In this document: piece after piece, positions 1 to 64,000 of the stretch | How the letters are laid out: the number at the start of each line of letters is the position of its first letter | Position numbering within the stretch: the stretch's first letter is position 1 | Origin: Patescibacteria group bacterium | GTDB lineage: Bacteria > Patescibacteriota > Microgenomatia > UBA10105 > UBA927 | Direction of reading: 5' to 3' | NCBI GenBank assembly: GCA_023379025.1 | Contig: JAMCTH010000003.1 | Span: 17,114 to 81,113 of the forward strand | Length of the DNA stretch: 64,000 nucleotides | Translations under genes and position numbers: made by a program | Notes under the pieces: model-generated | Told to the model about the DNA's origin: nothing | Database searches by the model: none | Seen by the model: the letters and a program-made list of their open reading frames with translations, nothing else

Positions 1-17
1 GGAAGGATACCGGCCGT

Positions 18-1115
18 TCATAAGGAATGTGCGGTCCGGGCAAGGAGCGCCGTGCTTTCCCGTGTCACCCGGTCCCAGGACAGGGTTTTTGTCTCCTGAA
101 GGCAGTTTTTTTGATATCTCCGGTATCGGACGGGGTCATCCATGAGCCCGTCTATCTGGCGTGCCATTTCTTCCGGGGTGTTTTTGGCAAGAACCACACC
201 GGTTGCGCCGTTTTGAACGGAATCCCGGAGTCCGTTGACGTTATAAACGATTGCGGGTGTCCCCATTGCGGCCGCTTCCGTTACGACCAATCCCCACCCT
301 TCCTTCACAGATGCGTGAAGCAGGAGGTGTGCGCGTGACATAAGATGCAGTTTTTGCCTTTCGCTTACCTTACCCCAAAACCGTACCCTCGTGCCGCAGC
401 CGAGGCGGCGTACGAGACGTTTGAGGTTTCCGACATATGCTTCCTCGCCTTCTCCGACGATCCAGAGTGTCGCCCGGGTACGGATGCCTGCAAACGCGCG
501 GATGACGGATTCTACGCCTTTCATTTTGACCAGGCGGCTGACGAAGATGAAGGCAGGCCGCTTTTCCTTCCCCGGAACGGCGGGAAGCGCCCGCGTCATG
601 GGCGGACACGGGATGGCGACGCACTGTTTCCGGTCAATGCCGTATCTGACCAGTTCATCGACCGTTGAATGCGCATCGGTCCAGAACGGCACGCCGCGAT
701 AAAGATAAAAGTACAATCGTTCCAACAGCTTGCCCGCCTTATTCAGCGGGAAAAAACTCATGTAATCCCAGATTTCCCCGGCCACTTCATGGATAAAGGC
801 AATTTTTGGGCCGCGTACGTAAAGCGGCGTAAAAAAGGGCAGTCCGTGGATTTCATCAATGACGATGTCAAACTTTTTTCCGGAAAAAAGATAAAACGGA
901 AGCGCCCTCAAGTGTACCGTATATATAGAACCCCTGCGGACAATCTCCACCCCTTTCACCGTTTCCTGAGGTTTGGCTCCGGGAAAACGGGAAGTAAACC
1001 AGGTGACGCCGTGTCCCCGGGATACCCAGCCTTCGGCGTGTCTCATGGTCACGATTTCCGCCCCGCCCGAAAGGGGGTTGCCGGGATCCCGCCAGTTGAG
1101 GATGAGAATGTTCAT
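18..1115 (-). CDS. GT4-family (GT-B fold) glycosyltransferase
   Basis: 365-aa ORF. The C-terminal segment EGWGLVVTEAAAMGTPAIV...GLRD is the GT4 nucleotide-sugar-binding motif. The N-terminal domain is typical of retaining GT-B enzymes. Confidence 0.8.
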   Translation of the reverse strand: MNILILNWRDPGNPLSGGAEIVTMRHAEGWVSRGHGVTWFTSRFPGAKPQETVKGVEIVRRGSIYTVHLRALPFYLFSGKKFDIVIDEIHGLPFFTPLYVRGPKIAFIHEVAGEIWDYMSFFPLNKAGKLLERLYFYLYRGVPFWTDAHSTVDELVRYGIDRKQCVAIPCPPMTRALPAVPGKEKRPAFIFVSRLVKMKGVESVIRAFAGIRTRATLWIVGEGEEAYVGNLKRLVRRLGCGTRVRFWGKVSERQKLHLMSRAHLLLHASVKEGWGLVVTEAAAMGTPAIVYNVNGLRDSVQNGATGVVLAKNTPEEMARQIDGLMDDPVRYRRYQKNCLQETKTLSWDRVTRESTALLARTAHSL

Positions 1116-1118
1116 GGA

Positions 1119-1922
1119 TCAGCCGACATTGACGCGGAAGCTGAGCTCCGGGTCAAAACGCCATTTCCGTTTGTTGTCGTTATCGTAGTAATGCCGGATT
1201 TTGAGGCGGTAAAAAATCGCGAGCGTTTCCCACAGCATATCAAGCACAATTCTCCAGAAATTCTGCGAAGTGATGCTGGAACTCCCGGAAAAATCAAGTT
1301 CGACCGGTGCTTCATAGATTCTCGTATACCCCAACCGGTGGGCAACCGCCAGAATCTCTATATCAAATGCAAACTGTTTGACCAACAGCCGGGGAAGAAC
1401 GTCTTCAAGGACCTGCCGGCGGTACAGCTTGAGCCCGACCTGGGTATCGCGCACCTTAAGGCCGAAGAGCGCTAGCACCAGCATCTGATATCCCCATGAC
1501 AGGATTTTGCGGTAAAGCGGATAGGAAACCTTGGACACCGGATGGCGTTTGCTGCCGACGATGATATCCGCGTTATACCAGCGGAAATGCTCAAGCATCA
1601 TGGAAATGCCTTCGGCCCGAAGGTCTCCCCCGCCGTCTATAAAACCGACGGTATCTCCGCGGCTTTTGGCCATGCCGAACCGGACCGCGTAGCCCTTGCC
1701 GTGATTGGTTTTATACCCGGTCACCGTAAGCTTCGGGGAAGAAACCTTTTGCGCCTCAGGGAGACTCCCGTCTTCCTCCCCGTCCACGACCACGATAATC
1801 TCATACGGGATCGCGAGGAGTTCCATCTCCCCGATAATTGCCTGCAGGTTTTTCCTGACGGTTTTTTCCTGGTGATAGACCGGAATGATGAGCGACAGCA
1901 GTTTAGGCTTTGATCTTGGCAT
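1119..1922 (-). CDS. GT2 polyprenyl-phosphate sugar synthase-like glycosyltransferase (DPM1/GtrB-like)
   Basis: 267 aa. LSLIIPVYHQEK opens a GT-A fold, with EIIVVVDGEEDGS and the downstream DGGGD acidic motifs. It overlaps the upstream flippase gene by 20 nt. Confidence 0.7.
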   Translation of the reverse strand: MPRSKPKLLSLIIPVYHQEKTVRKNLQAIIGEMELLAIPYEIIVVVDGEEDGSLPEAQKVSSPKLTVTGYKTNHGKGYAVRFGMAKSRGDTVGFIDGGGDLRAEGISMMLEHFRWYNADIIVGSKRHPVSKVSYPLYRKILSWGYQMLVLALFGLKVRDTQVGLKLYRRQVLEDVLPRLLVKQFAFDIEILAVAHRLGYTRIYEAPVELDFSGSSSITSQNFWRIVLDMLWETLAIFYRLKIRHYYDNDNKRKWRFDPELSFRVNVG

Positions 1923-3147
1923 AGGTATAGGACATAAGTAAACTCAGGAACAGGGCCGCGCCTACGGCAATATCGACGTACACCACCTCATAGAGCGTTT
2001 GGTGGAAAAGCGATATACATACGGCCTGCGCAACCGCAGAACCGACCGTGAGGATCCAGATAAAGGTATTTCCTGCCGCAAGCTGGATGGAATTGAGGAG
2101 GTTTGCAAGCGTATAAAAAGAGATGAAGATACCAAATAACCCGAGGTACGGCGCCGCCGGGCGGAACGCGGGCCCGAACGGCAGGACGACGATGCCGGGA
2201 ATGAGAAAATACAAGACGGTTATCGCCGATGAGACAAAACCGACGGCCAGAAGCCCGAGCCATACGACCTTTCCGTGCGATGCTTTGAGCTCAGTGCGCT
2301 CGGCGACCAGCGGAAAGATGACAAACTCCACGGCCGAGGAGGCATAAAACACCGCTTTTCCGAGGACGGAGAGCGCCGAGTAGATGCCGGCTTCGCGGCT
2401 TGGGAAATAGTGCTTGACCAAGAGGATGTCCTGGCTGTAGATAAGCGTGATGCCGAAGGTCGTAAGGAGTACCGGCCAGCTATAATGGAACGCTTCATGT
2501 TTCGTCAGCGACAGACGTTCCTGTTTCGCTCTAAAAAGAAATCTGAGGGGGATAAAGGTCGTGAGGTAACTCAAGACACTCGAAACAACGTTGCCCACCA
2601 GCGTCCAGCCGACACCGAAAAAAGCCGCCGGTATGGCGATAAACAGCCGCAGGAAAATACTGATGTTGCCTATGATGCTTGACGCCGTAAAGAACTGAAA
2701 TGCACGGATCGCGGCACTGTTTATGATACTGATGGTGGAAACGGCGAAGATAAGATACAGCCAGATAAAATACACCCTCGAGCGCATATGGAGATAGCCG
2801 GCAACTAACGGAATAAGCGGGAGCGCGATGACGAGTCCTGCGCACTCGAGAAGGAATATGAGCCGGACGGAACGCAGAAGCAGCTGCTTTGCTTCTCCGT
2901 TGGCGTTCCTGGCCTTAAGGACCGAAAAAAATTTCACCATGATGGTCTGGAGCACTCCCGAAGGGACGCTGAGGATATAAAAGAGCGCAAACAGCGCAGC
3001 CAGTTCCGAATACTTGGCAGGACCCAGGATCCTTCCGACCGCCAGGTGATAGAGCCAGGCTCCGAAATTGGCGAAGATCGATCCGATAAAGACGATCGAA
3101 CTGTTTTTGATAAGCGTATGACCGAATAATTTCCTGAGCCGTTCCAT
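1903..3147 (-). CDS. Wzx-like lipid-linked oligosaccharide flippase (MOP superfamily)
   Basis: 414 aa. About 12 predicted TM helices with short loops and no large soluble domain, the size and architecture of polysaccharide biosynthesis flippases. It lies between glycosyltransferase genes. Confidence 0.6.
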   Translation of the reverse strand: MERLRKLFGHTLIKNSSIVFIGSIFANFGAWLYHLAVGRILGPAKYSELAALFALFYILSVPSGVLQTIMVKFFSVLKARNANGEAKQLLLRSVRLIFLLECAGLVIALPLIPLVAGYLHMRSRVYFIWLYLIFAVSTISIINSAAIRAFQFFTASSIIGNISIFLRLFIAIPAAFFGVGWTLVGNVVSSVLSYLTTFIPLRFLFRAKQERLSLTKHEAFHYSWPVLLTTFGITLIYSQDILLVKHYFPSREAGIYSALSVLGKAVFYASSAVEFVIFPLVAERTELKASHGKVVWLGLLAVGFVSSAITVLYFLIPGIVVLPFGPAFRPAAPYLGLFGIFISFYTLANLLNSIQLAAGNTFIWILTVGSAVAQAVCISLFHQTLYEVVYVDIAVGAALFLSLLMSYTYAKIKA

Positions 3148-3156
3148 ACCTGCTCC

Positions 3157-3843
3157 TCAGTTGAAAAACCGGCAGCGGATAAGCGTCCGGAGCGCGATGA
3201 TACCGTCGCGCCACGTAAGTTTTTTCCCTTCTTCAAACTTCCTGCCGAAATAGGAAATCGGCACTTCGTATATCTGATGTCCGCTCCGGAGGATTTTTGC
3301 AGTGAGCTCCGGCTCGCAGTCGAACCGTTTCGCCCGGAGCGTGATGCCCTGCAGAACCTCGCGGCGCATGACTTTGTAGCCCGATTCCATATCGGTAATC
3401 GTCGTATTATAGAGAATATTGGTCATAAGCGTCACGAATTTATTGCCGACGGCATAAAGGTACATGGTGGAAAGGTGGGGCCCCAAAAACCGCGACCCAT
3501 AGACGACCGTCACCCTGGGATCTGCAAACGGGGCCAAAAGCGCTTGGTAATCGGATGGATCATATTCGAGATCCGCGTCCTGGATAAGGATGAGATCGCC
3601 TGTTGCGCTCCTGAATCCTTCGGCAAGCGCACTCCCCTTCCCTTCGTTTTTTTCTTTGTGGATCACCCTAATCCCGTGGCCCCATCCGTCTATCTTTTTC
3701 CCGGTCCCGTCGGTTGAACCGTCATCGACGACGATAATCTCCTTGGAATATCCCGGTGTCTTTGCGTTTTTTACCCTGGCTAAAACATCCAAAACCGTAC
3801 GTTCCTCATTGTATACCGGTATGATAATCGACAGTGTTTTCAT
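3157..3843 (-). CDS. GT2 polyprenyl-phosphate hexose synthase (DPM1/GtrB-like)
   Basis: Carries LSIIIPVYNEE, EIIVVDDGSTDGT, NEGKGSALAEGF and DADLEYDP motifs. The start is trimmed from the ORF-track Met1 (3945) to the internal ATG at 3841-3843. That ATG overlaps the TGA of the downstream GT4 gene as ATGA. Confidence 0.8.
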   Translation of the reverse strand: MKTLSIIIPVYNEERTVLDVLARVKNAKTPGYSKEIIVVDDGSTDGTGKKIDGWGHGIRVIHKEKNEGKGSALAEGFRSATGDLILIQDADLEYDPSDYQALLAPFADPRVTVVYGSRFLGPHLSTMYLYAVGNKFVTLMTNILYNTTITDMESGYKVMRREVLQGITLRAKRFDCEPELTAKILRSGHQIYEVPISYFGRKFEEGKKLTWRDGIIALRTLIRCRFFN

Positions 3844-4892
3844 GTGCGTGTATCTTCGAGAGCCTTCCGGTAACTTTCCGAAGTCTCCCGGGCCATGCGC
3901 TTCAGGGAATACCCGGCAAGCCATGCGCTGGCTTTTTTCTGCCATTCCTTCCGGTCTGTCCGAAGCGTCCGGAGTACTGCCCCGGCAAATTCCTCCGGAT
4001 CCGCCGGATCGGCGGTCAGTGACGGTCCTGCAATCTCAGCAAGGGATGACCTGCCGGAAACGACTGCCGGACAGCCGCACGCCATGGCTTCGAGTACCGG
4101 CAGTCCGAAGCCCTCTGCAAAGGAAGGCTGCATATAGCAGGCCGCCATGCTGTACACGGCCGGCAGGTCCGTATCAGGGATAAAACCGGTCCGCACAATA
4201 AACGGGGCAAGACGCAGGGTCTCTGCCTTCGAAAGGACGGCACGCGTCTCCGGAAGATTCTCGTCCGTGACGGCCTTACCGGCCAGCACCAGACGGAGCT
4301 CGGGAATTTTCGCATGCAGAATGGAAAATATGTCGATAAGTCCCGGGAGGTTTTTGTTCCAGTTTACGTCCCCGACATAAAGAAGATATTGACGGGGAAG
4401 ACTGTAGCTTGTCCTGATCCGCTTTACTGTCCTTTCATTTGCCACGGGTTTCATGTCCGGCCCCGGCGCGAGGGGAACGACGTCCACCCGTCCGGGAGAG
4501 ATCCCCGTAAAACGGACGATGTCTTTTTTGGATGCGAGAGAATCAGTGACTACCCGCCGGGCAAATACCAACGATAACTGCTGGATTTTCCACATAAGAC
4601 TTCCCCGCTTCCCTTTCGGAAAGTGGTCCGGAAAGGCAATGGGAATAAGGTCGTGGACCGTAACGACGGTCGGGGTTCGCTTCAGAAGCGGCAGTGTATG
4701 AAAAAAAGTGTCGAAGTATGGATAATGCGCTATATCAGCATTTCCGGGTAATTTTTCTCCCCGGGTAAATAAGGTGTACGAATTTGACCGTTCGTATTTT
4801 TCCAGTGCTCCAATAAGCATTTTTGTATAGACGCCGGTGCCGCGCAACCGGTGAGCGCCCGTCATCGGGCTAGTTTCTATCGCGATATGCAT
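3840..4892 (-). CDS. GT4-family glycosyltransferase
   Basis: 350 aa. The segment AEGFGLPVLEAMACGCPAVVS is the GT4 E-X7-E region. A Met10 start at 4865 is an alternative that would avoid the 23-nt overlap with the upstream gene. Confidence 0.8.
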   Translation of the reverse strand: MHIAIETSPMTGAHRLRGTGVYTKMLIGALEKYERSNSYTLFTRGEKLPGNADIAHYPYFDTFFHTLPLLKRTPTVVTVHDLIPIAFPDHFPKGKRGSLMWKIQQLSLVFARRVVTDSLASKKDIVRFTGISPGRVDVVPLAPGPDMKPVANERTVKRIRTSYSLPRQYLLYVGDVNWNKNLPGLIDIFSILHAKIPELRLVLAGKAVTDENLPETRAVLSKAETLRLAPFIVRTGFIPDTDLPAVYSMAACYMQPSFAEGFGLPVLEAMACGCPAVVSGRSSLAEIAGPSLTADPADPEEFAGAVLRTLRTDRKEWQKKASAWLAGYSLKRMARETSESYRKALEDTRT

Positions 4893-6453
4893 ATTTTTTG
4901 AGTATAAATGATCCCAATACCCAGAACAAGCTCAAAAGGCTTGTAATGTCGGCAATTTCCCTAAGCGTCGTTTCCCGGAAAATGACGGAGACCGTGCTCT
5001 GGCCCTTCGGAACCTGAAACGCTAGCCCGCCCGACCGGTAATCGATCGGTACGCTCCGGCCGTCCACCCGCACCTCCCAGCCGGGATAATAGGCAATGCG
5101 CGATCGTACGGTCTCCTTCACGGGGACGGAAACGCGGAGTGCGTATGCAAGCGGCTTGGAAACTACAGGCGTTACAGTACCGGACTCCACGGTAAAACGT
5201 CCGGCAGGACGGGTTCCCGGCGGAACCAACCATCGCGTGGAGAAGACATCCCCGGGAGTAGTCGTTCCGTATAGAAATTGAGGCTTACTCAGGTAATAGG
5301 CATCGGATCGCGCATCGTACGTTACCGGTCTGGTATACCCGTAGGCAAAAAGAACTGCAGCGAGCCCAAGAGCCGGCGGCATCCATTTCCCGGGGAGTGT
5401 GGATGATATATAGCCGGCGAGAAACGCTGTCGCGACGAGTATGTAGGAAAGGAAACGCCAGGGAAACTGCACATAGGACAACATGGGTACGGAATTCCAG
5501 ACCGGCAGGGAAACAGAAAGCATCAGGAACACCCCGCCAAGGGCCACGGCGGAAAAAAAACCGGAAAGGATACGTGCATCCCGGCGTTTCTCCCGAACCG
5601 TCAGAAGTATCCCCCAGAGCATGACAACAAGCGGTATGATGCCGATTTGCGTACTCATTTCGCCGGAAAGATACCCTGCATTGGCAACCCCCGTGCCCCA
5701 GGACGGGATGACTACTTCGGCGAGCATCGGGAAGTAATCCCGGAAATTGACGGTATTGATGCCGGTCATATACTGCCGCTCAAGAAGCGCCGGAACCCAG
5801 AAATATGACGAGAGTCCGAGACCCGCGGCAAACGGCACTCCAAACGTCCGCTTCCGGATAAGGATATACGCGAGGATAACCGGAACGAAAAGCATCGCCA
5901 TGATATTGTGGGAAAGGATGAGCCCCGCGACGCATACCGTAAAAAACGTCTTCCGGTCCGATTCGACCGCGGAGAATGCCGCCATGAGAAACCCCATGGC
6001 AACCACCTCCCCGACGGATCCGCGGACATAGATGTCCACAAACCAATACGGCACAAATGCAAAGACGATTGTACCCAACAGTGCCGCACCTCCCCGGAAC
6101 AACGAAGAGAGCCAGCGGTAACAGAAGACAGCCGCCGCCCAGTACCCCGCGGCCAATGTAAGCTTAAACGAGTCGGCCAGGGAAAATCCGAACGCATGGA
6201 ACAGGGCGCCGAGATAATCCGGCAGGGGATACTGGAAATTAAAAAGCGGCAGTCCGTATCCGCCCGCCAAATCAGGCGCCCACCGGGGAAACAGATATCC
6301 CGCGCGGAGCATGGCAAACATCTCGTATATCCGGATGAAGTGATACTCGCCGTCATGAGTGGGGATAAACCGCGGGCCCAAAAGCGGAAGGCTGGCAACG
6401 AGGAGAATACCGCCGAGAAGTATCCCCTTCCACCATTTCCCAAGCATGTTCAT
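4870..6453 (-). CDS. Family-A large polytopic membrane protein (HDG-motif, GT-C-like candidate; PTPS-related-like?)
   Basis: 527 aa with many TM helices. Right after TM1 it has THDGEYHF...PRWAPDLAGGYGLPLFNFQYPLP, and a C-terminal beta-rich soluble domain. It is one of five paralogs in this window. Confidence 0.55.
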   Translation of the reverse strand: MNMLGKWWKGILLGGILLVASLPLLGPRFIPTHDGEYHFIRIYEMFAMLRAGYLFPRWAPDLAGGYGLPLFNFQYPLPDYLGALFHAFGFSLADSFKLTLAAGYWAAAVFCYRWLSSLFRGGAALLGTIVFAFVPYWFVDIYVRGSVGEVVAMGFLMAAFSAVESDRKTFFTVCVAGLILSHNIMAMLFVPVILAYILIRKRTFGVPFAAGLGLSSYFWVPALLERQYMTGINTVNFRDYFPMLAEVVIPSWGTGVANAGYLSGEMSTQIGIIPLVVMLWGILLTVREKRRDARILSGFFSAVALGGVFLMLSVSLPVWNSVPMLSYVQFPWRFLSYILVATAFLAGYISSTLPGKWMPPALGLAAVLFAYGYTRPVTYDARSDAYYLSKPQFLYGTTTPGDVFSTRWLVPPGTRPAGRFTVESGTVTPVVSKPLAYALRVSVPVKETVRSRIAYYPGWEVRVDGRSVPIDYRSGGLAFQVPKGQSTVSVIFRETTLREIADITSLLSLFWVLGSFILKKYAYRDRN

Positions 6454-7592
6454 GCCAATGCCTTTCTCCGGGTTTCAGGTCTGAATCTGAGATGCACGGC
6501 ATACCAAACCAAATAGAACAGCACCGGTACGGCCGTAAGCAATTCCCTCATAATGGGACCCGGGCCTCCGTAGGAAAAAGTCAGCATGTACGGAATATAG
6601 CGAAGAAGCAGGGAAAACGTCAGGACTATGGAGAACGGATGGATGAAACTTCCTTTCCGTATCGGGATGACGGCCGCAAACACCAGAAACCATACCGCAT
6701 ACCAGGGATACATCTCTTCCCGGATCGGAGACAGAAGGAATATGACAAACATAAGGATATATGCCCACCGGAAAAGCACTTCCCTCGTGGGATTACGGAG
6801 AAACCACAGGGGAAGAAGTACCACGGTCGCACCTTTAACAAAAACGGAAAGTACAAACGAACCTATCCCCGCGTACCGGGTGCTTCTCTTTCCCGAAGCG
6901 ATGGTCGACACCGCAAAAAGAGAAAAAACCATCATGACGATATCATTGTGTCCGGAAAGAAGCACCTCTATGAGAACCAGCGGGTTCATGCCGAAAAAAA
7001 GCACTGCTTTCGGATCTTTGGTGATCCGGTATATCAACCGTAACGCGCCAAGGTACCAGATAAAGGAAAGGCTTTTGAACAGAATCAGTTCTGCCCACAC
7101 CGTCCCCCGGCCCAGGAACCAGGGGATCGCCGTGAGGAAAACCCATGTCGGGCCATAGAGCGTCACCTTATTCGCGGCTCTCGTAAATGCCAGCATGGGC
7201 TCATTCGGGATCGCAACCGGCATGACAATCCAGGGATTTTCATGGTAAAAAAAAGCGACCTTTGCGGAGAGAACGTAATTGAAAATGTCATAGGAAAATG
7301 CCGGGTATGCGATGACGTATATGATTCCGACAAGAAACAACAAACGAAACCGCGGATGTTTTCCAACGGAGGTGTCTGTCTTCCGAAACGAAAAATAATA
7401 AACGAGAAACAGCACACAAATACATACGGCATAGACAGCTGTCGCAGCCGGACGGTGACGGAAAACCAGCTCCATGAGCGGCCCGTGGAGTGCGGCATAG
7501 AGAGGGTTACCGGACAAATGAAGATTGGGATCCACGAACCCGTAGGTAAAGACTGCCAGTATGACTGATATAACCACAAAAAGCACGTTCAT
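6450..7592 (-). CDS. Family-B polytopic membrane protein (about 380 aa; possible small GT-C or Wzy/ligase-like)
   Basis: 380 aa and entirely hydrophobic. It has an AFSYDIFNY loop motif and a GHNDIVMM segment. A paralog lies at 45100..46257. It overlaps both neighbours by ATGA. Confidence 0.45.
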   Translation of the reverse strand: MNVLFVVISVILAVFTYGFVDPNLHLSGNPLYAALHGPLMELVFRHRPAATAVYAVCICVLFLVYYFSFRKTDTSVGKHPRFRLLFLVGIIYVIAYPAFSYDIFNYVLSAKVAFFYHENPWIVMPVAIPNEPMLAFTRAANKVTLYGPTWVFLTAIPWFLGRGTVWAELILFKSLSFIWYLGALRLIYRITKDPKAVLFFGMNPLVLIEVLLSGHNDIVMMVFSLFAVSTIASGKRSTRYAGIGSFVLSVFVKGATVVLLPLWFLRNPTREVLFRWAYILMFVIFLLSPIREEMYPWYAVWFLVFAAVIPIRKGSFIHPFSIVLTFSLLLRYIPYMLTFSYGGPGPIMRELLTAVPVLFYLVWYAVHLRFRPETRRKALA

Positions 7593-8137
7593 GACTTTTT
7601 GACTTGCGAGCGTATCCGCATTCTCAGAACTATCGACTGTTCCAAAAGCTTACCAAGCGGGAGTACCGAAACCTTTCCGTTTTCAGGAGCCCATTCGAAT
7701 TCAGGAGGCACACCGGTTAAAAGATTCCGGAGCACTTCCTCATGGACGGACGCTTCTTCTGCTATGCTCGTTCTGAACACGCCCATATCCTTGCCCCCGG
7801 ACCGCCCCCTGGAAACCAGCCCGGGGAGGTAAGAAATCTCCGAATCTGAGCGCTTGAGCGCATCCGTTGCCAGAAGATATTGCTTATACTCAAACAGTGT
7901 TTTTGCTTCTACCAGATATTTGTCCGAGAGATTCATACGGTATTCTATGGACGCGATGGTTCCCCAGTACCAGTATCGTTTGAGACCGTCGAGTATTCTG
8001 CTGACGCGGTACAGCCTGTTCCCGGGCATGTATGACGGATACGGAAGAACATAGTCCGATGCATATACCCTGGATACGAAAAAACAGGAGAACAGAAATA
8101 CAAACGTAGAGATAACGATAAGAGCCAGGCTTCTCAC
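7589..8137 (-). CDS. Small signal-anchored or secreted protein of unknown function
   Basis: 182 aa. It has an N-terminal hydrophobic helix followed by a hydrophilic domain. I recognised no motif. It is embedded in the operon by 4-nt overlaps. Confidence 0.5.
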   Translation of the reverse strand: MRSLALIVISTFVFLFSCFFVSRVYASDYVLPYPSYMPGNRLYRVSRILDGLKRYWYWGTIASIEYRMNLSDKYLVEAKTLFEYKQYLLATDALKRSDSEISYLPGLVSRGRSGGKDMGVFRTSIAEEASVHEEVLRNLLTGVPPEFEWAPENGKVSVLPLGKLLEQSIVLRMRIRSQVKKS

Positions 8138-8149
8138 AATAAATTCCCT

Positions 8150-8926
8150 TTATCTTCGGAACTTTTTAACATACAAGCGGTATGCAAGCGGGAAATGCAT
8201 GGCGGAAAAAAGCGCAAACAAAAATCCGTACCAACCGTCGACAAACCCTTTATGCCGGAAAAAAAGAAGAAAAAAGGTTGCCGACGGCTTTACGAGATAA
8301 TACGAAAGGGCCGTAGTGACCGAAGGGACGAGATGACGGGCGTGCAGTTCGGAAGCCTCAAGAGCTACGTACGTGCGGGCCTTTTTCCGGTATTCCCCGA
8401 TCGAATCGTACGTATAATGATGTAACGCGTGAGTGAGATGCCCGACATCCCCGTCGACCGCGATCTGCTCGTGCACGCTTTTGGCCGGAAAATGTGCTTT
8501 GCCGTTGCGGACGAGCCGTATGACGTAATCCGGATACTGGCCGCCTTTTCTGAGCCAGTGGCCCAGGAAATAATTTTTCCTCGGGAGAAAAAAACCGTTT
8601 TGCTCCGGATGAGCTTTAATCGTCGCCTCAATTTCGTTCATTAATTCTCCTGACACTTCCTCATCGGCATCAAGCTGAAGGATCCATCTCCCCCGGCAGC
8701 GATCGAGCGCTTTTTGTTTGTTTATATGGAAGATCGGAGGATTACCGGTATGGACGACGGTTGCGCCGAACGACGCCGCGATATCGCAGGTTTTATCTCC
8801 CGATCCACCGTCAACGACGATGATTTCCCCGGCCGTATCCTGCACTGAGGCAAGACACCGGGCGAGATTTCGTTCTTCGTTATACGTCGCAAGGGCGACG
8901 GAAAGCATTATGTCTTTTTTCGCCAT
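8150..8926 (-). CDS. GT2-family glycosyltransferase (LPS-core/WaaE-like type)
   Basis: 258 aa with LSVALATYNEE and DGGSGDKT GT-A motifs. A Met7 start at 8908 is possible. Confidence 0.7.
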   Translation of the reverse strand: MAKKDIMLSVALATYNEERNLARCLASVQDTAGEIIVVDGGSGDKTCDIAASFGATVVHTGNPPIFHINKQKALDRCRGRWILQLDADEEVSGELMNEIEATIKAHPEQNGFFLPRKNYFLGHWLRKGGQYPDYVIRLVRNGKAHFPAKSVHEQIAVDGDVGHLTHALHHYTYDSIGEYRKKARTYVALEASELHARHLVPSVTTALSYYLVKPSATFFLLFFRHKGFVDGWYGFLFALFSAMHFPLAYRLYVKKFRR

Positions 8927-10590
8927 AGGACGATATATCCTCCTCCCGCCACCACAACGGCGATACCTGCAAGCGTCAGTATATCGCTTACCCTTCTCAG
9001 TTTCGTATCTCCGAACGCGACGACAACCTCATGACGCCCTCGTTCCACCCAATACGTCATGAGTCCGCGATACCGGGGATCCTGAAATTCTACCGGAACC
9101 ACTTTCCCGTCGACCGTAACCGTCCATCCCGGAAAATAGAGCGTATTTTCTACAATCCGGGTACGGGTTCCCGCATTGACCGTATAGATATGAAGTGTCG
9201 TTCGGCGGGCGACCGGCTTAATAGCAGCATTTCCCTCAATGACGAGAGCGGGTCCTTTCGGCGCCTTCTCCATAAACCGGACGGACCATATGGGGCTGCT
9301 TTCGCCGGTATCCGTCGTACCCGGATAGATCCCGGTATAAAAGGATTCCGGCTTGTTGATGTATCCGCGCGGCTGCCACATGCCGTACGTCGTAAAAATG
9401 ACGAGAAAAATAGTTGCCGCAAATACATACCTTCCGGGTTTCGGAGGCAATTGGGATCCGGCAACAGACGCAATCGAAGCGCAGATGATGACGGGAACGG
9501 CAAGAAATCTCCAGGGGAACTGGAACTTCTGAAGAATACGGACATGGTCCCATACCGGGAGTGACCACTCCGTCATAAGAAAAAGCGTACATGCCAAAAG
9601 GACCAAAAGGGCTATCAGGATAGTACGTATATGCTTCTTTTTCGATCTCCACAACACGATGCCGGATCCTCCGACAGCTATCCATGCCGGGACACCCAAC
9701 TGTTTTGTAAGCTCATTGCCTCCTCCCCAACTCCAGGGCGAATAGAAAAAAGACAAAAACGGCACAAACCGCGTACTGAATTCCCTGCCGGTTACGATAT
9801 CACGGAGCGTATATTTTCCTTCAAAAAAAGCGGGAACCCAGAAAAAAGCGGACAGAACAAATCCCAGCGCCACGGCTATTCCCGCTGTTACCAAAAACCG
9901 TCCGGGACTTTTGGTACGGAACCCGGCCTCATACACCGCATACAACCCAAGAAGCGGCAGCATCATGAGGCTTATGGCGTTATGGGCCAGAATGAGACCC
10001 GCTGTCGCCGCCGCGATGAGGAGGCCGTAGAACATACGGTCCCTCTCCGAGTATGACTTCCGTTTCCCCGATCCCTCGGTATCAAACGCCCTGCCCATAC
10101 GGAATAATCCCCAAAGGATAATCGGCGGGAATACGAACGCCAGGTGTTCACCGATATCCCCGCGTACGTACATATCCACGAAGCGGTACGGCGCAAATCC
10201 GTAAAGAAGACTTCCGATGCCAGCTCCAAGGTTACCCCATTCTTCCCTCGCCCAGAGGAAAAAGAAAAGAAGCGAGGCGATATAGGAAAGTCCGGTGACA
10301 ATTTTCAGGCTGTCTGCGAGCCCCGGCCCCAGCGCGTGCAGGCCGGAAACGAAATATGACGGAAGCGGATAAAGAAACATGAGAATGGGATGTCCGTATC
10401 CCCAGTTTAGGTTTTCCGCCCATCTCGGGACGATATTTCCTTCGCGAAGCGAGAGGTAGAAATTAGCGATACGCGCGACATGATCCTGTCCGTCGTGTGT
10501 CGCGGGCAAACCTGCATGGAAAAGCGCTCCGAGAGGGAGAAGTGATAGTGCGAGGACTATAAGGATCGTTATCGCGGTGTTTTTCTTCAT
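8908..10590 (-). CDS. Family-A large polytopic membrane protein (HDG-motif)
   Basis: 560 aa with ATHDGQDHV...PRWAENLNWGYGHPILMFLYPLP. It is a paralog of 4870..6453. Confidence 0.55.
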   Translation of the reverse strand: MKKNTAITILIVLALSLLPLGALFHAGLPATHDGQDHVARIANFYLSLREGNIVPRWAENLNWGYGHPILMFLYPLPSYFVSGLHALGPGLADSLKIVTGLSYIASLLFFFLWAREEWGNLGAGIGSLLYGFAPYRFVDMYVRGDIGEHLAFVFPPIILWGLFRMGRAFDTEGSGKRKSYSERDRMFYGLLIAAATAGLILAHNAISLMMLPLLGLYAVYEAGFRTKSPGRFLVTAGIAVALGFVLSAFFWVPAFFEGKYTLRDIVTGREFSTRFVPFLSFFYSPWSWGGGNELTKQLGVPAWIAVGGSGIVLWRSKKKHIRTILIALLVLLACTLFLMTEWSLPVWDHVRILQKFQFPWRFLAVPVIICASIASVAGSQLPPKPGRYVFAATIFLVIFTTYGMWQPRGYINKPESFYTGIYPGTTDTGESSPIWSVRFMEKAPKGPALVIEGNAAIKPVARRTTLHIYTVNAGTRTRIVENTLYFPGWTVTVDGKVVPVEFQDPRYRGLMTYWVERGRHEVVVAFGDTKLRRVSDILTLAGIAVVVAGGGYIVLWRKKT

Positions 10591-12086
10591 GTCTCCGGCA
10601 TCATACGTTTCTGTATGATAAATCCCGACGGAAGCGTCTTTGTAGACACGACCGTACCTGTTTTTATAACGGTCTCAAGCCACCCCTTATATGACCATGG
10701 CTTCTCCGGATCCGGTTCGATCAGGAGATAAAACGTTTTTGATTTCCCCTCCGCCGGAACGAATCCGTATCGTTTTGTCCCGTACCACCCAAACAAATAA
10801 TCATATGCATACGTATACACCGCAGGCGTAAATACCATAAGATGGAACGGCTTGTATCCGGCGTCTTTGTAGAGGGCATCTATGGCCTGCTCTTTACCCT
10901 GTATTTTATGCGTTCCTCCGAAATCGGAAAAGTCCCTACGAACAGTTGTATAGGCATTCCCTATCCCGGTCACGGCTATCACAACCGTAACGAGGACGGC
11001 CGCAAGGCGCAGCTTCTTTTCTTCGAAAAGATACCCCAAAAGTATGCCCGAGAGAAGCGGCACGGATACGGTAAGCTCGATGATCCACCAGTCCCATATA
11101 GGCTGAACATAGGGCGCAAAAACAATATAGAGAAACACCGGCAAACCGAGAAGCCACAACACAAAAACTTTTTTTTGTCTTGCGATTTTCCCATCCCGGA
11201 TGTACAGCGCGCTTACGAGAAGAAGAAATACGGCAAACAGAACGGGAACAGACTGAACTGCCGATGAGGATGAAATGCCCGCCCAAAACACGGCGGCGTG
11301 ATTGACGAATGCAGAGCTAAGCATCTGTATGCCGGATCCATGATCTGCGCCTCGCGCCATGAAGAGTCCTCCGAGTGCGCGCGAGGTAATAAAATCGTGG
11401 CGGATATCGAACACCACAAGGGGCGTAAGCGGCAGCAGGAGAAATGTAAGGCCTGCGAGTATTGTCCTGAAATCGATATGCTTTCGGATAAACGCGATCA
11501 ATGCCGTCGCAAAGAGTACGGCAGCGAGTGTTGCGCCGGCTGCCGCCTCAAAATGAAACATGGTTCCGGTAAGAAAGAATGCGCCTATCAATGCACGCCG
11601 TCTCCCGGAAAAAAGATGATAGAGGCAGATGAAAACCCCGAGTGACAGAAGGGATACCGGAAACGGAGGCCAGATAAAACGGGATTGGGCGATAAGTGCC
11701 GGAGACGTTGCGAGGAAGAGTCCGATGACAAGGCCCGTGACTCGACCGTAGGTACGTACGCCGAACCACATCCCGAGCAGCACAACGCTCATGCCGATCG
11801 CAAACATGAGCGTCATCCCTCCGTACGGATCGCCGCCGGTCAGAAGAAACGGAACTGCCAGGAGATAGTACCATCCCGGTCCCTGAAATAATCCTCCCTG
11901 ACCGCCGACCGGCGCGCCTATAAGCGTCAGTTTATGGCCGACAACGATGCGCCGTACAGCTTCGTAAAACAGTCCCTGATCAAAGCCCCACAGATAATTG
12001 CCGTTGACGAGCTCTATAGCCCGTGGCAGGGCTGCGACCAAGATTACGGCAAAAGCCATTGCCAAAAACTTCACGGTACGATTCAT
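10587..12086 (-). CDS. Family-C GT-C fold membrane glycosyltransferase (ArnT/PMT-like, COG1807-type)
   Basis: 499 aa with about 11 TM helices. The first loop reads FDQGLFYEAVRR...TLIGAPVGGQGGLFQGPGWYY and is shared with 18363.., 26736.. and 47072... It has a C-terminal soluble domain. Confidence 0.6.
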   Translation of the reverse strand: MNRTVKFLAMAFAVILVAALPRAIELVNGNYLWGFDQGLFYEAVRRIVVGHKLTLIGAPVGGQGGLFQGPGWYYLLAVPFLLTGGDPYGGMTLMFAIGMSVVLLGMWFGVRTYGRVTGLVIGLFLATSPALIAQSRFIWPPFPVSLLSLGVFICLYHLFSGRRRALIGAFFLTGTMFHFEAAAGATLAAVLFATALIAFIRKHIDFRTILAGLTFLLLPLTPLVVFDIRHDFITSRALGGLFMARGADHGSGIQMLSSAFVNHAAVFWAGISSSSAVQSVPVLFAVFLLLVSALYIRDGKIARQKKVFVLWLLGLPVFLYIVFAPYVQPIWDWWIIELTVSVPLLSGILLGYLFEEKKLRLAAVLVTVVIAVTGIGNAYTTVRRDFSDFGGTHKIQGKEQAIDALYKDAGYKPFHLMVFTPAVYTYAYDYLFGWYGTKRYGFVPAEGKSKTFYLLIEPDPEKPWSYKGWLETVIKTGTVVSTKTLPSGFIIQKRMMPET

Positions 12087-13738
12087 AATTTCCTTGCAAG
12101 TACGATTCCGGTACTGCCGTCAAGATTGGTGAAACTGTGTTCCCCGACGCCGGCCGGAAAATCTCGGGGATCCCCGGCAAAAAGTACGGTCGGAGAGGGG
12201 GTCTCACCCTGCCAAATAATCGGTCGGAACTCAAACTTTCCGATCGTATGCGTTTCGGCAAAGCCTCCTGAGCGGGTACCTCCCTGACGGATATACCGTA
12301 CCGGATCATACCTGTCCCAGTAGAGATAGTACATATATGCGGTTGATAGCGGGCCTCTGTTTGAGACAACAATTTTCGAGTAATCCTTCTGATGCTGTAT
12401 GAGATAAGGCATGGCACGGCTCAGGGCATACAGGTAATCCGATGACGCGGCACGGGGGAACACGGTAAAATACTCTCGCCCGAATACTGCGGCACTTCCC
12501 CCCGCAATGCACAATAGGACAAACAGCGCTGTCATCCGCAGGCTGTATGATTTGAGGACACGGAGTATACCGATGCACAAAACGGCGGCAAGGATGTCGA
12601 TGGCAGGGGCCGCGGTCAATGTCCGCATGGCATGCGGCGCCATGGTGGCAAATGCAGCAGCAAGGGGCGAACTCCAAACCCACACGGATATGGTGACTTT
12701 GACTTTCCGGGAGAACTCCCCCCGGAGCACCCAGATATATCCAGCCAGTGCCATGAGGAGTTCCCACGGATACAGAAGCCCGAGATACGGAACTTTAAAG
12801 TCCTCATGATATCCCCCGGTCAGAAGCCATTTCAGATTAAGATGCGACAGATAATTCCCGGTGAATATACGAAGCGACGTAATTTTGGGGTTATACAGCA
12901 GCGTCCCGACCGGATCATGTGCGGTACGCGCCGCAAGCCAGAGTCTGTCCGTCTCCCGGTAAAGCGGATTATCGGCAAATGCCGACGTGCCGGTGACCCG
13001 GAGAAGTGCCCCGGGGGAAAGACTTGCCAGGACAATCGGAAGCGATACAAGGAAAAATATGAAACATGCCGGGATATAGGTACTCCGTCTTTTGAGGATA
13101 TCGTTGCGGAATGACCATACGAGCCCGACAATCATAACCGGTGTCAGGACTTTGAAGCTCTGATAGGTATAAAACGTCAGTGCGAACGCTACGGCAGAAA
13201 CGACGGTCCATACCGATGCATGTTCCGGCCGGACTCCCCGGAGCCATGCGTAGATTCCGAAAAGATAGAGCGTGAGGCCGAGATTCACCTCATTGCCGAG
13301 CCGCGATATGAAGATGTGCCACGGGGAAATAGTCAGAAAAAGTGCCGCCAATAATCCGGCCGTGACCCTCAACCCTCCTATCCGGATAGAGTACCGCTCC
13401 GGGTCAAACAACTCATCCGCCAAAAGATAGACAATCAATACCGCAAGGACGGAGGCTAGTGCCGACGGCAGGCGGACGGCGAGAGTATTCATGCCCAGTG
13501 CCGCGACAAACGGCACGACGGCGTATACGTACAGCGCCGGCCGGTAATCGTCGTATGCGCGAAGGAGTATGGGGAGACGGGTTCCGTATTCATCGCGGCC
13601 GGTTTCCGCGAGGGAGCGGGCATTATACGCAATCGTCACTTCGTCAAGTGACGGGCTCGGCGGGATGCTGCCAATCCGGTACAAACGGAAAAAAAGGGCG
13701 AGCGCAAGTACTACGGCAAACGGAAGGATTGTTTTCAT
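12083..13738 (-). CDS. Family-D GT39/PMT_2-type membrane glycosyltransferase (ArnT-like)
   Basis: The loop-1 motif is SLDEVTIAYNARSLAETGRDEYG. The ORF-track start at 14074 is an unlikely 112-aa leader. I trimmed it to the ATG at 13736-13738, which has a GGAGA about 10 nt upstream. An ATG at 13777 is an alternative. Confidence 0.7.
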   Translation of the reverse strand: MKTILPFAVVLALALFFRLYRIGSIPPSPSLDEVTIAYNARSLAETGRDEYGTRLPILLRAYDDYRPALYVYAVVPFVAALGMNTLAVRLPSALASVLAVLIVYLLADELFDPERYSIRIGGLRVTAGLLAALFLTISPWHIFISRLGNEVNLGLTLYLFGIYAWLRGVRPEHASVWTVVSAVAFALTFYTYQSFKVLTPVMIVGLVWSFRNDILKRRSTYIPACFIFFLVSLPIVLASLSPGALLRVTGTSAFADNPLYRETDRLWLAARTAHDPVGTLLYNPKITSLRIFTGNYLSHLNLKWLLTGGYHEDFKVPYLGLLYPWELLMALAGYIWVLRGEFSRKVKVTISVWVWSSPLAAAFATMAPHAMRTLTAAPAIDILAAVLCIGILRVLKSYSLRMTALFVLLCIAGGSAAVFGREYFTVFPRAASSDYLYALSRAMPYLIQHQKDYSKIVVSNRGPLSTAYMYYLYWDRYDPVRYIRQGGTRSGGFAETHTIGKFEFRPIIWQGETPSPTVLFAGDPRDFPAGVGEHSFTNLDGSTGIVLARKL

Positions 13739-13778
13739 AACGGAAAGTTCTCCGGGCTTCCTTTCTCTGTTTTTCATG

Positions 13779-15452
13779 CTATCGGGATGCGATAACCATA
13801 GCCGGCGATCCGTCAAGGTAGCGTATGGTAAGAAGTCCCGGTCCGGGTATTTCCCGCGGCGTTCCGATATAGAGTGTCGGCCCGTCAGGCTTTTCCGTAC
13901 TCCAGTGAATGGGGCGGAACTCGTAATTTTCAAGTGAATTCCTGTCTTCCGCAAATCCTCCCGATCGTGTACCGCCCCGGGCAAGATATGCTGCCGGATC
14001 ATACCGCAGGTAAAACAGAAAAAACATATACGGCTGCTCGAGCCTGGTGGATACGACGACGTGGGTATACTCATTATGATGGGCGTCAGCGTATGCTACG
14101 GCCTCTTTGTACCCATACTGCCAATACTGCGAATACTCCTCATCCGTATGACCGAAATACATATGGAGGTAGTACGCGATGTTTAACGCGGCAAACAAAA
14201 GAGAGCACGAGACACCGAAAACCACTGCGGCACGGCCAAGCGCCGGCTGCCGTTTCCTGAACAATCCTCCGATCCGCCCGACAGACTCCCCCACTCCCAC
14301 GGCGGCAAAAATCTGAAATGCCGGAAGAAATACGAGGGTACGTATGGCATGGGGAAGCTCTGTGGTCGGCGCCGCGGCAACCGGCGCGATAAGGAACCAA
14401 CTCCAGAGCACCCCCGCCATCCTGCCTCCTTTTCTGGTCACGAGAAACATACCATACAAAAGAAACGGAAGCTCCCAGAGATACAGAAGTCCCATGCCCG
14501 GAGCATGGTGGCGGGCATTATCTCCGGTCAGGAACAGCCATTTGAAAGAAAAGTGGGACAGGTACCCGTTTATGAGCGTCTCGGCCCACACGATCCTCCT
14601 GTTGTCCAGGATTTTTCCCCACCAGATTCCGTGGGTCTTATCATATTCGAGTTTTGTGACGCTTCTAGTGAGAAGCCCTGTTTCGTCGGCAAGAGCACTC
14701 GTCCCCTGGAGTCTGGTTATGGCGTCTTTATTCGTGACAACAGGAAGAAGCGGAAGTACCGTCAGCATTCCGACAAGAAAAAACAGCACGGCTGACCGTT
14801 TCCCTGAAAAAAATTGCTTCCGGAAAAGAACCAGGAGCACGAGCGCCATGAGCGGCAAAAAAACGCGTTCACTGTGGTACGCATAAAGCCCCAGACCGAG
14901 AAGAAATGCAGAAACAGGGAGGTACATACGGTTTCTGAGTCCTTTCAGAAAAAGTGCGATTGCCCAGATATTGATGGTCAGACCGACATTTGCCTCAAAC
15001 GCGATCCTCGAAAACTGTATATGCCAGGGTGAAAGCGCAAGAAGAAGCGCCGCAAAAGACGGCACATCTATACCGAGATACTTTTTCCGGGTTAAACCCC
15101 CCGCGTCGAGAAGTAGGCCAGTCAGAACATACACGCCGGCGATGGCAAGAACGCCGGCGATGGCGGACGGGAGGCGGACGGCCCAGACGTTCAATCCAAA
15201 CAGAGCTACGCTCGGAATGGTGAGATAGGCGTAAAGCGGGGGTTTATAATCATCAAACGACCGAAGGACCAGGGGGTATTTCGTCCCGTATTCATCCCTT
15301 CCCGTTTTGAGTATGGAATATGCATTGTACCCCAAAGCCGCTTCATCCCAGTCCGGACTCGGAGGCACCGCACCCAATGCCCAAAACCGGAGCACCGCCC
15401 CTATGAGGAGTGCGGCAAAAAAAAGTTTCAGCGGACCGGCAGTCGGTTTCAT
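13779..15452 (-). CDS. Family-D GT39/PMT_2-type membrane glycosyltransferase
   Basis: 557 aa with the motif WDEAALGYNAYSILKTGRDEYG. It is the tandem paralog of the previous gene. Confidence 0.75.
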   Translation of the reverse strand: MKPTAGPLKLFFAALLIGAVLRFWALGAVPPSPDWDEAALGYNAYSILKTGRDEYGTKYPLVLRSFDDYKPPLYAYLTIPSVALFGLNVWAVRLPSAIAGVLAIAGVYVLTGLLLDAGGLTRKKYLGIDVPSFAALLLALSPWHIQFSRIAFEANVGLTINIWAIALFLKGLRNRMYLPVSAFLLGLGLYAYHSERVFLPLMALVLLVLFRKQFFSGKRSAVLFFLVGMLTVLPLLPVVTNKDAITRLQGTSALADETGLLTRSVTKLEYDKTHGIWWGKILDNRRIVWAETLINGYLSHFSFKWLFLTGDNARHHAPGMGLLYLWELPFLLYGMFLVTRKGGRMAGVLWSWFLIAPVAAAPTTELPHAIRTLVFLPAFQIFAAVGVGESVGRIGGLFRKRQPALGRAAVVFGVSCSLLFAALNIAYYLHMYFGHTDEEYSQYWQYGYKEAVAYADAHHNEYTHVVVSTRLEQPYMFFLFYLRYDPAAYLARGGTRSGGFAEDRNSLENYEFRPIHWSTEKPDGPTLYIGTPREIPGPGLLTIRYLDGSPAMVIASR

Positions 15453-17065
15453 ACGTCAAACAAAACAAGCGCCGGTTTCCCGTCCAATAGGCGCACGGTA
15501 TTGATCACATGCGCGCCTTCCGGCACCTCTTCCGGCGGCAGGATATAAAGTGTATGCGGTTCAAACGATGACGGAGTCGCTTCCACAAAATGGTATTTGC
15601 CGAATGCCGTCACGTGATAAAACCCGGCTGCGTCAAAATAGGCGTGTTTGCTGACCAGAAATGCCATGGGGTTATACCGTTCATAGAAGAGCGTATACAT
15701 ATACGCCCGGCCTATCGATTCGGTAAGCACTATCGATGAGTAGGTATTGCCGGTCTTATTTGCGTCGGCAAGGGCCTGTTTATACCCGTATTGCCACTCA
15801 CCGGAATATTCCCAAGGGTAGTGAATGTAATAGTTATGGAGGTAATAGGCAATATTACCCAGGTACAGAAACAGCACCAGCGCCACGAGAATGGAGCCGA
15901 AACGCGCTTTCCTCATGCCCTCAAGAAACCGGGAAAGCCCCGCGGCGATCACGAGCAAAAAAACCGGCAGACCGTCTTCAATCCTGAGCGCATGCGGGGT
16001 TTCGCGGGCAGTTGCCGCAGGGACAATCGCCATGACCAGCCACCAGAGGAGAAACCATCCGGCGCCGGGAGTCCTCCCCATGATCCAATACACTCCGAGA
16101 AGAAGGAACGGAAGATCAACGAGATACAGTTCTCCGATATCCTGAATGGAAAATTTGGGATTTCCGTCTCCGGTGATAAACAGGAACCGCGGCTCAAGAT
16201 TGTCAAAAAAATGTTCGAGGAACGACCGTGTATACCCTATCCTTCTGTTATGGACGAGCTTTGCCCACCAGGTGTTCCCGTCCACCGCTGAGCGCATATT
16301 TGCGGTTGCCACGATTGAGGCATCGGTAAAGATATTGACCTCATTAAACCTGAGACGCGCCTGTCTGGAAAGAAGGTGCGGAATAATCGGCAGAAGCAGT
16401 AATATGCCGATAAGGACCCCCGACGCCAAAAATTTCTTATGCCCCATAATGTCCCGGCGTACAGAGACAAAAAGCCCGAGAGCCAGAAACGGACCGAAAT
16501 ATCTGGCACTGTTGAACGTATATACACCCATGACGAACGGTATCCAGCACGCAAGGAGGACTTGCGGATGACGCCGGGCCAACAACACCAGATACGCGCC
16601 GAGCACCATGAGACCTGTAGCGATATTTGCCTCAAAACCGGCGCGCGACAACTGTATACTCCACGGAGACAGCGCAAATACAAGAGCTGCCGGAAGCGGT
16701 ATGTTTGACTTCCTGCCGAAAAGTTCCCGGCCAAGCGCAAAAAGCGCAAGAATCGTGAGCGTTCCGGCAACAGCAGACGGCAGACGGACTGCAAGCTCGG
16801 TAAGTCCCAGAAAAGCTACAAACGGCACGGTCGCATAAATAGCAAGCGGAGGCTTGTAATCCCCGTATGCGATGAACGTATCCACCGGCAAGAACCTGCC
16901 GTGTTCGTCTTTTCCCGTTTTGAGGATGCTGTATGCGTTATAACCGATTGACACCTCATCCCAGGACAGGGAAGGCGGGTTCGTATCAACATGCCACACC
17001 CTGAGGAAAAACCCTATGGCAACGATACCGGTGAGGAGTATCCATGTACGGACGGCTCTGTTCAT
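15449..17065 (-). CDS. Family-D GT39/PMT_2-type membrane glycosyltransferase
   Basis: The motif is WDEVSIGYNAYSILKTGKDEHG. The start is trimmed from 17389 to internal Met109, which gives an ATGA overlap with the upstream gene's stop. Coordinates from track arithmetic may be off by 1 against the printed numbering here. Confidence 0.7.
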   Translation of the reverse strand: MNRAVRTWILLTGIVAIGFFLRVWHVDTNPPSLSWDEVSIGYNAYSILKTGKDEHGRFLPVDTFIAYGDYKPPLAIYATVPFVAFLGLTELAVRLPSAVAGTLTILALFALGRELFGRKSNIPLPAALVFALSPWSIQLSRAGFEANIATGLMVLGAYLVLLARRHPQVLLACWIPFVMGVYTFNSARYFGPFLALGLFVSVRRDIMGHKKFLASGVLIGILLLLPIIPHLLSRQARLRFNEVNIFTDASIVATANMRSAVDGNTWWAKLVHNRRIGYTRSFLEHFFDNLEPRFLFITGDGNPKFSIQDIGELYLVDLPFLLLGVYWIMGRTPGAGWFLLWWLVMAIVPAATARETPHALRIEDGLPVFLLVIAAGLSRFLEGMRKARFGSILVALVLFLYLGNIAYYLHNYYIHYPWEYSGEWQYGYKQALADANKTGNTYSSIVLTESIGRAYMYTLFYERYNPMAFLVSKHAYFDAAGFYHVTAFGKYHFVEATPSSFEPHTLYILPPEEVPEGAHVINTVRLLDGKPALVLFDV

Positions 17066-18366
17066 GTTTTTTGTGTGTCCCAAAACTTGAGGACTGCCAG
17101 CATAAAAAGCGTCGCAAGAAATGCCATGTGGCTGTTGTTGAAATACCTGCTGAAATACCAGATGACCGAAAGCGTTACGGCATAGCCCACGAGAAGATGC
17201 GGCGTATCGGGATGTTTCAGGTAGTACCGGAGGGACCAGAGTAGCACGGGAATCCCTAAGCCAAGCTGCCAGAATGCGAACGGATAATAGGCATGGATGT
17301 CGCGGATCAGCCTGAATTCGTAGAGCACCATTCCGAACCCGTAGCCGGATATCGGATAGCTGCCGGCGGTATTGCCCGAAAGATACCATACCGTGCTGTC
17401 AAGAAATGCTTTCGGGTCCCAGAGAAGAAACGGTCCGGCAACGACGGCAACGACGCCGGCAAGGACGGCAAGACCGGGGAGCATCCTCCGGACGGAACCG
17501 CCGTATGACACCCATAATGCCAGAAGATATCCGGGTATTGCTATCCAGATGGTCTGTTTTGAAAGTACGGCAAGCGCAAATAGCGCCGCGGAAAGGACGC
17601 GTTGTTTCCGTTCCAGAAGAAAAATTGCCAGTATATACCAGAAAAGCGCAAATGTATCGCTTCTTCCCTGGATGAAATAGTCGACGACTCCGGGAGAAAG
17701 CGCCGTCAGTATAGCGGCCAGCCGGAAAAGCGGCGGGTGGGAAAACCATTTCCGATACACCAGGATAAGTCCGGCAAGGCAAAAAAGAAGCACCATCCTC
17801 CCGTCGAAATACCCGATGGTGTGGTTTGCGAGAAAATAAAACGGAAACGGGAACAGGAGATACCACGGCGGCATGACAAAGTGATAGAGCGCGGGATTGA
17901 CTGCGGGCTTTCCCAGCTCATCGTAATGAAAGGCCTCTACCGGCGTACCGAAATAGGTTTCCTTGTAGGGATTTTTGTGGAGTATGAGATAGCGCATCGC
18001 CGCTTCCTGCTGAAGGATGATGTCATGGACACCCCATACCGGGGCAACCCCGTGACGGTCAACGATCGCCGTCACGGTAGCGCCCCCGACGACGATACAG
18101 AGGGCCGCTCCCAGAAGGAGGTTCCTCAACGCTTCCGAGGAGTACCAGGACTTCGCCCGGATAAAAAGCGCGAGGAGAATCCCGCTCGTGAGAAGAACAA
18201 ACAATAATCCGAAAAGCCAGTACGGCGTTCCCTGTATCGGCAGAATCCGGTAGGTCATGACTACCGGCACGGACAAAATCATGAGAAGGACAAACTCAAA
18301 AGCCGGAAACCAAGTCATAGTGGCCATTGTACTAGATCTTATCTCCTTCTCCAACCGCGCTTTCAT
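17062..18366 (-). CDS. Polytopic membrane protein of about 430 aa, unknown type (possible DUF2029/GT87-like GT-C)
   Basis: 434 aa with at least 10 TM helices. It is aromatic-rich (NPYKETYFG, HYDELGKP) and has ATGA overlaps at both ends. Confidence 0.4.
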   Translation of the reverse strand: MKARLEKEIRSSTMATMTWFPAFEFVLLMILSVPVVMTYRILPIQGTPYWLFGLLFVLLTSGILLALFIRAKSWYSSEALRNLLLGAALCIVVGGATVTAIVDRHGVAPVWGVHDIILQQEAAMRYLILHKNPYKETYFGTPVEAFHYDELGKPAVNPALYHFVMPPWYLLFPFPFYFLANHTIGYFDGRMVLLFCLAGLILVYRKWFSHPPLFRLAAILTALSPGVVDYFIQGRSDTFALFWYILAIFLLERKQRVLSAALFALAVLSKQTIWIAIPGYLLALWVSYGGSVRRMLPGLAVLAGVVAVVAGPFLLWDPKAFLDSTVWYLSGNTAGSYPISGYGFGMVLYEFRLIRDIHAYYPFAFWQLGLGIPVLLWSLRYYLKHPDTPHLLVGYAVTLSVIWYFSRYFNNSHMAFLATLFMLAVLKFWDTQKT

Positions 18367-19907
18367 AGACTCCGGACAAACCTATATATCCTGTCCCGGC
18401 CGTATTGAGCGGTATCCGACAGCGCCCATCCGTTCATGCGTTTTTTGGGATAATCGCTTTTACAGATGGCCTCATAACAGGAAACCGCAATCTCCTTCCA
18501 TGCCGCAGCCTCTCCACCGACAGGACAATGATCCGAAATACATACCACAAAGAGCACCGGGTAATTCTCGTCATAGATAAATCTCGGCTGCACACCCTGA
18601 ACCGACAAAAAATACCGGAGATGATAGTCCGAAGTCACGTCAGGACTGAGGAGCGTAAATGCGAACGGTCTGCCGTTCGAGAGCGATACCATATCGCCGG
18701 TCAGCGTTCGGGCACGCGCGATATCTCCGGGTTCCGGGAAAACATCCCCCCGGGTAAACGGAAGCACCAGCAGCAGGACCAATATGGCTGCTACCAGATA
18801 TCCCGAAAAAACCCGGCGGAAAGGAAAAAGCACGTATCCCGCCAAAAAATACGGAATGACCGTCAGGTAATAGACATAGTGTTCAAACAGTGCTTCCCTG
18901 TACCGGACGACCGGTATACTCCCGAGAAGAAACCACAGGACAAAAACCACCGCCCAGAACTGACGGCTTATGAGGGGGACAATGAGGAGAATTCCCAGGA
19001 CCAGCCACTCGGGCTTTCCGGCGGGAACGCTCAGGATGTGGCCCGTCAGACCGAAAATCACGGATAGGGCGTCATGGAGACTTGATGCGAGAGGCCCGGC
19101 CGTTTCGGACGGGAGAAGCATGGAAACCAGAAAGTCGGAAAAATCGACGAACCGGTGGCTGGATTCATACACAAGATACGGCAGATTGACAAGTACCGCG
19201 CTTAAGACGCCCAAAAACGCCCAGAGCACTGCCTGTCTTCCCTTACCCCGGCGGATTTCCCGGATCATAAGGATAAAACCGATAAAGAAGGCGAAGAAGG
19301 TGTTGAATATCGCGGCGTAATGAAACTGCACGACAGCTCCAGCCGCGGCTCCAAGAAGTATAAACCACCGCGCGTCATGATCCCCGTATATTTTATAGAA
19401 TGCAAGAATGAGAAGTGCCGTAAAAAACGGAACGGGCGCAGGATTCCATATCGCGATGTTTTGATTGACAACGGACGGAGAAGCCGCATACAGAAGTCCG
19501 ATGCCGGTACCGATCATGCCGCCGAACATACGCGTTCCGAGGTACCAGAGAATAAGCGCCGTCAGTACGCCGAACGCAGCCATAGGAATGGCCATAGATA
19601 CGGGCGAGCCGTGGGTTATCGCGTACAAAGGCAAGAGCAGGTAATAGTAGAGAGGTCCCTGGCGGAACCCGAGACTGGTTTCCGGCCCCACGAGAGGCAG
19701 CGTGTGGTTTTCCAGCGTCTCATGCAGCACCTCGGCGGTTCTTCCCTGATCGGCGAGAAACCGGGTACGCGCCTCAAGGTGGTAAAACCGGAATGCCGCA
19801 GCCACTACAAAAACCGCTGCGGCCAACGCAAGATACCGCTTCTTTGATGCCGCCCTCTGATATACTATTGTCAGCATAGTACTTCGCATGAAACCGACAC
19901 GAATCAC
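18363..19907 (-). CDS. Family-C GT-C fold membrane glycosyltransferase
   Basis: 514 aa with the loop-1 motif FLADQGRTAEV...LVGPETSLGFRQGPLYYY. Alternative starts are Met7 (19889) and Met11 (19877). Any of the three starts overlaps the divergent gene at 19888. Confidence 0.6.
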   Translation of the reverse strand: MIRVGFMRSTMLTIVYQRAASKKRYLALAAAVFVVAAAFRFYHLEARTRFLADQGRTAEVLHETLENHTLPLVGPETSLGFRQGPLYYYLLLPLYAITHGSPVSMAIPMAAFGVLTALILWYLGTRMFGGMIGTGIGLLYAASPSVVNQNIAIWNPAPVPFFTALLILAFYKIYGDHDARWFILLGAAAGAVVQFHYAAIFNTFFAFFIGFILMIREIRRGKGRQAVLWAFLGVLSAVLVNLPYLVYESSHRFVDFSDFLVSMLLPSETAGPLASSLHDALSVIFGLTGHILSVPAGKPEWLVLGILLIVPLISRQFWAVVFVLWFLLGSIPVVRYREALFEHYVYYLTVIPYFLAGYVLFPFRRVFSGYLVAAILVLLLVLPFTRGDVFPEPGDIARARTLTGDMVSLSNGRPFAFTLLSPDVTSDYHLRYFLSVQGVQPRFIYDENYPVLFVVCISDHCPVGGEAAAWKEIAVSCYEAICKSDYPKKRMNGWALSDTAQYGRDRIYRFVRSL

Positions 19908-21540
19908 TTCCCTACCATATTATATAGCGATTATTCTGGTATCCATACTGCCCCTTGTGTCCTTATTCGCAACACCGGCGCTCTTTCATACCCACGACGG
20001 TGCGGTGCACCTCCCGAGAATGGCCGCGTACTTCAAGGCGCTCATGGATGGTCAGGTACTGCCGCGGTGGGCAGGCGACCTCAATTACGGGTACGGACTG
20101 CCGCTTTTTAACTTCATCTACCACACGCCGTATCTTATCTCCTCTCTTTTCATCGGACTCGGAGCGAGCCTCGTCATGACCTTTAAAATCGTTGCGGCTC
20201 TCAGCTTTATTCTGGCCGGGGTGTTTATGCTTCTGTTTGCCCGGGAACTATGGCATAACGACAGAACAGCATTGCTTGTTGCCGTATTTTACCAGTTTGC
20301 GCCGTTCCGGCTGGTGGAGCTTATGGTGCGCGGGAGTTTCGGCGAAATGTACGTCTATGCATTCATCCCGCTTGTCCTCTACTTTTTACTCCGCACACTT
20401 CGCGGGGCCAACGCACGGTATATTGCAGGCCTTGCGCTTGCTGCAGCACTTCTTGTCATTTCGCACAATTCGATAAGCCTCGTGATGTTCGGCGTCGCAG
20501 TGCTGTTTCTTTTCCTTATGCCGGCAACGGTTTCTTCGCGGATCCGTGGAGCCCTGGGGCTCGGAGCGGGACTGGCCGTTTCTGCGTTCTATTGGATACC
20601 GGCACTTCTCGAGCACAAATACACCTACGGCGACCTTTTTATGAAAAATCTGTTCCGGTCGTACTTTCCCTCACCCCTTGATCTTCTTTTCCCCAATATC
20701 ACCAATGCCCCCGCATTTCAAAATGGCGGCGTTTCCGTCCAGATCGGCCTTTTCCATATTCTGGCTTTCGCAGCCGTTCTGTTTCTTTTCCTCAAGCACG
20801 CGAAGCTCCCGGAGCATTCACGCCGTATCTGGTATCTGTCGCTTACGGCGGCGGCTGTTGCCGTCTTTTTCATGTCCACGTGGTCCCTCTGGTTCTGGAA
20901 CCACATCGCAATCCTCCGCCAGTTCCAGTTCCCGTGGAGGCTCCTGTCCGTCGTCAACCTGGCATCGGCACTCTCAGCCTCCGCATTTATGGAACTCACT
21001 TGGTTTAAAAAGCCGGCGGGCTACATCGCGATCCTTGTTCTCGTCATCATATCCACGGCCTGGTTCTGGAAGCCGCCGCTCGGATACGACCGCATAGAGA
21101 ACGAATCCGTCTACTGGAACTATCCCCTGGATACGACCTATTTCGGAGAAACGGACGTCATCTGGTCCGCCGGTCCCGCAAAAAAATACCCGCCGTCCCA
21201 GGTCTCGGTAATTGCCGGTAACGCAACGGTTTCTGCTGTCACAAAACGCTCCAACCTTCACACGTATGCAGTCGATGCGTCCGGACCGGCATCGCTTGTC
21301 GACGAAACAGAGTATTTCCCTGGGTGGCACGTCTATGTGGACGGAGCCGCCGTACCGATACAGTTCCAGGACCAAAACTGGCGCGGACTCATAACCTATG
21401 CGGTGCCGTCAGGCCGGCACACGGTCCGCGTGAAGTTCGACTTAAGCGGCATACAACGGCTGGGGACCATAATAAGCGTCGTTTCCGTCATAGCGCTTGG
21501 GACGCTCTTCCTTCTCGTCCCAAGGAAAACAGTCTCATGA
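19888..21540 (+). CDS. Family-A large polytopic membrane protein (HDG-motif)
   Basis: 550 aa with HTHDGAVHLPRMAAY...PRWAGDLNYGYGLPLFNFIYHTPY. It is the first gene of the only plus-strand block. Confidence 0.55.
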   Translation: MKPTRITSLPYYIAIILVSILPLVSLFATPALFHTHDGAVHLPRMAAYFKALMDGQVLPRWAGDLNYGYGLPLFNFIYHTPYLISSLFIGLGASLVMTFKIVAALSFILAGVFMLLFARELWHNDRTALLVAVFYQFAPFRLVELMVRGSFGEMYVYAFIPLVLYFLLRTLRGANARYIAGLALAAALLVISHNSISLVMFGVAVLFLFLMPATVSSRIRGALGLGAGLAVSAFYWIPALLEHKYTYGDLFMKNLFRSYFPSPLDLLFPNITNAPAFQNGGVSVQIGLFHILAFAAVLFLFLKHAKLPEHSRRIWYLSLTAAAVAVFFMSTWSLWFWNHIAILRQFQFPWRLLSVVNLASALSASAFMELTWFKKPAGYIAILVLVIISTAWFWKPPLGYDRIENESVYWNYPLDTTYFGETDVIWSAGPAKKYPPSQVSVIAGNATVSAVTKRSNLHTYAVDASGPASLVDETEYFPGWHVYVDGAAVPIQFQDQNWRGLITYAVPSGRHTVRVKFDLSGIQRLGTIISVVSVIALGTLFLLVPRKTVS

Positions 21541-23909
21541 ATAAACCGTTGCTTTCCTTTCTCATACCGCTCGTTTTCGCCGTGAGTATCGTTTCGCTGT
21601 TTTGTTACAAAACGGTCCTCCGGCAGGAAGTTCCGTTCCCCGGTGACCTCCTGGTCGCAGAGTACAATCCGTGGAAAACCTATTCGTTCCTGGGATACGC
21701 TCCGGGCTCCTATCCCAACAAGGCACAGTTTTTTGACACCCTGAGGCAGCTTTACCCGTGGCGGACCCTTGCAACGGAGCTCGCCAAACGCGGGACGCTG
21801 CCCCTGTGGAATCCCCATAATTTTGCCGGAAGCCCGCTCCTTGCCAACTTCCAGTCCGCGGTCCTCTACCCTCTGAATATGCTGTACCTCGCGCTTCCCC
21901 GGGTTCCCGCATGGACGATCCTCACCCTGCTTCAGCCGTTTCTCGCGCTCCTGTTTACCTATCTCTTTCTCAAAAAGCTCGGCGTGTCTTCCGTCCCCGC
22001 GTGGTTCGGAGCCGTAGCATACGCATTTTCTTCTTTCATGACCGTGTGGATCGAGTACAACACCATCGGGCAGGTGATCCTCTGGCTGCCGCTCATTCTC
22101 CTCTCTATCGAACATCTGAGGGGTTTATTTTCCGCTACATGGTATGTGACCGGCATTATCGCCCTGGTCATGGCGGCACTCGCCGGACATCCTCAGGTAT
22201 TTGGTTACCTCTGGGTATTTGCTCTTCTTTACATGCTCTTCCGCTTTCCCGGAAAAAACTACCCCGCGGGTATCGCGATGTTTGCCCTGCCGATTGCCAT
22301 AGCAGGGGCGCAGCTTGTGCCCGGAGCCGAGCTTACCCTCCTTGCCGCGCGGAGCAGTCACACGGCATCGGAGTTCCTTGATAAAATCCTGATCCAGCCA
22401 TGGCAGCTTCTCATGGTACTGGTGCCGGACTTTTTCGGTAGTCCCGCGACGCGTTCCTACTGGCCCGCGGATACGTATGTCGGCAAAGTCACCTCGGTCG
22501 GGCTTGCGGCGCTCCTGTTTGCACTGGGATATATCGCGACGAAGCGGGACAGCCTGACAAAATTTTTTCTCTCGGCAATCGGCGTCGTAATCCTTCTCGT
22601 CACTGCCAATCCCGTCACCGCAGTCATCTACCGCTATCCCGTTCCCTTTATCTCCACGAGCAGTCCGACGCTTATGGTATTTATCGCGGAATTTTCCCTC
22701 GCGGTTCTTGCAGCCCGCGGCATGGACGCATTCCGGAGACATGTATGGAATATCCGCGCCTTCACTCTGGTCATGGCACCTGTCGCGGCTGTCCTGGTTC
22801 TCCTCTGGGCCGGAGTGCTTCTTGCCGGGCATCTTCCTGTTTCCTGGGCGGCGCACCTTCCGGCATCACGCCGGGTGCTCTTCCTTGCTTCCGGCATCAG
22901 TGTGGTTTCCGCCCTTTTATTTCTTACGGCCAGAACCAAACAAAAGTTAATGACACTTATCCTCATCCTTTTTTTCTTCCTTGAGGTTGCGGATCTCTGG
23001 CAGGCATTCCGGAAGTTTACGCCGTTCGTGCCGACCACACTCGTCTACCCGCCGACGTCCGTTACCTTCTATCTTGGGGAACATGCCGGTATCAACCGGT
23101 ATTGGGCGCTTGGCGCCGCATCGATTGAGGCAAATTTTGCGACGCTCCTCGGCCTCTACGCTCCAGAGGGGTATGATCCGCTGTATCCGAAAATCTACGC
23201 GCAGTTTATCGGCGCAAGCCGCACCGGTACGCTGCCTCTATCATTTACGGACAAGACACGCTCGGACGCCGTAATCGCTCCTTCGGACGGGAGCGATCTT
23301 CTCACGAATCCGTTCCGGAGGCGCGTTCTCGATGTTCTGGGAGTGCGGTATATCCTGGACGTGCCGGCTAATCACAACACCGAGTCGACACTTCCCCCGG
23401 ACGTATTCCCGAAACTAGCTGACGTCAACGGCTGGACCGTACTTGAAAACACATCGGCTCTTCCGCGGATGTTCCTCGCCGGAGACGCGATCGCGGCCCG
23501 CGCTCCGGAGCAGTTTGCCCGGGAGTTCTTCTCCCCGTCGTTTGATCCGGGAAAGACGGTAGTTCTTGACCGTCCGCTCCCCATGCCGCTCAGTAACGCG
23601 GCAACAGGCTCCGTACATCTCCGTTCCTATACCGCTGACAGCGTCGAAGCGGAAACCCAAAGCAGCGGAACGAAACTTCTCTTCCTTTCGGATACGTATT
23701 ATCCGGGATGGAAGGCTTATGTGGACGGAAGACCCGCGGAGCTTTACCGCGCAGATTATGCATTCCGCGCGGTCCCGGTGCCCGGCGGCAAGCATACGGT
23801 CGTCATGCGGTACGAGCCGGCATCACTCTGGATCGGTATTGCGATTTCGCTCCTCGGAATTCTTGGTACAATAGCATCAATTGCTCTCTTTCAACGGAAA
23901 ACGGCATGA
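21537..23909 (+). CDS. YfhO-family membrane glycosyltransferase (family E)
   Basis: The N-terminal multi-TM region has LPLWNPHNFAGSPLLANFQSAVLYPLN, a WNPY-F-G motif I recognise as YfhO-like. It also has a large C-terminal domain. The start is trimmed from 21324 to the ATG at 21537, which overlaps the upstream TGA as ATGA. Confidence 0.65.
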   Translation: MNKPLLSFLIPLVFAVSIVSLFCYKTVLRQEVPFPGDLLVAEYNPWKTYSFLGYAPGSYPNKAQFFDTLRQLYPWRTLATELAKRGTLPLWNPHNFAGSPLLANFQSAVLYPLNMLYLALPRVPAWTILTLLQPFLALLFTYLFLKKLGVSSVPAWFGAVAYAFSSFMTVWIEYNTIGQVILWLPLILLSIEHLRGLFSATWYVTGIIALVMAALAGHPQVFGYLWVFALLYMLFRFPGKNYPAGIAMFALPIAIAGAQLVPGAELTLLAARSSHTASEFLDKILIQPWQLLMVLVPDFFGSPATRSYWPADTYVGKVTSVGLAALLFALGYIATKRDSLTKFFLSAIGVVILLVTANPVTAVIYRYPVPFISTSSPTLMVFIAEFSLAVLAARGMDAFRRHVWNIRAFTLVMAPVAAVLVLLWAGVLLAGHLPVSWAAHLPASRRVLFLASGISVVSALLFLTARTKQKLMTLILILFFFLEVADLWQAFRKFTPFVPTTLVYPPTSVTFYLGEHAGINRYWALGAASIEANFATLLGLYAPEGYDPLYPKIYAQFIGASRTGTLPLSFTDKTRSDAVIAPSDGSDLLTNPFRRRVLDVLGVRYILDVPANHNTESTLPPDVFPKLADVNGWTVLENTSALPRMFLAGDAIAARAPEQFAREFFSPSFDPGKTVVLDRPLPMPLSNAATGSVHLRSYTADSVEAETQSSGTKLLFLSDTYYPGWKAYVDGRPAELYRADYAFRAVPVPGGKHTVVMRYEPASLWIGIAISLLGILGTIASIALFQRKTA

Positions 23910-25546
23910 AAAGACTGTTCACGACCAAAAGGAATATGACGGTAACCCTCACGTTTTTCGTGATTCTCGCGATGTCCTTGGCTCTCCGAACCTACCGCTT
24001 AAACGACGTACCGCCAGGGGTCAACCGGGACGAAGCATCCATCGGCTATACCGCCTACTCGCTCCTTCAAACCGGCCGGGATGAGTACGGTCGGTTTCTG
24101 CCGCTTTCATTCGAATCTTTCGGGGACTGGAAACTCCCCCTCTACATCTATCTCACAGTGCCGGTCGTAAAAGTTCTGGGGATGACGGATGTTGCCGTCC
24201 GGACCGTATCGGTTCTTGCCGGGGTCGGAACGGTTGCCCTCACCTTTGTCCTCGTCCGGACGATGTTCGGCAGCGCCGTCCTTTCCCTCCTTTCTATGGC
24301 GGTTCTGGCACTGGCGCCTTGGCACATCCATATTTCCCGGGTCGAATCGGAATCCAATACCGCCGTATTCCTCGTGACCCTCGGGACAATTCTTTTCATA
24401 AAAGGCATACGCAAAAACGCGCCCTATCTCTTTCTGAGCTTTGTCCTCTGGGCGCTCACGTATTTCACCTATGCCGGAAACCATGTATTTACGACACTCT
24501 TTGTCCTGGGGATTCTCGTCCTGTATGTTCCCAGGATCCGCTCATCCCGCCAGGCCAAAATCGGCATCGGCGCATTTCTGGTCCTGGCCGCAGTTATCTT
24601 TTCGCAAACGCTGTTCGGGGCGGACCGGACGAAACTTACCGGCATCAGTATCTTCAACTCCCCGAACGTCATCTACCGGAACATCGATCTCCCGCGGCTG
24701 GATTATGCCGATCCCCGATCGCTTCCGGCAGTTCTTTTTCATAACAAAGTTCTCTATGGCCTAACGACTGCAGTCGAGAATTACGAAAAGGCTTTTTCCG
24801 CACAGTTTCTGACGATCATGGGCGGCACGAATCACGCGCACAATATCGAAGGGTTCGGGAACATGTACCTTGTGGAGTTTCCACTTCTATTCCTCGGGCT
24901 TTTTTGGCTCCTCGGCAAACGGAAAAACGTTCACGCGAAACTTCTCCTCTGGTGGATCCTGATTTCACCGGTCGCCGCGAGCATCACCTCGGATGCGCCG
25001 CACAGCAACCGCATGTTTGCCGTGTTTCCGGCGCTTGCCGTCACGGTCGCGCTCGGGATCTGGTGGATCATGACGGAACTCATTGAAGGGAAAAGATGGC
25101 GGGTCCTCGCTGCCGCAGCGCTCATCCTCACTTATGCCATAAATGTCGGCCAGTACCTGGACCAGTACTACAACCATTTCCCGCTCCACGAGTACCAGTA
25201 CTGGGGGGTAGGGTACCGCAGCGTTGCCGATATGGTAAACAGTCCGGAATACAAAACGGCAAATGTCATCATGTCCCACCCGGAACAGTCGCCATACATC
25301 TTTATGCTCTTTTACGGAAACTACAACCCTGCCCTCTACCGGAAGCAGGCGGTTCGCTACCCACCGACGCCGGACGGGTTTTACCATGTCAGGGCATTCG
25401 GGCGCTACCGGTTCCGGGCAATTGACTGGGGACAGGATATGAAGCTCCACAACACCATCCTGGTCGACGACTACACCGCAATCCCCGACGCCTACCGGGG
25501 AAAAGCCCTGCACCTCAAACAGTTTGGAGTAGTATATTTGAAGTAG
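23906..25546 (+). CDS. Family-D GT39/PMT_2-type membrane glycosyltransferase
   Basis: The motif is NRDEASIGYTAYSLLQTGRDEYG. The start is trimmed from 23708 to the ATG at 23906, which gives an ATGA overlap with the upstream stop. Confidence 0.7.
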   Translation: MKRLFTTKRNMTVTLTFFVILAMSLALRTYRLNDVPPGVNRDEASIGYTAYSLLQTGRDEYGRFLPLSFESFGDWKLPLYIYLTVPVVKVLGMTDVAVRTVSVLAGVGTVALTFVLVRTMFGSAVLSLLSMAVLALAPWHIHISRVESESNTAVFLVTLGTILFIKGIRKNAPYLFLSFVLWALTYFTYAGNHVFTTLFVLGILVLYVPRIRSSRQAKIGIGAFLVLAAVIFSQTLFGADRTKLTGISIFNSPNVIYRNIDLPRLDYADPRSLPAVLFHNKVLYGLTTAVENYEKAFSAQFLTIMGGTNHAHNIEGFGNMYLVEFPLLFLGLFWLLGKRKNVHAKLLLWWILISPVAASITSDAPHSNRMFAVFPALAVTVALGIWWIMTELIEGKRWRVLAAAALILTYAINVGQYLDQYYNHFPLHEYQYWGVGYRSVADMVNSPEYKTANVIMSHPEQSPYIFMLFYGNYNPALYRKQAVRYPPTPDGFYHVRAFGRYRFRAIDWGQDMKLHNTILVDDYTAIPDAYRGKALHLKQFGVVYLK

Positions 25547-25680
25547 CTACTGAAGAAACCTTTAAGTTAATTTTTTTCTCCGAGTCTTTTTCTTCGTTCT
25601 CCACCTAAGGAAATTACTGCCTATCAATACTTTATGGTTACGTCGGAAAAAACCAAGTTGTACGGCGTGAAAAACTGTAG

Positions 25681-25866
25681 TTAGTCAAAAATTACTTTAT
25701 TTGAGGAGTAATTTTTTCTGTAGTTTTCGACAATCTCCATCTGCATCTTGTTAGATTCATGCAAGGCACGTTTAATTATCCGCTTTTTTTCTTTTGCGGG
25801 GTAATCAAAGTATGAACGACCCGTTGATACTTTGCCGGTAAGCTTCCTGATAATATTCCTGATCAT
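25681..25866 (-). CDS. Small basic hypothetical protein (61 aa) coupled to the zeta-like gene
   Basis: It lies in the AT-rich island, and its ATG overlaps the zeta-like 3' ORF stop as ATGA. I recognised no motif. Confidence 0.3.
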   Translation of the reverse strand: MIRNIIRKLTGKVSTGRSYFDYPAKEKKRIIKRALHESNKMQMEIVENYRKNYSSNKVIFD

Positions 25867-26578
25867 ATCTCTAATTTATATTGATCCAATGCCTTAGACA
25901 AGGATTCTGGAGTATACCCCAAATTTACATACTTATCAACATTATGCACGTTAAAATCAGACTTTTCAATACCCTTCAGTATGTTCTTCTTAATAACAGT
26001 AACCTCTATTTCTGGGTATACTCGCTTAATTTTGGCTACTGTATCTAAGGCGTCAAAAAAAGATTTTAGAAAAAATCCTTGGGTATAGGTCTTCCTTCTA
26101 ATTTTTCTCTTTTTTTTGTTAATCCCCACGATACCAACGGATCTTGATAAATATATACAATTGATATTTTACGCTTATGCTTAATACACCTTTTAATATT
26201 AGCTTCTGCATGATCATATTGAGACATTGTGGAGTCAAGCAAAAAATCAATATCATTTGCAAATACATGGTCAAGTAATTTGTTTACCCCCGCATAAGCC
26301 GCACCCTGAATTTCCATAGCATTTGTCTTATTGTATTGCGGAAGGAAATCCCTTATTTCATCGGCATCTATCCGAACAATATGGCGTGAATTATCATGTT
26401 CACATAGCTGCTGAATAAAGGCTTTAGAATATTCAGTTTTTCCAGCACCTGGAGAGCCAGACATAAAGAATGCTGCGGGGTTCGAAACTGTTAGATAAAT
26501 ATCGGGATCAGCGAAACGTTTAATGAGTTCCTTCTTGTGAGATCTAATAAACAGTACGGCATCATCACTTTTACTCAT
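25863..26578 (-). pseudogene. Zeta-toxin-family P-loop kinase gene interrupted by a -1 frameshift (or slippage site)
   Basis: The 5' ORF 26066..26578 has a Walker A motif GSPGAGKT and an RIDADEIRDFLPQY segment like zeta/PezT. Its 3' continuation is a second ORF, 25863..26129, in the -1 frame. The two frames meet at an A8 run, acaaaaaaaagag. Confidence 0.6.
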
Positions 26579-26735
26579 TGCGGTTAATTATACAACATGA
26601 TTATTTAGCAAACCTATCTGTAGGTAATTCACCATACGCTCTGTCGATAAGAATCGATACAACTCCACCCACGAGGCTATGTCTGTGTTCGAAAATCACT
26701 CCCTCCGCCTCGTCTCCTCAAAAAAACTATCCTGC

Positions 26736-28214
26736 TTATTTCTTCCACTCTTCCGTTGCGCGGTAGACGGATTCGGCTGTGACCGGTATCCATCCTGCCC
26801 GGGAGAGTTCGGCGCTGGTCGAGCTGGTCAGGTCCACCACCTGGTACCCGAGTTCTTCCCCGGCAGCAACCGGACGTTTGAAGCGCCCCGAGTAGGTTGC
26901 GATCCCGACTCCCATGGCAAGTCCGTCCGCGGAAAGTTTCCCCGAGGCATCCAGGTAGAGAGCAAGCGGTGCACTGACTCCTACGGTTTTGTACTTGAAA
27001 TCATAAACGGCAAATGTTTTTCCCGGGTAATCAGTGATAAGCTTGTTCGCCCAGCCACCGGTTTGAATCGCCGTGAAGTTTGATGCCTTCGCAATCTGTT
27101 GGACCGATGCCCACACCGAAAGCATAACTACTGCCGCGGTTATCGCGACACCAAGACTTTTTTGCCAGCGGATGAGCCGCGATAGCACCCAAGCCGAGGC
27201 AAGGATTACGAACGGGTGCGCGAATACGAGATAGCTGGAAAAAAGCGGGGTCCGTACATACCGGAGCGAGAGAATGAAAAGGAGAAGCGAACCCAGTATG
27301 TACCCCCAGTATTTCGGCAGATCCCGGCGCAGGGCGGAGACGGCAGCGGAAACCCCTACTCCTCCCATCAGCGCCATACCGACCCACTTATTTCCTCCGG
27401 TTATCAATCCCCATTCCCCCGGCCAGAAAGAAACGAGGTAGGTAAGCCATCTTCTTCCGAGCATTTCATAGGTCACACGGTACTGGCCTACCGTGTAGTA
27501 GCCGATAAACCCGCGGACATTGATAAACTGGTGCAAAAGGTCAAAAAGAACAAGCGGCAGTAACGGAAGCGTGAAACCGACGAGAAAGAGTGCCGTTGCT
27601 GTCGTTCCGGGAAACCCCCAGAGGAGGACGAGTACCGGAAGGGTAAAAAGAAGTGCCGCGCCTTCCAGGTGTATACTCGCCGAAAGCGCAATGAGAAAAC
27701 CCGTAAGGAAAAGGTACCGGGCCTGTCTGGTTTTTCCCCACCGGATACCCGCCCAGATGACCCCGAGGGCGCAGAGCCCAAGCGGCGACTGGTTTGTGAG
27801 ATTTACGGACTGCCCGATCGCGGCGGTTGATACCGCGGCCAACGCTCCTGCGATAAGTCCCAGGCGCGGGCTTTCCATTTCGCGCCCCACCATGTAGATC
27901 ATAAATACAAACAATACGGACAGGCACGTCATGGCAACCCATGGTGCAATAAGTTCTCCACGCCCTAAAAACGTTCCGGCCATGATGAACCAGTACCATT
28001 CCCCTCCGGTCTGGAACGGTCCGGCGGAAGAAAACGGACCCAAAAGCGGAAGTTTATGGGCCGCCAGGGCAAACCGCGAAAGGAGTGCGTCATGCGCCTG
28101 GTCATAGGCAAGCCCCCAGCGGGACGGATAGTCCACAAACCGTAAAAGAACGGAAGCAAGGAGAATCAGGGGAAGAAACAGACGGTCACGGCTTACCGGG
28201 GTAGATCGTTTCAT
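26736..28214 (-). CDS. Family-C GT-C fold membrane glycosyltransferase
   Basis: The loop-1 motif is YDQAHDALLSRF...LLGPFSSAGPFQTGGEWYW. The start is trimmed from 28373 to Met54 at 28214, which gives an ATGA overlap with the upstream GT2 gene's stop. Confidence 0.55.
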   Translation of the reverse strand: MKRSTPVSRDRLFLPLILLASVLLRFVDYPSRWGLAYDQAHDALLSRFALAAHKLPLLGPFSSAGPFQTGGEWYWFIMAGTFLGRGELIAPWVAMTCLSVLFVFMIYMVGREMESPRLGLIAGALAAVSTAAIGQSVNLTNQSPLGLCALGVIWAGIRWGKTRQARYLFLTGFLIALSASIHLEGAALLFTLPVLVLLWGFPGTTATALFLVGFTLPLLPLVLFDLLHQFINVRGFIGYYTVGQYRVTYEMLGRRWLTYLVSFWPGEWGLITGGNKWVGMALMGGVGVSAAVSALRRDLPKYWGYILGSLLLFILSLRYVRTPLFSSYLVFAHPFVILASAWVLSRLIRWQKSLGVAITAAVVMLSVWASVQQIAKASNFTAIQTGGWANKLITDYPGKTFAVYDFKYKTVGVSAPLALYLDASGKLSADGLAMGVGIATYSGRFKRPVAAGEELGYQVVDLTSSTSAELSRAGWIPVTAESVYRATEEWKK

Positions 28215-29131
28215 GGTTCGGATAGGAGTCGTCTGTCGGAAACAGCTGCCGATGCGGCGGCGCATTTCCTGCTTCGGAGTATCGCGGGACAGAGGATACA
28301 CGCGCGGGCAAACCCCAGAAGCATCGGCATGTCTCCTCGAAAGACTGCACGGATCAGATGGTACGGAAGCCACAGAAGGTGGCTCATCATGAGCCCCGTG
28401 TCCGTAATGTTTTTCCAGATAAAGATATACTGGTTCCGGTATGCAATAGTTGAAACCGTATTCCCGGAAAACTTCTGCCGGATAGCACCGGTCTCATGGT
28501 AGTGCCGGACAACGCTTTTTCCTTCAAACGCTATCCGGTACCCTGCTTTCCGCGCGCGGTAGGAGAGATCTATATCTTCCCAGTAAAATGGATTGTACAG
28601 AAGATCCATTCCGCCCAGCCGGTCCCAGATGTCTTTACGGAACATCGCGCTCCCGCCGGAGGCCCAGGATGTGTCGCTTCGACCGGTGTCTCCTCTCCGG
28701 TGTACTGCCACACCCCGCTGCCATGTCATGATTCCCCGGCCGCGCTCAACGGTCTGCCCGTGTTCCATGCTTTTATCGAGAAACCCGACGGCGAACATAT
28801 CCGGATCGGAGAAATGAGCGATGCCGGGAGGCAGATAATCCTTCTCCGGCTCAATATCACTATTGAGAAGTACGACTATCGGCGTCGTACTTTCGGCAAC
28901 ACCGCTATTGACTGCCGCGGCAAATCCTCCGCGTGTTCTCCGGCGGATGACACGTATGTCGGGAAACTTCCCGGCAAGATAGGTGCCGGTGCCGTCATCG
29001 GAAGCATCATCAACCACAACGATCCTGCTTTTGCCGGAGTAAGCAAAGACCCGCGGGAGATGTTTTATGAGGAGCTCCTTCCCGTTCCAGGTCGGGATAA
29101 CGATGGTGATATCTTTTGTCGTGTAGTTCAT
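28211..29131 (-). CDS. GT2-family glycosyltransferase
   Basis: 306 aa with ITIVIPTWNG and VVVDDASDDGT GT-A motifs. Confidence 0.75.
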   Translation of the reverse strand: MNYTTKDITIVIPTWNGKELLIKHLPRVFAYSGKSRIVVVDDASDDGTGTYLAGKFPDIRVIRRRTRGGFAAAVNSGVAESTTPIVVLLNSDIEPEKDYLPPGIAHFSDPDMFAVGFLDKSMEHGQTVERGRGIMTWQRGVAVHRRGDTGRSDTSWASGGSAMFRKDIWDRLGGMDLLYNPFYWEDIDLSYRARKAGYRIAFEGKSVVRHYHETGAIRQKFSGNTVSTIAYRNQYIFIWKNITDTGLMMSHLLWLPYHLIRAVFRGDMPMLLGFARACILCPAILRSRKCAAASAAVSDRRLLSEP

Positions 29132-31431
29132 AGGCCCGATATCCGGTAGCTTACCGTATGCCGTCCTGCCGGCACGACGACCCCGGCATACAGGTAATTT
29201 GTTCTGTACACCGGCACTCCCTTGCCGTCAACAGCAGCCCGCCAACCGGGCAGGAAACTTATGCCGATTACAAGAAGCCGCGGGACGGCAACGGATACAT
29301 CCGCCGTAAGACCGGCATCGGTATACGATGCAAGCACTACATGCTCATCTGAATGTATCGGAAGCGACAATACGGGGACCACCCCTTCGACAACAGCGCC
29401 GTATCCGGAGATAAAGCCGGGCCGGAACATACGGGCAAGCGCCTTTTCTCCGGTTTCCGCGGTATCCACTTCCCGGGCCAGATACACTCTCGGAAGCGCA
29501 CGGCTGTCTTCATAGACAATGGTCTGTCCCTCGGAAAACACCTTTCTGAGATAGGGTTTGTGGAGCTCCTCGAGACTTAGGACATAGCGCGCACCGAAAA
29601 GCGGAAACACCGGAGACTCCGTATTGGTGAACGTGATGATGCGGTTGAACCCAAACGGCGGCCGGACGTCGGGTTTGCCGCGTTCGGAAACGGCCGCAAG
29701 TTCTTCATACCGCGAGAAGTAAAGGGGGTCGTACCCTCCGATATCCTCTATACCGTAGTATCCTGCGGTATTCGGCGGCAGGAGTCTCGGGTCAAGGCTT
29801 GCAACCCGGAAGGGCTTGGGCTGTTTCTCGAGAAAAAGGAGGACCGGAGTTTCCGGGAAAAAGTAGCTCCGCGGCGTAAACGGCGTGAATTTGCCGGCAA
29901 AACGGAAAAGGTCAAAAACGACAAGAACCAGAAGTGCGCCGGAAAGTAGTCCGGAAATAAACTTCCTCCCCCCGAATATCCGGAAAGCCAATAACACAGC
30001 CAGAGTCGCTCCGGTAAGTACGGCCGGCAGGATCAGATTTCTCCGGCTGACGAGGAGGTCCGTCGCAAGATTCGGCATATGGGAGAAACCTCCGGCAAAT
30101 TTCGTAACAAGAAAAAGAAGGAGGAGCGCTGCTCCAAACAACACTGCAAGTATGGCCGGGGCGCGATCCCGTTTTTTGAGCCACACGTCAAATCCTATGA
30201 CGGCAAGGACGGCGAGCGAAAAGTCTACAACCACCATAAGGCGCGTCGGCTGGAGAACGGACCAGACGGGTATGTGCAACCGGTACGGCAGGGAGGATAT
30301 GCCGTCCGGAAGCATCAGAAGAAGTGCTGCCAGAAGACCCGCAACCCAAAACCACACCCGTTTTCCTCCTACACGGAGAGCGGCATAAAACGCAAATATG
30401 AGCGGTATGATCCCGATATAGCCTACGAACTCTCCGTAGTTCCAGACTCCCCAGTAATTCATGGTTGCCGGATTGCCGAAAAAGTCCGGAGCCAGAAACT
30501 GTAAGAGATTCTGCCAGGGAAGAAACCATCCGGACTGCATCCACTGGTCCCGGGAAAGGACGCGGGATGATACAGATATAAACTCCGCAACCGGAAGCCA
30601 CTGGAAAAGCGTGAGAAGTACGGCTATGCTTGCCGCCGTAGCTACGGTCAATACCCCTTCCTGAACCCGTGAGGTTTTGAGGAATTTTCTCTGCAACCAG
30701 ATCCGGGCAAGGACGTATGCGGCCTCAACAAGTACTGCATAGAGAAATACCTGGCTGTGACCCGCGAAAAACTGGCAGGCAAGCGATCCCGCGAGCACCA
30801 TAAACCACACGGCCTTGTTCCGGGACTGCCGCTTCTTTCCGGCATAGGCAAAAAGGTTATCTGCCGAAAGCAGTATAAGCGGTATCCAGAGTGCCGTATG
30901 GACAATCGTCCCCCAGGTGAGCCACGCGACGGAAAAACCGCAAAAACTCCATGCCGCCGCTCCGAGAAAGGATGCCGGCGGACTTATGCCCGTATTCCGG
31001 AGGAAAAGGTAGAGGAAAAACCCTGCAAGAAGCGGCGTCAGCACTATGAGCGCGGTCCATGCCTCGGGAAAGGGAAAGAGGAAAAACAGAATATTCAGAG
31101 GATAGAGCGCTCCGCTCTGGATATTGCCGATAAGCGATGTCCCGGAAAACGCATAGGGATTCCAGAGGGGCAGCGTCCCGCTTTTCAGATCGTCAACAGC
31201 GATCTTCCTCCAGGGAATCTGCTGCCGGACGGGATCGGTAATGAGAAAATTTTTGTACGGGACGCCGCGGGGATTGGTCGCGGCATAGAGGTCCCGCCAC
31301 GGATAGTAAAGCCCGATCAGCGTATCTGTCGGTACGGGTATGCGGCCCCGGAGAATTCCCGGCAGGAAAAAGCCGACCGCAACGGCAAACATTATGCAGA
31401 GCATGACAGCGTCATAGCGCATACGCCTCAT
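29128..31431 (-). CDS. YfhO-family membrane glycosyltransferase (family E)
   Basis: The motif is LPLWNPYAFSGTSLIGNIQSGALYPLN. The start is trimmed from 31593 to Met55 at 31431, which gives an ATGA overlap with the upstream GT4 gene's stop. Confidence 0.65.
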   Translation of the reverse strand: MRRMRYDAVMLCIMFAVAVGFFLPGILRGRIPVPTDTLIGLYYPWRDLYAATNPRGVPYKNFLITDPVRQQIPWRKIAVDDLKSGTLPLWNPYAFSGTSLIGNIQSGALYPLNILFFLFPFPEAWTALIVLTPLLAGFFLYLFLRNTGISPPASFLGAAAWSFCGFSVAWLTWGTIVHTALWIPLILLSADNLFAYAGKKRQSRNKAVWFMVLAGSLACQFFAGHSQVFLYAVLVEAAYVLARIWLQRKFLKTSRVQEGVLTVATAASIAVLLTLFQWLPVAEFISVSSRVLSRDQWMQSGWFLPWQNLLQFLAPDFFGNPATMNYWGVWNYGEFVGYIGIIPLIFAFYAALRVGGKRVWFWVAGLLAALLLMLPDGISSLPYRLHIPVWSVLQPTRLMVVVDFSLAVLAVIGFDVWLKKRDRAPAILAVLFGAALLLLFLVTKFAGGFSHMPNLATDLLVSRRNLILPAVLTGATLAVLLAFRIFGGRKFISGLLSGALLVLVVFDLFRFAGKFTPFTPRSYFFPETPVLLFLEKQPKPFRVASLDPRLLPPNTAGYYGIEDIGGYDPLYFSRYEELAAVSERGKPDVRPPFGFNRIITFTNTESPVFPLFGARYVLSLEELHKPYLRKVFSEGQTIVYEDSRALPRVYLAREVDTAETGEKALARMFRPGFISGYGAVVEGVVPVLSLPIHSDEHVVLASYTDAGLTADVSVAVPRLLVIGISFLPGWRAAVDGKGVPVYRTNYLYAGVVVPAGRHTVSYRISGL

Positions 31432-32483
31432 GGTGATCCGGGCCTTTCGATAAGCGCATCGAAGCGCTTGAGAAATACCTCGACGCGGAAATCCCCAGCG
31501 CGACGGATGGCAGCACGGGAAACGGCTGCCGCTTCCTTCTCGCCTGCTATTATGTCTTTGGTTCTGCGGATGAGTTCCTCTTCCCCAGACCAAAGGAAGC
31601 CGTTTTGGCCGTCGGTCACGATTTCAGAAAGCCCGCCCCCCCGGTAGACAACCGGAATGCATCCGGCTGACATAGCCTCTACCGTACTTATGCCGAAATG
31701 TTCGGCATATAACGGCTCATCCTCCCCGTAGCCGGCCGCATGCCAATATACCCGCGCTTTCCGGTATAGCCGGATAAGCTCATCGTGACCCGCGTTCGGC
31801 ATGAGGGTAACCGGGAGATTTCCGACGGATTTCTCCAGAGTACGGAAAAATGGCCGGTCGCCTTCGAGAAGCCCTCCAGCGAGGACCAGTTTCCAGCCGG
31901 AGAGGTTTTTCTCTTTGACAAGCGCGGCAAACGCACGGATAAGGAGGTCCTGCTTTTTTGCGGTATGGACCGGGGTGAAACGTCCGACCGATAAAATCAT
32001 ACGTTCTTTTTCCTGCCCTTTCCCCGGAGAAATTTCCGGAACCGGCGGATAGATGACGGATGCTCTCCGGCCGATGCGCGGATCCATGTGCCGCAGGGTA
32101 AAGTACGAATTGCAGACAATGTCGCCGTATCTTGCGAGTTTGAAGGGAGAAAGCGGCAGCTTCGGAAAAGGCATCTGAAAATGCAGGATATTTCGTCGGG
32201 CGAGCGAGGTCGGGATGCTACCATCACTCAATACGAAAATTATATCGAACCCGCTGGTTGCACGTAACTTTGTGAATAAACTTTTTATCCGGAATATATT
32301 TTGAGTCACTTTTATGTTCGATACATCAATACCGAGCCTTTCTGACAGCATGGATAAAACTGAAGGATCATCCCAGAACACCCGGACGTCATGCGTTTTC
32401 GCCCAGTGGGCAGCAAGCGTCAGAATATACCGCTCTCCTCCGCCTGCGGTAGGCAGATATGGGCTATAAAAACCTATTTTCAT
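31428..32483 (-). CDS. GT4-family glycosyltransferase
   Basis: 351 aa. The segment EHFGISTVEAMSAGCIPVV is the GT4 E-X7-E region. Confidence 0.8.
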   Translation of the reverse strand: MKIGFYSPYLPTAGGGERYILTLAAHWAKTHDVRVFWDDPSVLSMLSERLGIDVSNIKVTQNIFRIKSLFTKLRATSGFDIIFVLSDGSIPTSLARRNILHFQMPFPKLPLSPFKLARYGDIVCNSYFTLRHMDPRIGRRASVIYPPVPEISPGKGQEKERMILSVGRFTPVHTAKKQDLLIRAFAALVKEKNLSGWKLVLAGGLLEGDRPFFRTLEKSVGNLPVTLMPNAGHDELIRLYRKARVYWHAAGYGEDEPLYAEHFGISTVEAMSAGCIPVVYRGGGLSEIVTDGQNGFLWSGEEELIRRTKDIIAGEKEAAAVSRAAIRRAGDFRVEVFLKRFDALIERPGSP

Positions 32484-34897
32484 ATGCGTTTCCTCCGGCG
32501 GCCGTACGGCCTCTGCGCGACATATACCACGGTTCCCCCGGCCAGAAAAACCAGGACGCCCATGGCGATCATACTCCCGAACCGAAACGATGCCGGATCA
32601 TAGACAAACGTCACGGTATGCTTCCCCTCCGGCACGGCAACCGCACGGAAATCATAATCCGCGCGGTAGACCGGAGCTTCATGTCCGTCTACATACGCCC
32701 TCCAGCCGGCATCATACGTATCCGTCAGGACAAGCAGCTTATTCGCCTGAGCATCCGTGCGGAGCTCCACGCGGTCCGGCAGGTATGAGGTAACCGTTAC
32801 GTTTCCGTCTCCCTTCGCCGGAGGAACTTCCGGCTCTGTTTCAAGCACTGCAGCGTCGCGGAGACTGAAGTCCGGAGCAAACATCGTATCGATAATCTGC
32901 TGCCGGCCGCTCTCCACCCGATATCCCGATACGAGAAAGGATCTCGGAAACGCGTGGGTATTTTCAAACACCTGGTAATAGGCATCTTCAAATACCTTGA
33001 CGTAATTGGGATACTTCCAGTACGGATAGGTCCATCCGTACCTTCCGTCGCTGATCCGGTGGACCAGGTATTTGGCCCCGAGGAACCCGAGGATCTTTTC
33101 CGAATACGCTCCGTCTTTCGGAAACTGGACAAGGGAGCGCTCCGGAGCGCGGATCGTTCCGTTTACGGCCGTTGATATGAATTCGCCGTAGCGTTCCTGA
33201 TAGACGGCATCGTAGCCGACTATCGACTGCAGACGGTTTGTTCCGGTAAATTCGTTATAGATGTTCCCGAAGACCCGATTGACTCCGGAGGCATTACTCA
33301 GAAATGTCCCGACTGCCGTCGGAGGGTAGACGTACTCCTTCGGATCAAAGGGCATCCACTTTCCCGCATACCGGAGCATCTCAAATGCAGAAAGACCGAT
33401 AAGGACAAAAAGCAGGGTCTTTCGGACGTTTATACCGCGGAGGAAAAATCCCGCTCCTGCCGCGATAAGTCCCACCGAAAGTACCCCTGTCGGAAGGATG
33501 AGATTCCGCACTGCAACCCCGGCCCATTCGGACGGAAGTCCCATATGCCGGAGGGTCACGGTCCAAAGAAGAACTAGCGCGATAACGATCGGAACCGCGG
33601 CTTTCAGGAGATTTTTTATCCTGCGGTCTCTCCAGTCGGAACAAAGCGCATCGATCCCGAAAGCGCCGACAACTGCGAGCGAAAAACTGAAGAGGACGAT
33701 GATCCGCGAGGCCGCACTCGTGGCTATCACCGGAACTTTTGACCAAAACAGGAACGCGGAAAGCGGTGTTTTGGTAGCAAGGAGCAGTGTCACGACGCAA
33801 CTCACCAGGAAAAACCAGATCCGCTTATCCTTCAGCCGGTTGACTGCTTCATACAGGGCAAACGTTAGCGGAATCACGCCGATGTAGCTCGCCCACTCGG
33901 CATAGTGGCCGAACCAGTCGTTTCTCGTCACCGGATTTCCGTAATAATCCGGAGCAATTAGGGTGACCAGATAATTCCATGGAATGACTTCCCCGCCCTT
34001 TCCGAAGAGGACGCTTCTGACCGACGCGAGGTACGCATACGTTGCCGGCAAAAGCTGCGGAAGGCTCAGGAGAATTCCGCAAAAGGAAAAACCCGTAAGA
34101 TAGAGGGCCTGCCGGTATTTTTTTGAAGCTATCGTTTCCCAGAGAAGGTATGCAAAGGACATAGCGGCCACATACAGGCTTATCTGAAAATGCCCTGACA
34201 GGAACGACATCATAACCCCGAAACTCACGCCGAGAAGCGGAAACCATCCCCCGCGGTCGAGGGAGCGGCGGACGGACCAGAGGATAAACGGCAGCCAGAG
34301 AACGGCATAGCCGAGTGTTCCGTATGCCATCCATACGGTCAAAAACCCTGAGAACATAAACGCGATGCCGCCAAGAAGCGATGCAGGTCTCGTGACACCC
34401 GAGGATCGGAGAAAGAGGAACATGAAGAGTCCGGCAAGGAGGGGCTGCAGAAGAACAAGGACGCTCCATGCGTCGATCATAGGCAGGACCATGAACAGGA
34501 GATTAAACGGTGACAGGACGGCGCTCTGATAATTAGCCAGCTGTGGCGTGCCGGAGAAGCTGTACGGATTCCAGAGCGGCACCTCGGGAATTTTCCAGGT
34601 CATAACGGTCAGGACTTTCCACGGAAACATCTGCGTGATGACATCCGGCATGGCGTTATTTTTGACTGCCATGCCTCCCATCGCACTCCAGGGCGGAAAA
34701 AAGTTCATGAGATACCGTGACGGAAACGGCACGAGCCCGTGAAACCACCACGGCAAGGCAAAAAGCGCCCAGACCGCAAGGATGCCTGCAACCGGCCAAA
34801 ACCAGAAGAAACGCGTGAGGCGCCGTACGTTCATAATGACTTCCGGATACATCTGTCCGGCATTCTCATGGTAACGCACCGCACGGTGAGTTGGCAA
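32480..34897 (-). CDS. YfhO-family membrane glycosyltransferase (family E)
   Basis: 805 aa with VPLWNPYSFSGTPQLANYQSAVLSPFN. Alternative starts are Met16 and Met22. Confidence 0.65.
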   Translation of the reverse strand: MPTHRAVRYHENAGQMYPEVIMNVRRLTRFFWFWPVAGILAVWALFALPWWFHGLVPFPSRYLMNFFPPWSAMGGMAVKNNAMPDVITQMFPWKVLTVMTWKIPEVPLWNPYSFSGTPQLANYQSAVLSPFNLLFMVLPMIDAWSVLVLLQPLLAGLFMFLFLRSSGVTRPASLLGGIAFMFSGFLTVWMAYGTLGYAVLWLPFILWSVRRSLDRGGWFPLLGVSFGVMMSFLSGHFQISLYVAAMSFAYLLWETIASKKYRQALYLTGFSFCGILLSLPQLLPATYAYLASVRSVLFGKGGEVIPWNYLVTLIAPDYYGNPVTRNDWFGHYAEWASYIGVIPLTFALYEAVNRLKDKRIWFFLVSCVVTLLLATKTPLSAFLFWSKVPVIATSAASRIIVLFSFSLAVVGAFGIDALCSDWRDRRIKNLLKAAVPIVIALVLLWTVTLRHMGLPSEWAGVAVRNLILPTGVLSVGLIAAGAGFFLRGINVRKTLLFVLIGLSAFEMLRYAGKWMPFDPKEYVYPPTAVGTFLSNASGVNRVFGNIYNEFTGTNRLQSIVGYDAVYQERYGEFISTAVNGTIRAPERSLVQFPKDGAYSEKILGFLGAKYLVHRISDGRYGWTYPYWKYPNYVKVFEDAYYQVFENTHAFPRSFLVSGYRVESGRQQIIDTMFAPDFSLRDAAVLETEPEVPPAKGDGNVTVTSYLPDRVELRTDAQANKLLVLTDTYDAGWRAYVDGHEAPVYRADYDFRAVAVPEGKHTVTFVYDPASFRFGSMIAMGVLVFLAGGTVVYVAQRPYGRRRKRI

Positions 34898-34947
34898 TCG
34901 AGGCGCATATATTCACGATCTTGGGACAGGAGGCGTTTGAGAGAAGG

Positions 34948-35700
34948 CTATGTTCTCTGGAGCTCCCAAAGTTTGGCATAGGTGACAAACAGGGAAAACC
35001 CCTGGTATATGCTCTCGATAAGTCCCCGGGTACCGGCACGCCATCCACCCTGACGGACATAGGAATCCCAGAATCCGGTGGCCATGACGCGAAGAAGTCT
35101 CCACCACACAACATTGGGGTGCCCCGCGCGCATCCTGAGATCCGCTTCAACCGAAGACCATGCGTTGGTCTTGGCAAGCATCTCTTCGAGATTGCGGTGT
35201 GTGCGATGGATCAGGAACGTTTTGAATATGCCGGTTTTCCCGCGGATTTGGGCAGTCTCATGGAGTTTCCCTGCCCATCCGAGAAGTGCGTCTTTTCTCA
35301 TGAGACGGATCATGCCGTCCCGGTACGGCCAATGTGCCCCGAGGTAATAATTATCCCGCGGTATGGTGTACGCAACGGGGGATATTCCCTCGCGGTACTC
35401 CTGCATGGTCCTCCGTATTTCTTCAGTAATCTCCGGAGTAACCCGCTCGTCCGCATCGATATAGAAAAGCCATGGGGAACGGGCCCGCTGAGCTCCGAGC
35501 ATACGGAGGGCGGAAAAATCCCCGGACTTCCCTTCTACAACGGTAGCGCCGAGTTTTGCCGCAAGCGTACGTGTCTCATCCGTTGAGCCGTCGTCAACGA
35601 CGATGTATTCCCGGGCCCACGGCATTCCGGACATGACATCCGCAAGCTGCCGTGCCTCGTTTTTGGCAATCGTGATAACGGAAATATCTAGGCGTTCCAT
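34948..35700 (-). CDS. GT2-family glycosyltransferase (LPS-core-like type)
   Basis: It has ISVITIAKNE and VVDDGSTDET motifs and is a paralog of 8150..8926. The start is trimmed to Met14 at 35700. Confidence 0.7.
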   Translation of the reverse strand: MERLDISVITIAKNEARQLADVMSGMPWAREYIVVDDGSTDETRTLAAKLGATVVEGKSGDFSALRMLGAQRARSPWLFYIDADERVTPEITEEIRRTMQEYREGISPVAYTIPRDNYYLGAHWPYRDGMIRLMRKDALLGWAGKLHETAQIRGKTGIFKTFLIHRTHRNLEEMLAKTNAWSSVEADLRMRAGHPNVVWWRLLRVMATGFWDSYVRQGGWRAGTRGLIESIYQGFSLFVTYAKLWELQRT

Positions 35701-36602
35701 ACGTATCGTCTCCCGAACCGCTGTAGCGCGGCGTCCCATACTGCGCGTCGCCTGACGGCATCTCTCCCTACCCCGAACCTTATGCTTTCCCGAAGTACCG
35801 CAAGTTTAGTCCGCAGGGGTGCAAACCGCATAGCGACCAAAAGCCTGTTTCTCGTCTGATAATAGGACTGAAACGCATTGCCCGTTCCGCCGGTTGAAGA
35901 AGCATTGCTGTGCCAGACCCGTGATTCCGGTACATAGAGAAGCCGGTATCCCAGCCGTTTTGCCGAAAGACAAAAATCCAGATCCTCAAGGTAGGAAAAA
36001 TACCGTTCATCCAGAAGTCCTGTCCTGCGGAAGACGTCGCGCGCTATCATCATGGAACAGCCGGTCACAAACGGGGTGTCGCACCTTTCGTCATACTGAC
36101 CGCGGTCTATCTCATCAACGCCCCGGTGCGATGCGTACATATTGTTCCAGTCTATACTGCCTCCGGCGTACCAGAGGATGCGGCCACGCTCTTTTTCCGC
36201 GTACCGGTCATGATGATACTCGCGCCCGGCGGCGAAATAAATTTTGGATCCGGCAATACCGGCGTCAGGTTCACCCAGGGCATCAACAAGGGGCAGGAGT
36301 GCCCCCGGATCAACGGTCGTGTCGTTATTGAGAAGCCACACGAAGTCGGAAGACGCTGCAAGGGCTCTCCGGATTCCCGTATTGCTGCCGCCGGCAAAAC
36401 CCGCGTTCTCCCGATTTTCCACAAGTTCCGTCCCCGGATATCTTTTCCGTATGACGTCGGGTGAACCGTCCGTCGAACCGTTGTCTACGACAATGGTGCG
36501 GACGGAATACGGCCCTTTTTTGAGTGCCGCAAGCGACCCGAGACAGGAAAGGGTGTCTGACAAACCGTTCCAGTTAACAAGAATGACTGCAACAGACTTC
36601 AT
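35688..36602 (-). CDS. GT2-family glycosyltransferase (WbbL/rhamnosyltransferase-like)
   Basis: 304 aa with VAVILVNWNG and VVDNGSTDGS motifs, and a later D-x-D-like YLEDLDF. Confidence 0.75.
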   Translation of the reverse strand: MKSVAVILVNWNGLSDTLSCLGSLAALKKGPYSVRTIVVDNGSTDGSPDVIRKRYPGTELVENRENAGFAGGSNTGIRRALAASSDFVWLLNNDTTVDPGALLPLVDALGEPDAGIAGSKIYFAAGREYHHDRYAEKERGRILWYAGGSIDWNNMYASHRGVDEIDRGQYDERCDTPFVTGCSMMIARDVFRRTGLLDERYFSYLEDLDFCLSAKRLGYRLLYVPESRVWHSNASSTGGTGNAFQSYYQTRNRLLVAMRFAPLRTKLAVLRESIRFGVGRDAVRRRAVWDAALQRFGRRYVWNA

Positions 36603-36605
36603 ATG

Positions 36606-37223
36606 TCACTCCGTTTCGATGCGGATCCTCGCATTGGCAACATACACATCATACCCGAGTGTAGAGCGGAGGGCCACCCGATAGAGATTATTTCCCGGAT
36701 CAAGCGTGATGGGAGCTTCTTTTACCACGGTGCCGCCGCCGGCAAAGGATACTTCGCTGAACCAGACGTCATGCTTGTTGGTGACATCGACGAGCTTCGC
36801 ATAGGTCGTACCGTTACCCGTCGGATTTGTGAGAACCACCTGAAACACCGCACTCCTAATACCCGGATATTTTCCGGTATCCGCTGTCGCTTCAGCGCCG
36901 GTGATCTCGGCGTACTCTGTCGATCGGGTCATGCCCGAACCCAAAGGAATGTAAAATTCCCCGCCTTTGGGCTTCACCGGTTGGCTCGGTACGGGAGAAG
37001 AAACCGCTGCCGATGGGGTAGTTTCCTTCGCGATACCGGCGATGAGTGCCGTGCACGCGCCGGGACAAACGGACGGTTCATCCAGGGGTGCCTCCACCCG
37101 GGATACCGCTGTCCGCGGCTGTGTCGCCCGATCACCGAAAAACACGATATCAAGAAACAGCAGATTTACTGCAAACAGAAGGAACAGTAAAAACAGGACA
37201 TATTTCGGCAGAAACTGAAGCAT
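36606..37223 (-). CDS. Signal-anchored extracytoplasmic protein of unknown function
   Basis: 205 aa. It has an N-terminal TM helix, a Pro/Ser/Thr-rich spacer and a beta-rich C-terminal domain. Confidence 0.5.
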   Translation of the reverse strand: MLQFLPKYVLFLLFLLFAVNLLFLDIVFFGDRATQPRTAVSRVEAPLDEPSVCPGACTALIAGIAKETTPSAAVSSPVPSQPVKPKGGEFYIPLGSGMTRSTEYAEITGAEATADTGKYPGIRSAVFQVVLTNPTGNGTTYAKLVDVTNKHDVWFSEVSFAGGGTVVKEAPITLDPGNNLYRVALRSTLGYDVYVANARIRIETE

Positions 37224-37235
37224 ACCTCAATGACG

Positions 37236-38183
37236 CTAGACTGCAGAATCTTCACGTTCCCGCAGTGCGCGGCGTGTGAGCCTGCGTCCAAGGCGCATCC
37301 AAAACCTCCGGACGGGAGACGTTGTCTCACGGATGCCTGTCGAGAGGCTCCAATACCGGATCTCATGCCCTGCGCGGCCAATTTCTCTCCTCGCCTCGGA
37401 AACCGATGGGGAAATTTCCGGGAACCCCTCATTTTCCCAGAGTTTGACAAACACGATTAGCGAATAGAACGACTGGAGAAGCGAGAGGACGAGTCCGTGC
37501 AGGCCGTCCCGGTACCCTTCCTCGGCAAAATAGATCTTCACGAAATCCGATACCGGAAACCGTAGCGCATCATGCCAGACGGGCCTGTAGCCTGCGGCGG
37601 TCATTTTGGCAACTTCGCTTTCCGTATAGATCGTCTCCATCTTCGAAAGATATTGGGCGATGGAATCGTAATTGTAATGGATATACGGTTCGTCAATCGT
37701 TTCCGTTTTTCCGTCGACAGCGAGGTATTCGTGCACATGGACACAGGGAAATTTTCCCGTACCCCTCCGGAAGAGTCTGAGCTGCTTATCCGGCCACCAT
37801 AACCCGTGTTTGATCCATTTTCCGAAAATCATGTTTTTCCTCGGGATCCAGTAGCCCGCTATTTCCCCGCCCGGAACACGTTCATTTTTGATGATCCGGC
37901 GTATTTCGTCCGAAAGCGGCTTGGTCAACTCTTCATCCGCATCAAGGGAAAGTATCCAGTCGCCGGTTGCTTTTGTGAACCCGAAATTTTTGTTCACGTT
38001 GAGCATGCGGTTGTTGGGCCGCGTGAAAATACGGGGGGTAAATTTTTTGGCAATCTTCACCGTATCATCCGTGGAACTCCCGTTGACGACCACGACCTCA
38101 TCTGCCCAGGAAACCGACCGAAGCGTCCGCTCAAGAGTAGAAGCACCGTTATAGACGGATAGTACGACACTTAACGTCGCCAT
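37236..38183 (-). CDS. GT2-family glycosyltransferase
   Basis: 315 aa with LSVVLSVYNG, a DDT motif and a D-x-D (DADEE) element. Confidence 0.75.
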   Translation of the reverse strand: MATLSVVLSVYNGASTLERTLRSVSWADEVVVVNGSSTDDTVKIAKKFTPRIFTRPNNRMLNVNKNFGFTKATGDWILSLDADEELTKPLSDEIRRIIKNERVPGGEIAGYWIPRKNMIFGKWIKHGLWWPDKQLRLFRRGTGKFPCVHVHEYLAVDGKTETIDEPYIHYNYDSIAQYLSKMETIYTESEVAKMTAAGYRPVWHDALRFPVSDFVKIYFAEEGYRDGLHGLVLSLLQSFYSLIVFVKLWENEGFPEISPSVSEARREIGRAGHEIRYWSLSTGIRETTSPVRRFWMRLGRRLTRRALREREDSAV

Positions 38184-39628
38184 ATGCGTAGCGCAGAAAA
38201 TTGTCCGGCCAGCTCTGCCATGCGCCGGCGCTCAAGAAGTATCAGTATGCCACTATACAGTATAACACCCGCTCCGGCGACAGTGACGTCCCAGACGACG
38301 GTATGGAACATATTCCGGAGCGCGCCATAGAATATCATCTGCGCGATAACTCCGAGAAACGGTACGGCGATGCTTTTCCAAAACGAAAATACCGCGACTT
38401 TTTTGGCAAGGAACACGACGAGAATAAGCGTGGACGAGATAAGGAGAAGCCCGAGCGCCACACCGTTAAAGCCGATGGCCAGGATAAGCGGCACGGTAAC
38501 GATCCAGGTAGTTGACGTCCACATCACCATAAGCCAGAGCGTGGTTTTTATTTTACCCACGGCATTCAGCGCATTGGTGAGCGGTGTCGAAAGGCTCGAA
38601 ACAGCGGATGCCGCGGCAAACAGGTAAAACGACAGGAGCGCGGGTTCCCATTTAAGGTACTTGGGAATGATGTGCACCATCGGTTCAACAAAAAACAGGA
38701 GTCCGACGGTAATCGGAAATATGGACAGCGCGAGCCCGAAAAGCGTCTTTTCTATCGCGCGCCCGAGGACCTCACGGTCATGCTGGAGCCGTGAAAACGC
38801 CGGGAATGTTACCCGGATAACGCTGTCCATGATAAGCCGGAGCGGTACTTCAGCCCATTTTTTGGCCCAGCCGATGTAGCCGACCTGGGTAAACGGAAGT
38901 ATTTTTCCCAAAAAGACCGTAAAGAGATCGTCTTTGAGAAGTGCGAGGAACGAATTGAGCTGAAACGGAATGCCGAACGTCAGCAGTCTCCTGGCCACAT
39001 GACGCCGGAATCCGATGGATATCTTCCAGGGAGAGATGATATAGATCACGACAAGCCCGAGGACTGCCCGTACGATGACCGCCCAGGTAAAACTCGCAAT
39101 CCCCCACCCCTGCCATGCGAGAAGAAGCGCGACGGCATAAAACCCTACGGTTTCGAATATCTGCGGGATCACCAGCTTGTAAAATTCGAGGTTTCGTTCG
39201 AGAAGGACGGACGGGATGGTCTTGAGTGAGCTCAGAAAAAAGGAAAAAATGAGTGCTCTGAGAAGCCACAGCCCCGCTACATCTAGGCGGTAAAATTTCG
39301 CGATGGTGCCGGAAAAGATATACGCGACGACTACAACCACAGCGACCATTGCCTGCTGGATGGTAAACGTCGTCGTGAGGTCCTCCGCAGAGAGTTCTTC
39401 TTTTTTCTGTATCAGCGCTGCCGCAAGTCCTATATCGGAAAAGTATCCGAGGAAAGAAATAATTGCCGAAACCACATAATAGATACCGAAAATCGCGGGA
39501 CTGAGGAAAATAGTAAGAAGGAATGTTGCGCCGAACGCAACGATTTGGAGGAAAAACGTACGGGACGTAAGCGCCACGATGCCGCTCAGGGATTTTTTCT
39601 TGATCGCAGCGATATCTATTTCTTCCAT
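38171..39628 (-). CDS. Wzx-like oligosaccharide flippase (MOP superfamily polysaccharide biosynthesis protein)
   Basis: 485 aa with about 12-14 TM helices and no soluble domain. Confidence 0.65.
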   Translation of the reverse strand: MEEIDIAAIKKKSLSGIVALTSRTFFLQIVAFGATFLLTIFLSPAIFGIYYVVSAIISFLGYFSDIGLAAALIQKKEELSAEDLTTTFTIQQAMVAVVVVVAYIFSGTIAKFYRLDVAGLWLLRALIFSFFLSSLKTIPSVLLERNLEFYKLVIPQIFETVGFYAVALLLAWQGWGIASFTWAVIVRAVLGLVVIYIISPWKISIGFRRHVARRLLTFGIPFQLNSFLALLKDDLFTVFLGKILPFTQVGYIGWAKKWAEVPLRLIMDSVIRVTFPAFSRLQHDREVLGRAIEKTLFGLALSIFPITVGLLFFVEPMVHIIPKYLKWEPALLSFYLFAAASAVSSLSTPLTNALNAVGKIKTTLWLMVMWTSTTWIVTVPLILAIGFNGVALGLLLISSTLILVVFLAKKVAVFSFWKSIAVPFLGVIAQMIFYGALRNMFHTVVWDVTVAGAGVILYSGILILLERRRMAELAGQFSALRIWRR

Positions 39629-40365
39629 ACCCCTCCGGTCCTCCTGCGCCAGGGGCGCGTGGTAAAAAGGCGCCAGAGGCCTTCAAGGTCTCCCTGCGCG
39701 GTTTTCATGACACGGACGGTGGAACCGGGGTTATCCACCCACGTCACGGGCTCTTCGTAAATCCGGTATCCTTCTTTCTCTCCCAGAATGAGAAGCTCCG
39801 AATCAAAAAACCATTCATTGTCGGCAATCTGCGGCAGAAGTGTTTTCACGACGTTTTGCGTCACCGCCTTGAACCCGCACTGCGCGTCGGAAAAATTGAC
39901 CCAAAAAAAGAATCTGATGAGGGTGATATACGTCTTGGATGTAATAGTACGGAGGGTATTTCTGCCGTACACCCGCGCTCCATGGGCATTCCTCGTCCCT
40001 ATGGCGATATCGTATCCCCGGAGGAGCGACCGGACGAGAGTCGGAAAATGCCGTAAATCCGTCGAGAGGTCGACGTCCATATAAGAAACGACGTCATCCT
40101 TGGAATGCTGCCAGACGTATTTGACCGCCCTTCCCCTTCCTTTCTGATGAAGGTGTACGGCCCGAACATGCGCAATAGATTTCGCAAGCGACAGCGCGAT
40201 CTCGTATGTCCGGTCGGTTGAAGCATTGTCGGCAATGGTGATGGTCCAGGTAAAATCCGGCAGATGAGTACCAAGATACGCTGCAAGCGTGCGGACATGA
40301 TCGGCAACCTCCGCTTCCTCATTGTAGACCGGTATGACAACGTTAAGAGATGGTTTTTTTGCCAT
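39616..40365 (-). CDS. GT2 polyprenyl-phosphate sugar synthase (DPM1/GtrB-like)
   Basis: 249 aa with LNVVIPVYNEE and DNASTDRT motifs, and a QCGFKA segment typical of Dpm1/GtrB-type enzymes. Confidence 0.75.
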   Translation of the reverse strand: MAKKPSLNVVIPVYNEEAEVADHVRTLAAYLGTHLPDFTWTITIADNASTDRTYEIALSLAKSIAHVRAVHLHQKGRGRAVKYVWQHSKDDVVSYMDVDLSTDLRHFPTLVRSLLRGYDIAIGTRNAHGARVYGRNTLRTITSKTYITLIRFFFWVNFSDAQCGFKAVTQNVVKTLLPQIADNEWFFDSELLILGEKEGYRIYEEPVTWVDNPGSTVRVMKTAQGDLEGLWRLFTTRPWRRRTGGVWKK

Positions 40366-42040
40366 ATATGAATACTATCATGACGACCGTCAAAACCGAC
40401 AACAGATTTCCGATCGTCCTGACCGGGGTATCGGTAAACTGCATGGATACGATACTGGTCCCCTGCGGTACGGATATCCGGGGAAGGGCATGTACGACCG
40501 CGGGGGTCACTGACGTTCCGTTCACCTCATAGCGCCAGCCCGGGAAATATGTCCGGTTGATGACGACGCCGGCAGGGGTCTCTGCCTGTACCGCGATACG
40601 GGCACGCGTACCCGTATCTTCAAGTACCCGTGCTGTCACGCCGGCGGCGGAAACCAAGGAAGACGGCAGATCGTTCACGCTTTTGGGTTTGATGAAACCC
40701 GGCGGGAGATATTCGTCGGAAATTTTGGACACACGGAACCGGAGTTCCCCGGCCGATGTATAGGTGCTCAGAGGTTCTGTGTAGGGGTACTGAGGGATAA
40801 ATAATCTGACGGAAAATACCAGCACCCCGGCAATGATAGCACCCCCCAACGCAATCCGTACACCGTGTCCGGGAATCCACCGGAGCACGGCAGCCGACAG
40901 AACCGACAGCCCGAGACTTGCCGGTGAAAGAAAGCGCCAGGGATACTGCATATAGGCAAAAAAGGGAATAAGCTTCCAGAGGAGTACGGACCAGGAAAGC
41001 ACCAGAAAAAGGGAAAGTGCGGTCCAGATCAGAATGACGCGGAGAAAGGTCCGGACTTTTTCCGTGAGCTCCGGCCGGACCGGACACAGCGCAAGGGCGG
41101 CAGCCGACAGTACTATGTACTCTTTTCCGAGTTTAAACGAAAATCCGTCCATGCATCCTTTCTCAGATCCTCCGAATCCCCAGGGTGAACTCCACAGTTG
41201 TCCGAGGCACACAAAATGATCCAGATAATCCGCGCTTTTGCCGATTTGTCCGGCTACCGATGTCGCGCTCATCTCGGCAAACGCCGGAAGCCAGAAAAAC
41301 GCCGAAAGACCGAGTCCGCCGGAAAAAAGCGCAGCAATTCTTTTAACCTCTTCGGTAATGGATCGTTCCCGAAGGAGCCGAAAAAAGAGATACCCGGCGC
41401 ACCCTGCCATGGTAAGTACAACTGATGCGTATCCAAAAAGGGTATGGGAGAGAATGGTACCGGCAAGTCCGGTGATACCGAGGACAGCCTCCTTACGGCC
41501 TCCGGAACCGAAAATCCAGAATATCCCGAAAAGAAAAAGCGGAAAAAATGCCGCTGCCCAGAATTCTCCGACCGCACCGCGTACATAGATCTGGACGGCG
41601 TGATACGGAGCGTACACATACATGACTCCGGCAACAACGCCGGCGACCGTCCCGAGATACCGGGAAACCAGCCAGAACATAGTCAGCCCGGAGAGGAGGA
41701 TGCCGGCGGCAAACATAAATTTCGTTGCGGTAAGTGCATCGGTCATGCCGGTCGCGTAGAGAGCTCCGCCCACGTAATACGGAAGCGGTGCATAGAAGTT
41801 AAACAGCGGGTACCCATACCCATATCCCAAATCCGCAACCCACCGGACCGGAAACTGTCCGTTTTGAAGCGCCCTGCCCATAGCTACGACGCGCCCTACC
41901 TGCGTATCATCATGCATGGGGAAAAAGCCCCTGAGGGTAAGGGGGCGGATGCTCCAGACCGAGAGGATAAAAACCGCAGCAACACCGGTAAGCCCGATAT
42001 ATGCGGGCCGGAACATGTGATGCAGGCGTTTTTTCACCAT
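40343..42040 (-). CDS. Family-A large polytopic membrane protein (HDG-motif)
   Basis: 565 aa with PMHDDTQVGRV...VRWVADLGYGYGYPLFNFYAPLPYY. Confidence 0.55.
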   Translation of the reverse strand: MVKKRLHHMFRPAYIGLTGVAAVFILSVWSIRPLTLRGFFPMHDDTQVGRVVAMGRALQNGQFPVRWVADLGYGYGYPLFNFYAPLPYYVGGALYATGMTDALTATKFMFAAGILLSGLTMFWLVSRYLGTVAGVVAGVMYVYAPYHAVQIYVRGAVGEFWAAAFFPLFLFGIFWIFGSGGRKEAVLGITGLAGTILSHTLFGYASVVLTMAGCAGYLFFRLLRERSITEEVKRIAALFSGGLGLSAFFWLPAFAEMSATSVAGQIGKSADYLDHFVCLGQLWSSPWGFGGSEKGCMDGFSFKLGKEYIVLSAAALALCPVRPELTEKVRTFLRVILIWTALSLFLVLSWSVLLWKLIPFFAYMQYPWRFLSPASLGLSVLSAAVLRWIPGHGVRIALGGAIIAGVLVFSVRLFIPQYPYTEPLSTYTSAGELRFRVSKISDEYLPPGFIKPKSVNDLPSSLVSAAGVTARVLEDTGTRARIAVQAETPAGVVINRTYFPGWRYEVNGTSVTPAVVHALPRISVPQGTSIVSMQFTDTPVRTIGNLLSVLTVVMIVFIYGKKTIS

Positions 42041-43575
42041 GCCCTCCTCCAGAATACGCTCCCGGCAGCCACGATACCGAGCACGATAAAGCTCACGAGT
42101 GAGATCACGTCCGCGGTAAACCGGAATATGGTTTCGCGGAATTCAACAAAAATATGGTGTGTCCCTTCAGGAACGGAAAACCGCATGAGCCCTTCCGGGT
42201 TATCATAGCGGAGTTCAACGGGGACATCATCGAGGGTCGCACCCCAGCCGGGATAATAGAGTGAATTGATCTGTATGACACTGTTTTCGTCTGCATGGAT
42301 CACCGCATCAATGCGCTCGGTCGTTCCCGTACGAAGAACAATCGACCCCTGACCGGTATAGAATTCAATCCTCCGGTATGCGCGTGTCGCCGGTCTTGCC
42401 GATGCCCAGACAGGCATGTATTCGTCGGCAACGGTGGTCGTCGCTTCGTTGGTGGTATAGTATCCGATCGTACGGTCTACCGGGACAACCCTGCTCATGA
42501 TCGTCCATACGGGTCCTGCCCACAGCAGTACATAACACGCCGTCAGAGCGATACGTGCCGGAGTCGGACGCCCGGAAAGACTTGCCGCGACAATCCATGC
42601 GCCGGCAAAAAGTCCCACGGCGAGAAACCGGTACGGAAACTGGACGTACCGCGTCAGCACTGCGCTGTGCCAAAGGGGGGCCCCCAACGGCGTTGCTATA
42701 AATACAACTGCCACAAAGAGCGAGACGTACCATACCGTCAGCATGCGTTCCTTTACCCTATGCCCGGTAAGAAGGAGAATGCAGGCAAGGATTGCTCCGA
42801 AATTCAGAAGGTATAATGACGTTCCGTCTACGATAAACTGTTCCGGTTTTGAAAGGATTATGCTTCCGAACATCACATATCCCCGTTCAAACAATGCGGG
42901 CATCCAGAAAAAGGCGGAGAGACCGATCCCGGCGGCAACCGGCAGAAAATAACGGAACTGCCGTTTCAGGACGATCCACACTACGATAAGAGGAAAAAGA
43001 AGAAGCGCCAGGGTATTATGGCTGACGATGAGAAACCCAACCGCAAGAGCAAGGAGCAATTGATTGCCGGAGGAAAGGGCATAGAGAGCTGCGCTTGCGG
43101 GAAGGAGGGCCAGGATCTCTCCGACGGATCCGCGTTTATAGAGGTCAAATCCTAGATACGGCGCGAGAAGAAACCCGAGGCTGCCGGCAAATGCGGAGGT
43201 CTCATCCCAGCTTTTCCTGAGCCAGAGATAGATATACCATACCGAACCGATGACAGAGCCGCCGAGGATAAGTTTCACCGCATCGACGAAGGAAAATCCC
43301 AGTATATGGATGAGCGACCCAAGATACAAAAACCCGGGATAGAGAAAATTTGCCACCGGATACCCGTAACTGTTGTTCAGTCTTCCCAGAAAACGCACGG
43401 GAAACTGCCCTTCACGAAGGCTCTGGAAAAATGCCGTGAGCCTGATGATCATCCACTCCCCGTCATCGGATACAAAAAACCCGTGGCGGAGAAGCGGCCA
43501 CAGGATCGCGAACGAGCACAGCGTAAGAAGAGCGAGAGAGAGGATTCCGTTTTTCGTAAACGGAGGCCGTTTCAT
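42034..43575 (-). CDS. Family-A large polytopic membrane protein (divergent: SDDGEW instead of HDG)
   Basis: 513 aa with VSDDGEWMI...VRFLGRLNNSYGYPVANFLYP. It is the tandem paralog of the previous gene. Confidence 0.5.
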   Translation of the reverse strand: MKRPPFTKNGILSLALLTLCSFAILWPLLRHGFFVSDDGEWMIIRLTAFFQSLREGQFPVRFLGRLNNSYGYPVANFLYPGFLYLGSLIHILGFSFVDAVKLILGGSVIGSVWYIYLWLRKSWDETSAFAGSLGFLLAPYLGFDLYKRGSVGEILALLPASAALYALSSGNQLLLALAVGFLIVSHNTLALLLFPLIVVWIVLKRQFRYFLPVAAGIGLSAFFWMPALFERGYVMFGSIILSKPEQFIVDGTSLYLLNFGAILACILLLTGHRVKERMLTVWYVSLFVAVVFIATPLGAPLWHSAVLTRYVQFPYRFLAVGLFAGAWIVAASLSGRPTPARIALTACYVLLWAGPVWTIMSRVVPVDRTIGYYTTNEATTTVADEYMPVWASARPATRAYRRIEFYTGQGSIVLRTGTTERIDAVIHADENSVIQINSLYYPGWGATLDDVPVELRYDNPEGLMRFSVPEGTHHIFVEFRETIFRFTADVISLVSFIVLGIVAAGSVFWRRAW

Positions 43576-45128
43576 AGAGCGCCTTTCGTGCCGGACTGCG
43601 GCACCACTTCAAAAAGGCGGAGTGTTCTGTCTTTGTTCAGTCCTTTTTCATAGGACGCAAGCAGTTTGAGAGGCCATTTGGGAGGCACCGTCTCTGTCTG
43701 GTTCAGAATCAAAAACGTCGGGTGAGCCCTGCTGTCACTCCTCATGGCGGCGGGCATATCTTCCGGGATGGGCCAGACCCCATGGATACTCATATTGGGA
43801 TTGTCGACAAGATAGATCTCTATAGCATACGGCAGAAGCCCGAAGGTCCCGTCCGTGTATACGGACACCTTGTGTGCCGACGCTTCTGTCCTGAGGTACG
43901 AAACGACGGGCGCAATGCCCCATCCCGCGGGCCAGTCATTCATATACTGTCCCCGGTCCGCTTCCGGAATCGGTGCGTAGAGGGGATTGGTCACGAGGAG
44001 GTAATCCGTCGTCACCGACGGCACGAGGGCAAGCACCACGATAAAAATTCCTAAATAATGCCGCCGCAACTGGCGGATGAGCCAGGAGGAACTTTCCGCC
44101 GCAATGACAAGAAGCGGCATGCACATAAACAGAATAAAACGCGGGTAGAGCACTTTTCCGAAAAGCGCGAGCGCAGCAAACGGTCCGAGCCACCAGCCGT
44201 AGAGAAGGAGTTTTTTTGCGTCGATGCGTCCGAGCGCTATAGGCAGGAATATAAGCCCGACAACCGGAAGGGTCAGATAACGCCAGAACCAGTCAAACTC
44301 CCCGCGCAGGTTTCCTTCGACAAAACGCATGGGATGCAGGAGCCATTCGCGGAAGGGATAGACGAACACCGCGTCCTTTTCCGCCACCATATGAAAAAAC
44401 GGCGAGAGCCGGAGGGTACTGTAGATCGCCTGGGAAACGAGCGCCGCAACACAAACAAGCATTATCCAGCGCGCAAGGCGACGGAGACGCCCCGGCGTTT
44501 TCCAGTCGAAAAGAACCAGGGTGAAGGGCAGAAGATAGAGGCCGAAAAATCCGGATGTCTTCGTGAGCATCGCCCCGCCGAGACCCATGCCGAGGATGAG
44601 TGCGATATCGAGGCGCCGGTGTTTGACGAGAAGGATACCAAGATAAAGATTCCATATGGCAAACGCGGCAACCATACTGTCATAGAGAGCCATGCGGTCA
44701 TAGACCGTGGCAAACGGAGACAGTACATAGAAGAGTGCTGCAAGAAACGCAGCCGGCGCGGTTCCGAACAGTTCCCAGGTGAGAAGGCTTATGCCGATAA
44801 GACTGCCGACTCCGGCGCCTACCGATACGAGCCTTCCCGCAAGAAGCGGGTCGTGGACCGCGCGCAGGACCCCCATAAGAATCCAGGTATACATGGGCTG
44901 CTTGCCGTCGGTGAGCGAGATAAAACGCCAGTTCGCGTCACGGCTTCCTATCTGGGACCAGCGGATGTAGATTGCCTCATCGGTAAAAATCGGAAGTTTT
45001 GTAAGATTGGTGAGGCGGCTTACTCCGAAAAGCACCGCGATAAAAAGTGCGGCAATAACCAACGTACGCCATGAACGCAGAATCGGATACATATGACGAT
45101 TATACCCCGGTACGGAAACGCCGGGCAA
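43572..45128 (-). CDS. ArnT-like GT-C membrane glycosyltransferase (family C-related)
   Basis: 518 aa. Loop 1 has PIFTDEAIYIRW, a DE motif like ArnT. A Met13 start at 45092 would remove the 29-nt overlap with the upstream gene. Confidence 0.6.
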   Translation of the reverse strand: MPGVSVPGYNRHMYPILRSWRTLVIAALFIAVLFGVSRLTNLTKLPIFTDEAIYIRWSQIGSRDANWRFISLTDGKQPMYTWILMGVLRAVHDPLLAGRLVSVGAGVGSLIGISLLTWELFGTAPAAFLAALFYVLSPFATVYDRMALYDSMVAAFAIWNLYLGILLVKHRRLDIALILGMGLGGAMLTKTSGFFGLYLLPFTLVLFDWKTPGRLRRLARWIMLVCVAALVSQAIYSTLRLSPFFHMVAEKDAVFVYPFREWLLHPMRFVEGNLRGEFDWFWRYLTLPVVGLIFLPIALGRIDAKKLLLYGWWLGPFAALALFGKVLYPRFILFMCMPLLVIAAESSSWLIRQLRRHYLGIFIVVLALVPSVTTDYLLVTNPLYAPIPEADRGQYMNDWPAGWGIAPVVSYLRTEASAHKVSVYTDGTFGLLPYAIEIYLVDNPNMSIHGVWPIPEDMPAAMRSDSRAHPTFLILNQTETVPPKWPLKLLASYEKGLNKDRTLRLFEVVPQSGTKGAL

Positions 45129-46257
45129 ATCGCCGGACCAGCAATACGGAGACGGTGACGAGTACCGGGATGACCGTCAGTAGATCCCGGTACTGCGGCA
45201 CAGGAGCATTATAGTCACCGAAATATAATACCGGAGCATACCGGAGCAATAATCCCAATGCGTAGGCTCCGGCAACCGCGGTGACTGCCTTCTGCCGCGG
45301 GAGAAGGGCAACAAACGGAGCGATCCAGAGAAAATACCAGGGCAGAATCTCCCGCGTCAATCCGACCGCAACAAGGCCTGCCGTCATCAGCAACAATGCC
45401 AGCGTCCTGTTCCACCGGAACAGGAGAGCCGGCGCAAGGGCAAGCGTCATAAGTTTCATGGCTACGGAGAACGCCCAGACAAGAAGGGATTTCCAGAAAC
45501 GCATCCGGATGCCGGCATATACCGCAAACAGCACGATCGCCATCATCACCATGTCGTTATGAGGGCTCACGAGAGTTTCCACAATCACCAGAGGATTGAG
45601 TGCAAACAGGGCAACACCGGCCGCTTCACTCCCCGGCTCCAGGCGCCGCAGTATCCGTCCGATAAGATACGCCCCGATAAGATATGAAAGTGCAATTATC
45701 GCCTTTATGTTCCAGAGTATAAGGAGAAAATACCCGAATCCCAGTATATAAGCAGGGAGCGTCAGGACAATCCAGAGAGGCGTATATGCTGACGGGAGAT
45801 GTGTCCACCGCATAAATGACAGCCAGGGTTCGATACCGGTAAAATCAAGCGGGATGACGGTATAGGGGTTCTGATGATAGACGAGCACCGTCTTGGCCGT
45901 AAACATATAATTGAATATGTCATAGGAAAACGCGGGGTAGGAAAACACGAGTATTCCCGCAAGTAACAGGGAAAGCTTCAGAACGGAACCGGCGCCGATC
46001 GCGTTTTTCCTGGCCCGGACCAATACCCATACATATCCGATAAGGAGGAGTGCCGCAAGCCCCAAAAACAGCGCCGTAGACAACGGACGCTCGTAATACC
46101 CGACATACTGGAATGACGTTTCAAGCGACCGGACCAGTCCGAACCGCGAAAGGGTAAGAGAGAGATCCACCTGCGTATAGGAATAGAGAAACCACCCCAA
46201 TGCAGTCAGCAGATACAATACGCAAAGTGCCCGGATGGAATGGGGTGTTTTTTTCAT
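45100..46257 (-). CDS. Family-B polytopic membrane protein
   Basis: It has an AFSYDIFNY motif and is a paralog of 6450..7592. The start is trimmed from 46395 to Met47 at 46257. Confidence 0.45.
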   Translation of the reverse strand: MKKTPHSIRALCVLYLLTALGWFLYSYTQVDLSLTLSRFGLVRSLETSFQYVGYYERPLSTALFLGLAALLLIGYVWVLVRARKNAIGAGSVLKLSLLLAGILVFSYPAFSYDIFNYMFTAKTVLVYHQNPYTVIPLDFTGIEPWLSFMRWTHLPSAYTPLWIVLTLPAYILGFGYFLLILWNIKAIIALSYLIGAYLIGRILRRLEPGSEAAGVALFALNPLVIVETLVSPHNDMVMMAIVLFAVYAGIRMRFWKSLLVWAFSVAMKLMTLALAPALLFRWNRTLALLLMTAGLVAVGLTREILPWYFLWIAPFVALLPRQKAVTAVAGAYALGLLLRYAPVLYFGDYNAPVPQYRDLLTVIPVLVTVSVLLVRRFARRFRTGV

Positions 46258-46283
46258 GTAGCGAACGTAAACGCTTCTCTCTC

Positions 46284-47039
46284 CTAGGAACGGTACCGTC
46301 CCCGCATGGCATTCAACCGGATTTTGACAATGGCGGCAAGCCCCTGCAGTGAATCGCGGACAGGGCTGACCCGGCGGGTGTCGACGTAATGCCATTCAAC
46401 CGGTACTTCTTTTATGGAATAGCCGAGCAGTTTGGCAACATAAAGCACTTCTATATCAAACCCTGCCGTCACCATGGAACCCTGCGCGGTATCGTGTTTT
46501 TTGTATAAACGGAGCCGCCTGAATATATCCTGCGCGACGTGACGCCGGAACGCCTTAAAGCCGCACTGTGTATCCGTAATACCCCGTAGTCCGAGAATTA
46601 GGGCGCGAAGCACCATAAATCCGCGCGCCATGACCCGGCGGAGAAACGGCGCTCCTTCGCGTTTTGTGCTGCGGGATCCGATGACCACATCGTACCCCTT
46701 CAAAAACCAGGGAAGGAGTGCCCCCACTTCGGATATGGGTGTTGCCTGGTCAAGATCTGAAAAAAGCGCAGTACCGCCCCGTGCGGCAAGCATGCCCGTG
46801 ATGACGGTCGCCGCTTTTCCTCCGTGTGCATTATGGATAACCCGGAATCTGGAATCAGAGGCGGCAAACGCGTCAAGCAGCTGTCCGGTATCATCCGTTG
46901 AACCGTCATCCACCAAAATTACTTCCCAGGAGTAATCTCTCCGGTCAAGATACCGCAATACCCGGTCAAGCGCCCCCAGGCGGATATTGGTTTCTTCGTT
47001 ATATGCCGGAATCACGACGGAAAGATATGGTTCTTTCAT
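46284..47039 (-). CDS. GT2 polyprenyl-phosphate sugar synthase (DPM1/GtrB-like)
   Basis: 251 aa with LSVVIPAYNEE and LVDDGSTDDT motifs, and a TQCGFKAF segment. Confidence 0.75.
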   Translation of the reverse strand: MKEPYLSVVIPAYNEETNIRLGALDRVLRYLDRRDYSWEVILVDDGSTDDTGQLLDAFAASDSRFRVIHNAHGGKAATVITGMLAARGGTALFSDLDQATPISEVGALLPWFLKGYDVVIGSRSTKREGAPFLRRVMARGFMVLRALILGLRGITDTQCGFKAFRRHVAQDIFRRLRLYKKHDTAQGSMVTAGFDIEVLYVAKLLGYSIKEVPVEWHYVDTRRVSPVRDSLQGLAAIVKIRLNAMRGRYRS

Positions 47040-47071
47040 ACGTTTCTGTCACGCTCTGTGTGAACCGCGGT

Positions 47072-48679
47072 TCAGCCCGTACCGGTATAGTGCTCCAGTT
47101 TGAAAATTTTTACAAAGGGCGTAACCCACTCACCGACGATCTGTGCGCGCCCGAATCCGGCAATTTCCCACAGGGAGTTTCCGAGCGGATGACAGTCGGG
47201 AAATTCGCAGATGACGATAAGCTGATCCGTAACGCTTCTCCGGTCCGGATCGACGGATACCGGTTCGATCGTCACGGGCGGATGCCCCCAGATTTCAAAA
47301 AAATACCGGTAGGCGTAATCCGAATTGGATGAGGTGATAAGGGCGAAGTTAAACGGGAGCCCGTTTGCTTTAGAGAGGGCCGTTTGGGCAATACCGCGCA
47401 TCTGAGAAAGCTGATTATTCGGCGCGTACACAAACGGTCTCCCCTGCCAGTTCAGGACCACGAGACCGATAAACACGGCTGCCGCACCCATACGTCCCAC
47501 CACGTTTATACGTGCGATATCGGCAAGAACAAGCGCCGTCAGGAGAAACGGCAAAGGAAATACAATGCCGAAATAATAGTCATAAATATTTTTCCGGTAT
47601 AAACCGAAAAGCACTATGCTGACACCAAACCAGAGCGCCAATAGGAGCATGGCCTGCCGCCCTTCCGGCTCAAGAAGAAACGTCCTGATCTTCTTTATGA
47701 ATCCCCTCTCATTTGCCCGGGAGCGGACGACTGCCCAAACGGACGGCAGTAAAATGAGGGCAAGGGCCAGGATTGTTCCGAGAACCGTACCGCCCCGCCA
47801 GAGTATCTCCTGCCAGGGCGGGAGAGCCGCAAGCGAAGCTGCCTCGGGGATGCGGTAGACAAGCCTTCCGAAGATGCGGTAGCTGACATCCGCAACGGTA
47901 GCAAGGAACCGGCCGAAGGAAAATCCTACATCCTGTCCGGCAAGGATAAACCGGATGATCGACCTTGTATTGGGGAAGCCGTGCCGCAGTTCGAACGCAA
48001 GAAACGGGCTATAGCCCACCCCAAACCCTGCAATCCCGAAAAGGTAGTGGCGGAGCCTCCTCCCCGGCTTACCGAAGAATAAAAGCCAGAGGGCTGCAAA
48101 CGGAATGAGGAAGAGAAAAAGATAATGAAGCTGCAGACCGATCCCGATTATTACGCCGATCCAAAAAAGCATACCGGGCCGCTTTTCCTCGGTTGTTTTC
48201 CAGAGACACCAGACAAGGAGGAGTGAAAAAAACGGCACGAGATTCGGGTTCCACGAAGACCGCGAATAGGATATAACCAGCGGCGAAAGTGCGTAGAGGG
48301 CGGCAGCCATGAGCCCCACCACACGGTCAAAGAGCATGTTCCCGGTCCGGTAAAGAAGCCAGACCGTCGCGATGCCAAAAAGCGCCACCATTACGGCGGG
48401 GCCGGTCGGATCGAAGCGCCAGAGCCAGAGAAACGGCAGCATGAAATAGTAATAGATAGGTCCAAGGAAAAATCCTCCGACGGAAGCCGTGGGTCCGAGG
48501 AGGGTAAACTTGTGCTCGGTGATCATCCGCGCAACCACCAGGACATCCCGCCCCTCATCGCCGAGGAACGTAAGGTACGCCGATATCTTCCATAACCGAA
48601 GATACGCAGCGACCACGACGATGGCGGGGAGCGCAAACGTTTGCCAGTGCCGCCTCATCCACGAAAGCGTTTTATACAT
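47072..48679 (-). CDS. Family-C GT-C fold membrane glycosyltransferase
   Basis: 535 aa with FLGDEGRDVLVVARMI...LLGPTASVGGFFLGPIYYY. Confidence 0.6.
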   Translation of the reverse strand: MYKTLSWMRRHWQTFALPAIVVVAAYLRLWKISAYLTFLGDEGRDVLVVARMITEHKFTLLGPTASVGGFFLGPIYYYFMLPFLWLWRFDPTGPAVMVALFGIATVWLLYRTGNMLFDRVVGLMAAALYALSPLVISYSRSSWNPNLVPFFSLLLVWCLWKTTEEKRPGMLFWIGVIIGIGLQLHYLFLFLIPFAALWLLFFGKPGRRLRHYLFGIAGFGVGYSPFLAFELRHGFPNTRSIIRFILAGQDVGFSFGRFLATVADVSYRIFGRLVYRIPEAASLAALPPWQEILWRGGTVLGTILALALILLPSVWAVVRSRANERGFIKKIRTFLLEPEGRQAMLLLALWFGVSIVLFGLYRKNIYDYYFGIVFPLPFLLTALVLADIARINVVGRMGAAAVFIGLVVLNWQGRPFVYAPNNQLSQMRGIAQTALSKANGLPFNFALITSSNSDYAYRYFFEIWGHPPVTIEPVSVDPDRRSVTDQLIVICEFPDCHPLGNSLWEIAGFGRAQIVGEWVTPFVKIFKLEHYTGTG

Positions 48680-48685
48680 AACGGG

Positions 48686-49798
48686 CTAGTGCTTCTTCCA
48701 AATCACCCGCGAGTAGAGCGTGTAATTCCATATGAGCCCGAGTCCGACTCCCAACAGGTAAAACAGGCGGTAGGAGGAAATTCCGTACATGGCGGTACCT
48801 GCTGCAATGGTTCCGCCCTGTATAATCACCGCGCCTATTGATGCCGTATTGAACTGGATGAATTTCCCGATCATCCGCCTGCCGACGATTCTGCGCTCCG
48901 AAAACGTCCAGGCATTGTTGAGGATAAAATTGGAGATAATCGCAAGTTCCGCTCCGGTCATGCCTCCGATAACGGGGTGCAGCCCGATCCGGACAAACCC
49001 TTCAAGGACGACGGTGTTGATGATAAATCCGATCGTTCCGACCACGCAGAATCTGAAAAATGACGATCTGAAGGTGCTTTTCATGCGCTCCCGCAGGACA
49101 TAATGAAAAACGTCCCGGATATACTGGGACGGAGCGATTTTGGAATGTCCGAATCGCCGGTCCGTGAAATGTATGGGTACTTCAACAACCCGCGCCCCCA
49201 GCATGATCGACCGGTGAAGGAATGCGATCTGGAAAAGATACCCGCTGAACCGGACGAGATCGGATTTCAGACGGTCGTAGTACGTATGACGGTATGCCCG
49301 AAACCCGCCGGTCCAGTCATGCACGTAGGAATAGCCGAGTCCGAAACGCACGATGGTGTTGCCGATGATGCTGTAGATTTTCCGGTGTACTGCCCAGTTT
49401 TCCGGTATGGAACCTCCCGGGATATAGCGGCTTCCGACCACAAAATCAGCTCCGCGATCGATTGCCTCAAGAAACTCCGGCAATACCTTCGGATCATGCG
49501 AAAGGTCCGCATCCATCTGGATAAACAGTTCCGCGCCCATCGTTTCCCGCCCGTATGCCATGCCGCGAAGGAGCGCCCTGCCGAGTCCTTCCTTTTTTCC
49601 GAGGAGAAGGAAAACGTTTTTGTGTTTTTTCTGGTAGCTGCGGACGACATCGGCTGTCTTGTCCGGCGAGGTGTCATCGACGACCAGAATCGAAACCGCA
49701 TGACTGCGGACCGGCGTGAGCGCATCCAGAATGCCGTTGAGAAGCAATATGATATTATCACGTTCGTTGTACGTGGGGACGATGACCACTGCTTTCAT
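48686..49798 (-). CDS. GT2 polyprenyl-phosphate glycosyltransferase fused to a C-terminal GtrA-like 4-TM domain
   Basis: 370 aa. The N-terminal domain has VVIVPTYNERDN and VVDDTSPDKT GT-A motifs. The C-terminal 120 aa form four TM helices, FCVVGTIGFIINTVVL...WNYTLYSRVIW, typical of GtrA. Confidence 0.7.
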   Translation of the reverse strand: MKAVVIVPTYNERDNIILLLNGILDALTPVRSHAVSILVVDDTSPDKTADVVRSYQKKHKNVFLLLGKKEGLGRALLRGMAYGRETMGAELFIQMDADLSHDPKVLPEFLEAIDRGADFVVGSRYIPGGSIPENWAVHRKIYSIIGNTIVRFGLGYSYVHDWTGGFRAYRHTYYDRLKSDLVRFSGYLFQIAFLHRSIMLGARVVEVPIHFTDRRFGHSKIAPSQYIRDVFHYVLRERMKSTFRSSFFRFCVVGTIGFIINTVVLEGFVRIGLHPVIGGMTGAELAIISNFILNNAWTFSERRIVGRRMIGKFIQFNTASIGAVIIQGGTIAAGTAMYGISSYRLFYLLGVGLGLIWNYTLYSRVIWKKH

Positions 49799-49810
49799 AT
49801 CGATCGGAGC

Positions 49811-50770
49811 CTACACCCGTTCGCGCCAATAGTTGAGGAGGTCTTCCATGGTTTTTTCAAACGGAATTCCCGCTTTCCAGCCGGTCTTTTGGGTAAATTT
49901 AGTATTATCGCCGATTAAGACCGGAACATCGGATGGGCGCATCCGCATCGGATCTTCCTGTATCTTTACCTTCACTTTCGAATAGGACAGAAGGAGATTG
50001 AGCATGTCGCCGATCCTGATGGCGTTGCCGGTACAGATGTTATACACGTCTCCGCAGTCGCACTCCGTCACGGCGGCAACGTATGCTTTCACCATATCGC
50101 GGACATCCGTATAATCCCGTTTGGCTTCCAGGTTTCCGACACGGATGACCGGCTCCTGCTTCCCTTTTTCTATCATCGCAATCTGTTTGGCGAAGTTCGA
50201 CTCGGCAAACGTTTCTCCTCTTCTCGGCCCCGTATGGTTAAACCCGCGGGTCCTCACGATTTTTACTTTATAGGACTGAAAATACTGGTATCCCAGGTAA
50301 TCCATCGCAAGTTTTGAAACGGCATACGGCGAAAGCGGCCGGAGCGGATTCGTCTCCCTGATCGGCAGTTCATCGGACAGCACCAGCCCGTACTCCTCGG
50401 ACGAACAGGCAATCTGGATGACCGGATCGATGTTTGCCTGGCGCACGGCCTCGAATACGTTCGCCGCTCCGACGATGTTCACTTCAAGGGTCACGGACGG
50501 CGAAACCCAGGACGTCGGGACAAACGACTGGGCAGCCAGATGAAAAATATAGTTGGGTTTAATGCGCGAGAGGGTCGTATACAGACTGTGCGAATCCAGA
50601 AGGTCCGCGTCCTCAAGATGCAGTTTGTTAATGATTTTATCTATGTGGTCGAGCTTGCTTCTCGGCCGGCAGAGCCCGTGTACTTCATACCCCTGCGACA
50701 GGAGAAGCTCCGCAAGATGGCTTCCGACGAAACCCGCGATACCCGTGATGAGTGCCCGTTTTGTTTCCAT
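49811..50770 (-). CDS. gmd: GDP-mannose 4,6-dehydratase-like SDR (NAD-dependent epimerase/dehydratase)
   Basis: 319 aa. It has an ITGIAGFVGSHLAELLLSQGYEVHG Rossmann motif and an SPYAVSKL Y-xxx-K segment. FNHTGPRRGETF and LGNLEAKRDYTDV match segments I recall from Gmd. Confidence 0.6.
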   Translation of the reverse strand: METKRALITGIAGFVGSHLAELLLSQGYEVHGLCRPRSKLDHIDKIINKLHLEDADLLDSHSLYTTLSRIKPNYIFHLAAQSFVPTSWVSPSVTLEVNIVGAANVFEAVRQANIDPVIQIACSSEEYGLVLSDELPIRETNPLRPLSPYAVSKLAMDYLGYQYFQSYKVKIVRTRGFNHTGPRRGETFAESNFAKQIAMIEKGKQEPVIRVGNLEAKRDYTDVRDMVKAYVAAVTECDCGDVYNICTGNAIRIGDMLNLLLSYSKVKVKIQEDPMRMRPSDVPVLIGDNTKFTQKTGWKAGIPFEKTMEDLLNYWRERV

Positions 50771-50819
50771 GGTATTCTCCTCCTTTATAGACTATACCCA
50801 TTATACATAGTCCCGTATC

Positions 50820-52118
50820 CTACATTCTGCCGACACCGTAATACGTATACCCCATCTGCTTGACTGCGGCAGGTTCATAGATATTCCGTCCGTCAAACAA
50901 CACGCGGTTTTTGAGTCCTTTGGCAAGGCGGACAAGATCAAGCTGCCGGAATTCGTTCCATTCGGTAACGACGGCAACCGCATCCGCGCCGTCCACAGCC
51001 TCGTAGGCGCTTTTGGCATAGAGGACGCCGTGGGGCAGCACACGCTTCGCGTTGTCAACCGCGATCGGGTCATAAGCCGCAACCTCTGCACCCTTTTTAA
51101 CGAGTACCGTGATAATGCCAATGGACGGTGCTTCACGCATATCATCGGTATCCGGCTTGAATGAAAGGCCGAGTACCGCGATGCGTTTGCCTCTGAGCGT
51201 CCCGCCGAAATGCCGGAGGATTTTATCCGTAAAATGCACGGCGGCTTCCTTGTTTATCGCATCCACGGCTTTCAGAAGCTGAAAATCATATCCCTTGGCT
51301 CCGGCAATCGCGATAAGTGCCTTTACGTCCTTGGGGAAACAGCTGCCCCCGTATCCTACCCCCGGGTAGAGGAAACTTCTGCCGAGACGGCGGTCGAGCC
51401 CCACGCCTTCGAGAACCTTTTCCGCGTCCGCACCCACTTTTTCCGACAGGAAGGCTATGGCATTTGCAAATGATATTTTCGTCGAAAGCAGGGAGTTTGA
51501 TGCGTATTTAATGAGTTCGGCCGTTTCTACGTTGCAGGGAACGGTCTTGCCGTCAATCGGCTTATGGAGTTCCAGAAGAAGATCCCTCGCCCGGTCCGAA
51601 GTGGTCCCGATAACGACGCGGTCCGGGTGAAGCGTATCGGAAATCGCCGTCCCCTCACGCAGAAATTCCGGAACCGAAGCAATCGCAAATGACGCGCCCT
51701 CCCGTTTGACCGAAGTAATGAGATCGGAAACGACGCTGTTCGTTCCCGGCGGGACCGTACTTTTGGTCACGATAACTTTATAGCCGACAAGCGCTTTTCC
51801 TATCGCTGTTGCGGCGGCACGTACGTGGGAGAGATCCGCTTCCCCTGTTTCTTTGGGCGGAGTGCCGACACAGATAAAAATAATGTCCGAAGGGGATATT
51901 GCCTCACCGTATTCCAAAGTAAAGAGAAGCCTTCCGGCTTTGGTGTTCCTCCGCACGAGTTCCTCAAGCCCCGGCTCGTAAAAGGGCATGACTCCTGCCT
52001 TGAGCCGTTCGATTTTTTCTTTGGTATGCCCGACAACCCATACGGTATTCCCAAGGTCCGCAAATACCGCTGCGGTGACTAACCCGACATAACCGTGACC
52101 GATAAACGAAATAGTCAT
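50820..52118 (-). CDS. ugd: UDP-glucose 6-dehydrogenase / nucleotide-sugar dehydrogenase
   Basis: 432 aa. It has an N-terminal GHGYVG NAD-binding motif and GGSCFPKD, the catalytic-Cys motif of the UDP-glucose/GDP-mannose dehydrogenase family. Confidence 0.8.
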   Translation of the reverse strand: MTISFIGHGYVGLVTAAVFADLGNTVWVVGHTKEKIERLKAGVMPFYEPGLEELVRRNTKAGRLLFTLEYGEAISPSDIIFICVGTPPKETGEADLSHVRAAATAIGKALVGYKVIVTKSTVPPGTNSVVSDLITSVKREGASFAIASVPEFLREGTAISDTLHPDRVVIGTTSDRARDLLLELHKPIDGKTVPCNVETAELIKYASNSLLSTKISFANAIAFLSEKVGADAEKVLEGVGLDRRLGRSFLYPGVGYGGSCFPKDVKALIAIAGAKGYDFQLLKAVDAINKEAAVHFTDKILRHFGGTLRGKRIAVLGLSFKPDTDDMREAPSIGIITVLVKKGAEVAAYDPIAVDNAKRVLPHGVLYAKSAYEAVDGADAVAVVTEWNEFRQLDLVRLAKGLKNRVLFDGRNIYEPAAVKQMGYTYYGVGRM

Positions 52119-52999
52119 GTGGAATGAATACGTGTGTTCCCGACCGCTCCGAGCGTTTTCAGACCCTCTTCAAATGTCGACATCCGTATCCCGAATTTGG
52201 TTATTTTATCATGTTCCAAAACCGCATGAAAGGGCCGGGGGGCACGTCCGCGGAAATACCGGGCGAATGAGGTTTCTTTCACAAGCGACTCGTCATATCC
52301 GAATGTCCGGGCGATACACCGGGCCGCGCCGTACGGAGACAGGGCATCTTCGCCGACCACATGATACAGTCCATGTGCGTCATTTCTGACCAACGAATCG
52401 ATTGCGCGCGCAATGTCATCGATATACGTCGGCATGAATAGCTGGTCCGAAGGCGAACTGATCTCCTGCCCTTTTGCAAGCTTTTCCCGGATCTTGCCGA
52501 CGAAATCGGGTTTTTTCCCGAGATGCGGACCGTAGGGATTTGCAATACGGAGGATCAGCGCCCTATCTCCGAGAACGGCAACGGCACATTCCCCTTCATA
52601 TTTTGTCACGCCGTACCAGCCCAGGGGATGCGGAATATCCTCCTCCGTATATCGGGGGCGGCTCCCGTCAAAGACATAATCCGTCGAGATATAAAGGAGC
52701 CGCTTTCCCGTCTCCCGACAGATCCGCGCAATCTCCTGTGTTGCACCGGTATTGACGCGCCAGGTCGTACCGGATGTTCCTTCCTCCCGTTCCCGTTCAG
52801 CACGGTCTACATCGGTCTGTGCGGCAAAATGCCAGACCCAGCTTGCCGGAGAAGCGATCATTGCCCGGCGGAGGGACGGACCGTCCGTAATATCAACGCC
52901 AGTTTCGAGACTGAGGTTTGCGAACGCGTAGCGGTCTCCCAGGAGTTCTGTCACACGCGAACCGACCATGCCGCTTAACCCTGTGCCCAGTATCTTCAT
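52115..52999 (-). CDS. rmlD: dTDP-4-dehydrorhamnose reductase
   Basis: The RmlD-like core has MKILGTGLSGMVG and YGVTKYEGE. The start is trimmed to Met23 at 52999, which gives an ATGA overlap with the rmlB stop. Confidence 0.7.
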   Translation of the reverse strand: MKILGTGLSGMVGSRVTELLGDRYAFANLSLETGVDITDGPSLRRAMIASPASWVWHFAAQTDVDRAEREREEGTSGTTWRVNTGATQEIARICRETGKRLLYISTDYVFDGSRPRYTEEDIPHPLGWYGVTKYEGECAVAVLGDRALILRIANPYGPHLGKKPDFVGKIREKLAKGQEISSPSDQLFMPTYIDDIARAIDSLVRNDAHGLYHVVGEDALSPYGAARCIARTFGYDESLVKETSFARYFRGRAPRPFHAVLEHDKITKFGIRMSTFEEGLKTLGAVGNTRIHST

Positions 53000-54015
53000 G
53001 TCATTCGGTTCCCGTACTGTTTGTTGTAATACTCCCCATACGCACCGGACTTCATGCGGTGCCACCAGTCGGTATGTTCTTTATACCAGGAAATGGTTGC
53101 CGTAAGACCTGCCGCCAGATCCGTTTCCGGACGCCAGCCGGTATCCCTTTCGAGTTTGGACCAGTCTAAGGCATAGCGACGGTCATGGCCCGGACGGTCT
53201 TTGACAAACGTCATGGATGACTCATCTGTCTTCATAAGCTTCAGGATGGTTTTCACGATCATACTGTTGGGTACGTGATCATCCGGCCCGCCGATGCAAT
53301 ACGTCTCCCCGACGTTCCCTTTCGTCAGGACCGCTTCAATCGCCCGCACGTGATCGGTCACATAGAGCCAGTCCCTGACGTTTTTCCCGTCACCGTAGAC
53401 CGGTACGGGCTTTCCCTCAAGCACATTGGTGATTGCCAGAGGAATGAGTTTTTCGGGAAACTGAAAGGGCCCGTAATTGTTCGAACAGTTGGTGATCGTC
53501 ACCGGCAGTCCGAACGAATGAAAGTATGCGTTTACCAGATGGTCCGAAGCGGCTTTGGACGCCGAATACGGACTTCTCGGATCATACCTGGTCGTTTCCG
53601 AAAATTTGTCCGACCCAAGAAGACCGAGCGATCCGTACACCTCATCGGTCGATATATGGTGGAACCGCCGGATGCCGCGTTTTCTCGCGGCTTCCAGCAA
53701 TACGCTCGTGCCGACAATGTTTGTCCGGACGAACGGAGCAGGATCGAGGACTGAACGGTCCACATGCGTTTCCGCAGCAAAATGAACCACGGTATCAATA
53801 CCCTCCATGGCGGCATAAACCGCGCTGCTGTCGCAGATATCCGCCCTGACAAACCGATAATGGCTGTTTCCTTCAAGCGTCTTCAGGTTTTCCGCGTTGC
53901 CGGCATAGGTCAGACTATCCAGGTTCACAACGTCATCATCCGGATGATGACCGGCCCAGTAGAGAATAAAATTGGTACCGATAAAGCCGGCTCCGCCGGT
54001 AACAAGCAGTCTCAT
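52996..54015 (-). CDS. rmlB: dTDP-glucose 4,6-dehydratase
   Basis: It has LVTGGAGFIGTNF, HFAAETHVDRS and YSASKAASDH motifs. The start is trimmed to Met25 at 54015. Confidence 0.85.
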   Translation of the reverse strand: MRLLVTGGAGFIGTNFILYWAGHHPDDDVVNLDSLTYAGNAENLKTLEGNSHYRFVRADICDSSAVYAAMEGIDTVVHFAAETHVDRSVLDPAPFVRTNIVGTSVLLEAARKRGIRRFHHISTDEVYGSLGLLGSDKFSETTRYDPRSPYSASKAASDHLVNAYFHSFGLPVTITNCSNNYGPFQFPEKLIPLAITNVLEGKPVPVYGDGKNVRDWLYVTDHVRAIEAVLTKGNVGETYCIGGPDDHVPNSMIVKTILKLMKTDESSMTFVKDRPGHDRRYALDWSKLERDTGWRPETDLAAGLTATISWYKEHTDWWHRMKSGAYGEYYNKQYGNRMT

Positions 54016-54044
54016 ATACCGCACACTGAATGTTTTTGTACCGT

Positions 54045-54518
54045 CTACGTTATATTTGCATTGGTTATCGGCATTCCCTGCACCCAATCATAGCCGATCT
54101 CCGTATCCTTATATGCGATTCTTCCTTCCTCCCGGGTGTCATAGGTTCCGCTCGTGACATACACCAGTTCTGCCGGACCCTTCAGAACCTTCAGGCCGTG
54201 GGCAACGCCGTGCGGAATTTTCAGTATGATATCTCGTCCTTCTTCGCCCAACAGGTACTCTTCCGTCGTTTTGTGCGTCGGTGATCCGGATCGTCTGTCA
54301 TGGAGGACTGCTTTGATCGTGCCTTTGACCACATACCACCAGTCAATCTGGGTCTTGTGGATATGCCACGCTTTGACAACACCGGTCACCATGGATGAAC
54401 GCGAAAGCTGTCCGAACCCTTCGGAAAAAAACGGATCCGTCACCCGTATGAGTTCTTCAAAAAATCCCCGCTCGTCCGGATGACGGACCAGTTCCTTTAT
54501 GGCAACGCCGTCTATCAT
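54045..54518 (-). CDS. rmlC: dTDP-4-dehydrorhamnose 3,5-epimerase
   Basis: 157-aa cupin protein with HPDERGFFEE, the RmlC signature, and WHIHK. Confidence 0.8.
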   Translation of the reverse strand: MIDGVAIKELVRHPDERGFFEELIRVTDPFFSEGFGQLSRSSMVTGVVKAWHIHKTQIDWWYVVKGTIKAVLHDRRSGSPTHKTTEEYLLGEEGRDIILKIPHGVAHGLKVLKGPAELVYVTSGTYDTREEGRIAYKDTEIGYDWVQGMPITNANIT

Positions 54519-55252
54519 AGTTTTCCGTCTTGTACCATCCGGGCCACCTGATTGTTGGCTTCGAGAAGTTCGTCAAAGGACGTACCGGCATCCACCCACC
54601 AGTCGATGATTTCGCAGGTAAGTTCTCCGGTAGACAGGTAAAAATTATTAAGGTCCGTTACTTCAAGTTCTCCCCTCCCGGAAGGCGATAGTTTTTTTAT
54701 GAACGAAAAAACCCGCTCGTCATAGATATAGATGCCGGTCTGGGCGATATCGGATTTGGGATGTTCCGGCTTTTCCTCGATAGAGCGCACCGTACCGCTG
54801 CCGTCCACTTCTATCACCCCGTACTGACGCGACCCGGTGTCCTTGTGGACGCCGAACACCATGGCTCCCCGGCCTTTCTGTTCAAATTTCCGTACTGAAG
54901 GCGCAAGGTCATGGTGGAAAATATTGTCTCCGAGAAGGACAAGAACCGGCTCATGATGGGCAAACTCCTCCGCAAGGGCTATCGCATCGGCTATTCCTCC
55001 TTTGGGATTCTGCTGTATGGCGTAGTAAAGCCGGAGACCGAACGCTTCTCCCGCTTTCAGCAGGTTGGCAAAATGCCCCGCATGATCTCCCGACGTCGTG
55101 AGAAGCACCTCCCTGATCCCTGCTTTTTTCATGGCCATCAGGGGGTAATAGATCATCGGCTGGTGATAGATAGGAAGGAGGTGTTTGTTGGTTACGAGCG
55201 TAAGCGGCCGCAGCCTCGTCGCAAGACCTCCCGCAAGGATAACGCCTTTCAT
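54515..55252 (-). CDS. rmlA: Glucose-1-phosphate thymidylyltransferase (short form)
   Basis: It has GVILAGGLATRLRPLT and LLGDNIF NTP-transferase motifs. The start is trimmed to Met19 at 55252. It overlaps rmlC by ATGA. Confidence 0.7.
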   Translation of the reverse strand: MKGVILAGGLATRLRPLTLVTNKHLLPIYHQPMIYYPLMAMKKAGIREVLLTTSGDHAGHFANLLKAGEAFGLRLYYAIQQNPKGGIADAIALAEEFAHHEPVLVLLGDNIFHHDLAPSVRKFEQKGRGAMVFGVHKDTGSRQYGVIEVDGSGTVRSIEEKPEHPKSDIAQTGIYIYDERVFSFIKKLSPSGRGELEVTDLNNFYLSTGELTCEIIDWWVDAGTSFDELLEANNQVARMVQDGKL

Positions 55253-55256
55253 AGTA

Positions 55257-55511
55257 TTAGATGCGCAGCACGGTCGACAGGAGGACAATGGCAAGCGCAC
55301 TGACAAGCATATATTCTATCACAACCTTCCGGTGGAGGTCGCCCCGTGCCGCATGATGGATGATTCCCCACAGAAAATAGGCAACCGACGTAACCGCTCC
55401 CACCAAAAACTGCGCCGTCGGATTTCCGCGCAGGACCCAAAAAAGCCCTAACCCGCCGCCCAATATGATGACCAGTATGGCAAAATGTAGAATTTTTTCC
55501 GGTGCTTTCAT
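55257..55511 (-). CDS. Small membrane protein (84 aa, 3 TM helices), unknown function
   Basis: Trimmed to Met39 at 55511, giving an ATGA overlap with the CAP-domain gene's stop. It is hydrophobic throughout. Confidence 0.4.
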   Translation of the reverse strand: MKAPEKILHFAILVIILGGGLGLFWVLRGNPTAQFLVGAVTSVAYFLWGIIHHAARGDLHRKVVIEYMLVSALAIVLLSTVLRI

Positions 55512-56464
55512 AGGATGCTCCCGCGGACAAATATCGCCATACCGACAAAAAGTACGCCAAGAAAAAGCAAATGCCCGACGCTGTGACCGGTCACGCGTAC
55601 CAACCGGCGTCTTCCGGCAAGCCATGCGTCAAGGAAAAGAACGGTAAGGAGAAACAGCAAAAATCCGGCGACCAGCAACCGGTTAAGGCCCGTTATGTCG
55701 AGAGCCGGGCTCGTCAATACCGATGAAAATCCGGAAACGACCGGAGGATTGTGGGAGAAGGAGGCTGCAGAAGGCACCTCGACAGCCTTAACCGCTGCGG
55801 CCGGTACGGGAGTGATCGCTAGAGTCGGATTTGTCGGCACCGGGGTCGGCGCGAGAGCCACAGTCTTGGCTGTAGTAGTCGGTGCGTTTCCTGCCAGTTC
55901 CGCGGGTGTTGCCCCGAACATCTGGACGACCAGCGTCGTTTCCTCGCCGTTTAAGGTTCCGTTGACGACGGCAAAGCCTATGTCGCGGTACCCGGTCTTG
56001 AGCATATTTTCCCTGTGGCTTGGCGATGCCATCCAGGCATCAACCACGGCCTGGCTGGTCGAAAAATTCTTTGCGAGATTTTCGCCGGCCAGTGCATAGG
56101 AATACCCCGATCCCACGATAAAATCCCATGGGGTCTTCCCCTCGGGACTCTGGTGCGCCCAGTAATTATTGGCAAACATATCCTGAGCCTTGGCAGCTGC
56201 GGCATTGTCCAGCTCACCGTTTATGCTAAGAGGCTGTAAACCATTGGCTTCGCGCGCCGCATTGGTATCGGCAAGGAGCGCATCAATCCTGATATCCGTC
56301 GCATACCCCAAAACATTGGGGTCAACAGCGTGCACCAAACCGAAGAAAACCCTGAGCCCGGCAAACACGAGAACGAACAAAAAAAGCGCATCAGGGTGGA
56401 GCACTCTCGCACGGTGATTATTGGTCTCATGCGGCATGAGGAGATGACGAAGGATATGTCCCAT
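55508..56464 (-). CDS. CAP/SCP/PR-1-like domain protein with an N-terminal TM helix, a Pro/Thr/Ala linker and a C-terminal TM anchor
   Basis: 318 aa. The CAP-like core has LSINGELDNAAAAKAQDM and NYWAHQSPEG. It also has a linker TPVPTNPTLAITPVPAAA and a C-terminal hydrophobic segment. Confidence 0.6.
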   Translation of the reverse strand: MGHILRHLLMPHETNNHRARVLHPDALFLFVLVFAGLRVFFGLVHAVDPNVLGYATDIRIDALLADTNAAREANGLQPLSINGELDNAAAAKAQDMFANNYWAHQSPEGKTPWDFIVGSGYSYALAGENLAKNFSTSQAVVDAWMASPSHRENMLKTGYRDIGFAVVNGTLNGEETTLVVQMFGATPAELAGNAPTTTAKTVALAPTPVPTNPTLAITPVPAAAVKAVEVPSAASFSHNPPVVSGFSSVLTSPALDITGLNRLLVAGFLLFLLTVLFLDAWLAGRRRLVRVTGHSVGHLLFLGVLFVGMAIFVRGSIL

Positions 56465-56505
56465 TCTTCTATGATAGACACACCGCGGGGAAAATAAAAG
56501 AGCGT

Positions 56506-56838
56506 TCAGGAGGAATACCGGTCATGTTCGTAATGGAGCGGAATGTCTTCGCCCGCAGGTTTTCCGTTGACCGGAACATCCAGGAGAAACCCAAGCATTT
56601 TCCCGACCGTCATACCGACGCGCAAGCCGGTAAATGATCCCGGACCGGTATTAACCCTAATCTCCGTCAGTTTTTTAAGCTCCAAATGGTTTTCTTTAAG
56701 GACCTTCTCAATCATCGGCAACACCATTTGTGCTTTCGCGCCCTGTTTAACTATTTTTGCTATTTTATTTCCTCCGATTCCAACACTAACGTTTATTTTT
56801 TCCGAATCGGAAGTATCAATAAAAAGAATATTAGACAT
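56506..56838 (-). CDS. tsaB: TsaB/YeaZ-like t6A biosynthesis protein, short form (N-terminal domain only)
   Basis: 110 aa. It has ILFIDTS and the TsaB/YeaZ signature TGPGSFTGLRVGMTVGKMLG. It stops after about half of a normal TsaB. Confidence 0.55.
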   Translation of the reverse strand: MSNILFIDTSDSEKINVSVGIGGNKIAKIVKQGAKAQMVLPMIEKVLKENHLELKKLTEIRVNTGPGSFTGLRVGMTVGKMLGFLLDVPVNGKPAGEDIPLHYEHDRYSS

Positions 56839-57061
56839 ATAAAAAATCTAGGTAATATTTTCTGCTATCCACCGATCAATCGGGATAGTTTGATCGTATA
56901 TAATAACGTCTTCACCAGTTCCAGGTTCTTCAAAATCTAACTAAAAGATATTGAGTGGGTTTAGTCATAGCCTAATTATATACCGCTGACGAGTATATTT
57001 GCGCTACCCACCCCCTGCCTAGTTGCTCTTTTGGGTTGGAGTAGCTATCATATAATCAGTT

Positions 57062-58030
57062 ATGCCTGAAGCAATCCTTGAAGAACCGGCAAGAACAAAG
57101 GAACTAACGCCTTTAGCGCTTGCTCGAGGATGGTTAAATTTTAGGGCGGCAGAAGTAAGAAAAGAACTAAGGTCAGCAGAAGGATCGAGACAATTCGTCA
57201 GCACCTACAAATCAGAGCCAGTAATCCGTCCTTCAAATGTTGAAGTTGGCAGTATGGATGATTCTGATTGGACTGTTGCGGAGTTAGAGCATGAGCAGTG
57301 GCCAGAAGAACAAGAAGCCCAATTAGAACAACTCGATGAGAGATTGGATGAATTATATGATCAGCAATCTACTATCGCGGATCACAGAAAACGTATTAAC
57401 AAAGGAGATACTGATCTCATAAATCAATTTGCCCAGCTAGAAAAGGACAGGCTCAAAAAACTCGAGGATGCGCGGAAGCTCGAAGAGGCCCTCAAACAAG
57501 GATTTGTGTTTGAAGGAGTAGAAGAGGTAGTGACAAACTTAGATCACATTACAAACGTGGTCGGAAATGATCAAGTTGGCGCTGACTCAGCATTAGCAAA
57601 TGGCTGGAGACTCGTACAACACTACCCGCGTGAAGTCCTTCGCTACAGCAGCACAGGAGAACCCTACGGAGAAAATCCTGAACAATTTCAATTGTACTAC
57701 ACGCCTGATCCAGAGGCCGGAGACAGAAATGTATTCATGAGAATGTACGTCAGAGATACTGAATATGAACTCGTCATAGAAGATTTTCGGGATAGGCAAA
57801 ATGCGGATAGTATCTACGGAAAAGCAACGAAAGCTACAAAGGGTACTTGCCTATCGCTTTCGATTGAAAATGGGAGAATATTCAGACCGTGGACTGGAAC
57901 AGTAATAGAAGATGCTAGGTGGGGATACCCGGAAACTCATCATGTTGAAGGAAGTTATAACTTTACCCAAGAACACTTCGATCAAGTTAAAACGCTCATC
58001 GCCTCTCTTGCTGCTGGCATAGATACATAA
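57062..58030 (+). CDS. Hypothetical protein, acidic coiled-coil N-terminus, on the AT-rich island
   Basis: 322 aa. It is the only convincing plus-strand ORF in the island. Its composition is low-GC like its surroundings. I recognised no motif. Confidence 0.5.
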   Translation: MPEAILEEPARTKELTPLALARGWLNFRAAEVRKELRSAEGSRQFVSTYKSEPVIRPSNVEVGSMDDSDWTVAELEHEQWPEEQEAQLEQLDERLDELYDQQSTIADHRKRINKGDTDLINQFAQLEKDRLKKLEDARKLEEALKQGFVFEGVEEVVTNLDHITNVVGNDQVGADSALANGWRLVQHYPREVLRYSSTGEPYGENPEQFQLYYTPDPEAGDRNVFMRMYVRDTEYELVIEDFRDRQNADSIYGKATKATKGTCLSLSIENGRIFRPWTGTVIEDARWGYPETHHVEGSYNFTQEHFDQVKTLIASLAAGIDT

Positions 58031-58057
58031 GTAAAACCTCAAGCTAGCTGATGCTTC

Positions 58058-58560
58058 TTATAACATTCTATGTCCACCGCCGACATAAATTTTTTGTCCA
58101 GTGAGCCAGCGGGCTTGGTCGGAAGCTAGAAATAATATGACATCAGCTACATCTTCCGGTGGCCCAATCTGACGAAGCGGAATACTTGGTATCATTTCTT
58201 TTTCCATGGTAGAAGAAATCCAGCCGGTTTGAACCGGACCTAACGAAACGATGTTTGCGGTAACCCCATAGGGCCTAACTCCAAAGCAGCAGAGACCGTA
58301 TTGGTGATGTAAAAACCGTCAATAGCAATTGTTTTTTTTATCTGACGTTTGGGGAAGAAACGTATCAGCCAGACAATATGCCGCATTGTTGACAATAATC
58401 TCCACCGGTCCGAATGTTTTCTCAACACGATCAAAAAGTTCAGGGATCACTTTTGGATTAGACAAATCTGCCTCCCACGCTTCAACTTTAACGCTCTGTT
58501 TGGGCATTGATTCAATAACTTCTCCGGCATCTTTGCCTGCTGGATACGGTAATACGACTC
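58058..58560 (-). pseudogene. Decayed short-chain dehydrogenase/reductase (FabG-like) gene fragment
   Basis: The minus-strand translation gives VEIIVNNAAY (ORF 58319..58507). In another frame the C-terminus reads ASDQARWLTGQKIYVGGGH (58068-58124). The N-terminal Rossmann segment is missing. Confidence 0.55.
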
Positions 58561-58662
58561 ACCCGGTGTAGCGTCTGTCTCAGCAGACTGGTTTGGAAGC
58601 CGTAAATAGGTGATTAAAACTGCTGAAGTCTAGACTAGGTCGATTCTCGATAAAATCTCACT

Positions 58663-58890
58663 TTACAACTGATTAACCACGTAGTAATCAATCAGTCTCC
58701 TGATCATAGCCTGATATGAAGCACCGTGCTTTCGAGCTTTGTCTTTAAAAAATTTCAGGCTTTTTTCGGTGAGCGTAAGCGTCACTTTAGATCTCTTTTC
58801 TTTCAGAACTAAGTCCTCCTGCTTGGGTAAAAAATCACTGATCACCTTCGCCCCAACCGGTTCGCCGGTGTATTTGATTTTCCTTTTCAT
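58663..58890 (-). CDS. brnA: BrnA-type antitoxin (ribbon-helix-helix)
   Basis: The C-terminus KFFKDKARKHGASYQAMIRRLIDYYV resembles BrnA antitoxins. It is trimmed to Met12, but still overlaps brnT by 56 nt. The Met1 start at 58923 is the alternative. Confidence 0.55.
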   Translation of the reverse strand: MKRKIKYTGEPVGAKVISDFLPKQEDLVLKEKRSKVTLTLTEKSLKFFKDKARKHGASYQAMIRRLIDYYVVNQL

Positions 58891-59149
58891 ATATTTTTTT
58901 GCCTTTTCTCCAATACCCCGCACCTATAACCCGAATGCGTTTAGCTCTATAGGTAAATCGGACAGTGAAGACACCTCCTTTCACTTTTCCGAAACAATAA
59001 TACCGTTCTTCCTCCTTGCCATGAAGTAAATCTTTAGCAATTACGCGATTTTTATCAAGAAAAGCAAATTGGGCTATTTTAAAATCAATACCATGCTTCT
59101 TCCTGTTTTCCTTATTTTTATCTTCATCCCACTCAAAAGACGTTTTCAT
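58835..59149 (-). CDS. brnT: BrnT-type toxin (RelE/ParE superfamily ribonuclease)
   Basis: 104 aa with FEWDEDKNKENRKKHGIDF and RIRVIGAGYWRKGKK segments like BrnT toxins. It sits directly upstream of brnA. Confidence 0.6.
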   Translation of the reverse strand: MKTSFEWDEDKNKENRKKHGIDFKIAQFAFLDKNRVIAKDLLHGKEEERYYCFGKVKGGVFTVRFTYRAKRIRVIGAGYWRKGKKIYEKENQIHRRTGWGEGDQ

Positions 59150-59188
59150 AAATATAGTACCATCTAGCCATATTTTTTACCATATTCT
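59150..59188 (-). promoter_or_regulatory. Putative brnTA promoter/operator in the 39-nt gap after tsaC
   Basis: The minus-strand sequence reads AGAATATGGTAAAAAATATGGCTAGATGGTACTATATTT-ATG. It has an extended -10-like TGGTACTAT 4 nt before the ATG, which would make the mRNA leaderless. It has a direct repeat AATATGG x2. Confidence 0.25.
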
Positions 59189-59815
59189 TCATGGTTGTCC
59201 TAATTTCACCGCTCCCTGACGGATAATTTTATAAGGCTTGACGCTGCAATCAACTACGGTTGAGGCCTGACCGGCGCTCGTTTCACCCGGGACAACCAGA
59301 TCAACCAGTTTAACGAATTCCGGATCGAGGTCCTCTGAGCGATAGGGAGTCTTCTCTCGGTGAAAGTTGGCTGACGTACCCAAAATCGGGACACCGACTC
59401 CTCTAATAATTGCTAAAGCGGTCTCGTGATTCGGCATACGTAAACCGGCCGTCTCGCCGCCGCCGCGGATAGGGGAGTAGACCATCTCTTTCATACACCG
59501 ATATATAATAGTAAGCGCACCGGGCCAATACAGTTTCATATAACGTCGTACAATATCGGAAGGATGATCAAAATAGGGTAGTGCCATCGCTTCCGAACCC
59601 GCAAGAACCGGTACCGCCTGCGTACGCGGGCGTTTTCTCAGAGCAAACAATCGGTCGACACTCTCCGGCCGGTCAATCCGGCACCCTATGCCAAAGGCGG
59701 TATCGGTCGGATAAATGATAATTCCGCCGGCATTTAGTACCCGGACTGCTTTTTTGATCATAGATTTTTTTGTTTCCGTATTTTTTATCACCATGTTACG
59801 TTGCTGAAGTGTCAT
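59189..59815 (-). CDS. tsaC: L-threonylcarbamoyladenylate synthase (TsaC/YrdC type)
   Basis: It has the YrdC core GGIIIYPTDTAFGIGC. The longest ORF is given, but the first 18 codons are AT-rich and Met19 (59761) is the more likely start. Confidence 0.75.
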   Translation of the reverse strand: MTLQQRNMVIKNTETKKSMIKKAVRVLNAGGIIIYPTDTAFGIGCRIDRPESVDRLFALRKRPRTQAVPVLAGSEAMALPYFDHPSDIVRRYMKLYWPGALTIIYRCMKEMVYSPIRGGGETAGLRMPNHETALAIIRGVGVPILGTSANFHREKTPYRSEDLDPEFVKLVDLVVPGETSAGQASTVVDCSVKPYKIIRQGAVKLGQP

Positions 59816-59847
59816 ATGGTTCTAAAACAATTCAGCAAGAGAGCAAT

Positions 59848-60309
59848 TCAGCGTTTTTTTTCTGTAATAATTTGATGCGTACCGTTGTCGAAAACCGAAA
59901 AACGGACATCCGTCCGCTCACCGGGTAATACACATCCCAGCTTTTCCGCCCACTCGACAATCACAATATGCTGAGGGTCAGAAAATATTTCCGTAATGCC
60001 AAGGCTGTCCAGTGCTTCGGCCGACGGCAAACGATAGAGATCCAGGTGATAGAGGAAGGAACCGAAATTGTTCAGCAAACGGTAACGTCGTACAATAATA
60101 AAGGTGGGAGAGGGGAGGCGGCAGGAAATGCCAAGTCCCCTTGCGAACCCCCGGACGAATGTTGTTTTCCCGCTGCCCAGTGCCCCGTACAGGCAATATA
60201 CGCGGGCTACTCCCGCTCTCCCCTTCTCCCCGGCCAGTTTTTGCCCTATTTCAGAGCCAAAATCAGCGGTTTCTGCTGCCGAACGGGTAATCCGCACGGT
60301 TGGCGTCAT
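59848..60309 (-). CDS. tsaE: tRNA threonylcarbamoyladenosine biosynthesis ATPase TsaE (YjeE)
   Basis: It has LYGALGSGKTTFVRGFARGLG as P-loop and an SPTFIIV segment. It is trimmed from the 314-aa ORF to Met162. The upstream 160 codons are an R/P-rich low-complexity readthrough of high-GC DNA. Confidence 0.75.
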   Translation of the reverse strand: MTPTVRITRSAAETADFGSEIGQKLAGEKGRAGVARVYCLYGALGSGKTTFVRGFARGLGISCRLPSPTFIIVRRYRLLNNFGSFLYHLDLYRLPSAEALDSLGITEIFSDPQHIVIVEWAEKLGCVLPGERTDVRFSVFDNGTHQIITEKKR

Positions 60310-60316
60310 AGCGGCA

Positions 60317-61159
60317 TTATACACCCTGCCGCACATTCCGAAGCGTAAATCCCAGGCACGCACACCCGAGGCCGGCGCCGATGAGAAGGATCGAAATGAT
60401 ATACGCGGACGGCGGTTCGGATCCGAGGAGCAGGGAACCGGAAGTAGCCTGACCCGCCGGCGTTCCCGCACGGAAGCTCTCGGAAAATGTGTCACTGCTC
60501 CTGAAGATACCGGCGACACTTCCTGTTTTATCAAGGGTCCTGCCTGAAGCTGCCGGGGACTGCGGTATCTCTGTCGGAGGGGGCGTTTCGACAGGTGTTG
60601 CCGTCGGCGCCGGGGATATCTGCGGAGCGGGAGTCGCGGTCGGTACCGGGGGAGGGGCAGGTGTTGCCGTCGGGGTAGGACTCGGCGTCGGGGTAGGCCC
60701 GGTAATCCGGACGGTCTGCTCCGGAGACCAGCTGACGCTGCAGCTGCCCGTGTATCTGCCGATTTTGAATAAATACTCCCCCGGCCCTTCATAGAGCGGG
60801 CTTTCTTTGTCCGGTTTCACCGTCACTGCCCCGCTCCATGTCCCTTCCGGACTGAGCATATCGGATAAAACGGGAATATACTGCGTGCAGTTTCCGCCCG
60901 GCGCGTTTACCCAGGATCCGTCCGGATGCTTCGTATACCCGAAGTATTTCGTTCCCCCGATGTAGAATACCCCGCGCAGATACGACGTACTGGTGCAGCC
61001 CGCACACACGAGTGTTACCCGGACATCAAACTCTCCGTTTTCATCCGTTTCGAGAGGTACGGAATCAATCGCAACCCCTGCCGCACGGATCGATAGCGGA
61101 GCCGCAAGAGAAACTGCCGCAAGCAGAATACCGCACAATACCCCGGGGAGCGCATTCAC
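60317..61159 (-). CDS. Cell-surface protein with a signal peptide, small Cys-containing domain, Pro/Thr-rich linker and C-terminal TM anchor
   Basis: 280 aa. The N-terminus LCGILLAAVSLAAPLSIRAAG is signal-like. The linker is TGPTPTPSPTPTATPAPPPVPTATPAPQISPAPTATPVETPPPTEIPQSP. The C-terminus YIISILLIGAGLGCACLGF is hydrophobic. Confidence 0.6.
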   Translation of the reverse strand: MNALPGVLCGILLAAVSLAAPLSIRAAGVAIDSVPLETDENGEFDVRVTLVCAGCTSTSYLRGVFYIGGTKYFGYTKHPDGSWVNAPGGNCTQYIPVLSDMLSPEGTWSGAVTVKPDKESPLYEGPGEYLFKIGRYTGSCSVSWSPEQTVRITGPTPTPSPTPTATPAPPPVPTATPAPQISPAPTATPVETPPPTEIPQSPAASGRTLDKTGSVAGIFRSSDTFSESFRAGTPAGQATSGSLLLGSEPPSAYIISILLIGAGLGCACLGFTLRNVRQGV

Positions 61160-61243
61160 ACTCCTTTAACTAGTAGCCGGAAATCGGAGGAATTTCAGTA
61201 ATCTTCAACACAAACCAAAAAATACTCTCTCCCGCAACACCGG

Positions 61244-62437
61244 TCAGATGCTCACCTGATCCACTTCAAAGACGCTTCCGAGGGAGTAGCTGTCAGTGAA
61301 TACCTTGTCATAGCCGTTTTCCTGGTACGGGTCATCCATGATGTAACGGCCGTCGGTATAGGATTTGATGACGACAAAATGCGTGCCGAACGGGCCGTAC
61401 CGGATGCCGGCGATAACCGGCTGATCCTTCACAGTATCGGGGGAAAGTGATGTCCCGATGCGCGTGATTGTGACTCCTTTGACCGAAATCGTGTACCTGA
61501 GCATAGCGGTTCCGACCGAAAAATTATTGGGATCGGAAACGGCGATATCCGACGGTAGTATGTCGGTATGTCCCATATGGCTTGCGACCATGGCAACCGA
61601 CGTAATGAGGCACCCGACACGGGCAAGGCTGCAGGGGCCGTTGCAGTCATTCCTGCCGTTTATGAGCGTATTGGCCCACTGCCCGTCCCGCTGGTTGTAG
61701 TAGCATCCCCATCCGTCGCAATGCGTCTGGGCACCAAGTATTCCTCCCCCCTGGCTTGCCGCAAAGCTCGCAAAACTCGCCAGTTGCGCCCTGGCCTGAG
61801 CCAGAAGCGACTGATAGGTCGCTTCGTCGTTTTTGGTCTGGGTGAGCAGCGATTGTTTTTCCTTCTTCTGGCGGTCGAGCTGCGTTGTTTCAGCCACCAA
61901 TTCTTCATTGAGCGCAACCTGCTGGCTCTTTTTTTCTTCCCGGAGGTCTTTCATGGCAGTATAGTCGTTCTGTGTCAGCTGGAACTGCTCATAGAGCTTG
62001 GTATCTTCCGCCTGCACGGACGACAGGTACTTCACGCCCAGCATAAACCGCGTAAAATCCGGAGACAGGAGGAGAAGTCCGAAATCCGGAGCAACCATGC
62101 GTTTATACGTTTCCGGAACGCGATGCAGAACGAGCTTAAGCCGTTCCGTCTTCAGGTTCTCGAGGGTGTCGATCTGCGTGGAGAGATCGCTGATCTCGCC
62201 GGTCAGTTTGGCGATCTGGTTTCTCGTTGCCGTGATTTTCAGCGTGGTCAGAGTGATGCGCGAATCCAGAAGTTGTATTTCACTCGAAAGCGTCTCTGCC
62301 TGCCCCTGCAGATCGCTTATTTTCTGCTGATACTGTTCTATCTGGCGATTGAGATCGTCGACGTTCTGGGCCCTGATGACGGAGCGAACGAAGAGCGAAC
62401 AAACCACCAGAAGTACTGCTGCAACCGCCCGTTTCAT
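61244..62437 (-). CDS. Secreted coiled-coil protein with a C-terminal C39-like/papain-like cysteine peptidase domain (PcsB/EnvC-like FtsEX partner)
   Basis: 397 aa. It has a signal peptide and about 200 aa of heptad-rich, Q/L/E/K-rich sequence. The C-terminal domain has a candidate catalytic Cys in GCLITSVAMVASHMG and a His in GTHFVVIKSY. It is immediately downstream of ftsX. Confidence 0.55.
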   Translation of the reverse strand: MKRAVAAVLLVVCSLFVRSVIRAQNVDDLNRQIEQYQQKISDLQGQAETLSSEIQLLDSRITLTTLKITATRNQIAKLTGEISDLSTQIDTLENLKTERLKLVLHRVPETYKRMVAPDFGLLLLSPDFTRFMLGVKYLSSVQAEDTKLYEQFQLTQNDYTAMKDLREEKKSQQVALNEELVAETTQLDRQKKEKQSLLTQTKNDEATYQSLLAQARAQLASFASFAASQGGGILGAQTHCDGWGCYYNQRDGQWANTLINGRNDCNGPCSLARVGCLITSVAMVASHMGHTDILPSDIAVSDPNNFSVGTAMLRYTISVKGVTITRIGTSLSPDTVKDQPVIAGIRYGPFGTHFVVIKSYTDGRYIMDDPYQENGYDKVFTDSYSLGSVFEVDQVSI

Positions 62438-62446
62438 GCTCGTGAT

Positions 62447-63343
62447 TTAGAATTTGAGGTATCTGCCTACGGCGACGAGACTTCCGATACTCCCGAGAAG
62501 AAATCCGGCGGCAAGAAGCATGCCGAAAAATGCTGCCGTCGGAAGGAGGAACAGCGCGGATGCCGGATCTGAAAGCACCGCGTGAATAACCGGAACGATA
62601 CCCAGAAAAGAAAGGAGAAGCGGCCGGATCCACAACACCGCTCCCGTCAGGATCGCACCGGACACAACTGCGCTGATGACACCGTAGAATCCTCCCTCAA
62701 GGATAAACGGCGCCCGGATATACCAGGGTGATGCGCCGACCAATGTGAGGATTTCCACCTCGCGCTTTCTGACGGCAATTTTCATACCGATGACCGCCGT
62801 AACAATCAGTATCGAATCGAGTGAGAGAAGCCCCGCGAGCGTACCGCCGGCAAGACGGATAGCCCGCGTCCAGGTCAGGAGCGTATCCACGACATCTTTC
62901 TGATAGACGATCTGCTCAACCCCGCTTGCTCCTTTTATGATGGGATAGAGATCATTGAGGTACGCGGGATCGGTCGCCGATATTTCAAGCGATGCCGGCA
63001 GGATATCGGCCGTGACCATTTCAAGAAGCAGCGGGTCATTTCTGTTCTGCTGGCGATACAGCGCCAGGGCGTCATTCTGGGAGATATACTTGACCCCCGC
63101 GGTTTTACCGGTATGCTCGAGCGTTGCCTTAAGAGAAAGAATATCCGATTCTTTGACGCCGTCCGAAAAAAACACGGTGATCTGGGGCTTACTCTCGAAA
63201 TACCTGAGGATATAAAACGATCCAGCGGAGGTGATAAAAAATACCCCGGCAAGAAGGAGCGTCAGGAACATGCTAATGATCGCGGCAAGCGCCTGGTACG
63301 GCGACCGCCGGATATGCGTCCACGTGGTCGGCAACAGTTTCAT
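62447..63343 (-). CDS. ftsX: Cell division permease-like protein FtsX
   Basis: 298 aa. It has one N-terminal TM helix, an extracytoplasmic domain of about 100 aa, then three TM helices, and it follows ftsE. Confidence 0.8.
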   Translation of the reverse strand: MKLLPTTWTHIRRSPYQALAAIISMFLTLLLAGVFFITSAGSFYILRYFESKPQITVFFSDGVKESDILSLKATLEHTGKTAGVKYISQNDALALYRQQNRNDPLLLEMVTADILPASLEISATDPAYLNDLYPIIKGASGVEQIVYQKDVVDTLLTWTRAIRLAGGTLAGLLSLDSILIVTAVIGMKIAVRKREVEILTLVGASPWYIRAPFILEGGFYGVISAVVSGAILTGAVLWIRPLLLSFLGIVPVIHAVLSDPASALFLLPTAAFFGMLLAAGFLLGSIGSLVAVGRYLKF

Positions 63344-63346
63344 AGG

Positions 63347-64000
63347 CTACCCCTTCGGGTCTTCTTTTTTATGGGACTGGGTTTCATGATGCGCCTCTGT
63401 TTTTTTATGTACATGATATTTCCCTTTGGCCTCATCACTTATGAGATGCCCTTCCCGAAGGGCTATGGTCCGTTTTTTCATATCATTGACGATCCCCGCG
63501 TTATGCGTAGCCATGATGACCGTCGTACCCAGCGTATTGATCTGTTGAAGGATGGTAAGAATTTCCCATGAGGTATCGGGGTCGAGATTTCCGGTCGGCT
63601 CATCCGCAAGCAAAATCGACGGGCCGCCCACGATGGCCCGCGCGATGCTCGTCCGCTGGAGTTCCCCTGCGGAAAGCTGCTGCGGAAAAAACTGACGCTT
63701 GGAGGAAAGACCGACCAGAGACAGCACTGCGTCAGCGTCCCGGATAATCTCACTGTCCTTTTTTCCCAAAATCTCAAGCCCGACCGCCACATTTTCGTAT
63801 ACCGTCCGGTCAAAAAGCAGCTTAAAATCCTGGAACACCGTCCCTATTTTGCGCCTGAGAAGAAATACGCGGGATGTCGGCATGGCGTTGACTTTCATAT
63901 CGTCGACATACACCTCTCCCGACGTCGGGAGAATGTCGTGGATGAGAAGACGGAGAAACGTGGTCTTCCCTGCTCCCGACGGTCCGATGAGAAACACGAA
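63347..64000 (-). CDS. ftsE: Cell division ABC ATPase FtsE (N-terminus lies beyond the window end)
   Basis: It has Walker A GPSGAGKTT, an ABC signature LSAGELQR and Walker B ILLADEPTGNLD. The sequence runs to position 64000 with no start codon in the window. Confidence 0.85.
   Translation of the reverse strand, partial: FVFLIGPSGAGKTTFLRLLIHDILPTSGEVYVDDMKVNAMPTSRVFLLRRKIGTVFQDFKLLFDRTVYENVAVGLEILGKKDSEIIRDADAVLSLVGLSSKRQFFPQQLSAGELQRTSIARAIVGGPSILLADEPTGNLDPDTSWEILTILQQINTLGTTVIMATHNAGIVNDMKKRTIALREGHLISDEAKGKYHVHKKTEAHHETQSHKKEDPKG

Follow-up and report, generated by a model that had tools for sequence, protein, structure and literature searches.

Our analysis of the window (the whole stretch of 64,000 nucleotides that was analysed) suggests, with slightly better than even confidence on our part, that two divergent operons of GT-C glycosyltransferases meet there at a junction where promoters and coding starts are interleaved. 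The promoter of the leading plus-strand gene (gene A, of family A) is predicted to lie among the first codons of the leading minus-strand gene (gene C, of family C), and a candidate promoter of gene C lies among the early codons of gene A. This interleaved architecture is unchanged whichever of its three candidate starts gene C uses. The layout is a neat but not unprecedented double use of DNA, and no new kind of molecular system; its value is as a concrete case, conserved among relatives, of promoter signals held within coding sequence, in bacteria that have very small genomes and lack cultured representatives.

The genes on either side of the junction

The protein of gene A is identical to NCBI P0010, has 803 homologs and scores 57.6 bits against Pfam PF10131 (cut-off 26.4). 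Gene C, which is NCBI P0001 (504 aa, start 19877) and is annotated there as a glycosyltransferase family 39 protein, scores 41.5 bits against PF13231 (cut-off 26.1). Given Pfam scores above the cut-offs together with homologs, both reading frames can be taken as genuine protein-coding genes. Downstream of gene A, the YfhO-family and PMT/PMT_2 genes each overlap the preceding gene as ATGA, and the order A-YfhO-PMT recurs in the related locus L159. On the other strand gene C heads a long array of at least seven translationally coupled genes, the second of which belongs to family B; the Logan call for this family-B gene starts at 18318 (418 aa) and hence leaves a gap of 44 nt to gene C.

The earlier note took the junction to be the sole strand switch of the glycosylation locus, which is wrong: the plus block (5.66 kb, 19888-25546) ends in a convergent switch at about 25.55-26.07 kb, beyond which lie further minus-strand glycosyltransferase genes (PMT_2 at 26736-28214, GT2 at 28211-29131 and YfhO-like at 29128-31431). 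The A-C junction is the only divergent switch of the locus. The GC content dips locally at the junction, and GC3 is 0.35 over the first 20 codons of gene A versus 0.65 over the remainder of the gene.

Table 1. Features at and around the junction, in window coordinates.
Feature	Position	Strand	Remarks
Gene A, 550 aa, GT-C fold membrane glycosyltransferase, PTPS_related	19888..21540	+	PF10131; first gene of plus operon
Rest of plus block: YfhO-family GT-C (21537-23909); PMT/PMT_2 GT-C (23906-25546)	21537..25546	+	
Gene C, PMT_2/GT39-like GT-C glycosyltransferase with Cys-rich C-terminal domain	18363..19889 (drawn from Met7)	-	PF13231
GT87/ALG3-like gene (family B), second in minus array	17062..18366	-	most upstream ATG, 18366, overlaps C stop as ATGA
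CATG tetranucleotide	19887..19890	.	direct reading; A start ATG plus reverse complement of candidate C Met7 ATG
Gene C candidate start ATG, Met11	19875..19877	-	used by NCBI and Logan gene calls; 10-bp gap to A
Gene C start GTG, most upstream possible	19905..19907	-	TATGGT at -12..-7, leaderless-start geometry
TGaTATACT, predicted extended -10 of gene A	19858..19866	+	21 nt before ATG; positional homology to relatives
TATATAATATGGT, overlapping -10-like hexamers, candidate C promoter	19914..19926	-	in A codons Pro-Tyr-Tyr-Ile (CCA TAT TAT ATA)

Start codons at the junction

Read directly, the plus strand at the junction is ...gtcagCATagtacttcgCATGaaaccgacacgaatCAC..., and the geometry that the earlier note described is confirmed exactly: gene A starts at ATG 19888-19890, the CAT at 19887-19889 is the candidate Met7 start of gene C, and the two overlap as CATG. 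The start of gene A is unambiguous. Its frame is open from 19861 only, because of a TGA at 19858-19860, and the next in-frame start (GTG 19957) falls within the first membrane helix, leaving ATG 19888 as the sole candidate ahead of helix 1. The minus-strand reading frame (18363..19907) holds the three in-frame starts that had been listed for gene C, namely GTG 19907, ATG 19889 (residue 7) and ATG 19877 (residue 11); after these would come TTG 19826, which is inside the first helix. With ATG 19889 the coding sequences overlap by 2 nt and with GTG 19907 by 20 nt, while ATG 19877 leaves a gap of 10 bp (19878-19887). Since the gap is at most this wide under any start of gene C, neither promoter can be intergenic, as the note had also argued.

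Sequence alone cannot choose among the three starts of gene C. Its protein is 27-33% identical to any relative and forms, in the family alignment and tree, a lone branch adjoining loci whose A and C genes are separated by a gap; no close relative that would settle the start was found among 5.8 billion proteins, the best match being 33% identical. We tentatively favour ATG 19889, with confidence just short of even, because it would be the first AUG on transcripts beginning at 19907-19912 and because the CATG arrangement is fixed in many relatives.

One competing possibility, to which we give appreciably less than even credence, is that A and C form an ordinary tight divergent pair, gene C starting at ATG 19877 behind a 10-bp gap, with the promoters still embedded and the palindrome a by-product, without any role, of the C that precedes A's ATG. 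Both the NCBI and the Logan gene calls use this start and pass over the Met7/CATG option, and the N-terminal tail it gives is nearest in length to that of most relatives. Moreover, base composition gives an in-frame CATG at this junction a chance of about 0.27 x 1/3 = 0.09, which rises to about 0.2 because operon-first A genes commonly have a C at -1, also where no genes overlap; an in-frame CATG is thus expected by chance at some 10-20% of such junctions, and the lineage of the window falls among the gap-type loci. Judged on the window alone, the CATG coincidence is weak. Against a start at 19877, the AUG of 19889 precedes it in frame by 12 nt, so that every transcript including 19877 would present 19889 first; many relatives can start only at the CATG; and, as a weak pointer (z = -0.55), the AUG of 19877 falls in a short predicted hairpin while that of 19889 is predicted to be unpaired. 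Gene callers are in any case divided on such 5' overlaps: they took the CATG start in three related loci, and one protein cluster contains both a 487-aa version (CATG start) and a 475-aa version, 12 residues apart. As the public gene calls disagree in this way within the family, annotated starts such as 19877 may be wrong.

The probable promoter of gene A

The evidence strongly supports an extended -10 element, TGaTATACT, as the promoter of gene A, lying in codons 4-6 (or 8-10) of gene C and needing no -35. It sits within gene C codons for Ile-Val-Tyr (ATA GTA TAT), a choice of codons with a probability of about 0.02 given those residues, and it predicts a transcription start near 19873. The element consists of TG, one base and a TAnnnT hexamer at a suitable distance from the start, a form that requires no -35, and neither direct reading nor a two-hexamer scan found a -35-like hexamer 16-18 nt from it. 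A simple sigma-70 two-hexamer scan of 19400-20400 gave nothing relevant, its one match lying within gene A downstream of the start; a scan of this kind is blind to extended -10 promoters that lack a -35. For a leaderless start of gene A there is just a weak TAGTAC 5 nt upstream, which matches at 3 of 6 positions and has no T at -7.

The pattern TGNTAWAMT occurs only six times in 128 kb (both strands), the element at 19858-19866 being one of these occurrences. The counts of TATAAT and of TGNTAWAMT in the window are nevertheless at the chance level genome-wide, so that the presence of a motif is in itself no evidence, and we rely instead on its positional conservation in relatives. At five other operon-first genes of the window (57062, 56464, 45092, 40365 and 26578) the -10 boxes stand 5-8 nt ahead of the start, so for this organism it is normal that a leader is short or missing.

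The junction among relatives

Whether homologs share the arrangement, a check that had been proposed, can be answered from 25 non-redundant divergent A-C pairs gathered in two independent scans. The start codons are fused as CATG in 13 of the 25 and stand as CATnATG in 2, with gaps of 33-183 bp in the other 10. In most of the 13 the ATG that the partner has in the CATG is its sole ATG, GTG or TTG before helix 1, and at one additional locus (L089) an unrelated GT-C gene is the partner of gene A at a CATG. The 1.11 Mb scanned hold 3069 CATG sites, and at 23 of them both ATGs open reading frames of at least 150 aa; 19 of these 23 are the junction of a family-A gene with a divergent partner, the remaining 4 (in L034, L078, L104 and L134) being internal in-frame CATGs of these very loci. 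The recurrence of the CATG junction among relatives is clearly not chance, and it makes the CATG reading of the window credible.

The promoter element recurs more widely still. An extended -10 of the form TTTGnTATAAT precedes A's ATG by 7-49 nt in all 25 A-C pairs, with TGnTATAAT exact in 24 and TGATAAAAT in the last (L093), and it is present as well at the locus with the unrelated GT-C partner and at loci where A is paired with family B; upstream of operon-internal A genes it is absent. It is intergenic at the gap-type loci and lies within codons of the partner at the CATG-type loci, the partner reading it as II (frame 0) or HYT/YYI (frame 1) in relatives and as IVY (frame 2) in the window. 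The promoter form that emerges for the group is TTTGnTATAAT, an extended -10; genes at the heads of operons have little or no leader and lack a Shine-Dalgarno sequence.

The relatives also have something to say about the partner's promoter. In 19 of them, A codons 2-13 are all but frozen at their synonymous sites (TCA in 16/16, GCA in 19/19, TAT in 18/18), and the fraction of the major codon is 0.84 over codons 2-13 versus 0.52 over codons 14-100 (p = 2e-6). Conservation begins abruptly with the C of CATG and stops at nt +41. The first codons of A in these relatives thus hold a signal that works at the level of DNA or RNA, probably the partner's promoter. On the minus strand the frozen stretch reads TTGCAA, 17 nt, TTAAAT, 6 nt and the ATG of the partner; the putative -10, TTAAAT, has T in place of the critical A at -11. 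Gene A of the window is without the frozen MKSFKHY/TTGCAAT motif. Its closest relatives (55-59%) have family B rather than family C as divergent partner, and the A-C junction of the window may thus be of independent origin.

A candidate promoter for gene C

For gene C we infer a promoter within gene A codons, at 19914-19926, where three -10-like hexamers overlap on the minus strand (TATAAT at 19924-19919, TAATAT at 19922-19917 and TATGGT at 19919-19914) and predict transcription starts at 19907-19912. The cluster uses rare codons of gene A (CCA, 3%; ATA, 23%), so that codon choices are unusual at both predicted -10 boxes; the Tyr-Tyr codons that create TATAAT are partly accounted for by a conserved Tyr. 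The two-hexamer sigma-70 scan of 19400-20400 found no canonical -35/-10 pair for gene C. The earlier note held that each promoter must lie in the coding sequence of the other gene and proposed to look for both in the first 100-150 nt. For gene A this stands on comparative grounds, with its extended -10 inside the first 10 codons of gene C, while for gene C the same search yields the candidates at 19914-19926 only.

The cluster raises a further reading of the start of gene C. Its hexamer TATGGT matches a -10 at the three key positions (T, A and T) and stands exactly at -12..-7 of GTG 19907, a geometry which fits neither ATG 19889 nor ATG 19877, and a leaderless mRNA of gene C could thus begin at this GTG and give a true head-to-head coding overlap of 20 nt with gene A. 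Leaderless geometry is common in the window and in relatives, and leaderless GTG starts are reportedly used in mycobacteria. We consider this improbable: GTG is the weaker type of start codon, no relative requires an overlap of more than 2 nt, transcription directed by the better hexamers, TATAAT and TAATAT, is predicted to start 3-5 nt upstream of the GTG, and the residues that would be added (VIRVGF) have no counterpart in homologs.

Alternatively, the junction might hold no promoter for gene C, which would then be either poorly expressed or transcribed in antisense by polymerases reading through from minus-strand genes past 25.6 kb. A search of 25400-26800 gave no intrinsic terminator-like site that would block such transcription, and the missing canonical -35/-10 pair points the same way. 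Read-through would, however, need 5.7 kb of head-on transcription through an operon with a strong promoter, gene C leads a whole coupled array, and relatives conserve the junction of A with its partner, including the frozen DNA in the first 13 codons of A; we therefore give this reading very little weight.

A single bidirectional promoter of the kind described by Warman et al. (bioRxiv 10.1101/2020.01.31.928960), with symmetric overlapping -10 hexamers between start sites that are 7-25 bp and most often 18 bp apart, might also be imagined. A minus-strand TAGTAT (19867-19862) shares one base with the plus-strand TATACT, as the 18-bp geometry requires, and the gap-type relatives, with TATAATA/TATTAT and the ATG of C 16-21 nt downstream of the minus hexamer, fit such a promoter. 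In the window it would place the minus-strand transcription start near 19855, downstream of all three starts of gene C, the next in-frame one (TTG 19826) removing half of helix 1, and the same geometric objection applies to all CATG-type relatives. On this geometry we rejected a shared promoter for the window, and consider it highly unlikely.

Expected consequences of the proposed interleaving

How would the two operons be expressed if their promoters are interleaved with their coding starts? The mRNA of gene A would have a leader of about 15 nt without a Shine-Dalgarno sequence, and with the promoter at 19858-19866 the start codon or codons of gene C would lie in the DNA that encodes this leader. 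The polymerase of gene C would have to start to the right of 19877/19889, presumably from the cluster in A codons 10-13. The two promoters would then point at each other across about 55 bp, with polymerase footprints that overlap completely, and the two mRNAs would be complementary at their 5' ends over about 35-40 nt (from 19873 to 19907-19912). Competition or interference between the three-gene plus operon and the long minus array would be expected, rather than independent control. Our analysis suggests that two glycosyltransferase operons, probably builders of the cell surface, are coupled by promoter competition.

A stronger proposal, which we regard as unlikely, is that the junction is a conserved two-way switch in Microgenomates-type Patescibacteria, this genome included, with mutually exclusive embedded promoters and mRNAs that are either complementary at their 5' ends or leaderless. 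If it were true, a cell would express either the A-YfhO-PMT operon or the glycosyltransferase array led by C, the junction would be a compact, regulator-free toggle that varies surface glycans, and the partner would have acquired its N-terminal tail in evolution by read-through of the promoter and leader of A. Around the junction, a search for operators as inverted repeats yielded nothing but a GC-rich repeat of 8 bp inside gene C (19795-19823), the predicted 5' ends showed no significant structure when folded (z from -0.55 to +1.17), and Rfam had no matches over 19600-20200.

Comparison with known systems

Divergent overlaps are the rarest class of gene overlaps, about 1-2% of the total, and every examined case of more than 60 bp was a mis-annotation (PMC2478687; PMC2174442); their commonest phase is 123:213, with 59% of 331 cases (PMC2174442). 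The junction resembles these pairs in that two real genes on opposite strands meet at their 5' ends, and the CATG phase is 123:213. It differs from typical divergent overlaps in that the promoter of one gene can be located inside the other, and in that the 2-nt overlap is conserved over deeply diverged lineages, a statement that applies to the relatives, the overlap in the window being a putative one.

Divergent genes whose promoters face each other, as we infer here, are also found in the Ecl18kI restriction-modification system. There, however, the intergenic region contains an operator to which the methyltransferase binds, whereas here there is no intergenic DNA and both predicted -10 boxes lie within coding sequence. 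With the bidirectional promoters of Warman et al. the junction shares AT-rich -10 boxes readable on both strands, and the gap-type relatives fit that class; at the window and the CATG-type loci, unlike in those promoters, the start codons lie between the -10 boxes, which are crossed rather than back to back.

Finally, in Mycobacterium tuberculosis the pair prpD/Rv1129c has juxtaposed divergent promoters with both neighbours leaderless (PMC3898074). This same leaderless geometry recurs in the L011 pair and in the partners of A that belong to family B, and more generally the likeness to the leaderless pairs of Actinobacteria extends to a TANNNT -10 a few bases before the start and to the lack of a Shine-Dalgarno sequence. 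The difference is that the host is a Patescibacterium, that gene A would have a short leader, and that gene C would be strictly leaderless only through GTG 19907.

The A/C junction and its start codons

At the head-to-head junction of gene A (a plus-strand family-A glycosyltransferase) and gene C (a divergent minus-strand family-C glycosyltransferase) the plus strand, read directly, runs ...cctcTGaTATACTattgtcagCATagtacttcgCATGaaaccgacacgaatCACttccctaccatattatatagcg..., so that CAT 19887-19889 and ATG 19888-19890 overlap as CATG. ATG 19888 opens gene A, and this start is unambiguous, since TGA at 19858-19860 closes the frame upstream and the following in-frame start, GTG 19957, already falls within the first membrane helix. 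Gene C has three candidate in-frame starts in the minus-strand ORF 18363..19907, GTG 19907, ATG 19889 (residue 7) and ATG 19877 (residue 11), past which no usable start occurs until TTG 19826, within helix 1. On re-reading the sequence and the ORFs, we found the coordinates and residue numbers of the earlier note to be exact, and its observation of CATG head-to-head starts is confirmed.

Which start does gene C use? Both NCBI (P0001, 504 aa) and the Logan gene call place it at 19877, leaving a gap of 10 bp, and the Met7 version of the protein is absent from the protein collection searched. The C protein has no close relatives, its best match being 33% identical. Ahead of the R-[LFVM]-[YWFN] motif (RLY, RFY and variants) the family-C N-terminal tail measures 19-31 residues in most relatives and 47 in L095 (L numbers denote loci of relatives on other genomes or contigs), and with tails this variable their length rules out none of the three starts. 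We tentatively rank ATG 19889 first, with ATG 19877 a possible but less favoured choice and GTG 19907 improbable; use of the CATG start by C in the window is putative.

The window derives from a metagenome-assembled genome of the Patescibacteria (CPR) whose G+C content is 53%. Gene A encodes a 550-aa GT-C fold membrane protein with a Pfam PTPS_related match, and is followed by a YfhO-family and then a PMT-family gene, with an ATGA overlap at each joint, the three forming a plus-strand block of 5,659 bp. Gene C, with a PMT_2 (GT39-like) match and a Cys-rich C-terminal domain, heads a long minus-strand array in which a GT87-like gene comes second, overlapping the C stop codon as ATGA provided that its most upstream ATG (18366) serves, and several PMT_2 genes follow. 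The junction had been called the only strand switch in the glycosylation locus, which is not the case: the plus block ends in a convergent switch near 25.55-26.07 kb, past which glycosyltransferase genes resume on the minus strand. It is the sole divergent switch. Read-through from beyond 25.6 kb, where these genes share the strand of C, is an unlikely source of C expression.

At the convergent end an AT-rich stretch with small ORFs (25547-26578) interrupts the glycosyltransferase genes, and may be an insertion tied to inversion of the 5.66-kb block. Elsewhere in the window, a 560-aa protein with no Pfam match (8908-10590, minus strand) shows ~36% tblastn identity to gene A over 560 residues; it is a distant A paralogue, giving the locus two family-A genes. 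The longest YfhO and PMT ORFs run ~70 codons upstream of the real starts (21324-21536 and 23708-23905) and overlap the preceding gene, so that a naive longest-ORF reading yields false 200-bp same-strand overlaps.

Related loci

Two independent scans, of an A alignment against one genome per species and of a C alignment against metagenome contigs, together gave 25 loci with a divergent A-C pair once duplicates were removed, start positions being derived from tblastn matches and open frames. The earlier note had asked whether homologs share the arrangement, and 13 of the 25 do. At most of these, neither frame extends more than a few codons upstream, and CATG holds the sole ATG/GTG/TTG before helix 1 (e.g. 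L024, L047, L119, L104), which makes the 2-nt overlap there independent of annotation choice; in L005, L024 and L097 gene callers adopted this start. In 1.11 Mb of sequence, 23 CATG sites open ORFs of 150 aa or longer in both directions, 19 being junctions of A with a divergent partner and four internal in-frame CATGs within the same loci.

CATG-type C proteins fall into four or more clades of a neighbour-joining tree, intermixed with gap-type ones, and the window's C is a lone deep branch beside gap-type loci. The A proteins closest to the window's own (55-59% identical) are paired with GT87-like family B, across gaps of 59-74 bp, so that the window's A-C junction may be of independent origin.

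L095 (C on the plus strand from 2408) keeps an out-of-frame ATG where gap-type relatives start C, and L096 has ATA (Ile12) at the position of the start ATG in its close relative L077; both look like traces left where a start changed between the gap type and the CATG type. At L089, A is fused at CATG to an unrelated 506-aa GT-C protein (X) with no BLASTP similarity to family C. The partner's N-terminal tail (MPGVRPGLIITKQ) is encoded across the leader of A and its TTTGtTATAAT box, with a family C gene downstream, and looks as if it had been recruited from promoter and leader DNA.

Features of the junction region and start arrangements in related loci
Feature	Position or number	Strand	Remark
Extended -10 copy TGaTATACT	19858-19866	+	homologous box in relatives
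Candidate C promoter cluster TATATAATATGGT	19914-19926	-	inside A codons Pro-Tyr-Tyr-Ile
TATAAT-like box ending 5-8 nt before ATG, no Shine-Dalgarno	57051-57064, 56464-56477, 45092-45104, 40365-40377, 26578-26592		operon-first genes
Zeta_toxin/AAA_33-like gene, 170 aa	26066-26578	-	within AT-rich stretch 25547-26578
L089 junction	960-1110		A on minus strand, start 1036; partner on plus strand, start 1035
CATG-fused start codons	13 loci		L005, L008, L009, L024, L034, L047, L078, L095, L096, L097, L104, L119, L155
CATnATG	2 loci		L003, L011
Gap 33-183 bp	10 loci		L002, L019, L077, L079, L080, L085, L093, L094, L103, L111

Promoters

In 24 of the 25 A-C loci TGnTATAAT, mostly as TTTGnTATAAT, lies 7-49 nt before A's ATG, with TGATAAAAT in its place at L093; it also precedes A in A-X and A-B loci, and was not found upstream of operon-internal A genes. 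The box is intergenic in gap-type loci and falls in partner codons 3-19 in CATG and CATnATG loci, read there as Ile-Ile (frame 0), His-Tyr-Thr or Tyr-Tyr-Ile (frame 1) or, in the window, Ile-Val-Tyr (frame 2). The motif recurs in noncoding DNA, in partner codons read in three frames and in a partner of unrelated origin, which identifies it as a signal at the DNA level, namely an extended -10 promoter, rather than a protein motif.

The window's copy retains the TG and three key hexamer positions and lies 21 nt before A's ATG (20-23 nt in one subclade); no -35 lies at 16-18 nt. Its codons ATA GTA TAT have a probability of ~0.02 given the amino acids and this genome's codon usage. The predicted A transcription start (TSS), ~19873, would put both C ATG candidates within DNA encoding A's leader, which carries no Shine-Dalgarno sequence. 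We consider it well supported, and highly probable, that A's promoter lies inside gene C.

A six-base inverted repeat, TACTAT-N7-ATAGTA (19863-19881), spans this -10 box and the C Met11 codon; folded into a hairpin at the predicted 5' end of the C RNA, it would bury the 19877 AUG and leave the 19889 AUG unpaired, the fold being statistically non-significant. At eight A-B junctions (L013, L014, L054, L065, L006, L157, L159, L161) family-B genes have TACAAT 6-8 nt before ATG, a leaderless geometry, and TTTGnTATAAT stands 8-22 nt before A's ATG; at L065 the two abut (ATTGTAcTATAAT), a textbook bidirectional promoter.

Could one element serve both genes? Gap-type relatives do fit a shared Warman-type bidirectional -10, and the window does contain TATACT/TAGTAT, but the minus TSS would fall at ~19855, downstream of every usable C start, and we reject this scheme for the window. 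Since the C start lies right of A's -10, a C TSS is needed at or right of 19877/19889, which would place the C promoter inside A.

In 19 relatives' A genes with an MKSFKHY... N-terminus, synonymous sites of codons 2-13 are almost frozen (Ser TCA 16/16, Ala GCA 19/19, Tyr TAT 18/18) and those from codon 14 on randomised, with major-codon fractions of 0.84 versus 0.52 (Mann-Whitney p = 2e-6) and third-position identities of 0.67 versus 0.35. The conserved stretch has a sharp edge at the C of CATG and runs to nt +41, with nothing conserved upstream of CATG in these relatives. Its minus strand gives TTGCAA-17 nt-TTAAAT-6 nt-ATG of the partner, the geometry of a putative sigma-70-type promoter with a leaderless partner mRNA; the weak point of TTAAAT as a -10 is T, not A, at -11. 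The frozen codons could conceivably act instead at the RNA level, in A's own translation.

The frozen stretch occurs in CATG-type and gap-type loci alike and is confined to C- or X-paired A genes (19/19, versus 0/49 other A genes with the MKSFKHY N-terminus). Within nt +4 to +41 of A (L005, L008, L024, L078, L085, L103 and others) there is a ATTGCAAT/TTGCAAT palindrome at nt +31 to +38.

The window's A lacks the MKSFKHY/frozen motif. The codons at its candidate C promoter cluster include CCA (3%) and ATA (23%), and GC3 is 0.35 in A's first 20 codons versus 0.65 in the remainder. From TATAAT or TAATAT the C TSS is predicted at ~19912 or 19910, the first AUG on that transcript being 19889; TATGGT lies at exactly -12..-7 of GTG 19907, a leaderless geometry. 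In other operon-first window genes a -10 box lies 5-8 nt ahead of the start, so that short or absent leaders are normal in this organism, and the boxes tabulated here suggest leaderless mRNAs. Internal operon genes have ATGA overlaps or GGAGG-type sites (e.g. 50770, 42040, 39628, 8926).

Of the earlier proposal that each promoter is embedded in the opposite gene, which is largely right, the half concerning A is well supported, its extended -10 having been found inside C, while for C we infer, with moderate confidence, a promoter inside A.

Discussion

We propose that the junction would consist of two face-to-face promoters, each embedded in the first codons of the other gene, with overlapping polymerase footprints and with 5' transcripts complementary over ~35-40 nt. 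The junction is most valuable as a clean case in which to test the constraints on promoters within coding sequence and the rules governing promoters and leaders in CPR.

No class of overlap is rarer than the divergent one (331 of ~15,000 overlaps; 457 of 42,055), a scarcity ascribed to the need for encoding start signals, and all examined examples longer than 60 bp were mis-annotations (PMC2174442; PMC2478687). The CATG overlap has phase 123:213, the commonest among them (PMC2174442). The closest worked-out analogue is Ecl18kI, where divergent genes have facing promoters, the TSS of one gene is across from the initiation codon of the other, and the promoters compete (PMC2760811); in M. tuberculosis closely juxtaposed divergent leaderless promoters are common (PMC3898074). 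The present case differs from these in being without any intergenic DNA, in that one promoter can be shown to lie inside the partner in several reading frames, and in the conservation of its layout throughout a CPR lineage.

Follow-up and report, generated by a model that had tools for sequence, protein, structure and literature searches.

What do three YfhO-family proteins do in a bacterium of the Patescibacteria (Microgenomates), and to what do they transfer sugars? The question is raised by a 64-kb stretch of DNA, hereafter the window, from a metagenome-assembled genome of this group, in which an initial annotation had pointed out three such proteins sharing an LP(L)WNP-type motif. A search with the Pfam YfhO profile PF09586 (curated gathering threshold 28.5 bits) bore out the assignment: paralog A (21537-23909, plus strand, 790 aa) scored 84.8 bits (E = 6e-24), paralog B (29128-31431, minus strand, 767 aa) 46.1 bits (E = 3e-12) and paralog C (32480-34897, minus strand) 76.9 bits (E = 1.5e-21), all three above the cut-off, and besides YfhO no Pfam family matched any of them at E ≤ 0.01. 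An independent gene call agreed with the coordinates of A and B and started C at ATG 34852 (32480-34852, 790 aa) rather than at TTG 34897, to which the open reading frame extends. The strict motif L(P)(L)WNP[YH]xF[AS]G[ST][PS], run as a regular expression against the six-frame translation of the 64-kb window, matched exactly three times, each time in one of these genes, where it forms the EL1 signature: LPLWNPHNFAGSP in A (21798-21836, plus strand), LPLWNPYAFSGTS in B (31135-31173, minus strand) and LWNPYSFSGTP in C (34544-34576, minus strand). Compared pairwise along the entire proteins, the three show 31-34% identity (E = 1e-88 to 1e-116), and A is 100% identical to an NCBI entry named "YfhO family protein [Patescibacteria group bacterium]". 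By sequence, A, B and C are thus predicted YfhO-type membrane sugar-transferases, of the same Pfam family (PF09586) as YfhO of B. subtilis and S. aureus and Lmo1079 of L. monocytogenes.

The AF2 model of paralog A (pLDDT 90.2, pTM 0.91) has the GT-C fold, with an N-terminal multi-TM domain and a long first extracytoplasmic loop. In Foldseek its best matches were AftD (E = 1e-6) and ArnT (E = 5e-6), followed by PglB, STT3 and AftA, enzymes that all use polyprenyl phosphate or polyprenyl diphosphate donors. In A the membrane helices reach to about residue 494 and are followed by a soluble, beta-rich region (about 495-760) and a last helix (762-789) that serves as a C-terminal anchor. The layout of C is the same, the last TM helix included. 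In the predicted topology some 12-13 TM helices make up the membrane domain of each YfhO paralog, and a large beta-rich domain lies on the outside. B. subtilis YfhO is built from 13 TM helices, with a large extracellular region followed by a final TM helix (PMC5836110). A and C conform to this plan, although the extracytoplasmic region comprises about 270 aa here versus 389 aa in the B. subtilis-type system; B, unlike them, stops directly after the extracytoplasmic domain, and the terminal TM helix is absent in all 18 of the 18 B-type sequences, B of the window included.

Across 120 A-, B- and C-type sequences R521 and K493 are conserved to 100% and D67 and R272 to 99%. The conserved acidic positions, D37 (88%), D67, D486, D547 and D730, are lone residues; a DxD, DxE or ExD motif was found neither within EL1 nor conserved anywhere in the alignment. 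In paralog C the first EL1 aspartate is missing, an arginine standing at the position of D37 of A, and this position is variable among the C-type orthologs. D67, D37, R272 and R521 may well take part in catalysis. W91, F96 and G98, which form the EL1 core W-x4-F-x-G, are invariant in A, B and C and also in the YfhO-annotated proteins from outside the lineage with which they were aligned, from Microvirga (LPLWNPYHFGGHP) and Parabacteroides. The DxD motif, a general criterion for GT-C enzymes, carries little weight in this family because B. subtilis YfhO likewise has DxD motifs that are not conserved (PMC5836110).

The missing motif bears on the main rival to the explanation that we prefer below, namely that the paralogs O-glycosylate proteins by moving sugars from polyprenyl phosphate to Ser/Thr-rich extracytoplasmic regions, e.g., of pilins or wall-associated proteins. 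The model for this is provided by streptococcal PgtC2, PgfM1 and PgfM2, members of the same Pfam family that act outside the membrane on Und-P-sugars made by GtrB/PgfS; PgtC2 and PgfM1 attach sugars to disordered regions rich in Ser/Thr, and for both a conserved DxD is reported (PMC12041528), which A, B and C do not have. PgfM1 and PgfM2 are the only NCBIfam matches of YfhO-A, but with 27.6 and 27.2 bits versus cut-offs of 1400 and 1500 bits these equivalog models are far from being reached, and the matches are confined to the C-terminal approximately 70 residues. Possible substrates are membrane proteins with S/T/P-rich linkers in or beside the gene cluster, encoded at 36606-37223 and, as a CAP-domain protein, at 55508-56464, and the flippase encoded at 38171 weakly matches an "O-glycosylation flippase" model; gene 36606 is, however, conserved in only two loci. 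About 20 syntenic GT-C genes, together with many soluble glycosyltransferases and the rml genes, are more in line with the assembly of a polymer than with the decoration of proteins with single sugars, and we regard protein O-glycosylation as rather unlikely.

The initial annotation had placed each YfhO gene within a few genes of a GT2 or GT4 and near a GtrB-like synthase. YfhO-A lies between two GT-C genes on the plus strand. The PTPS_related-type gene in front of it (19888-21540; PF10131, E = 1e-15) overlaps it by 4 nt and is translationally coupled to it; its ortholog precedes the YfhO-A ortholog in many related loci, and in BLAST the C-terminal approximately 110 aa of its product match all three YfhO proteins, with which it has the C-terminal beta domain in common. 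The PMT/PMT_2-like gene downstream (23906-25546) belongs to the same operon and is a conserved partner in 46 loci. YfhO-B is flanked by genes for a GT2 (28211-29131) and a GT4 (31428-32483; Glycos_transf_1, E = 7e-25), the latter lying between B and C in conserved synteny, and YfhO-C by the same GT4 gene and, upstream, by two GT2 genes (34948-35739 and 35688-36602, region 34948-36602); these GT2 and GT4 genes are all on the minus strand, and all encode soluble enzymes. GT2 28211, syntenic with B in at least 20 loci, lacks a TM helix, has MftF, EpsD and a rhamnosyltransferase as best NCBIfam matches, and shows weak PDB matches, with a similarity to DPMS that is confined to the N-terminal approximately 110 residues. 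The best PDB match of GT2 34948 is Listeria GmaR. GT2 or GT4 genes directly adjoin B and C; for A the nearest GT2 lies at a distance of about four genes, on the opposite strand. Such proximity is to be expected in an island that holds 13 GT2/GT4 genes, and it says little. The vicinity to GtrB-like synthases could not be upheld: 28211, 31428 and 34948 are not GtrB-like, none of these genes adjoins A, and a pairing with a GT2 of the GtrB/CsbB type, in which a GT-A domain is followed by C-terminal TM helices and which makes C55-P-sugar, is absent beside all three paralogs.

These findings speak to the model with which the locus had been interpreted, in which three CsbB/GtrB-YfhO pairs, like those of Bacillus, Staphylococcus and Listeria, attach sugars to wall or lipoteichoic acid. 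Family membership agrees with it, and the canonical function of YfhO is indeed the glycosylation of LTA or WTA (PMC5836110, PMC8035078). A GT-A synthase, a flippase and a GT-C enzyme are to be expected as the three components here, as in the CsbB-GtcA-YfhO system; the differences are that none of A, B and C shares a two-gene operon with a CsbB/GtrB-type GT2, that there are 3-4 YfhO paralogs per genome among about 17 other GT-C genes, and that the host belongs to the CPR. Genes for TagB/TagF (Glyphos_transf), LtaS, TagO or TagA were found neither in the 64-kb window nor in approximately 4 kb to its left and 6 kb to its right. In the literature searched, teichoic acids are not reported for the lineage, for which rhamnose polysaccharides are suggested instead, and YfhO proteins also glycosylate proteins (PMC12041528). 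Judged from the window and its flanks, the teichoic acid analogy is very improbable.

Which enzymes, then, could provide the donors? Four GT2 genes on the minus strand, 5-18 kb from the YfhO genes in the same island, encode GtrB/DPMS/ArnC-like synthases. The product of 48686-49798 (Pfam GT2) matches P. furiosus DPMS (5MLZ) over its full length (E = 9e-42), followed by ArnC and GtrB, and carries a fused GtrA/DPMS-type TM domain (PF04138, E = 3e-17); a free-standing GtrA/GtcA gene was not found in the island. The synthase encoded at 46284-47039, assigned by Pfam, NCBIfam and PDB matches, lacks a TM domain; in 37 related loci, which show a second syntenic arrangement, its ortholog lies two to three genes upstream of a YfhO-A-like gene. 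The other two, encoded at 39616-40365 and 3157-3843 (the latter AglJ-like), have, as does 46284, DPMS, ArnC and GtrB as best matches. Two Wzx/MOP-family flippases are encoded on the minus strand at 38171-39628 (Polysacc_synt_3, E = 2e-52; NCBIfam MOP flippase) and, as a second, divergent one, at 1903-3147, the latter without a Pfam match of its own but with homologs that carry PF01943 and PF13440. Sugar nucleotides could be supplied by the genes at 49811-55306 (minus strand), which comprise an SDR dehydratase/decarboxylase-like gene (49811), UDP-glucose 6-dehydrogenase (50820), rmlD, rmlB, rmlC and rmlA.

The three YfhO proteins are in fact 3 of about 20 predicted GT-C enzymes encoded by a conserved island that spans at least 55 kb and that the initial annotation had overlooked. 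The island contains about 20 GT-C-like genes, which sort into five paralog families, 10 GT2 and 3 GT4 genes, the two Wzx flippases, rmlABCD and ugd; the GT-C genes by themselves span roughly 33 kb, in Microgenomates genomes of about 1 Mb. On the minus strand a block at 4870-19877 holds nine further GT-C genes, PTPS_related-like (4870, 8908), GT87/MptA_B-like (6450, 17062) and PMT_2 (10587, 12083, 13779, 15449, 18363), together with a GT2 gene (8150) and a small gene (7589). A second block at 40343-48679, also on the minus strand, holds five more, which are PTPS_related-like (40343, 42034), PMT_2 (43572, 47072) and GT87/MptA_B (45100-46257). The PMT_2 gene at 26736-28214 (minus strand) occupies the variable slot of the island, being present in only one or two related loci.

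For an initiating phosphoglycosyltransferase, a Wzy polymerase, a WaaL-type ligase or an LCP ligase no gene was recognized in the window, so that a polymer pathway could be traced only in part, a point against the explanation that we prefer below. The two Wzx flippases and the many soluble GT2 and GT4 enzymes, set against the unrecognizable Wzy and WaaL, could also mean that one or more YfhO paralogs act en bloc on Wzx-flipped polyprenyl diphosphate-linked oligosaccharides, as oligosaccharyltransferase, ligase or polymerase in the place of Wzy/WaaL, and the structural similarity of paralog A to PglB, STT3 and AglB is almost equal to that to AftD. However, monosaccharide donors are more in keeping with the island's four to five DPMS-like synthases, Wzy proteins often escape detection by sequence and may be encoded elsewhere in the genome, and we know of no YfhO-family member that catalyzes en bloc transfer or polymerization. 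We consider this alternative improbable.

Are the three paralogs redundant? Between species the identity among orthologs is 38-49% for A, B and C (B-type orthologs 42-49%), versus the 31-34% between paralogs, and across 80 species-level loci from Levy-, Gottesman- and Woesebacteria two conserved arrangements of the genes are found repeatedly. Judged from these comparisons, the orthogroups represented by A, B and C are ancient, and they form distinct, conserved paralog classes. Three parallel activities, as had been suggested, are plausible because the three classes are distinct and conserved; the part of the suggestion that gave each of them a GtrB-like synthase nearby is not supported.

The explanation that we prefer, to which we give about an even chance, is that A, B and C are active GT-C glycosyltransferases, each adding one sugar linkage of its own on the outer side of the membrane, from a lipid-phosphate donor that we infer, onto a rhamnose-containing envelope glycan. 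In the proposed mechanism synthases 48686, 46284, 39616 and 3157 would load sugars onto polyprenyl phosphate at the cytoplasmic face, either the fused GtrA-type domain of 48686 or the pair of Wzx-type flippases would flip the lipid-linked sugars outward, and each YfhO paralog would move a lipid-linked sugar to an acceptor at the outer face, making its own linkage. The three YfhO proteins would then be ancient, non-redundant members of the set of about 20 GT-C enzymes encoded in an island conserved throughout the Microgenomates, which, with its soluble GT2 and GT4 enzymes and its supply of dTDP-rhamnose and UDP-glucuronate, most likely would assemble and decorate a complex envelope glycan or glycoconjugate that contains rhamnose. 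In its logic this recalls the decoration of streptococcal rhamnose polysaccharides. Rhamnose wall polysaccharides instead of teichoic acids have been proposed for Patescibacteria with rml genes (PMC11809585), and in Gram-positives rhamnose-type polymers are decorated by systems of GT-A, flippase and GT-C (PMC8035078). In GacI/GacK/GacL, CsdAB, CsdCD and SccN/M, as here, rml genes, a GtrB-like GT2, a Wzx/GtrA-type flippase and GT-C enzymes occur together (PMC8035078, PMC9574508); these rhamnan-decoration systems, however, have one to three GT-C enzymes, which are of the PMT_2 type rather than YfhO, versus about 20 in the island, and the ABC-transporter export of their rhamnan backbone was not seen here. 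Against the preferred explanation counts that the best-characterized YfhO enzymes have teichoic acids or proteins, and not neutral polysaccharides, as their acceptors (PMC5836110, PMC12041528), as do the lack of a conserved DxD and of the first EL1 aspartate in paralog C. The rml genes lie at the island's margin and may contribute to a different product, which is a further point against it.

The system that the island resembles in its serial extracellular GT-C enzymes and DPMS-like synthases is the mycobacterial machinery for LM/LAM and arabinogalactan (AftA-D, Emb, MptA/B, PimE, Ppm1). The island has polyprenyl-phosphate-sugar synthases and several GT-C families, among them GT87/MptA_B with 17062, 45100 and 6450, and AftD heads the structural matches of YfhO-A. 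The identity is, however, only about 11-12%, phylum and envelope differ, and neither a decaprenyl-phosphate-arabinose pathway nor PI-anchor genes were seen; the likeness is one of logic and not of family membership. We tentatively go further and suggest, as a possibility that we ourselves hold to be doubtful, that the island builds the main envelope polymer of the lineage, largely outside the cell from lipid-phosphate-linked monosaccharides, in a hitherto undescribed LAM/arabinogalactan-like assembly line of the CPR, in which at least 3-4 ancient YfhO subfamilies would serve a new class of acceptor that is neither a teichoic acid nor a Ser/Thr-rich protein. If this is true, the extracellular glycan assembly line probably shapes, as we see it, the attachment of these bacteria to other cells.

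The three genes that the initial annotation assigned to the YfhO family, YfhO-A (21537-23909, plus strand), YfhO-B (29128-31431, minus strand) and YfhO-C (32480-34852, minus strand), do belong to it: their products score 84.8 (A), 46.1 (B) and 76.9 bits (C, as ORF 32480-34897) against PF09586 (cut-off 28.5 bits), and besides YfhO no further Pfam family matches any of them at E ≤ 0.01. The motif reported for them, taken as a strict pattern, has exactly three matches in the six-frame translation of the window, at 21798-21836 (plus strand) in A, 31135-31173 (minus strand) in B and 34544-34576 (minus strand) in C. Aligned pairwise from end to end, the three proteins share 31-34% identity (E 1e-88 to 1e-116). 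A separate, independent gene call for this contig agrees on the coordinates of A and B and starts C at ATG 34852 (790 aa) rather than at TTG 34897. All three are genuine ORFs and homologs of one another. Three YfhO annotations alone are ordinary, because YfhO-A is 100% identical to a protein that NCBI already calls 'YfhO family protein [Patescibacteria group bacterium]'.

The closest relatives of YfhO-A (45-50% identical) are found in Levybacteria, Gottesmanbacteria and Woesebacteria MAGs, and the contigs of near-complete relatives measure about 1.0 Mb, one being a 995,214-bp chromosome; this places the host among the small-genome CPR bacteria, in the Microgenomates group, and not among the Firmicutes. 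A scan of species-representative genomes yielded at least 528 related stretches. The best 80 loci with an informative organism name are labelled Patescibacteria or Microgenomates-group taxa, many other loci having names that are uninformative or evidently mislabelled. When the window proteins were mapped onto these loci, two gene orders recurred (genes are named by their first coordinate). In the first, 12083, 13779, 15449, 17062 and 18363 form a block on one strand, as in the window, and the block 19888, YfhO-A and 23906 comes next on the opposite strand; a variable slot follows, and after it the block 28211, YfhO-B, 31428, YfhO-C, 34948 and 35688. The second is colinear and runs 46284, 45100, 43572, the block 19888, YfhO-A-like and 23906, then 42034, 40343, (39616), the Wzx gene 38171, 37236, 35688, 34948 and (YfhO-C). 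From these two orders it follows that all parts of the island are one lineage-wide gene set. A mobile or horizontally acquired island was considered and rejected, since the GC content is uniform (about 0.53-0.56) save in one slot and synteny extends across about 80 species.

The sole non-conserved slot holds the PMT_2 gene 26736 and a Zeta-toxin/AAA_33-type kinase gene (26066-26578, minus strand; Pfam E 4e-29), together with 25681-25866 (minus strand) and 25944-26048 (plus strand); the GC content of the slot is 0.49-0.50 as compared with 0.54. No epsilon-antitoxin-like partner of the Zeta-toxin gene was detected. Zeta toxins phosphorylate UDP-GlcNAc, which makes such a gene within a glycan island curious.

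In other species, orthologs of A, B and C share 38-49% identity with their own window counterpart and about 30% with the other two, which means that the duplications are ancient and that the copies are not redundant. That the paralogs are decaying duplicates could be dismissed: the ORFs are intact, the ortholog groups are kept and the key residues are near-invariant. A further, fourth YfhO type, whose identity to A, B and C is about 30% in each case, occurs in some related genomes (13965-16442 in locus L004; similar ORFs in L005, L010, L014, L030, L038, L040 and L041); often it stands beside a methyltransferase gene, at the place taken in the window by the Zeta-toxin gene. All 18 B-type sequences compared end 5-14 residues past the G-x-H-x-V motif and lack a terminal TM helix, which is present in most A- and C-type sequences.

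From window base 1 to 55306 nearly all genes are for glycan synthesis. About 20 of them encode polytopic GT-C-type proteins (summed, about 11,000 codons or 33 kb) of five paralog families: the three YfhO proteins; five PTPS_related-like proteins (4870-6447, 8908-10590, 19888-21540, 40343-42040 and 42034-43575); four of PMT/PMT_2 group A (12083, 13779, 15449 and 23906); five of PMT_2 group B (10587, 18363, 26736, 47072 and 43572); and three of GT87/MptA_B (17062, 45100 and 6450). The five PTPS_related-like proteins carry the C-terminal beta domain of YfhO, YYPGW..VDG..H.V (also written YxPGW..VDG), and share the pattern P-[TM]-H-D-G ... PRW...GYG.P in the first extracytoplasmic loop (EL1), so that eight window proteins, rather than three, fall into a broader YfhO-like superfamily. 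Between the divergent GT-C genes 18363-19877 (minus strand) and 19888-21540 (plus strand) the gap is only about 10 bp, and promoters in both directions must therefore sit within coding sequence; a promoter and terminator scan of 19.5-29.5 kb was uninformative. No tRNA was found in the window.

The island also holds ten GT2 and three GT4 genes and two Wzx flippase genes, 38171, which is clear, and the divergent 1903, identified as Wzx solely via the Pfam domains of its homologs. At its right end lie an SDR gene (49811), ugd and rmlDBCA; for the SDR no choice among UXS/ArnA, Gmd and GalE was possible, every NCBIfam match being below cut-off. Past the left window edge (adjoining locus L086, 11095-15289) follow a GT2, an SDR epimerase/dehydratase, a second GT2 and a DegT/DnrJ/EryC1 (ArnB-like) aminotransferase. 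Together with ugd, SDR 49811, the ArnC-like 48686 and the ArnT-like PMT_2 47072, these genes hint at a lipid donor of an amino-pentose or amino-deoxy sugar.

Housekeeping genes lie beyond the right window edge. Within the window, at about 56000-60000, there is a low-GC insert (0.44-0.45) with a BrnT toxin (58835-59149; E 3e-21), a BrnA/CopG-like antitoxin (58663-58923), an SDR gene fragment (about 58319-58507) and an orphan ORF of 322 aa (57062-58030) that matches no Pfam family. Around it the t6A genes are split (56506-56838, 59189-59815 and 59848-60792), the set comprising a very short TsaB/TsaD-like ORF (110 aa), Sua5/TsaC and TsaE, whose Arg/Pro-rich N-terminal extension of about 150 aa is probably due to an over-called start. 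A cell-division module (61244-63997) follows, with FtsE (63347-63997), FtsX (62447-63343) and a coiled-coil protein (61244-62437) that has a weak peptidase C39-like domain.

That each YfhO gene lies near a GtrB-like synthase gene, as had been supposed, is for the most part not the case. The GT2 28211, which adjoins B, has no TM helix; among NCBIfam models it comes closest to MftF, EpsD and rhamnosyltransferase, and the matches it has in the PDB are weak. The GT2 34948, which adjoins C, has Listeria GmaR as best match, and 31428 is a soluble GT4; none of the three is GtrB-like. The product of 48686 aligns over its full length to the dolichol-phosphate mannose synthase (DPMS) of P. furiosus (5MLZ; E 9e-42), then to ArnC and GtrB, and includes the GtrA/DPMS TM domain PF04138; for 46284, 39616 and 3157 the top solved relatives are DPMS, ArnC and GtrB, and 1119 is a weaker candidate. 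Thus the island has lipid-phosphate sugar synthases, but 5-18 kb away from the YfhO genes. Adjacency to a GtrB-type GT2 is not universal in the YfhO family, since the GT2 adjoining the Parabacteroides YfhO gene is not DPMS-like either.

No relative of YfhO-A was found among PDB chains by sequence, and neither sequence search nor Foldseek found a solved YfhO structure in the PDB. An AlphaFold2 model of YfhO-A (45-sequence alignment; pLDDT 90.2, pTM 0.91) matched AftD (E 1e-6), ArnT (5e-6), PglB, STT3 and AftA in Foldseek. In 120 A-, B- and C-type sequences D67 (99%), R272 (99%) and R521 (100%; YfhO-A numbering) are near-invariant, as are R76, K493, D486 and D547, and there is no conserved DxD. 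D37, which aligns with the 'HD' Asp after TM1 of the PTPS_related-like paralogs, is kept in A and B; in C-type sequences the position is D, N, T or R (orthologs in L017, L019, L035, L058 and L059), window C having Arg, and D67 is invariant in the C-type orthologs. D67 may be the catalytic base throughout the family; otherwise the C-type enzymes would operate differently. By likeness to ArnT, PglB and PMT, an Asp in EL1 would serve to activate the acceptor, and the phosphate of the donor would be held by the conserved Arg/Lys. The motif core W-x4-F-x-G sits in EL1 directly before TM2 and also occurs in proteins annotated as YfhO from Microvirga (LPLWNPYHFGGHP) and Parabacteroides; it is a signature of the YfhO family and not peculiar to this locus. 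In tblastn against plasmids only the C-terminal domain found matches, in Bacteroidota and Alphaproteobacteria; the outgroup YfhO proteins of the residue comparison were two of these matches.

Our best explanation, held with about half confidence, is that A, B and C are active extracytoplasmic GT-C transferases making distinct linkages in a complex glycan or glycoconjugate of the envelope that the island assembles. The DPMS-like synthases and flippases would feed A, B and C, and each paralog would form its own linkage in the product of the whole island. For Patescibacteria rhamnose wall polysaccharides have been proposed in place of teichoic acids (PMC11809585), with which the presence of rmlABCD agrees, and decoration of rhamnose wall polysaccharides by GT-A, flippase and GT-C has precedent (PMC8035078). 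A resemblance to the logic of mycobacterial LAM and arabinogalactan lies in how many and how diverse the GT-Cs are, in the MptA_B/GT87 members and in the AftD-like fold. Glycosylation of teichoic acids, the analogy drawn in the initial annotation, is very improbable, nothing in the available sequence backing it. That one or more of the paralogs act as en bloc transferase or polymerase is also improbable; it is kept in view since neither a Wzy nor a WaaL could be recognised in the window. The main rival, protein O-glycosylation, is a rather doubtful possibility; it has been proven for the streptococcal YfhO-family proteins PgtC2 and PgfM1 (PMC12041528), and a CAP/SCP-domain membrane protein encoded right after rmlA (55508-56464, minus strand) might, speculatively, be an acceptor. 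This protein has a Pro/Thr/Ala-rich linker ahead of its C-terminal TM helices. The product of 36606-37223, made up of a TM helix, an S/P-rich linker and a beta domain, was discarded as conserved acceptor or accessory protein, being present in only two related loci.

B. subtilis is described as having three GT-A/GT-C pairs in all (PMC8035078). A conserved island of about 20 GT-Cs in genomes of about 1 Mb goes beyond the known picture, as do ancient YfhO subfamilies, of which one has no anchor helix and another lacks the first EL1 Asp, and the lack of a teichoic-acid context in the window and its flanks; our literature search found no paper linking YfhO or GT-C enzymes to Patescibacteria or Microgenomates. 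To our knowledge the cell-surface make-up of CPR/Patescibacteria is largely unknown. These bacteria are assumed to live attached to other cells, for which reason surface chemistry is central to their biology. The finding extends the reach of the YfhO family well past the Firmicutes, and the natural variants (near-invariant D67, R272 and R521; a subfamily lacking the first EL1 Asp; another lacking the anchor helix) can guide work on its mechanism. About 20 GT-Cs in an order kept in Levybacteria, Gottesmanbacteria and Woesebacteria point to a complex, lineage-typical surface glycan, and the island supplies defined genes at which heterologous expression, glycan analysis and metaproteomics can be aimed.

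Follow-up and report, generated by a model that had tools for sequence, protein, structure and literature searches.

The ATGA stop/start overlaps in this DNA are, with a probability of roughly 80%, the ordinary operon packing of an ultra-compact CPR genome, and the genes that they join make up a large surface-glycan cluster rather than one complex. The overlaps themselves are real and far above chance. All 19 positions quoted in a preliminary description carry the tetranucleotide, as TCAT on the minus strand or ATGA on the plus strand, and at each of them TGA closes a long ORF while the overlapping in-frame ATG opens the next. In the glycan region (18-56838) of the window, i.e. the whole 64,000-nt stretch that was analysed, they account for 19 of 44 junctions (17 if two ambiguous ones are set aside). 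The base before TGA is A at 21 of 30 stops, against 16.3% A in third codon positions (binomial p = 9e-11), and among 53 genes 21 end in aTGA where about 3 are expected. The preliminary description had placed more than 15 ATGA junctions and thirty-plus minus-strand genes within 25681-56838. The first figure holds across the whole window, but inside that interval only 9 of 27 co-directional junctions are ATGA, as eight of the quoted examples lie within 3840-18366 and two in the plus-strand block. As to the second, 27 genes (26736-56838) are solid, the others being a zeta-toxin-like gene and two small ORFs.

The genes form three tight arrays, running from 19889 to 18 and beyond, from 19888 to 25546, and from 56838 to 26736. 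Functions were assigned from Pfam and NCBIfam, PDB sequence matches and paralogue families. The left array, in order of coordinates, comprises:

18..1115, minus: GT4 (Pfam Glycos_transf_1, 4e-35); its aTGA stop overlaps the next GT2 gene by 4 nt, beyond the window edge
1119..1922, minus: GT2; 20-nt overlap with the upstream gene
1903..3147, minus: divergent Wzx/MOP-type oligosaccharide flippase, the window's second; about 10 TM segments; no match in its own Pfam search, homologues (PF01943/PF13440) named oligosaccharide flippase
3157..3843, minus: GT2, 228 aa from coupled ATG 3843 (ATGA junction 3840/3843)
3840..4892, minus: GT4
4870..6453, minus: GT-C family A; start 6453 (ATGA) or 6447, ambiguous
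6450..7592, minus: MptA_B-like GT-C family E (PF26314, precomputed), paralogue of 45100; ATGA start 7592
7589..8137, minus: 182-aa single-pass protein, weak DUF5667 match; stop makes ATGA junction 7589/7592
8150..8926, minus: GT2; start 8926 (19-nt overlap) or 8908 (1-nt TAATG overlap)
8908..10590, minus: GT-C family A; ATGA start 10590
10587..12086, minus: PMT_2-like GT-C family D; ATGA start 12086
12083..13777, minus: PMT_2 GT-C family C, 564 aa; 1-nt gap to the upstream stop, 99-aa Met1 extension rejected
13779..15452, minus: PMT_2 GT-C family C; ATGA start 15452
15449..17065, minus: PMT_2 GT-C family C, 538 aa from coupled ATG 17065; 108-aa extension rejected
17062..18366, minus: GT87/ALG3-like GT-C; start 18366 (ATGA) or 18318, ambiguous
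18363..19889, minus: PMT_2 GT-C family D, the array's first gene; start 19889 or 19877

The divergent trio follows:

19888..21540, plus: PTPS_related GT-C family A (Pfam 1e-15), the first of the trio
21537..23909, plus: YfhO GT-C family B, 790 aa from coupled ATG 21537
23906..25546, plus: PMT_2/PMT GT-C family C, 546 aa from coupled ATG 23906

The right array consists of:

26736..28214, minus: PMT_2 GT-C family D, the array's last glycan gene; coupled ATG 28214
28211..29131, minus: GT2; ATGA start 29131
29128..31431, minus: YfhO GT-C family B, 767 aa from coupled ATG 31431
31428..32483, minus: GT4; ATGA start 32483
32480..34852, minus: YfhO GT-C family B, preceded by the gap 34853-34947
34948..35739, minus: GT2; start 35739 or 35700
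35688..36602, minus: GT2
36606..37223, minus: 205-aa protein without family match
37236..38183, minus: GT2; 13-nt overlap
38171..39628, minus: Wzx/MOP flippase (Polysacc_synt_3; Pfam 2e-52; NCBIfam MOP flippase)
39616..40365, minus: GT2; 23-nt overlap
40343..42040, minus: PTPS_related GT-C family A; start 42040 (7-nt overlap), 42037 (GTGA) or 42016
42034..43575, minus: GT-C family A, the modelled protein; ATGA start 43575
43572..45092, minus: PMT_2 GT-C
45100..46257, minus: MptA_B-like GT-C family E, 385 aa; 46-aa extension rejected
46284..47039, minus: GT2
47072..48679, minus: PMT_2 GT-C family D, directly downstream of the DPMS-like gene
48686..49798, minus: polyprenyl-phosphate hexose synthase, GT2 plus GtrA/DPMS transmembrane domain (Pfam; full-length match to P. 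furiosus Dol-P-Man synthase 5mlz, E 9e-42)
49811..50770, minus: Gmd/Rmd-family sugar-nucleotide SDR; best PDB match 2pk3, GDP-6-deoxy-D-lyxo-4-hexulose reductase (E 4e-87); below all NCBIfam cut-offs
50820..52118, minus: UDP-glucose 6-dehydrogenase (Ugd); ATGA start 52118
52115..52999, minus: RmlD, 294 aa from coupled ATG 52999
52996..54015, minus: RmlB (dTDP-glucose 4,6-dehydratase), 339 aa
54045..54518, minus: RmlC; ATGA start 54518
54515..55252, minus: RmlA, 245 aa
55257..55511, minus: 84-aa membrane protein, weak DUF5656 match; coupled ATG 55511
55508..56464, minus: CAP-domain membrane/secreted protein
56506..56838, minus: short TsaB/YeaZ-like protein, 110 aa, the array's first gene

This layout has the appearance of long polycistronic units. 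Gaps between genes stay within 12 nt in the left array and within 95 nt in the right one, and none of the intergenic gaps contains a terminator-like hairpin; in two of three scans, the total number of terminator-like sites is close to that expected from shuffling. The right array has a single sizeable gap (34853-34947), with a promoter-like site inside it (34897-34868); another such site (57021-56992) lies near the array's first gene.

A supercluster for the biosynthesis of cell-envelope glycan takes up nearly the whole window and no less than 61 kb of the contig. Its inventory covers dTDP-rhamnose and UDP-glucuronate synthesis, about 14 GT2/GT4 enzymes, two Wzx-type flippases, one polyprenyl-phosphate-mannose-synthase-like enzyme and 20 GT-C-type membrane glycosyltransferases. 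The GT-C enzymes fall into five paralogue families (A-E), with conserved acidic first-loop motifs. A model of family A (protein 42034..43575) matches only GT-C structures, namely STT3, AglB, PglB, ArnT, AftD and ALG9/12, with moderate confidence (pLDDT 60, TM-scores ~0.4). In the biochemical order that we infer, cytoplasmic enzymes would supply dTDP-L-rhamnose (RmlABCD), UDP-glucuronate (Ugd) and another activated sugar (the Gmd/Rmd-family SDR), GT2/GT4 enzymes would assemble lipid-linked oligosaccharides, and the flippases would export them. The Dol-P-Man-synthase-like GT2-GtrA enzyme, and probably some small GT2s, would load single sugars onto polyprenyl phosphate. With these lipid-linked donors, the GT-C enzymes would then extend or decorate a glycan or glycoprotein of the cell surface, working on the membrane's outer face. 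As read, the pathway is incomplete: the window yielded no initiating phosphoglycosyltransferase, Wzy polymerase or acceptor.

The source genome is that of an uncultivated, Gottesmanbacteria/Microgenomates-like CPR bacterium (Patescibacteria), and the closest Ugd relatives belong to Ca. Gottesmanbacteria and Patescibacteria MAGs (72-78% identity); synteny in relatives extends to both arrays. Patescibacteria group bacterium M1555_00405 is the deposited entry of the exact 414-aa protein. When a single mechanical gene caller is applied throughout, ATGA is found at 18 of 48 junctions in the window, 43 of 166 (26%) in loci of CPR relatives and 68 of 612 (11%) in non-CPR ugd loci; the window rate differs from that of the non-CPR loci (Fisher p = 6e-6) and not significantly from that of the CPR loci (p = 0.15). 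Among the relatives, the non-glycan side (15 of 52) equals the glycan side (33 of 104; p = 0.85), so that ATGA is a habit of the genome and not a property of the gene set. The abundance of ATGA, at ~40% of junctions, is a lineage-wide effect of genome compaction. The non-glycan part of the window has it at 0 of 7 junctions, a small sample that includes low-GC islands. In form, the overlaps resemble those surveyed by Huber et al. in 2019 and 2023 (PMC6728339, PMC10666635), with an upstream UGA over a downstream AUG in co-directional pairs and operon-like arrays. Their frequency is different, as overlaps of any length across 720 genomes have group means of ~15% typically and ~30% at most (PMC6728339). 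Since the window rate of 37-43% exceeds both values, some cluster-specific selection on the overlaps may operate.

Overlaps of this kind are the classic substrate of termination-reinitiation coupling, and experiments in bacteria and archaea have demonstrated it at such sites (PMC6728339). Having terminated at UGA, a ribosome can start again at the overlapping AUG, which would keep translation going along long polycistronic mRNAs in a genome most of whose starts have no strong Shine-Dalgarno sequence. The overlaps might instead have arisen neutrally in a streamlined genome, through deletion bias and the turnover of stop and start codons, without selection for coupling; we consider this reading rather unlikely. 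It agrees with the lineage-wide habit, with the equal Shine-Dalgarno strength of coupled and uncoupled starts, and with simulations in which 4-nt and 1-nt overlaps arise readily by codon turnover (PMC3887535). It also agrees with the lability of orthologous junctions, which appear in relatives as ATGA, a longer overlap or a gap; ugd and the SDR gene, for instance, are separated by 49 nt in the window and joined by ATGA in L003, L005, L009 and L011. Against it stand the reinitiation demonstrated elsewhere at such overlaps and the strong bias to exactly 4 nt (19 junctions, whereas 1-nt overlaps number 0-2 and 8-nt overlaps are absent). In addition, several ATGA junctions are kept across genomes although the flanking proteins are only 45-65% identical.

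The preliminary description had taken the coupling to imply co-stoichiometric expression and to fit a multi-enzyme complex; on such a reading, the overlaps would enforce equal expression of the subunits of one large membrane-associated glycan assembly. This now appears improbable. The overlaps connect enzymes from different pathways and compartments: ATGA joins RmlD to Ugd, which serve two different nucleotide-sugar pathways, the CAP-domain protein to the 84-aa membrane protein, and soluble GT2/GT4 enzymes to polytopic GT-C enzymes. The Rml enzymes act as separate homo-oligomers. Some junctions are conserved as ATGA, in favour of a complex (rmlB/rmlD in 5 genomes, PMT_2/family A in 3, 182-aa gene/Mpt-like in 3), but many, such as ugd/SDR, are not kept, and the frequency in relatives is the same outside the glycan genes. 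ATGA runs do link consecutive membrane GT-C enzymes (18363 to 13779; 19888 to 25546) that could plausibly work side by side. Short overlaps are 1.6- to 8-fold enriched in genes for heteromeric complexes; nevertheless, of the gene pairs with tight spacing, 55-70% encode no complex subunits even in E. coli and H. volcanii (PMC10666635).

The coupled internal ATGs are better starts than those of the long Met1 extensions, as had been suggested, and three lines of evidence agree on this. A codon-usage model prefers the frame of the upstream gene in every overlap longer than 100 nt and scores all long extensions as non-coding. Paralogue N-termini align from the coupled ATG onward, with consistent lengths, and in the extension-carrying soluble enzymes (GT2 at 3157, RmlD) Pfam domains begin 1-10 residues past it. 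Independent gene calls, stored with source contig Logan SRR10278331_5359 and two shorter contigs, place the downstream start on ATGA at 17 of 19 junctions; the ambiguous ones are 6450/6453, where ATG 6447 was taken (sequence ATGAACATG), and 18363/18366, where ATG 18318 was taken (418 aa). Despite these two calls, and alternative starts a few codons away in several genes, it is most improbable given this agreement and the excess of A before TGA that the ATGA are coincidental and translation truly begins at upstream Met1 or other internal codons.

The coupling is of a textbook kind, and the greater interest lies in the GT-C battery. Mycobacterial and corynebacterial envelopes (Ppm1, MptA/MptB, PimE, Aft, Emb) likewise employ many GT-C paralogues on polyprenyl-phosphate sugars, and the window has MptA_B-family and GT87 matches, with AftD, AftA and EmbC among the structural matches. 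However, sequence similarity does not go beyond family level, the lineage is another one, genes of an arabinose pathway were not seen, and a different glycan is probable. Archaeal and eukaryotic systems pair Dol-P-Man synthase with lumenal PMT/ALG transferases; here, the DPMS-like protein aligns full-length to P. furiosus DPMS, accompanied by PMT/PMT_2 and ALG3-like matches, but the host is bacterial, the relatedness is at fold level only, and an STT3/PglB sequence match is lacking. Gram-positive clusters for rhamnose-rich cell-wall polysaccharides (PMC9574508) also combine rmlABCD, GT2/GT4, a flippase and GT-C side-chain transferases in one locus; in contrast, the window has far more GT-C genes, and neither ABC-transporter rhamnan export genes nor an initiating transferase turned up in it. 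In GtrABC and CsbB/GtcA/YfhO systems (PMC8035078, PMC11127046), a GT2 polyprenyl-P-sugar synthase acts with a GtrA/GtcA flippase and a GT-C enzyme. The window similarly has YfhO- and PMT_2-type enzymes and a GT2-GtrA/DPMS fusion (48686-49798) directly upstream of a PMT_2 GT-C, but its host is a CPR bacterium and it gathers 20 GT-C genes in one region instead of one per system.

All 19 positions at which the preliminary description had placed a four-nucleotide overlap have the tetranucleotide, seen as TCAT at minus-strand junctions and as ATGA at plus-strand ones. At each of them a long ORF terminates in the TGA, and the ATG shares its frame with the long ORF that follows. The co-directional genes that they join are organized in three blocks:

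18-19889, minus strand: left array
19888-25546, plus strand: trio of genes
26736-56838, minus strand: right array

In a gene model built from the ORF list, such 4-nt ATGA overlaps account for 19 of the 44 co-directional junctions across 18-56838, with 8 of 15 in the left array, both junctions of the trio and 9 of 27 in the interval 25681-56838. The earlier figure of more than 15 ATGA junctions thus stands for the window as a whole and not for that interval, to which thirty-plus genes had also been ascribed; its actual content is 27 solid genes at 26736-56838 plus one zeta-toxin-like gene and a pair of small ORFs. The base preceding TGA is A at 21 of 30 TGA stops, compared with 16.3% A at third codon positions (binomial p = 9e-11), and aTGA gene ends number 21 against about 3 expected by chance. 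TGA makes up 30 of 53 stops overall and 11 of 34 among genes with their stop outside ATGA junctions. Overlaps of other lengths also recur, with an identical 13-nt overlap at three junctions (35688-35700, 38171-38183 and 39616-39628) and a 23-nt overlap at two (4870-4892 and 40343-40365).

The choice of start codon determines how these junctions are read. A codon-usage model trained on the 3' two-thirds of ORFs was used to compare the long ORF with its upstream neighbor at overlaps longer than 100 nt. In every case, the model prefers the frame of the upstream gene and scores the extension to the first Met of the longest ORF (Met1) as non-coding (+39.9 versus -40.5 at 17062-17389; +22.7 versus -22.4 at 13779-14074). 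Alignments of paralogues start at the coupled ATGs, and only with those starts do lengths agree within the GT-C paralogue families (family B, 767-790 aa; C, 538-564 aa; D, 492-535 aa; E, 380-385 aa). Stored gene calls for the source contig and two shorter contigs, which include a 538-aa product called on the contig, match the ATGA start at 17 of 19 junctions. The caller disagrees at 6453, where it picked the ATG at 6447 (sequence ATGAACATG), and at 18366, where it picked the ATG at 18318 (418-aa product, compared with 434 aa from the ATGA start). The codon model, the paralogue alignments, the aTGA enrichment and the 17 independent calls bear out the earlier view that the long Met1 extensions are improbable and the coupled ATG is the better choice. 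On this evidence, the overlapping ATG is predicted to be the true downstream start, with junctions 6453 and 18366 ambiguous. For annotation, the lesson is that the longest-ORF Met1 is often wrong in such genomes and the coupled ATG preferable.

Intergenic gaps in the left array are all 12 nt or shorter, while in the right array the largest spans 95 nt (34853-34947), followed by gaps of 49, 41, 32, 29 and 26 nt. Three scans for terminator-like hairpins found none within any intergenic gap. The matches they returned are weak and located within membrane-protein genes that are rich in T; compared with shuffled sequence, their number is close to expectation in two scans (29 versus 24±6 and 36 versus 27.5±6) and above it in one (45 versus 24±6). 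Promoter-like sites are present at 57021-56992, upstream of 56838, and at 34897-34868, inside the 34853-34947 gap. Given the tiny gaps, their lack of hairpins and these two sites, a prediction of three or four long transcription units is plausible. At 19877-19930, the divergent starts of the left array (19889 or 19877, minus strand) and the trio (19888, plus strand) overlap or lie 10 nt apart, and the sole -10-like boxes, TATACT (~19861) and TATAAT (minus strand, ~19915-19926), fall within the coding sequence of the opposite gene. An origin of the trio 19888-25546 by inversion was rejected, as no boundary inverted repeats were found. Searches for tRNA and Rfam families gave no match anywhere in the window.

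The strength of Shine-Dalgarno (SD) pairing, calculated as the duplex energy with the anti-SD sequence, is similar at coupled and uncoupled starts (means of -3.6 and -3.1 kcal/mol, p = 0.32; random intragenic sites, -2.65). Values of -6 kcal/mol or better occur at 16-23% of ATGA-coupled and gap-separated starts versus 11% of random intragenic sites. Because SD use is weak everywhere, it does not discriminate between mechanisms, being compatible with reinitiation or SD-independent initiation and proof of neither. Most genes throughout the window have no recognizable SD sequence, and a very strong one is seen at a few starts (8926, 39628, 42040 and 50770).

A comparison with other genomes offers a broader view of the overlaps. 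The closest relatives of Ugd are found in Ca. Gottesmanbacteria and Patescibacteria (CPR) MAGs at 72-78% identity, and the exact 414-aa protein encoded at 1903-3147 is deposited under Patescibacteria group bacterium. With one mechanical gene caller used throughout, the share of ATGA junctions is 37.5% (18/48) for the window, 26% (43/166) for the loci of CPR relatives and 11% (68/612) for ugd loci outside the CPR. The contrast is significant between the window and the non-CPR loci (p = 6e-6) and not between the window and the CPR loci (p = 0.15), among which single relatives reach 11/18 (L003) and 8/19 (L002). In the relatives' loci, ATGA is found at 15 of 52 junctions on the non-glycan side versus 33 of 104 on the glycan side (p = 0.85). 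ATGA overlaps are a lineage-wide habit and, in relatives, no rarer outside the cluster.

In these relatives, the TsaB-like gene, the rml genes, ugd, the DPMS-like gene (48686-49798) and the first GT-C genes follow one another in a conserved order, and two further genomes share synteny over the left array. Conservation of the overlaps themselves, proposed earlier as a check, did not emerge: orthologous junctions are labile, adopting a mix of ATGA, other overlaps and gaps across loci of relatives (L002-L011, L085 and L086). Five genomes have ATGA at rmlB/rmlD and four have it at rmlD/ugd. Between ugd and the SDR gene (49811-50770) the window has a 49-nt gap and four relatives have ATGA; likewise, a 12-nt gap between a GT2 gene and a 182-aa gene is ATGA in L085.

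The preliminary description had taken the pervasive coupling to imply co-stoichiometric expression and to fit a multi-enzyme complex. In general, tightly spaced gene pairs are enriched for complex subunits, yet 55-70% of them are not (PMC10666635). Here, the ATGA overlaps join proteins of different pathways and compartments, and a complex is not supported by these mixed junctions, their lability and their equal frequency on the two sides of relatives' loci. Because the overlaps cross pathways, are not conserved at individual junctions and are equally frequent outside the cluster in relatives, they are best read as generic compaction of operons, with probable reinitiation coupling, in a streamlined CPR genome, rather than as a sign of a stoichiometric complex. 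ATGA/TGATG overlaps are near-universal and support termination-reinitiation, with overlapping pairs at ~15% in most groups and up to ~30% in Aquificae (PMC6728339), and overlaps turn over within orthologous pairs (bioRxiv 10.64898/2026.09.10.750558). ATGA coupling is already known and belongs to the textbook picture of compact prokaryotic operons; as such, the overlaps change little, and the gene content is more useful. Some CPR use code 25, in which UGA is recoded. Such recoding was rejected here, as TGA-terminated genes (e.g., rmlD) span full Pfam profiles and the next gene begins at profile position 1.

Gene identities were obtained from Pfam, NCBIfam and PDB sequence searches. The dTDP-L-rhamnose pathway is represented by RmlA, RmlB, RmlC and RmlD, accompanied by Ugd. 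The SDR gene belongs to the Gmd/Rmd family, its best solved relative being the GDP-6-deoxy-4-hexulose reductase 2pk3, followed by GDP-sugar dehydratases. Its assignment as UDP-xylose synthase (UDP-glucuronate decarboxylase) was discarded, with Rmd as the best PDB match and all scores below NCBIfam cut-offs. The window harbors ~14 GT2/GT4 transferases. Candidates for the lipid-linked steps are:

48686-49798, minus strand: GT2 with GtrA/DPMS membrane domain, end-to-end match with Pyrococcus Dol-P-Man synthase 5mlz (E 9e-42)
38171-39628, minus strand: Wzx flippase, Pfam/NCBIfam match
1903-3147, minus strand: divergent Wzx/MOP flippase, assigned from domains and names of homologues, no Pfam match of its own

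In the first of these, PF04138 GtrA_DPMS_TM (3e-17) is fused to the GT2 domain, and the protein also matches ArnC and the GtrB-like sll0501. The adjoining gene (47072-48679) encodes a PMT_2 protein (5e-13), and the order DPMS-like to PMT_2 is kept in L002, L003, L004, L009 and L011. The two Wzx/MOP flippases suggest at least two separate lipid-linked oligosaccharide lines.

Besides the Wzx flippase at 38171-39628, the window encodes 21 polytopic membrane proteins, of which 20 are GT-C-type and the other is the flippase at 1903-3147. All-against-all BLAST groups the GT-C proteins as follows:

Family A: PTPS_related-like, 5 members
Family B: YfhO, 3 members
Family C: PMT_2, 4 members
Family D: PMT_2, 4 members
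Family E: MptA_B-like, 2 members
Singletons: two, one PMT_2 and one GT87/ALG3-like

Because pairwise identity within families is only 23-37%, the duplications are old. Direct matches are to PMT_2, YfhO, PTPS_related, GT87/ALG3 and MptA_B, with remaining members assigned by paralogy. A crude scan gives 7-13 hydrophobic segments per protein, and the first extracytoplasmic loop carries conserved acidic motifs typical of GT-C, namely invariant HDG (A), DE (C) and D[QE] (D). A structural model of a family A member without a Pfam match (42034-43575; pLDDT 60, pTM 0.66) retrieves almost exclusively GT-C proteins from the PDB (STT3, AglB, PglB, ArnT, AftD, AftA and ALG9/12), with low TM-scores of ~0.4. 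Judged from these sequence and model comparisons, the 20 polytopic proteins are assigned to the GT-C superfamily, with moderate confidence for the family A model. Examples of packed GT-C genes are found at 4870-6453, 12083-17065, 19888-25546, 29128-34852 and 40343-45092.

On the contig, the cluster extends at least 4.2 kb to the left of the window (GT2, epimerase, GT2 and DegT aminotransferase); the right-hand side of the cluster is followed by the housekeeping genes FtsEX, release factor, Nramp and RuvCA. The TsaD/TsaB-family ORF at 56506-56838 has only 110 aa. Its counterparts measure 103-118 aa in seven of the eight relatives examined (among L002-L011) and 259 aa in L003; because the short length is kept, it is a conserved mini-protein rather than a fragment. 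Two low-GC regions adjoin the right array: a stretch at the convergent junction (25547-26735), which may be a decaying toxin module, and an island at 56900-59200 (~45% versus 54%). Their features are:

26066-26578: zeta-toxin/AAA_33-like gene covering only profile positions 12-158 of 199
25863-26129 and 25681-25866: small ORFs without family match
57062-58030: orphan acidic protein of 322 aa, no family
58058-58207 and 58319-58507: degraded short-chain dehydrogenase in two fragments
58835-59149 and 58663-58923: BrnT toxin and BrnA/CopG-like antitoxin

Further on, in the ORF 59848-60792 (314 aa), a TsaE domain takes up only the 162 aa at the C terminus, and the stretch 60337-61243 is either N-terminal extension sequence or a gene of its own that lacks annotation (ORF 60317-61159, without family match). 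Relaxed Pfam searches of 36606-37223, 57062-58030 and 60317-61159 gave no match. At 61244-62437, a 397-aa protein combines an N-terminal coiled-coil region (DUF3450/DivIC-like, below cut-off) with a C-terminal region resembling Peptidase_C39_2; it adjoins FtsEX and may be a cell-division-associated hydrolase.

The gene set as a whole is made up of modules that are already known, namely the rml pathway, Wzx flippases and transmembrane glycosylation by GT2 + GtrA + GT-C (PMC8035078, PMC11127046). Its most conspicuous trait, in a CPR genome, is an unusually large set of GT-C genes, 20 in number; literature searches on GT-C and glycosylation clusters in CPR/Gottesmanbacteria found nothing specific. 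The cluster can be described as a conserved surface-glycan supercluster, unusually rich in GT-C genes, of a Patescibacteria lineage that is uncultivated; it is a side result of modest interest and a reasonable target for glycobiology or metatranscriptomics.

Compared with the Wzx/Wzy-dependent pathway, flippases are matched twice, whereas no window ORF has a Pfam/NCBIfam match to an initiating phosphoglycosyltransferase, Wzy polymerase or chain-length regulator, which may be encoded elsewhere or be too divergent to detect. All parts of the GT2/flippase/GT-C three-component system have predicted counterparts here: a polyprenyl-phosphate GT2, a GtrA-type module and an adjacent GT-C. It is probably through its cell surface that the lineage depends on hosts. 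A bolder proposal, which we consider rather unlikely, is that this conserved supercluster of at least 61 kb in a ~1-Mb episymbiont-type CPR genome, with its 20 paralogous GT-C transferases, two flippases and DPMS-like donor synthase, would act as an extracytoplasmic glycan assembly line driven by lipid donors. Its product would be an elaborate coat of surface glycan or glycoprotein that might be central to attachment to hosts. If true, the scale of this assembly line would resemble that of the mycobacterial envelope or the ER-lumen ALG pathways.

Follow-up and report, generated by a model that had tools for sequence, protein, structure and literature searches.

A probable recent one-base deletion in a T-run interrupts a zeta-like kinase gene in a Patescibacteria genome

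The closest described systems to the locus considered here are the zeta toxins and PezT, the latter with D66 and R157 as essential residues. The locus shares with them the Pfam family (Zeta_toxin, PF06414), the fold, the Walker A motif and the aligned catalytic residues, although the identity is only 13–16% and a toxin role is here putative. A second described pair is AvrRxo1-ORF1:ORF2 (4z8q and related structures), in which a protein with a zeta-like kinase fold (Foldseek E = 2e-6, TMq 0.59) was solved as a complex with a small partner. AvrRxo1-ORF2 is encoded downstream of its kinase, and the gene order of the present locus recalls that of AvrRxo1-ORF1/ORF2; in contrast, AvrRxo1 is a larger protein that serves as a type III effector, and the 61-aa ORF that follows the kinase here has no detected similarity to any solved chain.

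The window is a stretch of 64,000 nt from a Patescibacteria group bacterium (GCA_023379025.1, contig JAMCTH010000003.1), and the kinase gene lies on its minus strand as two overlapping ORFs. The 5' ORF (26066..26578) encodes 170 aa, the N-terminal 71% of a Zeta_toxin-family P-loop kinase, and includes Walker A GSPGAGKT, RIDADE, LLDST and the conserved KKREKLEGR; its product terminates with ...WGLTKKREKLEGRPIPKDFF at the stop codon and corresponds exactly to NCBI MCL4359719.1, a Patescibacteria group bacterium entry whose annotation is zeta toxin family protein. The second ORF, of 88 aa (25863..26129, minus strand), is read from the sequence in the -1 frame from a GTG start and overlaps the first by 64 nt. 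The preliminary description had reported this pair of ORFs with the same boundaries, which are confirmed from the sequence, and had estimated a fused product of normal size; in fact, the joined halves give 238 aa, and the family norm is 232–243 aa, the range of most of the 341 relatives returned by the protein search.

Membership in the Zeta_toxin family is indicated by scores of 101.8 bits for the 5' ORF by itself and 114.4 bits for the halves joined at a T-run (see below), against a gathering threshold of 22.3 bits, while NCBIfam and PADLOC give below-threshold matches only. The Walker A motif occupies residues 41–48, and the family profile matches PezT (E = 1e-6) with D73 corresponding to PezT D66, D115/T117 to the PezT E/T residues and R157 to PezT R157; Walker A, D73 and R157 are invariant in the family. 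The AlphaFold2 model of the repaired 238-aa protein (pLDDT 92, pTM 0.88) has its best PDB fold matches in zeta (1gvn, 3q8x) and PezT (2p5t), with TM values of 0.65–0.70, followed by AvrRxo1-ORF1 and Neisseria zeta_1. In this model, residues 171–238 form most of helix 167–187, strands 192–199 and 203–208, and two C-terminal helices. The protein is a zeta-like P-loop kinase, distantly related to the toxins that have been studied.

Two homopolymers in the 64-nt overlap are candidates for the site at which the frame changes. The first, on which the preliminary description placed the frameshift, is the A8 run at 26110..26117 (minus strand), whose frame-0 codons ACA AAA AAA AGA (Thr-Lys-Lys-Arg) do contain, as described, the heptamer A AAA AAA. 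The second, 35 nt past the A8, is a T6 run (26070..26075, minus strand) that with the following C constitutes the frame-0 heptamer T TTT TTC (26069..26075), immediately 3' of which is the premature frame-0 stop TAA (26066..26068). The alignment of the relatives, which in a single frame read ...W.FTKKREKLEGR.[IV]PK..F[IV]..FF.A...V.KIK... and carry TKKREKLEGRPIPKDFF[IL]KSFF, places the change at the second site: frame 0 of the window agrees with them through the A8 up to ...PKDFF, with a residue-for-residue match over TKKREKLEGRPIPKDFF, and beyond ...PKDFF they match the -1 frame of the window, LKSFFDALDTVAKIK.

At the nucleotide level the comparison is with GCA_030646945.1 (L003; 71% identical, single intact ORF), which is the closest relative having DNA; for P0001, the nearest relative at the protein level, no DNA is retrievable. 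Where the window reads GAT TTT TTC TAA AAT C, L003 reads GAT TTT TTT ATA AAA TCA, that is, T6 versus T7, one T fewer in the window. The homopolymer comparison with relatives that the preliminary description had proposed thus finds the difference in length in the T-run, while the position of the A8 reads ACT AAG AAA AGA in L003 with the frame unchanged; in the window, the A8 is ordinary in-frame coding sequence. Because the relatives hold frame 0 through the A8 and L003 reads T7, the frame change is assigned to the T6 and not to the A8. With one T restored, the window has an uninterrupted ORF of 238 codons, and, as judged from the aligned sequences, the lesion at 26070..26075 consists in the loss of one base from a T7 run, which leaves T6. 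The 3' coding segment in the -1 frame (25863..26069, minus strand), which covers residues 171–238 and the TGA stop, is still open and keeps all the family-conserved residues.

The consequences of a slip at the A8 can be read from the same alignment. A -1 slippage at A AAA AAA, programmed or accidental, could in principle fuse the two ORFs into a functional toxin, as the heptamer is slippery and in frame, the -1 frame is open from there onward and the product would have 238 aa. However, this slip exchanges REKLEGRPIPKD for KRKIRRKTYTQG in a region where TKKRE is conserved among the relatives, with the loss of the invariant R157, E158 and R163 and of the nearly invariant E161 and G162, R157 being the residue of the kinase that aligns with PezT R157; moreover, the halves joined at the A8 score 89.9 bits with PF06414, less than the truncated 5' ORF alone, and the relatives remain in frame 0 across the run. 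A functional fusion made at the A8 is hardly credible. The preliminary description is right, therefore, about a split zeta-family gene with its 3' ORF in the -1 frame, and the part of it that falls is the slippery A8 site, where relatives stay in frame 0. The main value of the present analysis lies in this correction, a real frameshift having been attributed to the wrong homopolymer: read pile-ups and reporters belong at 26070..26075, and the suggested inspection of reads for A7 or A9 is aimed at the other run. More generally, an in-frame slippery heptamer within an ORF overlap is weak evidence of recoding unless relatives are compared. In the window, there are 42 homopolymers of at least 7 nt, six of them of 8 nt, and nearly all are of A or T despite 53% GC; the two strands together carry 66 copies of TTTTTTC, where dinucleotide shuffles lead one to expect 16.9 ± 3.6. 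Neither the A8 nor T TTT TTC is remarkable by count in the window.

The heptamer found at the T-run is prone to shifting in E. coli. There U_UU.U_UU.C ranks with the more efficient -1 heptamers, belongs to the patterns listed as exceeding 0.10% with no stimulator present, and serves some IS elements (PMC4066793). Whatever the frame, E. coli genes contain fewer runs of seven U or seven A than expected, and a high indel rate is one possible reason suggested for their scarcity (PMC4066793); a T7 run would in that case be a mutational hotspot. The unprogrammed -1 suppression of 1-bp deletions amounts in aggregate to 1–10% in E. coli test cases (PMC10861913), and the concept of the 'savior indel' is described in PMC5009743.

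At the locus, T TTT TTC has the form X XXY YYZ, is in frame 0 and coincides with the frame junction, and a tandem slip on it yields ...KDFFLKSFF..., the same as the repaired protein; nevertheless, whenever a T7 run in this phase loses one T, such a heptamer is left behind. Relatives do not share the split: the gene is a single intact ORF in 79 of the 81 with DNA (78 of 80 species-representative loci, plus L003). The two exceptions are L039, frameshifted near residue 188 (at about 3040..3080), and L009, in which unrelated sequence containing the hairpin CCACGGGTTTACACCCGTGG replaces the gene after ...PKKTF, at residue ~170 (about 3000..3060). A further member (L155 2501..3076, protein P0079) carries a clean in-frame deletion of approximately residues 171–216 in two assemblies. 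Damaged or shortened members of the family are hit at or after residue ~170, a distribution that may be subject to ascertainment bias, the searches having been anchored on N-terminal motifs.

A downstream hairpin or pseudoknot, the stimulator that the preliminary description had suggested looking for, was not found in the folds of the region: over the 94 nt from the site, folding is no more stable than in shuffled sequences (z = -1.5), the T-run is itself part of the nearest hairpin, a second hairpin, with a loop of 29 nt, lies over 20 nt further downstream, and in a wider fold (z = -2.0) the A and T runs pair with each other. An Rfam scan with E up to 1 gave no match. The purine-rich GAAGGAAG upstream consists of the conserved EGR codons and is present also in the intact L003, so that it is no dedicated Shine-Dalgarno-like element. 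Programmed -1 frameshifting, one of the explanations put forward in the preliminary description, is unsupported, the heptamer being the sole mark of a programmed site that is present.

Infrequent -1 slippage on U UUU UUC before the UAA could supply a little of the ancestral 238-aa kinase, that is, a toxic enzyme held at low dose, with only the shifted ribosomes coupling to the partner ORF at ATGA. The heptamer in the correct frame, the identity of the slipped product with the repaired protein, the efficiency of U_UU.U_UU.C in E. coli without stimulators (PMC4066793), the precedent of 1–10% unprogrammed suppression (PMC10861913) and the undecayed 3' segment all agree with such a functional leaky gene; in fact, an intact 3' segment with an in-frame heptamer beside the stop is also expected of this arrangement. 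Against it stand the origin of the heptamer in any such deletion, the 66 copies of TTTTTTC in the window, the intact gene of 79 of the 81 relatives, the closest of which reads T7 in frame, the absence of a stimulatory structure, and the reduction of GAAGGAAG to EGR codons shared with an intact relative; we consider a functional leaky arrangement, of 'savior-indel' type, improbable. Slightly less probable still is that the T6 has been kept by selection as an attenuator, with rare slippage giving a trace of full-length kinase and the coupling at ATGA preserving the kinase-to-partner ratio at very low dose; if true, a toxin-like module in Patescibacteria would here carry a 'savior indel'. A trace of full-length kinase from unprogrammed -1 slippage is plausible, and nothing indicates selection for leakiness.

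A one-base change in the length of a homopolymer is also the classic type of sequencing or assembly error; the window comes from a metagenome-assembled genome and its 3' segment is fully intact, as expected if the true genome had T7 and a single intact 238-codon gene. The T6 is, however, included in two Logan contigs that are 100% identical to the window, one of 82 kb (SRR10278331, over 6513 nt) and one of 1.7 kb with host flank (SRR10252151, over 1669 nt), and is thus present in three assemblies, of which the two Logan contigs come from different runs, though not necessarily from independent samples. A one-off assembly error is unlikely because the two Logan assemblies from other runs share the T6. 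A run of 6–7 bases is, in addition, short for a systematic short-read error, and an error as the source of the split is given a small probability; a systematic homopolymer error or a mixed T6/T7 population may still lie behind the assembled T6.

The same data bear on phase variation, in which slipped-strand mispairing in the T-run would turn expression of the kinase off (T6) and on (T7) among the cells of one population. A lesion located in a homopolymer, in a gene otherwise intact, fits this mechanism, but a run of 6–7 T is short for a contingency locus, both additional assemblies have T6 only, and the T7 allele of the window sequence was not found in the JGI metagenomes or in the protein collection searched. 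In particular, the scan of JGI metagenomes for the T7 allele or a very close relative gave one weak partial relative, and the C-terminal 108 aa, used as query in a word-indexed protein search, retrieved the ORF of the window itself and nothing else; the small ORF, queried in the same way, gave two proteins. Phase variation is regarded as very improbable, below either of the roles proposed for slippage. A 1.6-kb contig of a third run (L085, SRR22388171), which matches the last 41 kinase codons and the small ORF of the window with 93% identity, begins downstream of the T-run, whose length it does not cover; none of the papers in the collection searched names the three run accessions.

The age of the lesion can be estimated from the sequence that follows it. 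In the 68 codons past the lesion there is neither a stop nor an indel, and F174, F175, A177, V181, K185, L195, K198, K206, Y222 and L227 are all kept; the additional disabling mutations that the preliminary description had envisaged downstream are lacking in these codons, as is any other sign of decay sought there (stops, indels, loss of conserved residues). The comparison with L085 over 41 codons gives five synonymous and three non-synonymous differences (pN/pS 0.031/0.201), with zero non-synonymous differences in the first 31. A weak hint of decay comes from the ratio of C- to N-terminal identity, which goes down from 0.81 in intact pairs to 0.69 in pairs that include the window, a difference of about 1 SD. 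Because the 3' segment is open and without visible decay, the lesion appears to be recent. The gene displays what is expected of a recent pseudogene, namely a defined lesion with respect to an intact orthologue, found identical in two further assemblies from samples that may not be independent. Taking these data together, the locus is probably explained by a real and recent one-base homopolymer deletion (T7 to T6), which struck a two-gene module of kinase and partner gained by horizontal transfer. Among the three explanations offered in the preliminary description, a true inactivating mutation is accordingly the best supported; a sequencing error is less likely, and programmed frameshifting is not supported.

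According to the proposed mechanism, the loss of one T in the homopolymer would break the frame of the kinase, translation would end at the TAA right after residue 170 and the last 68 residues would be missing, a part that in the model comprises a long helix and the fifth core strand; as a result, the kinase would be inactive, or its full-length form would be produced only in trace through unprogrammed -1 slippage. The 170-aa product is probably non-functional because strand 192–199 is probably the fifth core strand, and, on the basis of the model, loss of function is its most likely fate. Two observations count against this conclusion: the 170-aa product retains Walker A, the catalytic Asp and the conserved arginines, and a relative with the in-frame deletion of residues ~171–216 exists naturally.

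The kinase gene is followed on the minus strand by an intact 61-aa ORF (25681..25866; tblastn and locus comparison), whose ATG overlaps the kinase stop in the sequence ATGA. Homologues detected by tblastn lie directly downstream of the kinase in most of the 80 loci of the relatives; of 79 loci, 75 have an ORF of 35–110 aa after the kinase, and in 41 of them the two genes share the same 4 nt. The small ORF has 45–65 aa among the relatives. The preliminary description considered the kinase a possible orphan toxin, a definition that does not suit a gene with a conserved and intact partner ORF. The consensus of the small ORF is FF.L...EKK.II..A...ANK.Q..L...Y; its 32 homologues have no consistent Pfam match, its profile finds no PDB chain below E = 0.4, and neither the Pfam nor the PDB comparison relates it to epsilon or PezA. 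The exact 61-aa sequence is present in the Logan gene calls only and not in NCBI, within the collection searched, and neither the kinase nor the small ORF has a paralogue elsewhere in the window. The small ORF looks like an uncharacterised partner family, located downstream unlike the arrangement of epsilon/zeta; it may act as an antitoxin or regulator, and kinase and small ORF would then constitute a putative toxin/partner module with coupled translation. Zeta-like kinases are widespread in Patescibacteria with a conserved small downstream ORF, in a gene order unlike the canonical epsilon/zeta.

The two genes alone occupy an AT-rich island of 1.2 kb (25550..26735; 36.3% GC, against 53.2% GC for the window), which in the Logan gene calls is bordered by a PMT_2-like gene on the glycosyltransferase side (26736..28373, minus strand) and by a convergent gene for a 612-aa membrane protein (23708..25546, plus strand). 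DNA homology to L003 spans 26592..25741 only, and around the island the search for insertion footprints found short repeats at chance level only and no terminator. The module of L003 is also AT-rich (33% GC, in a locus of 44.5% GC). In L085 (1..1637), the 93%-identical end of the module is beside a gene for an unknown protein of 245 aa and a Terminase_2 gene (small terminase), and 69 more distant relatives of the kinase (L086-L154, 24–45% identical) are located on IMG/VR viral contigs. From the GC content of the island, the limits of the homology to L003, the terminase neighbour in L085 and the relatives on viral contigs, the module is mobile and was probably acquired recently, and the kinase family may travel on phages of Patescibacteria. 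Upstream of the kinase (26579..26605, minus strand), a TATAAT hexamer is 8 nt from the ATG in ...TTGTATAATTAACCGCAATG, a segment with no visible Shine-Dalgarno sequence; the mRNA of the kinase may be nearly leaderless.

The comparison with known systems can be extended from the kinase to the organization of the locus and to the nature of its split. In epsilon/zeta (PezAT) the antitoxin is encoded directly upstream in the same operon and neutralises a toxin that phosphorylates UDP-N-acetylglucosamine, whereas here 157 nt of non-coding sequence and then the PMT_2-like gene are found upstream, a small unrelated ORF is downstream and overlaps the kinase stop, and the kinase gene of this copy is frameshifted. 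Programmed sites such as dnaX (A AAA AAG) and those of the IS3 family (A AAA AAG, U UUU UUC) resemble the T-run in having an X XXY YYZ heptamer in the 0 frame at the junction and near a 0-frame stop; unlike them, the split described here is not conserved and is accompanied neither by a downstream hairpin or pseudoknot nor by an upstream Shine-Dalgarno-like element. The likeness is closer to homopolymer-indel pseudogenes, which share the same single-base change in a T7 run, the prompt premature stop and the location in a recently acquired accessory gene, and from which the present locus is distinguished solely by the residual in-frame heptamer prone to shifting.
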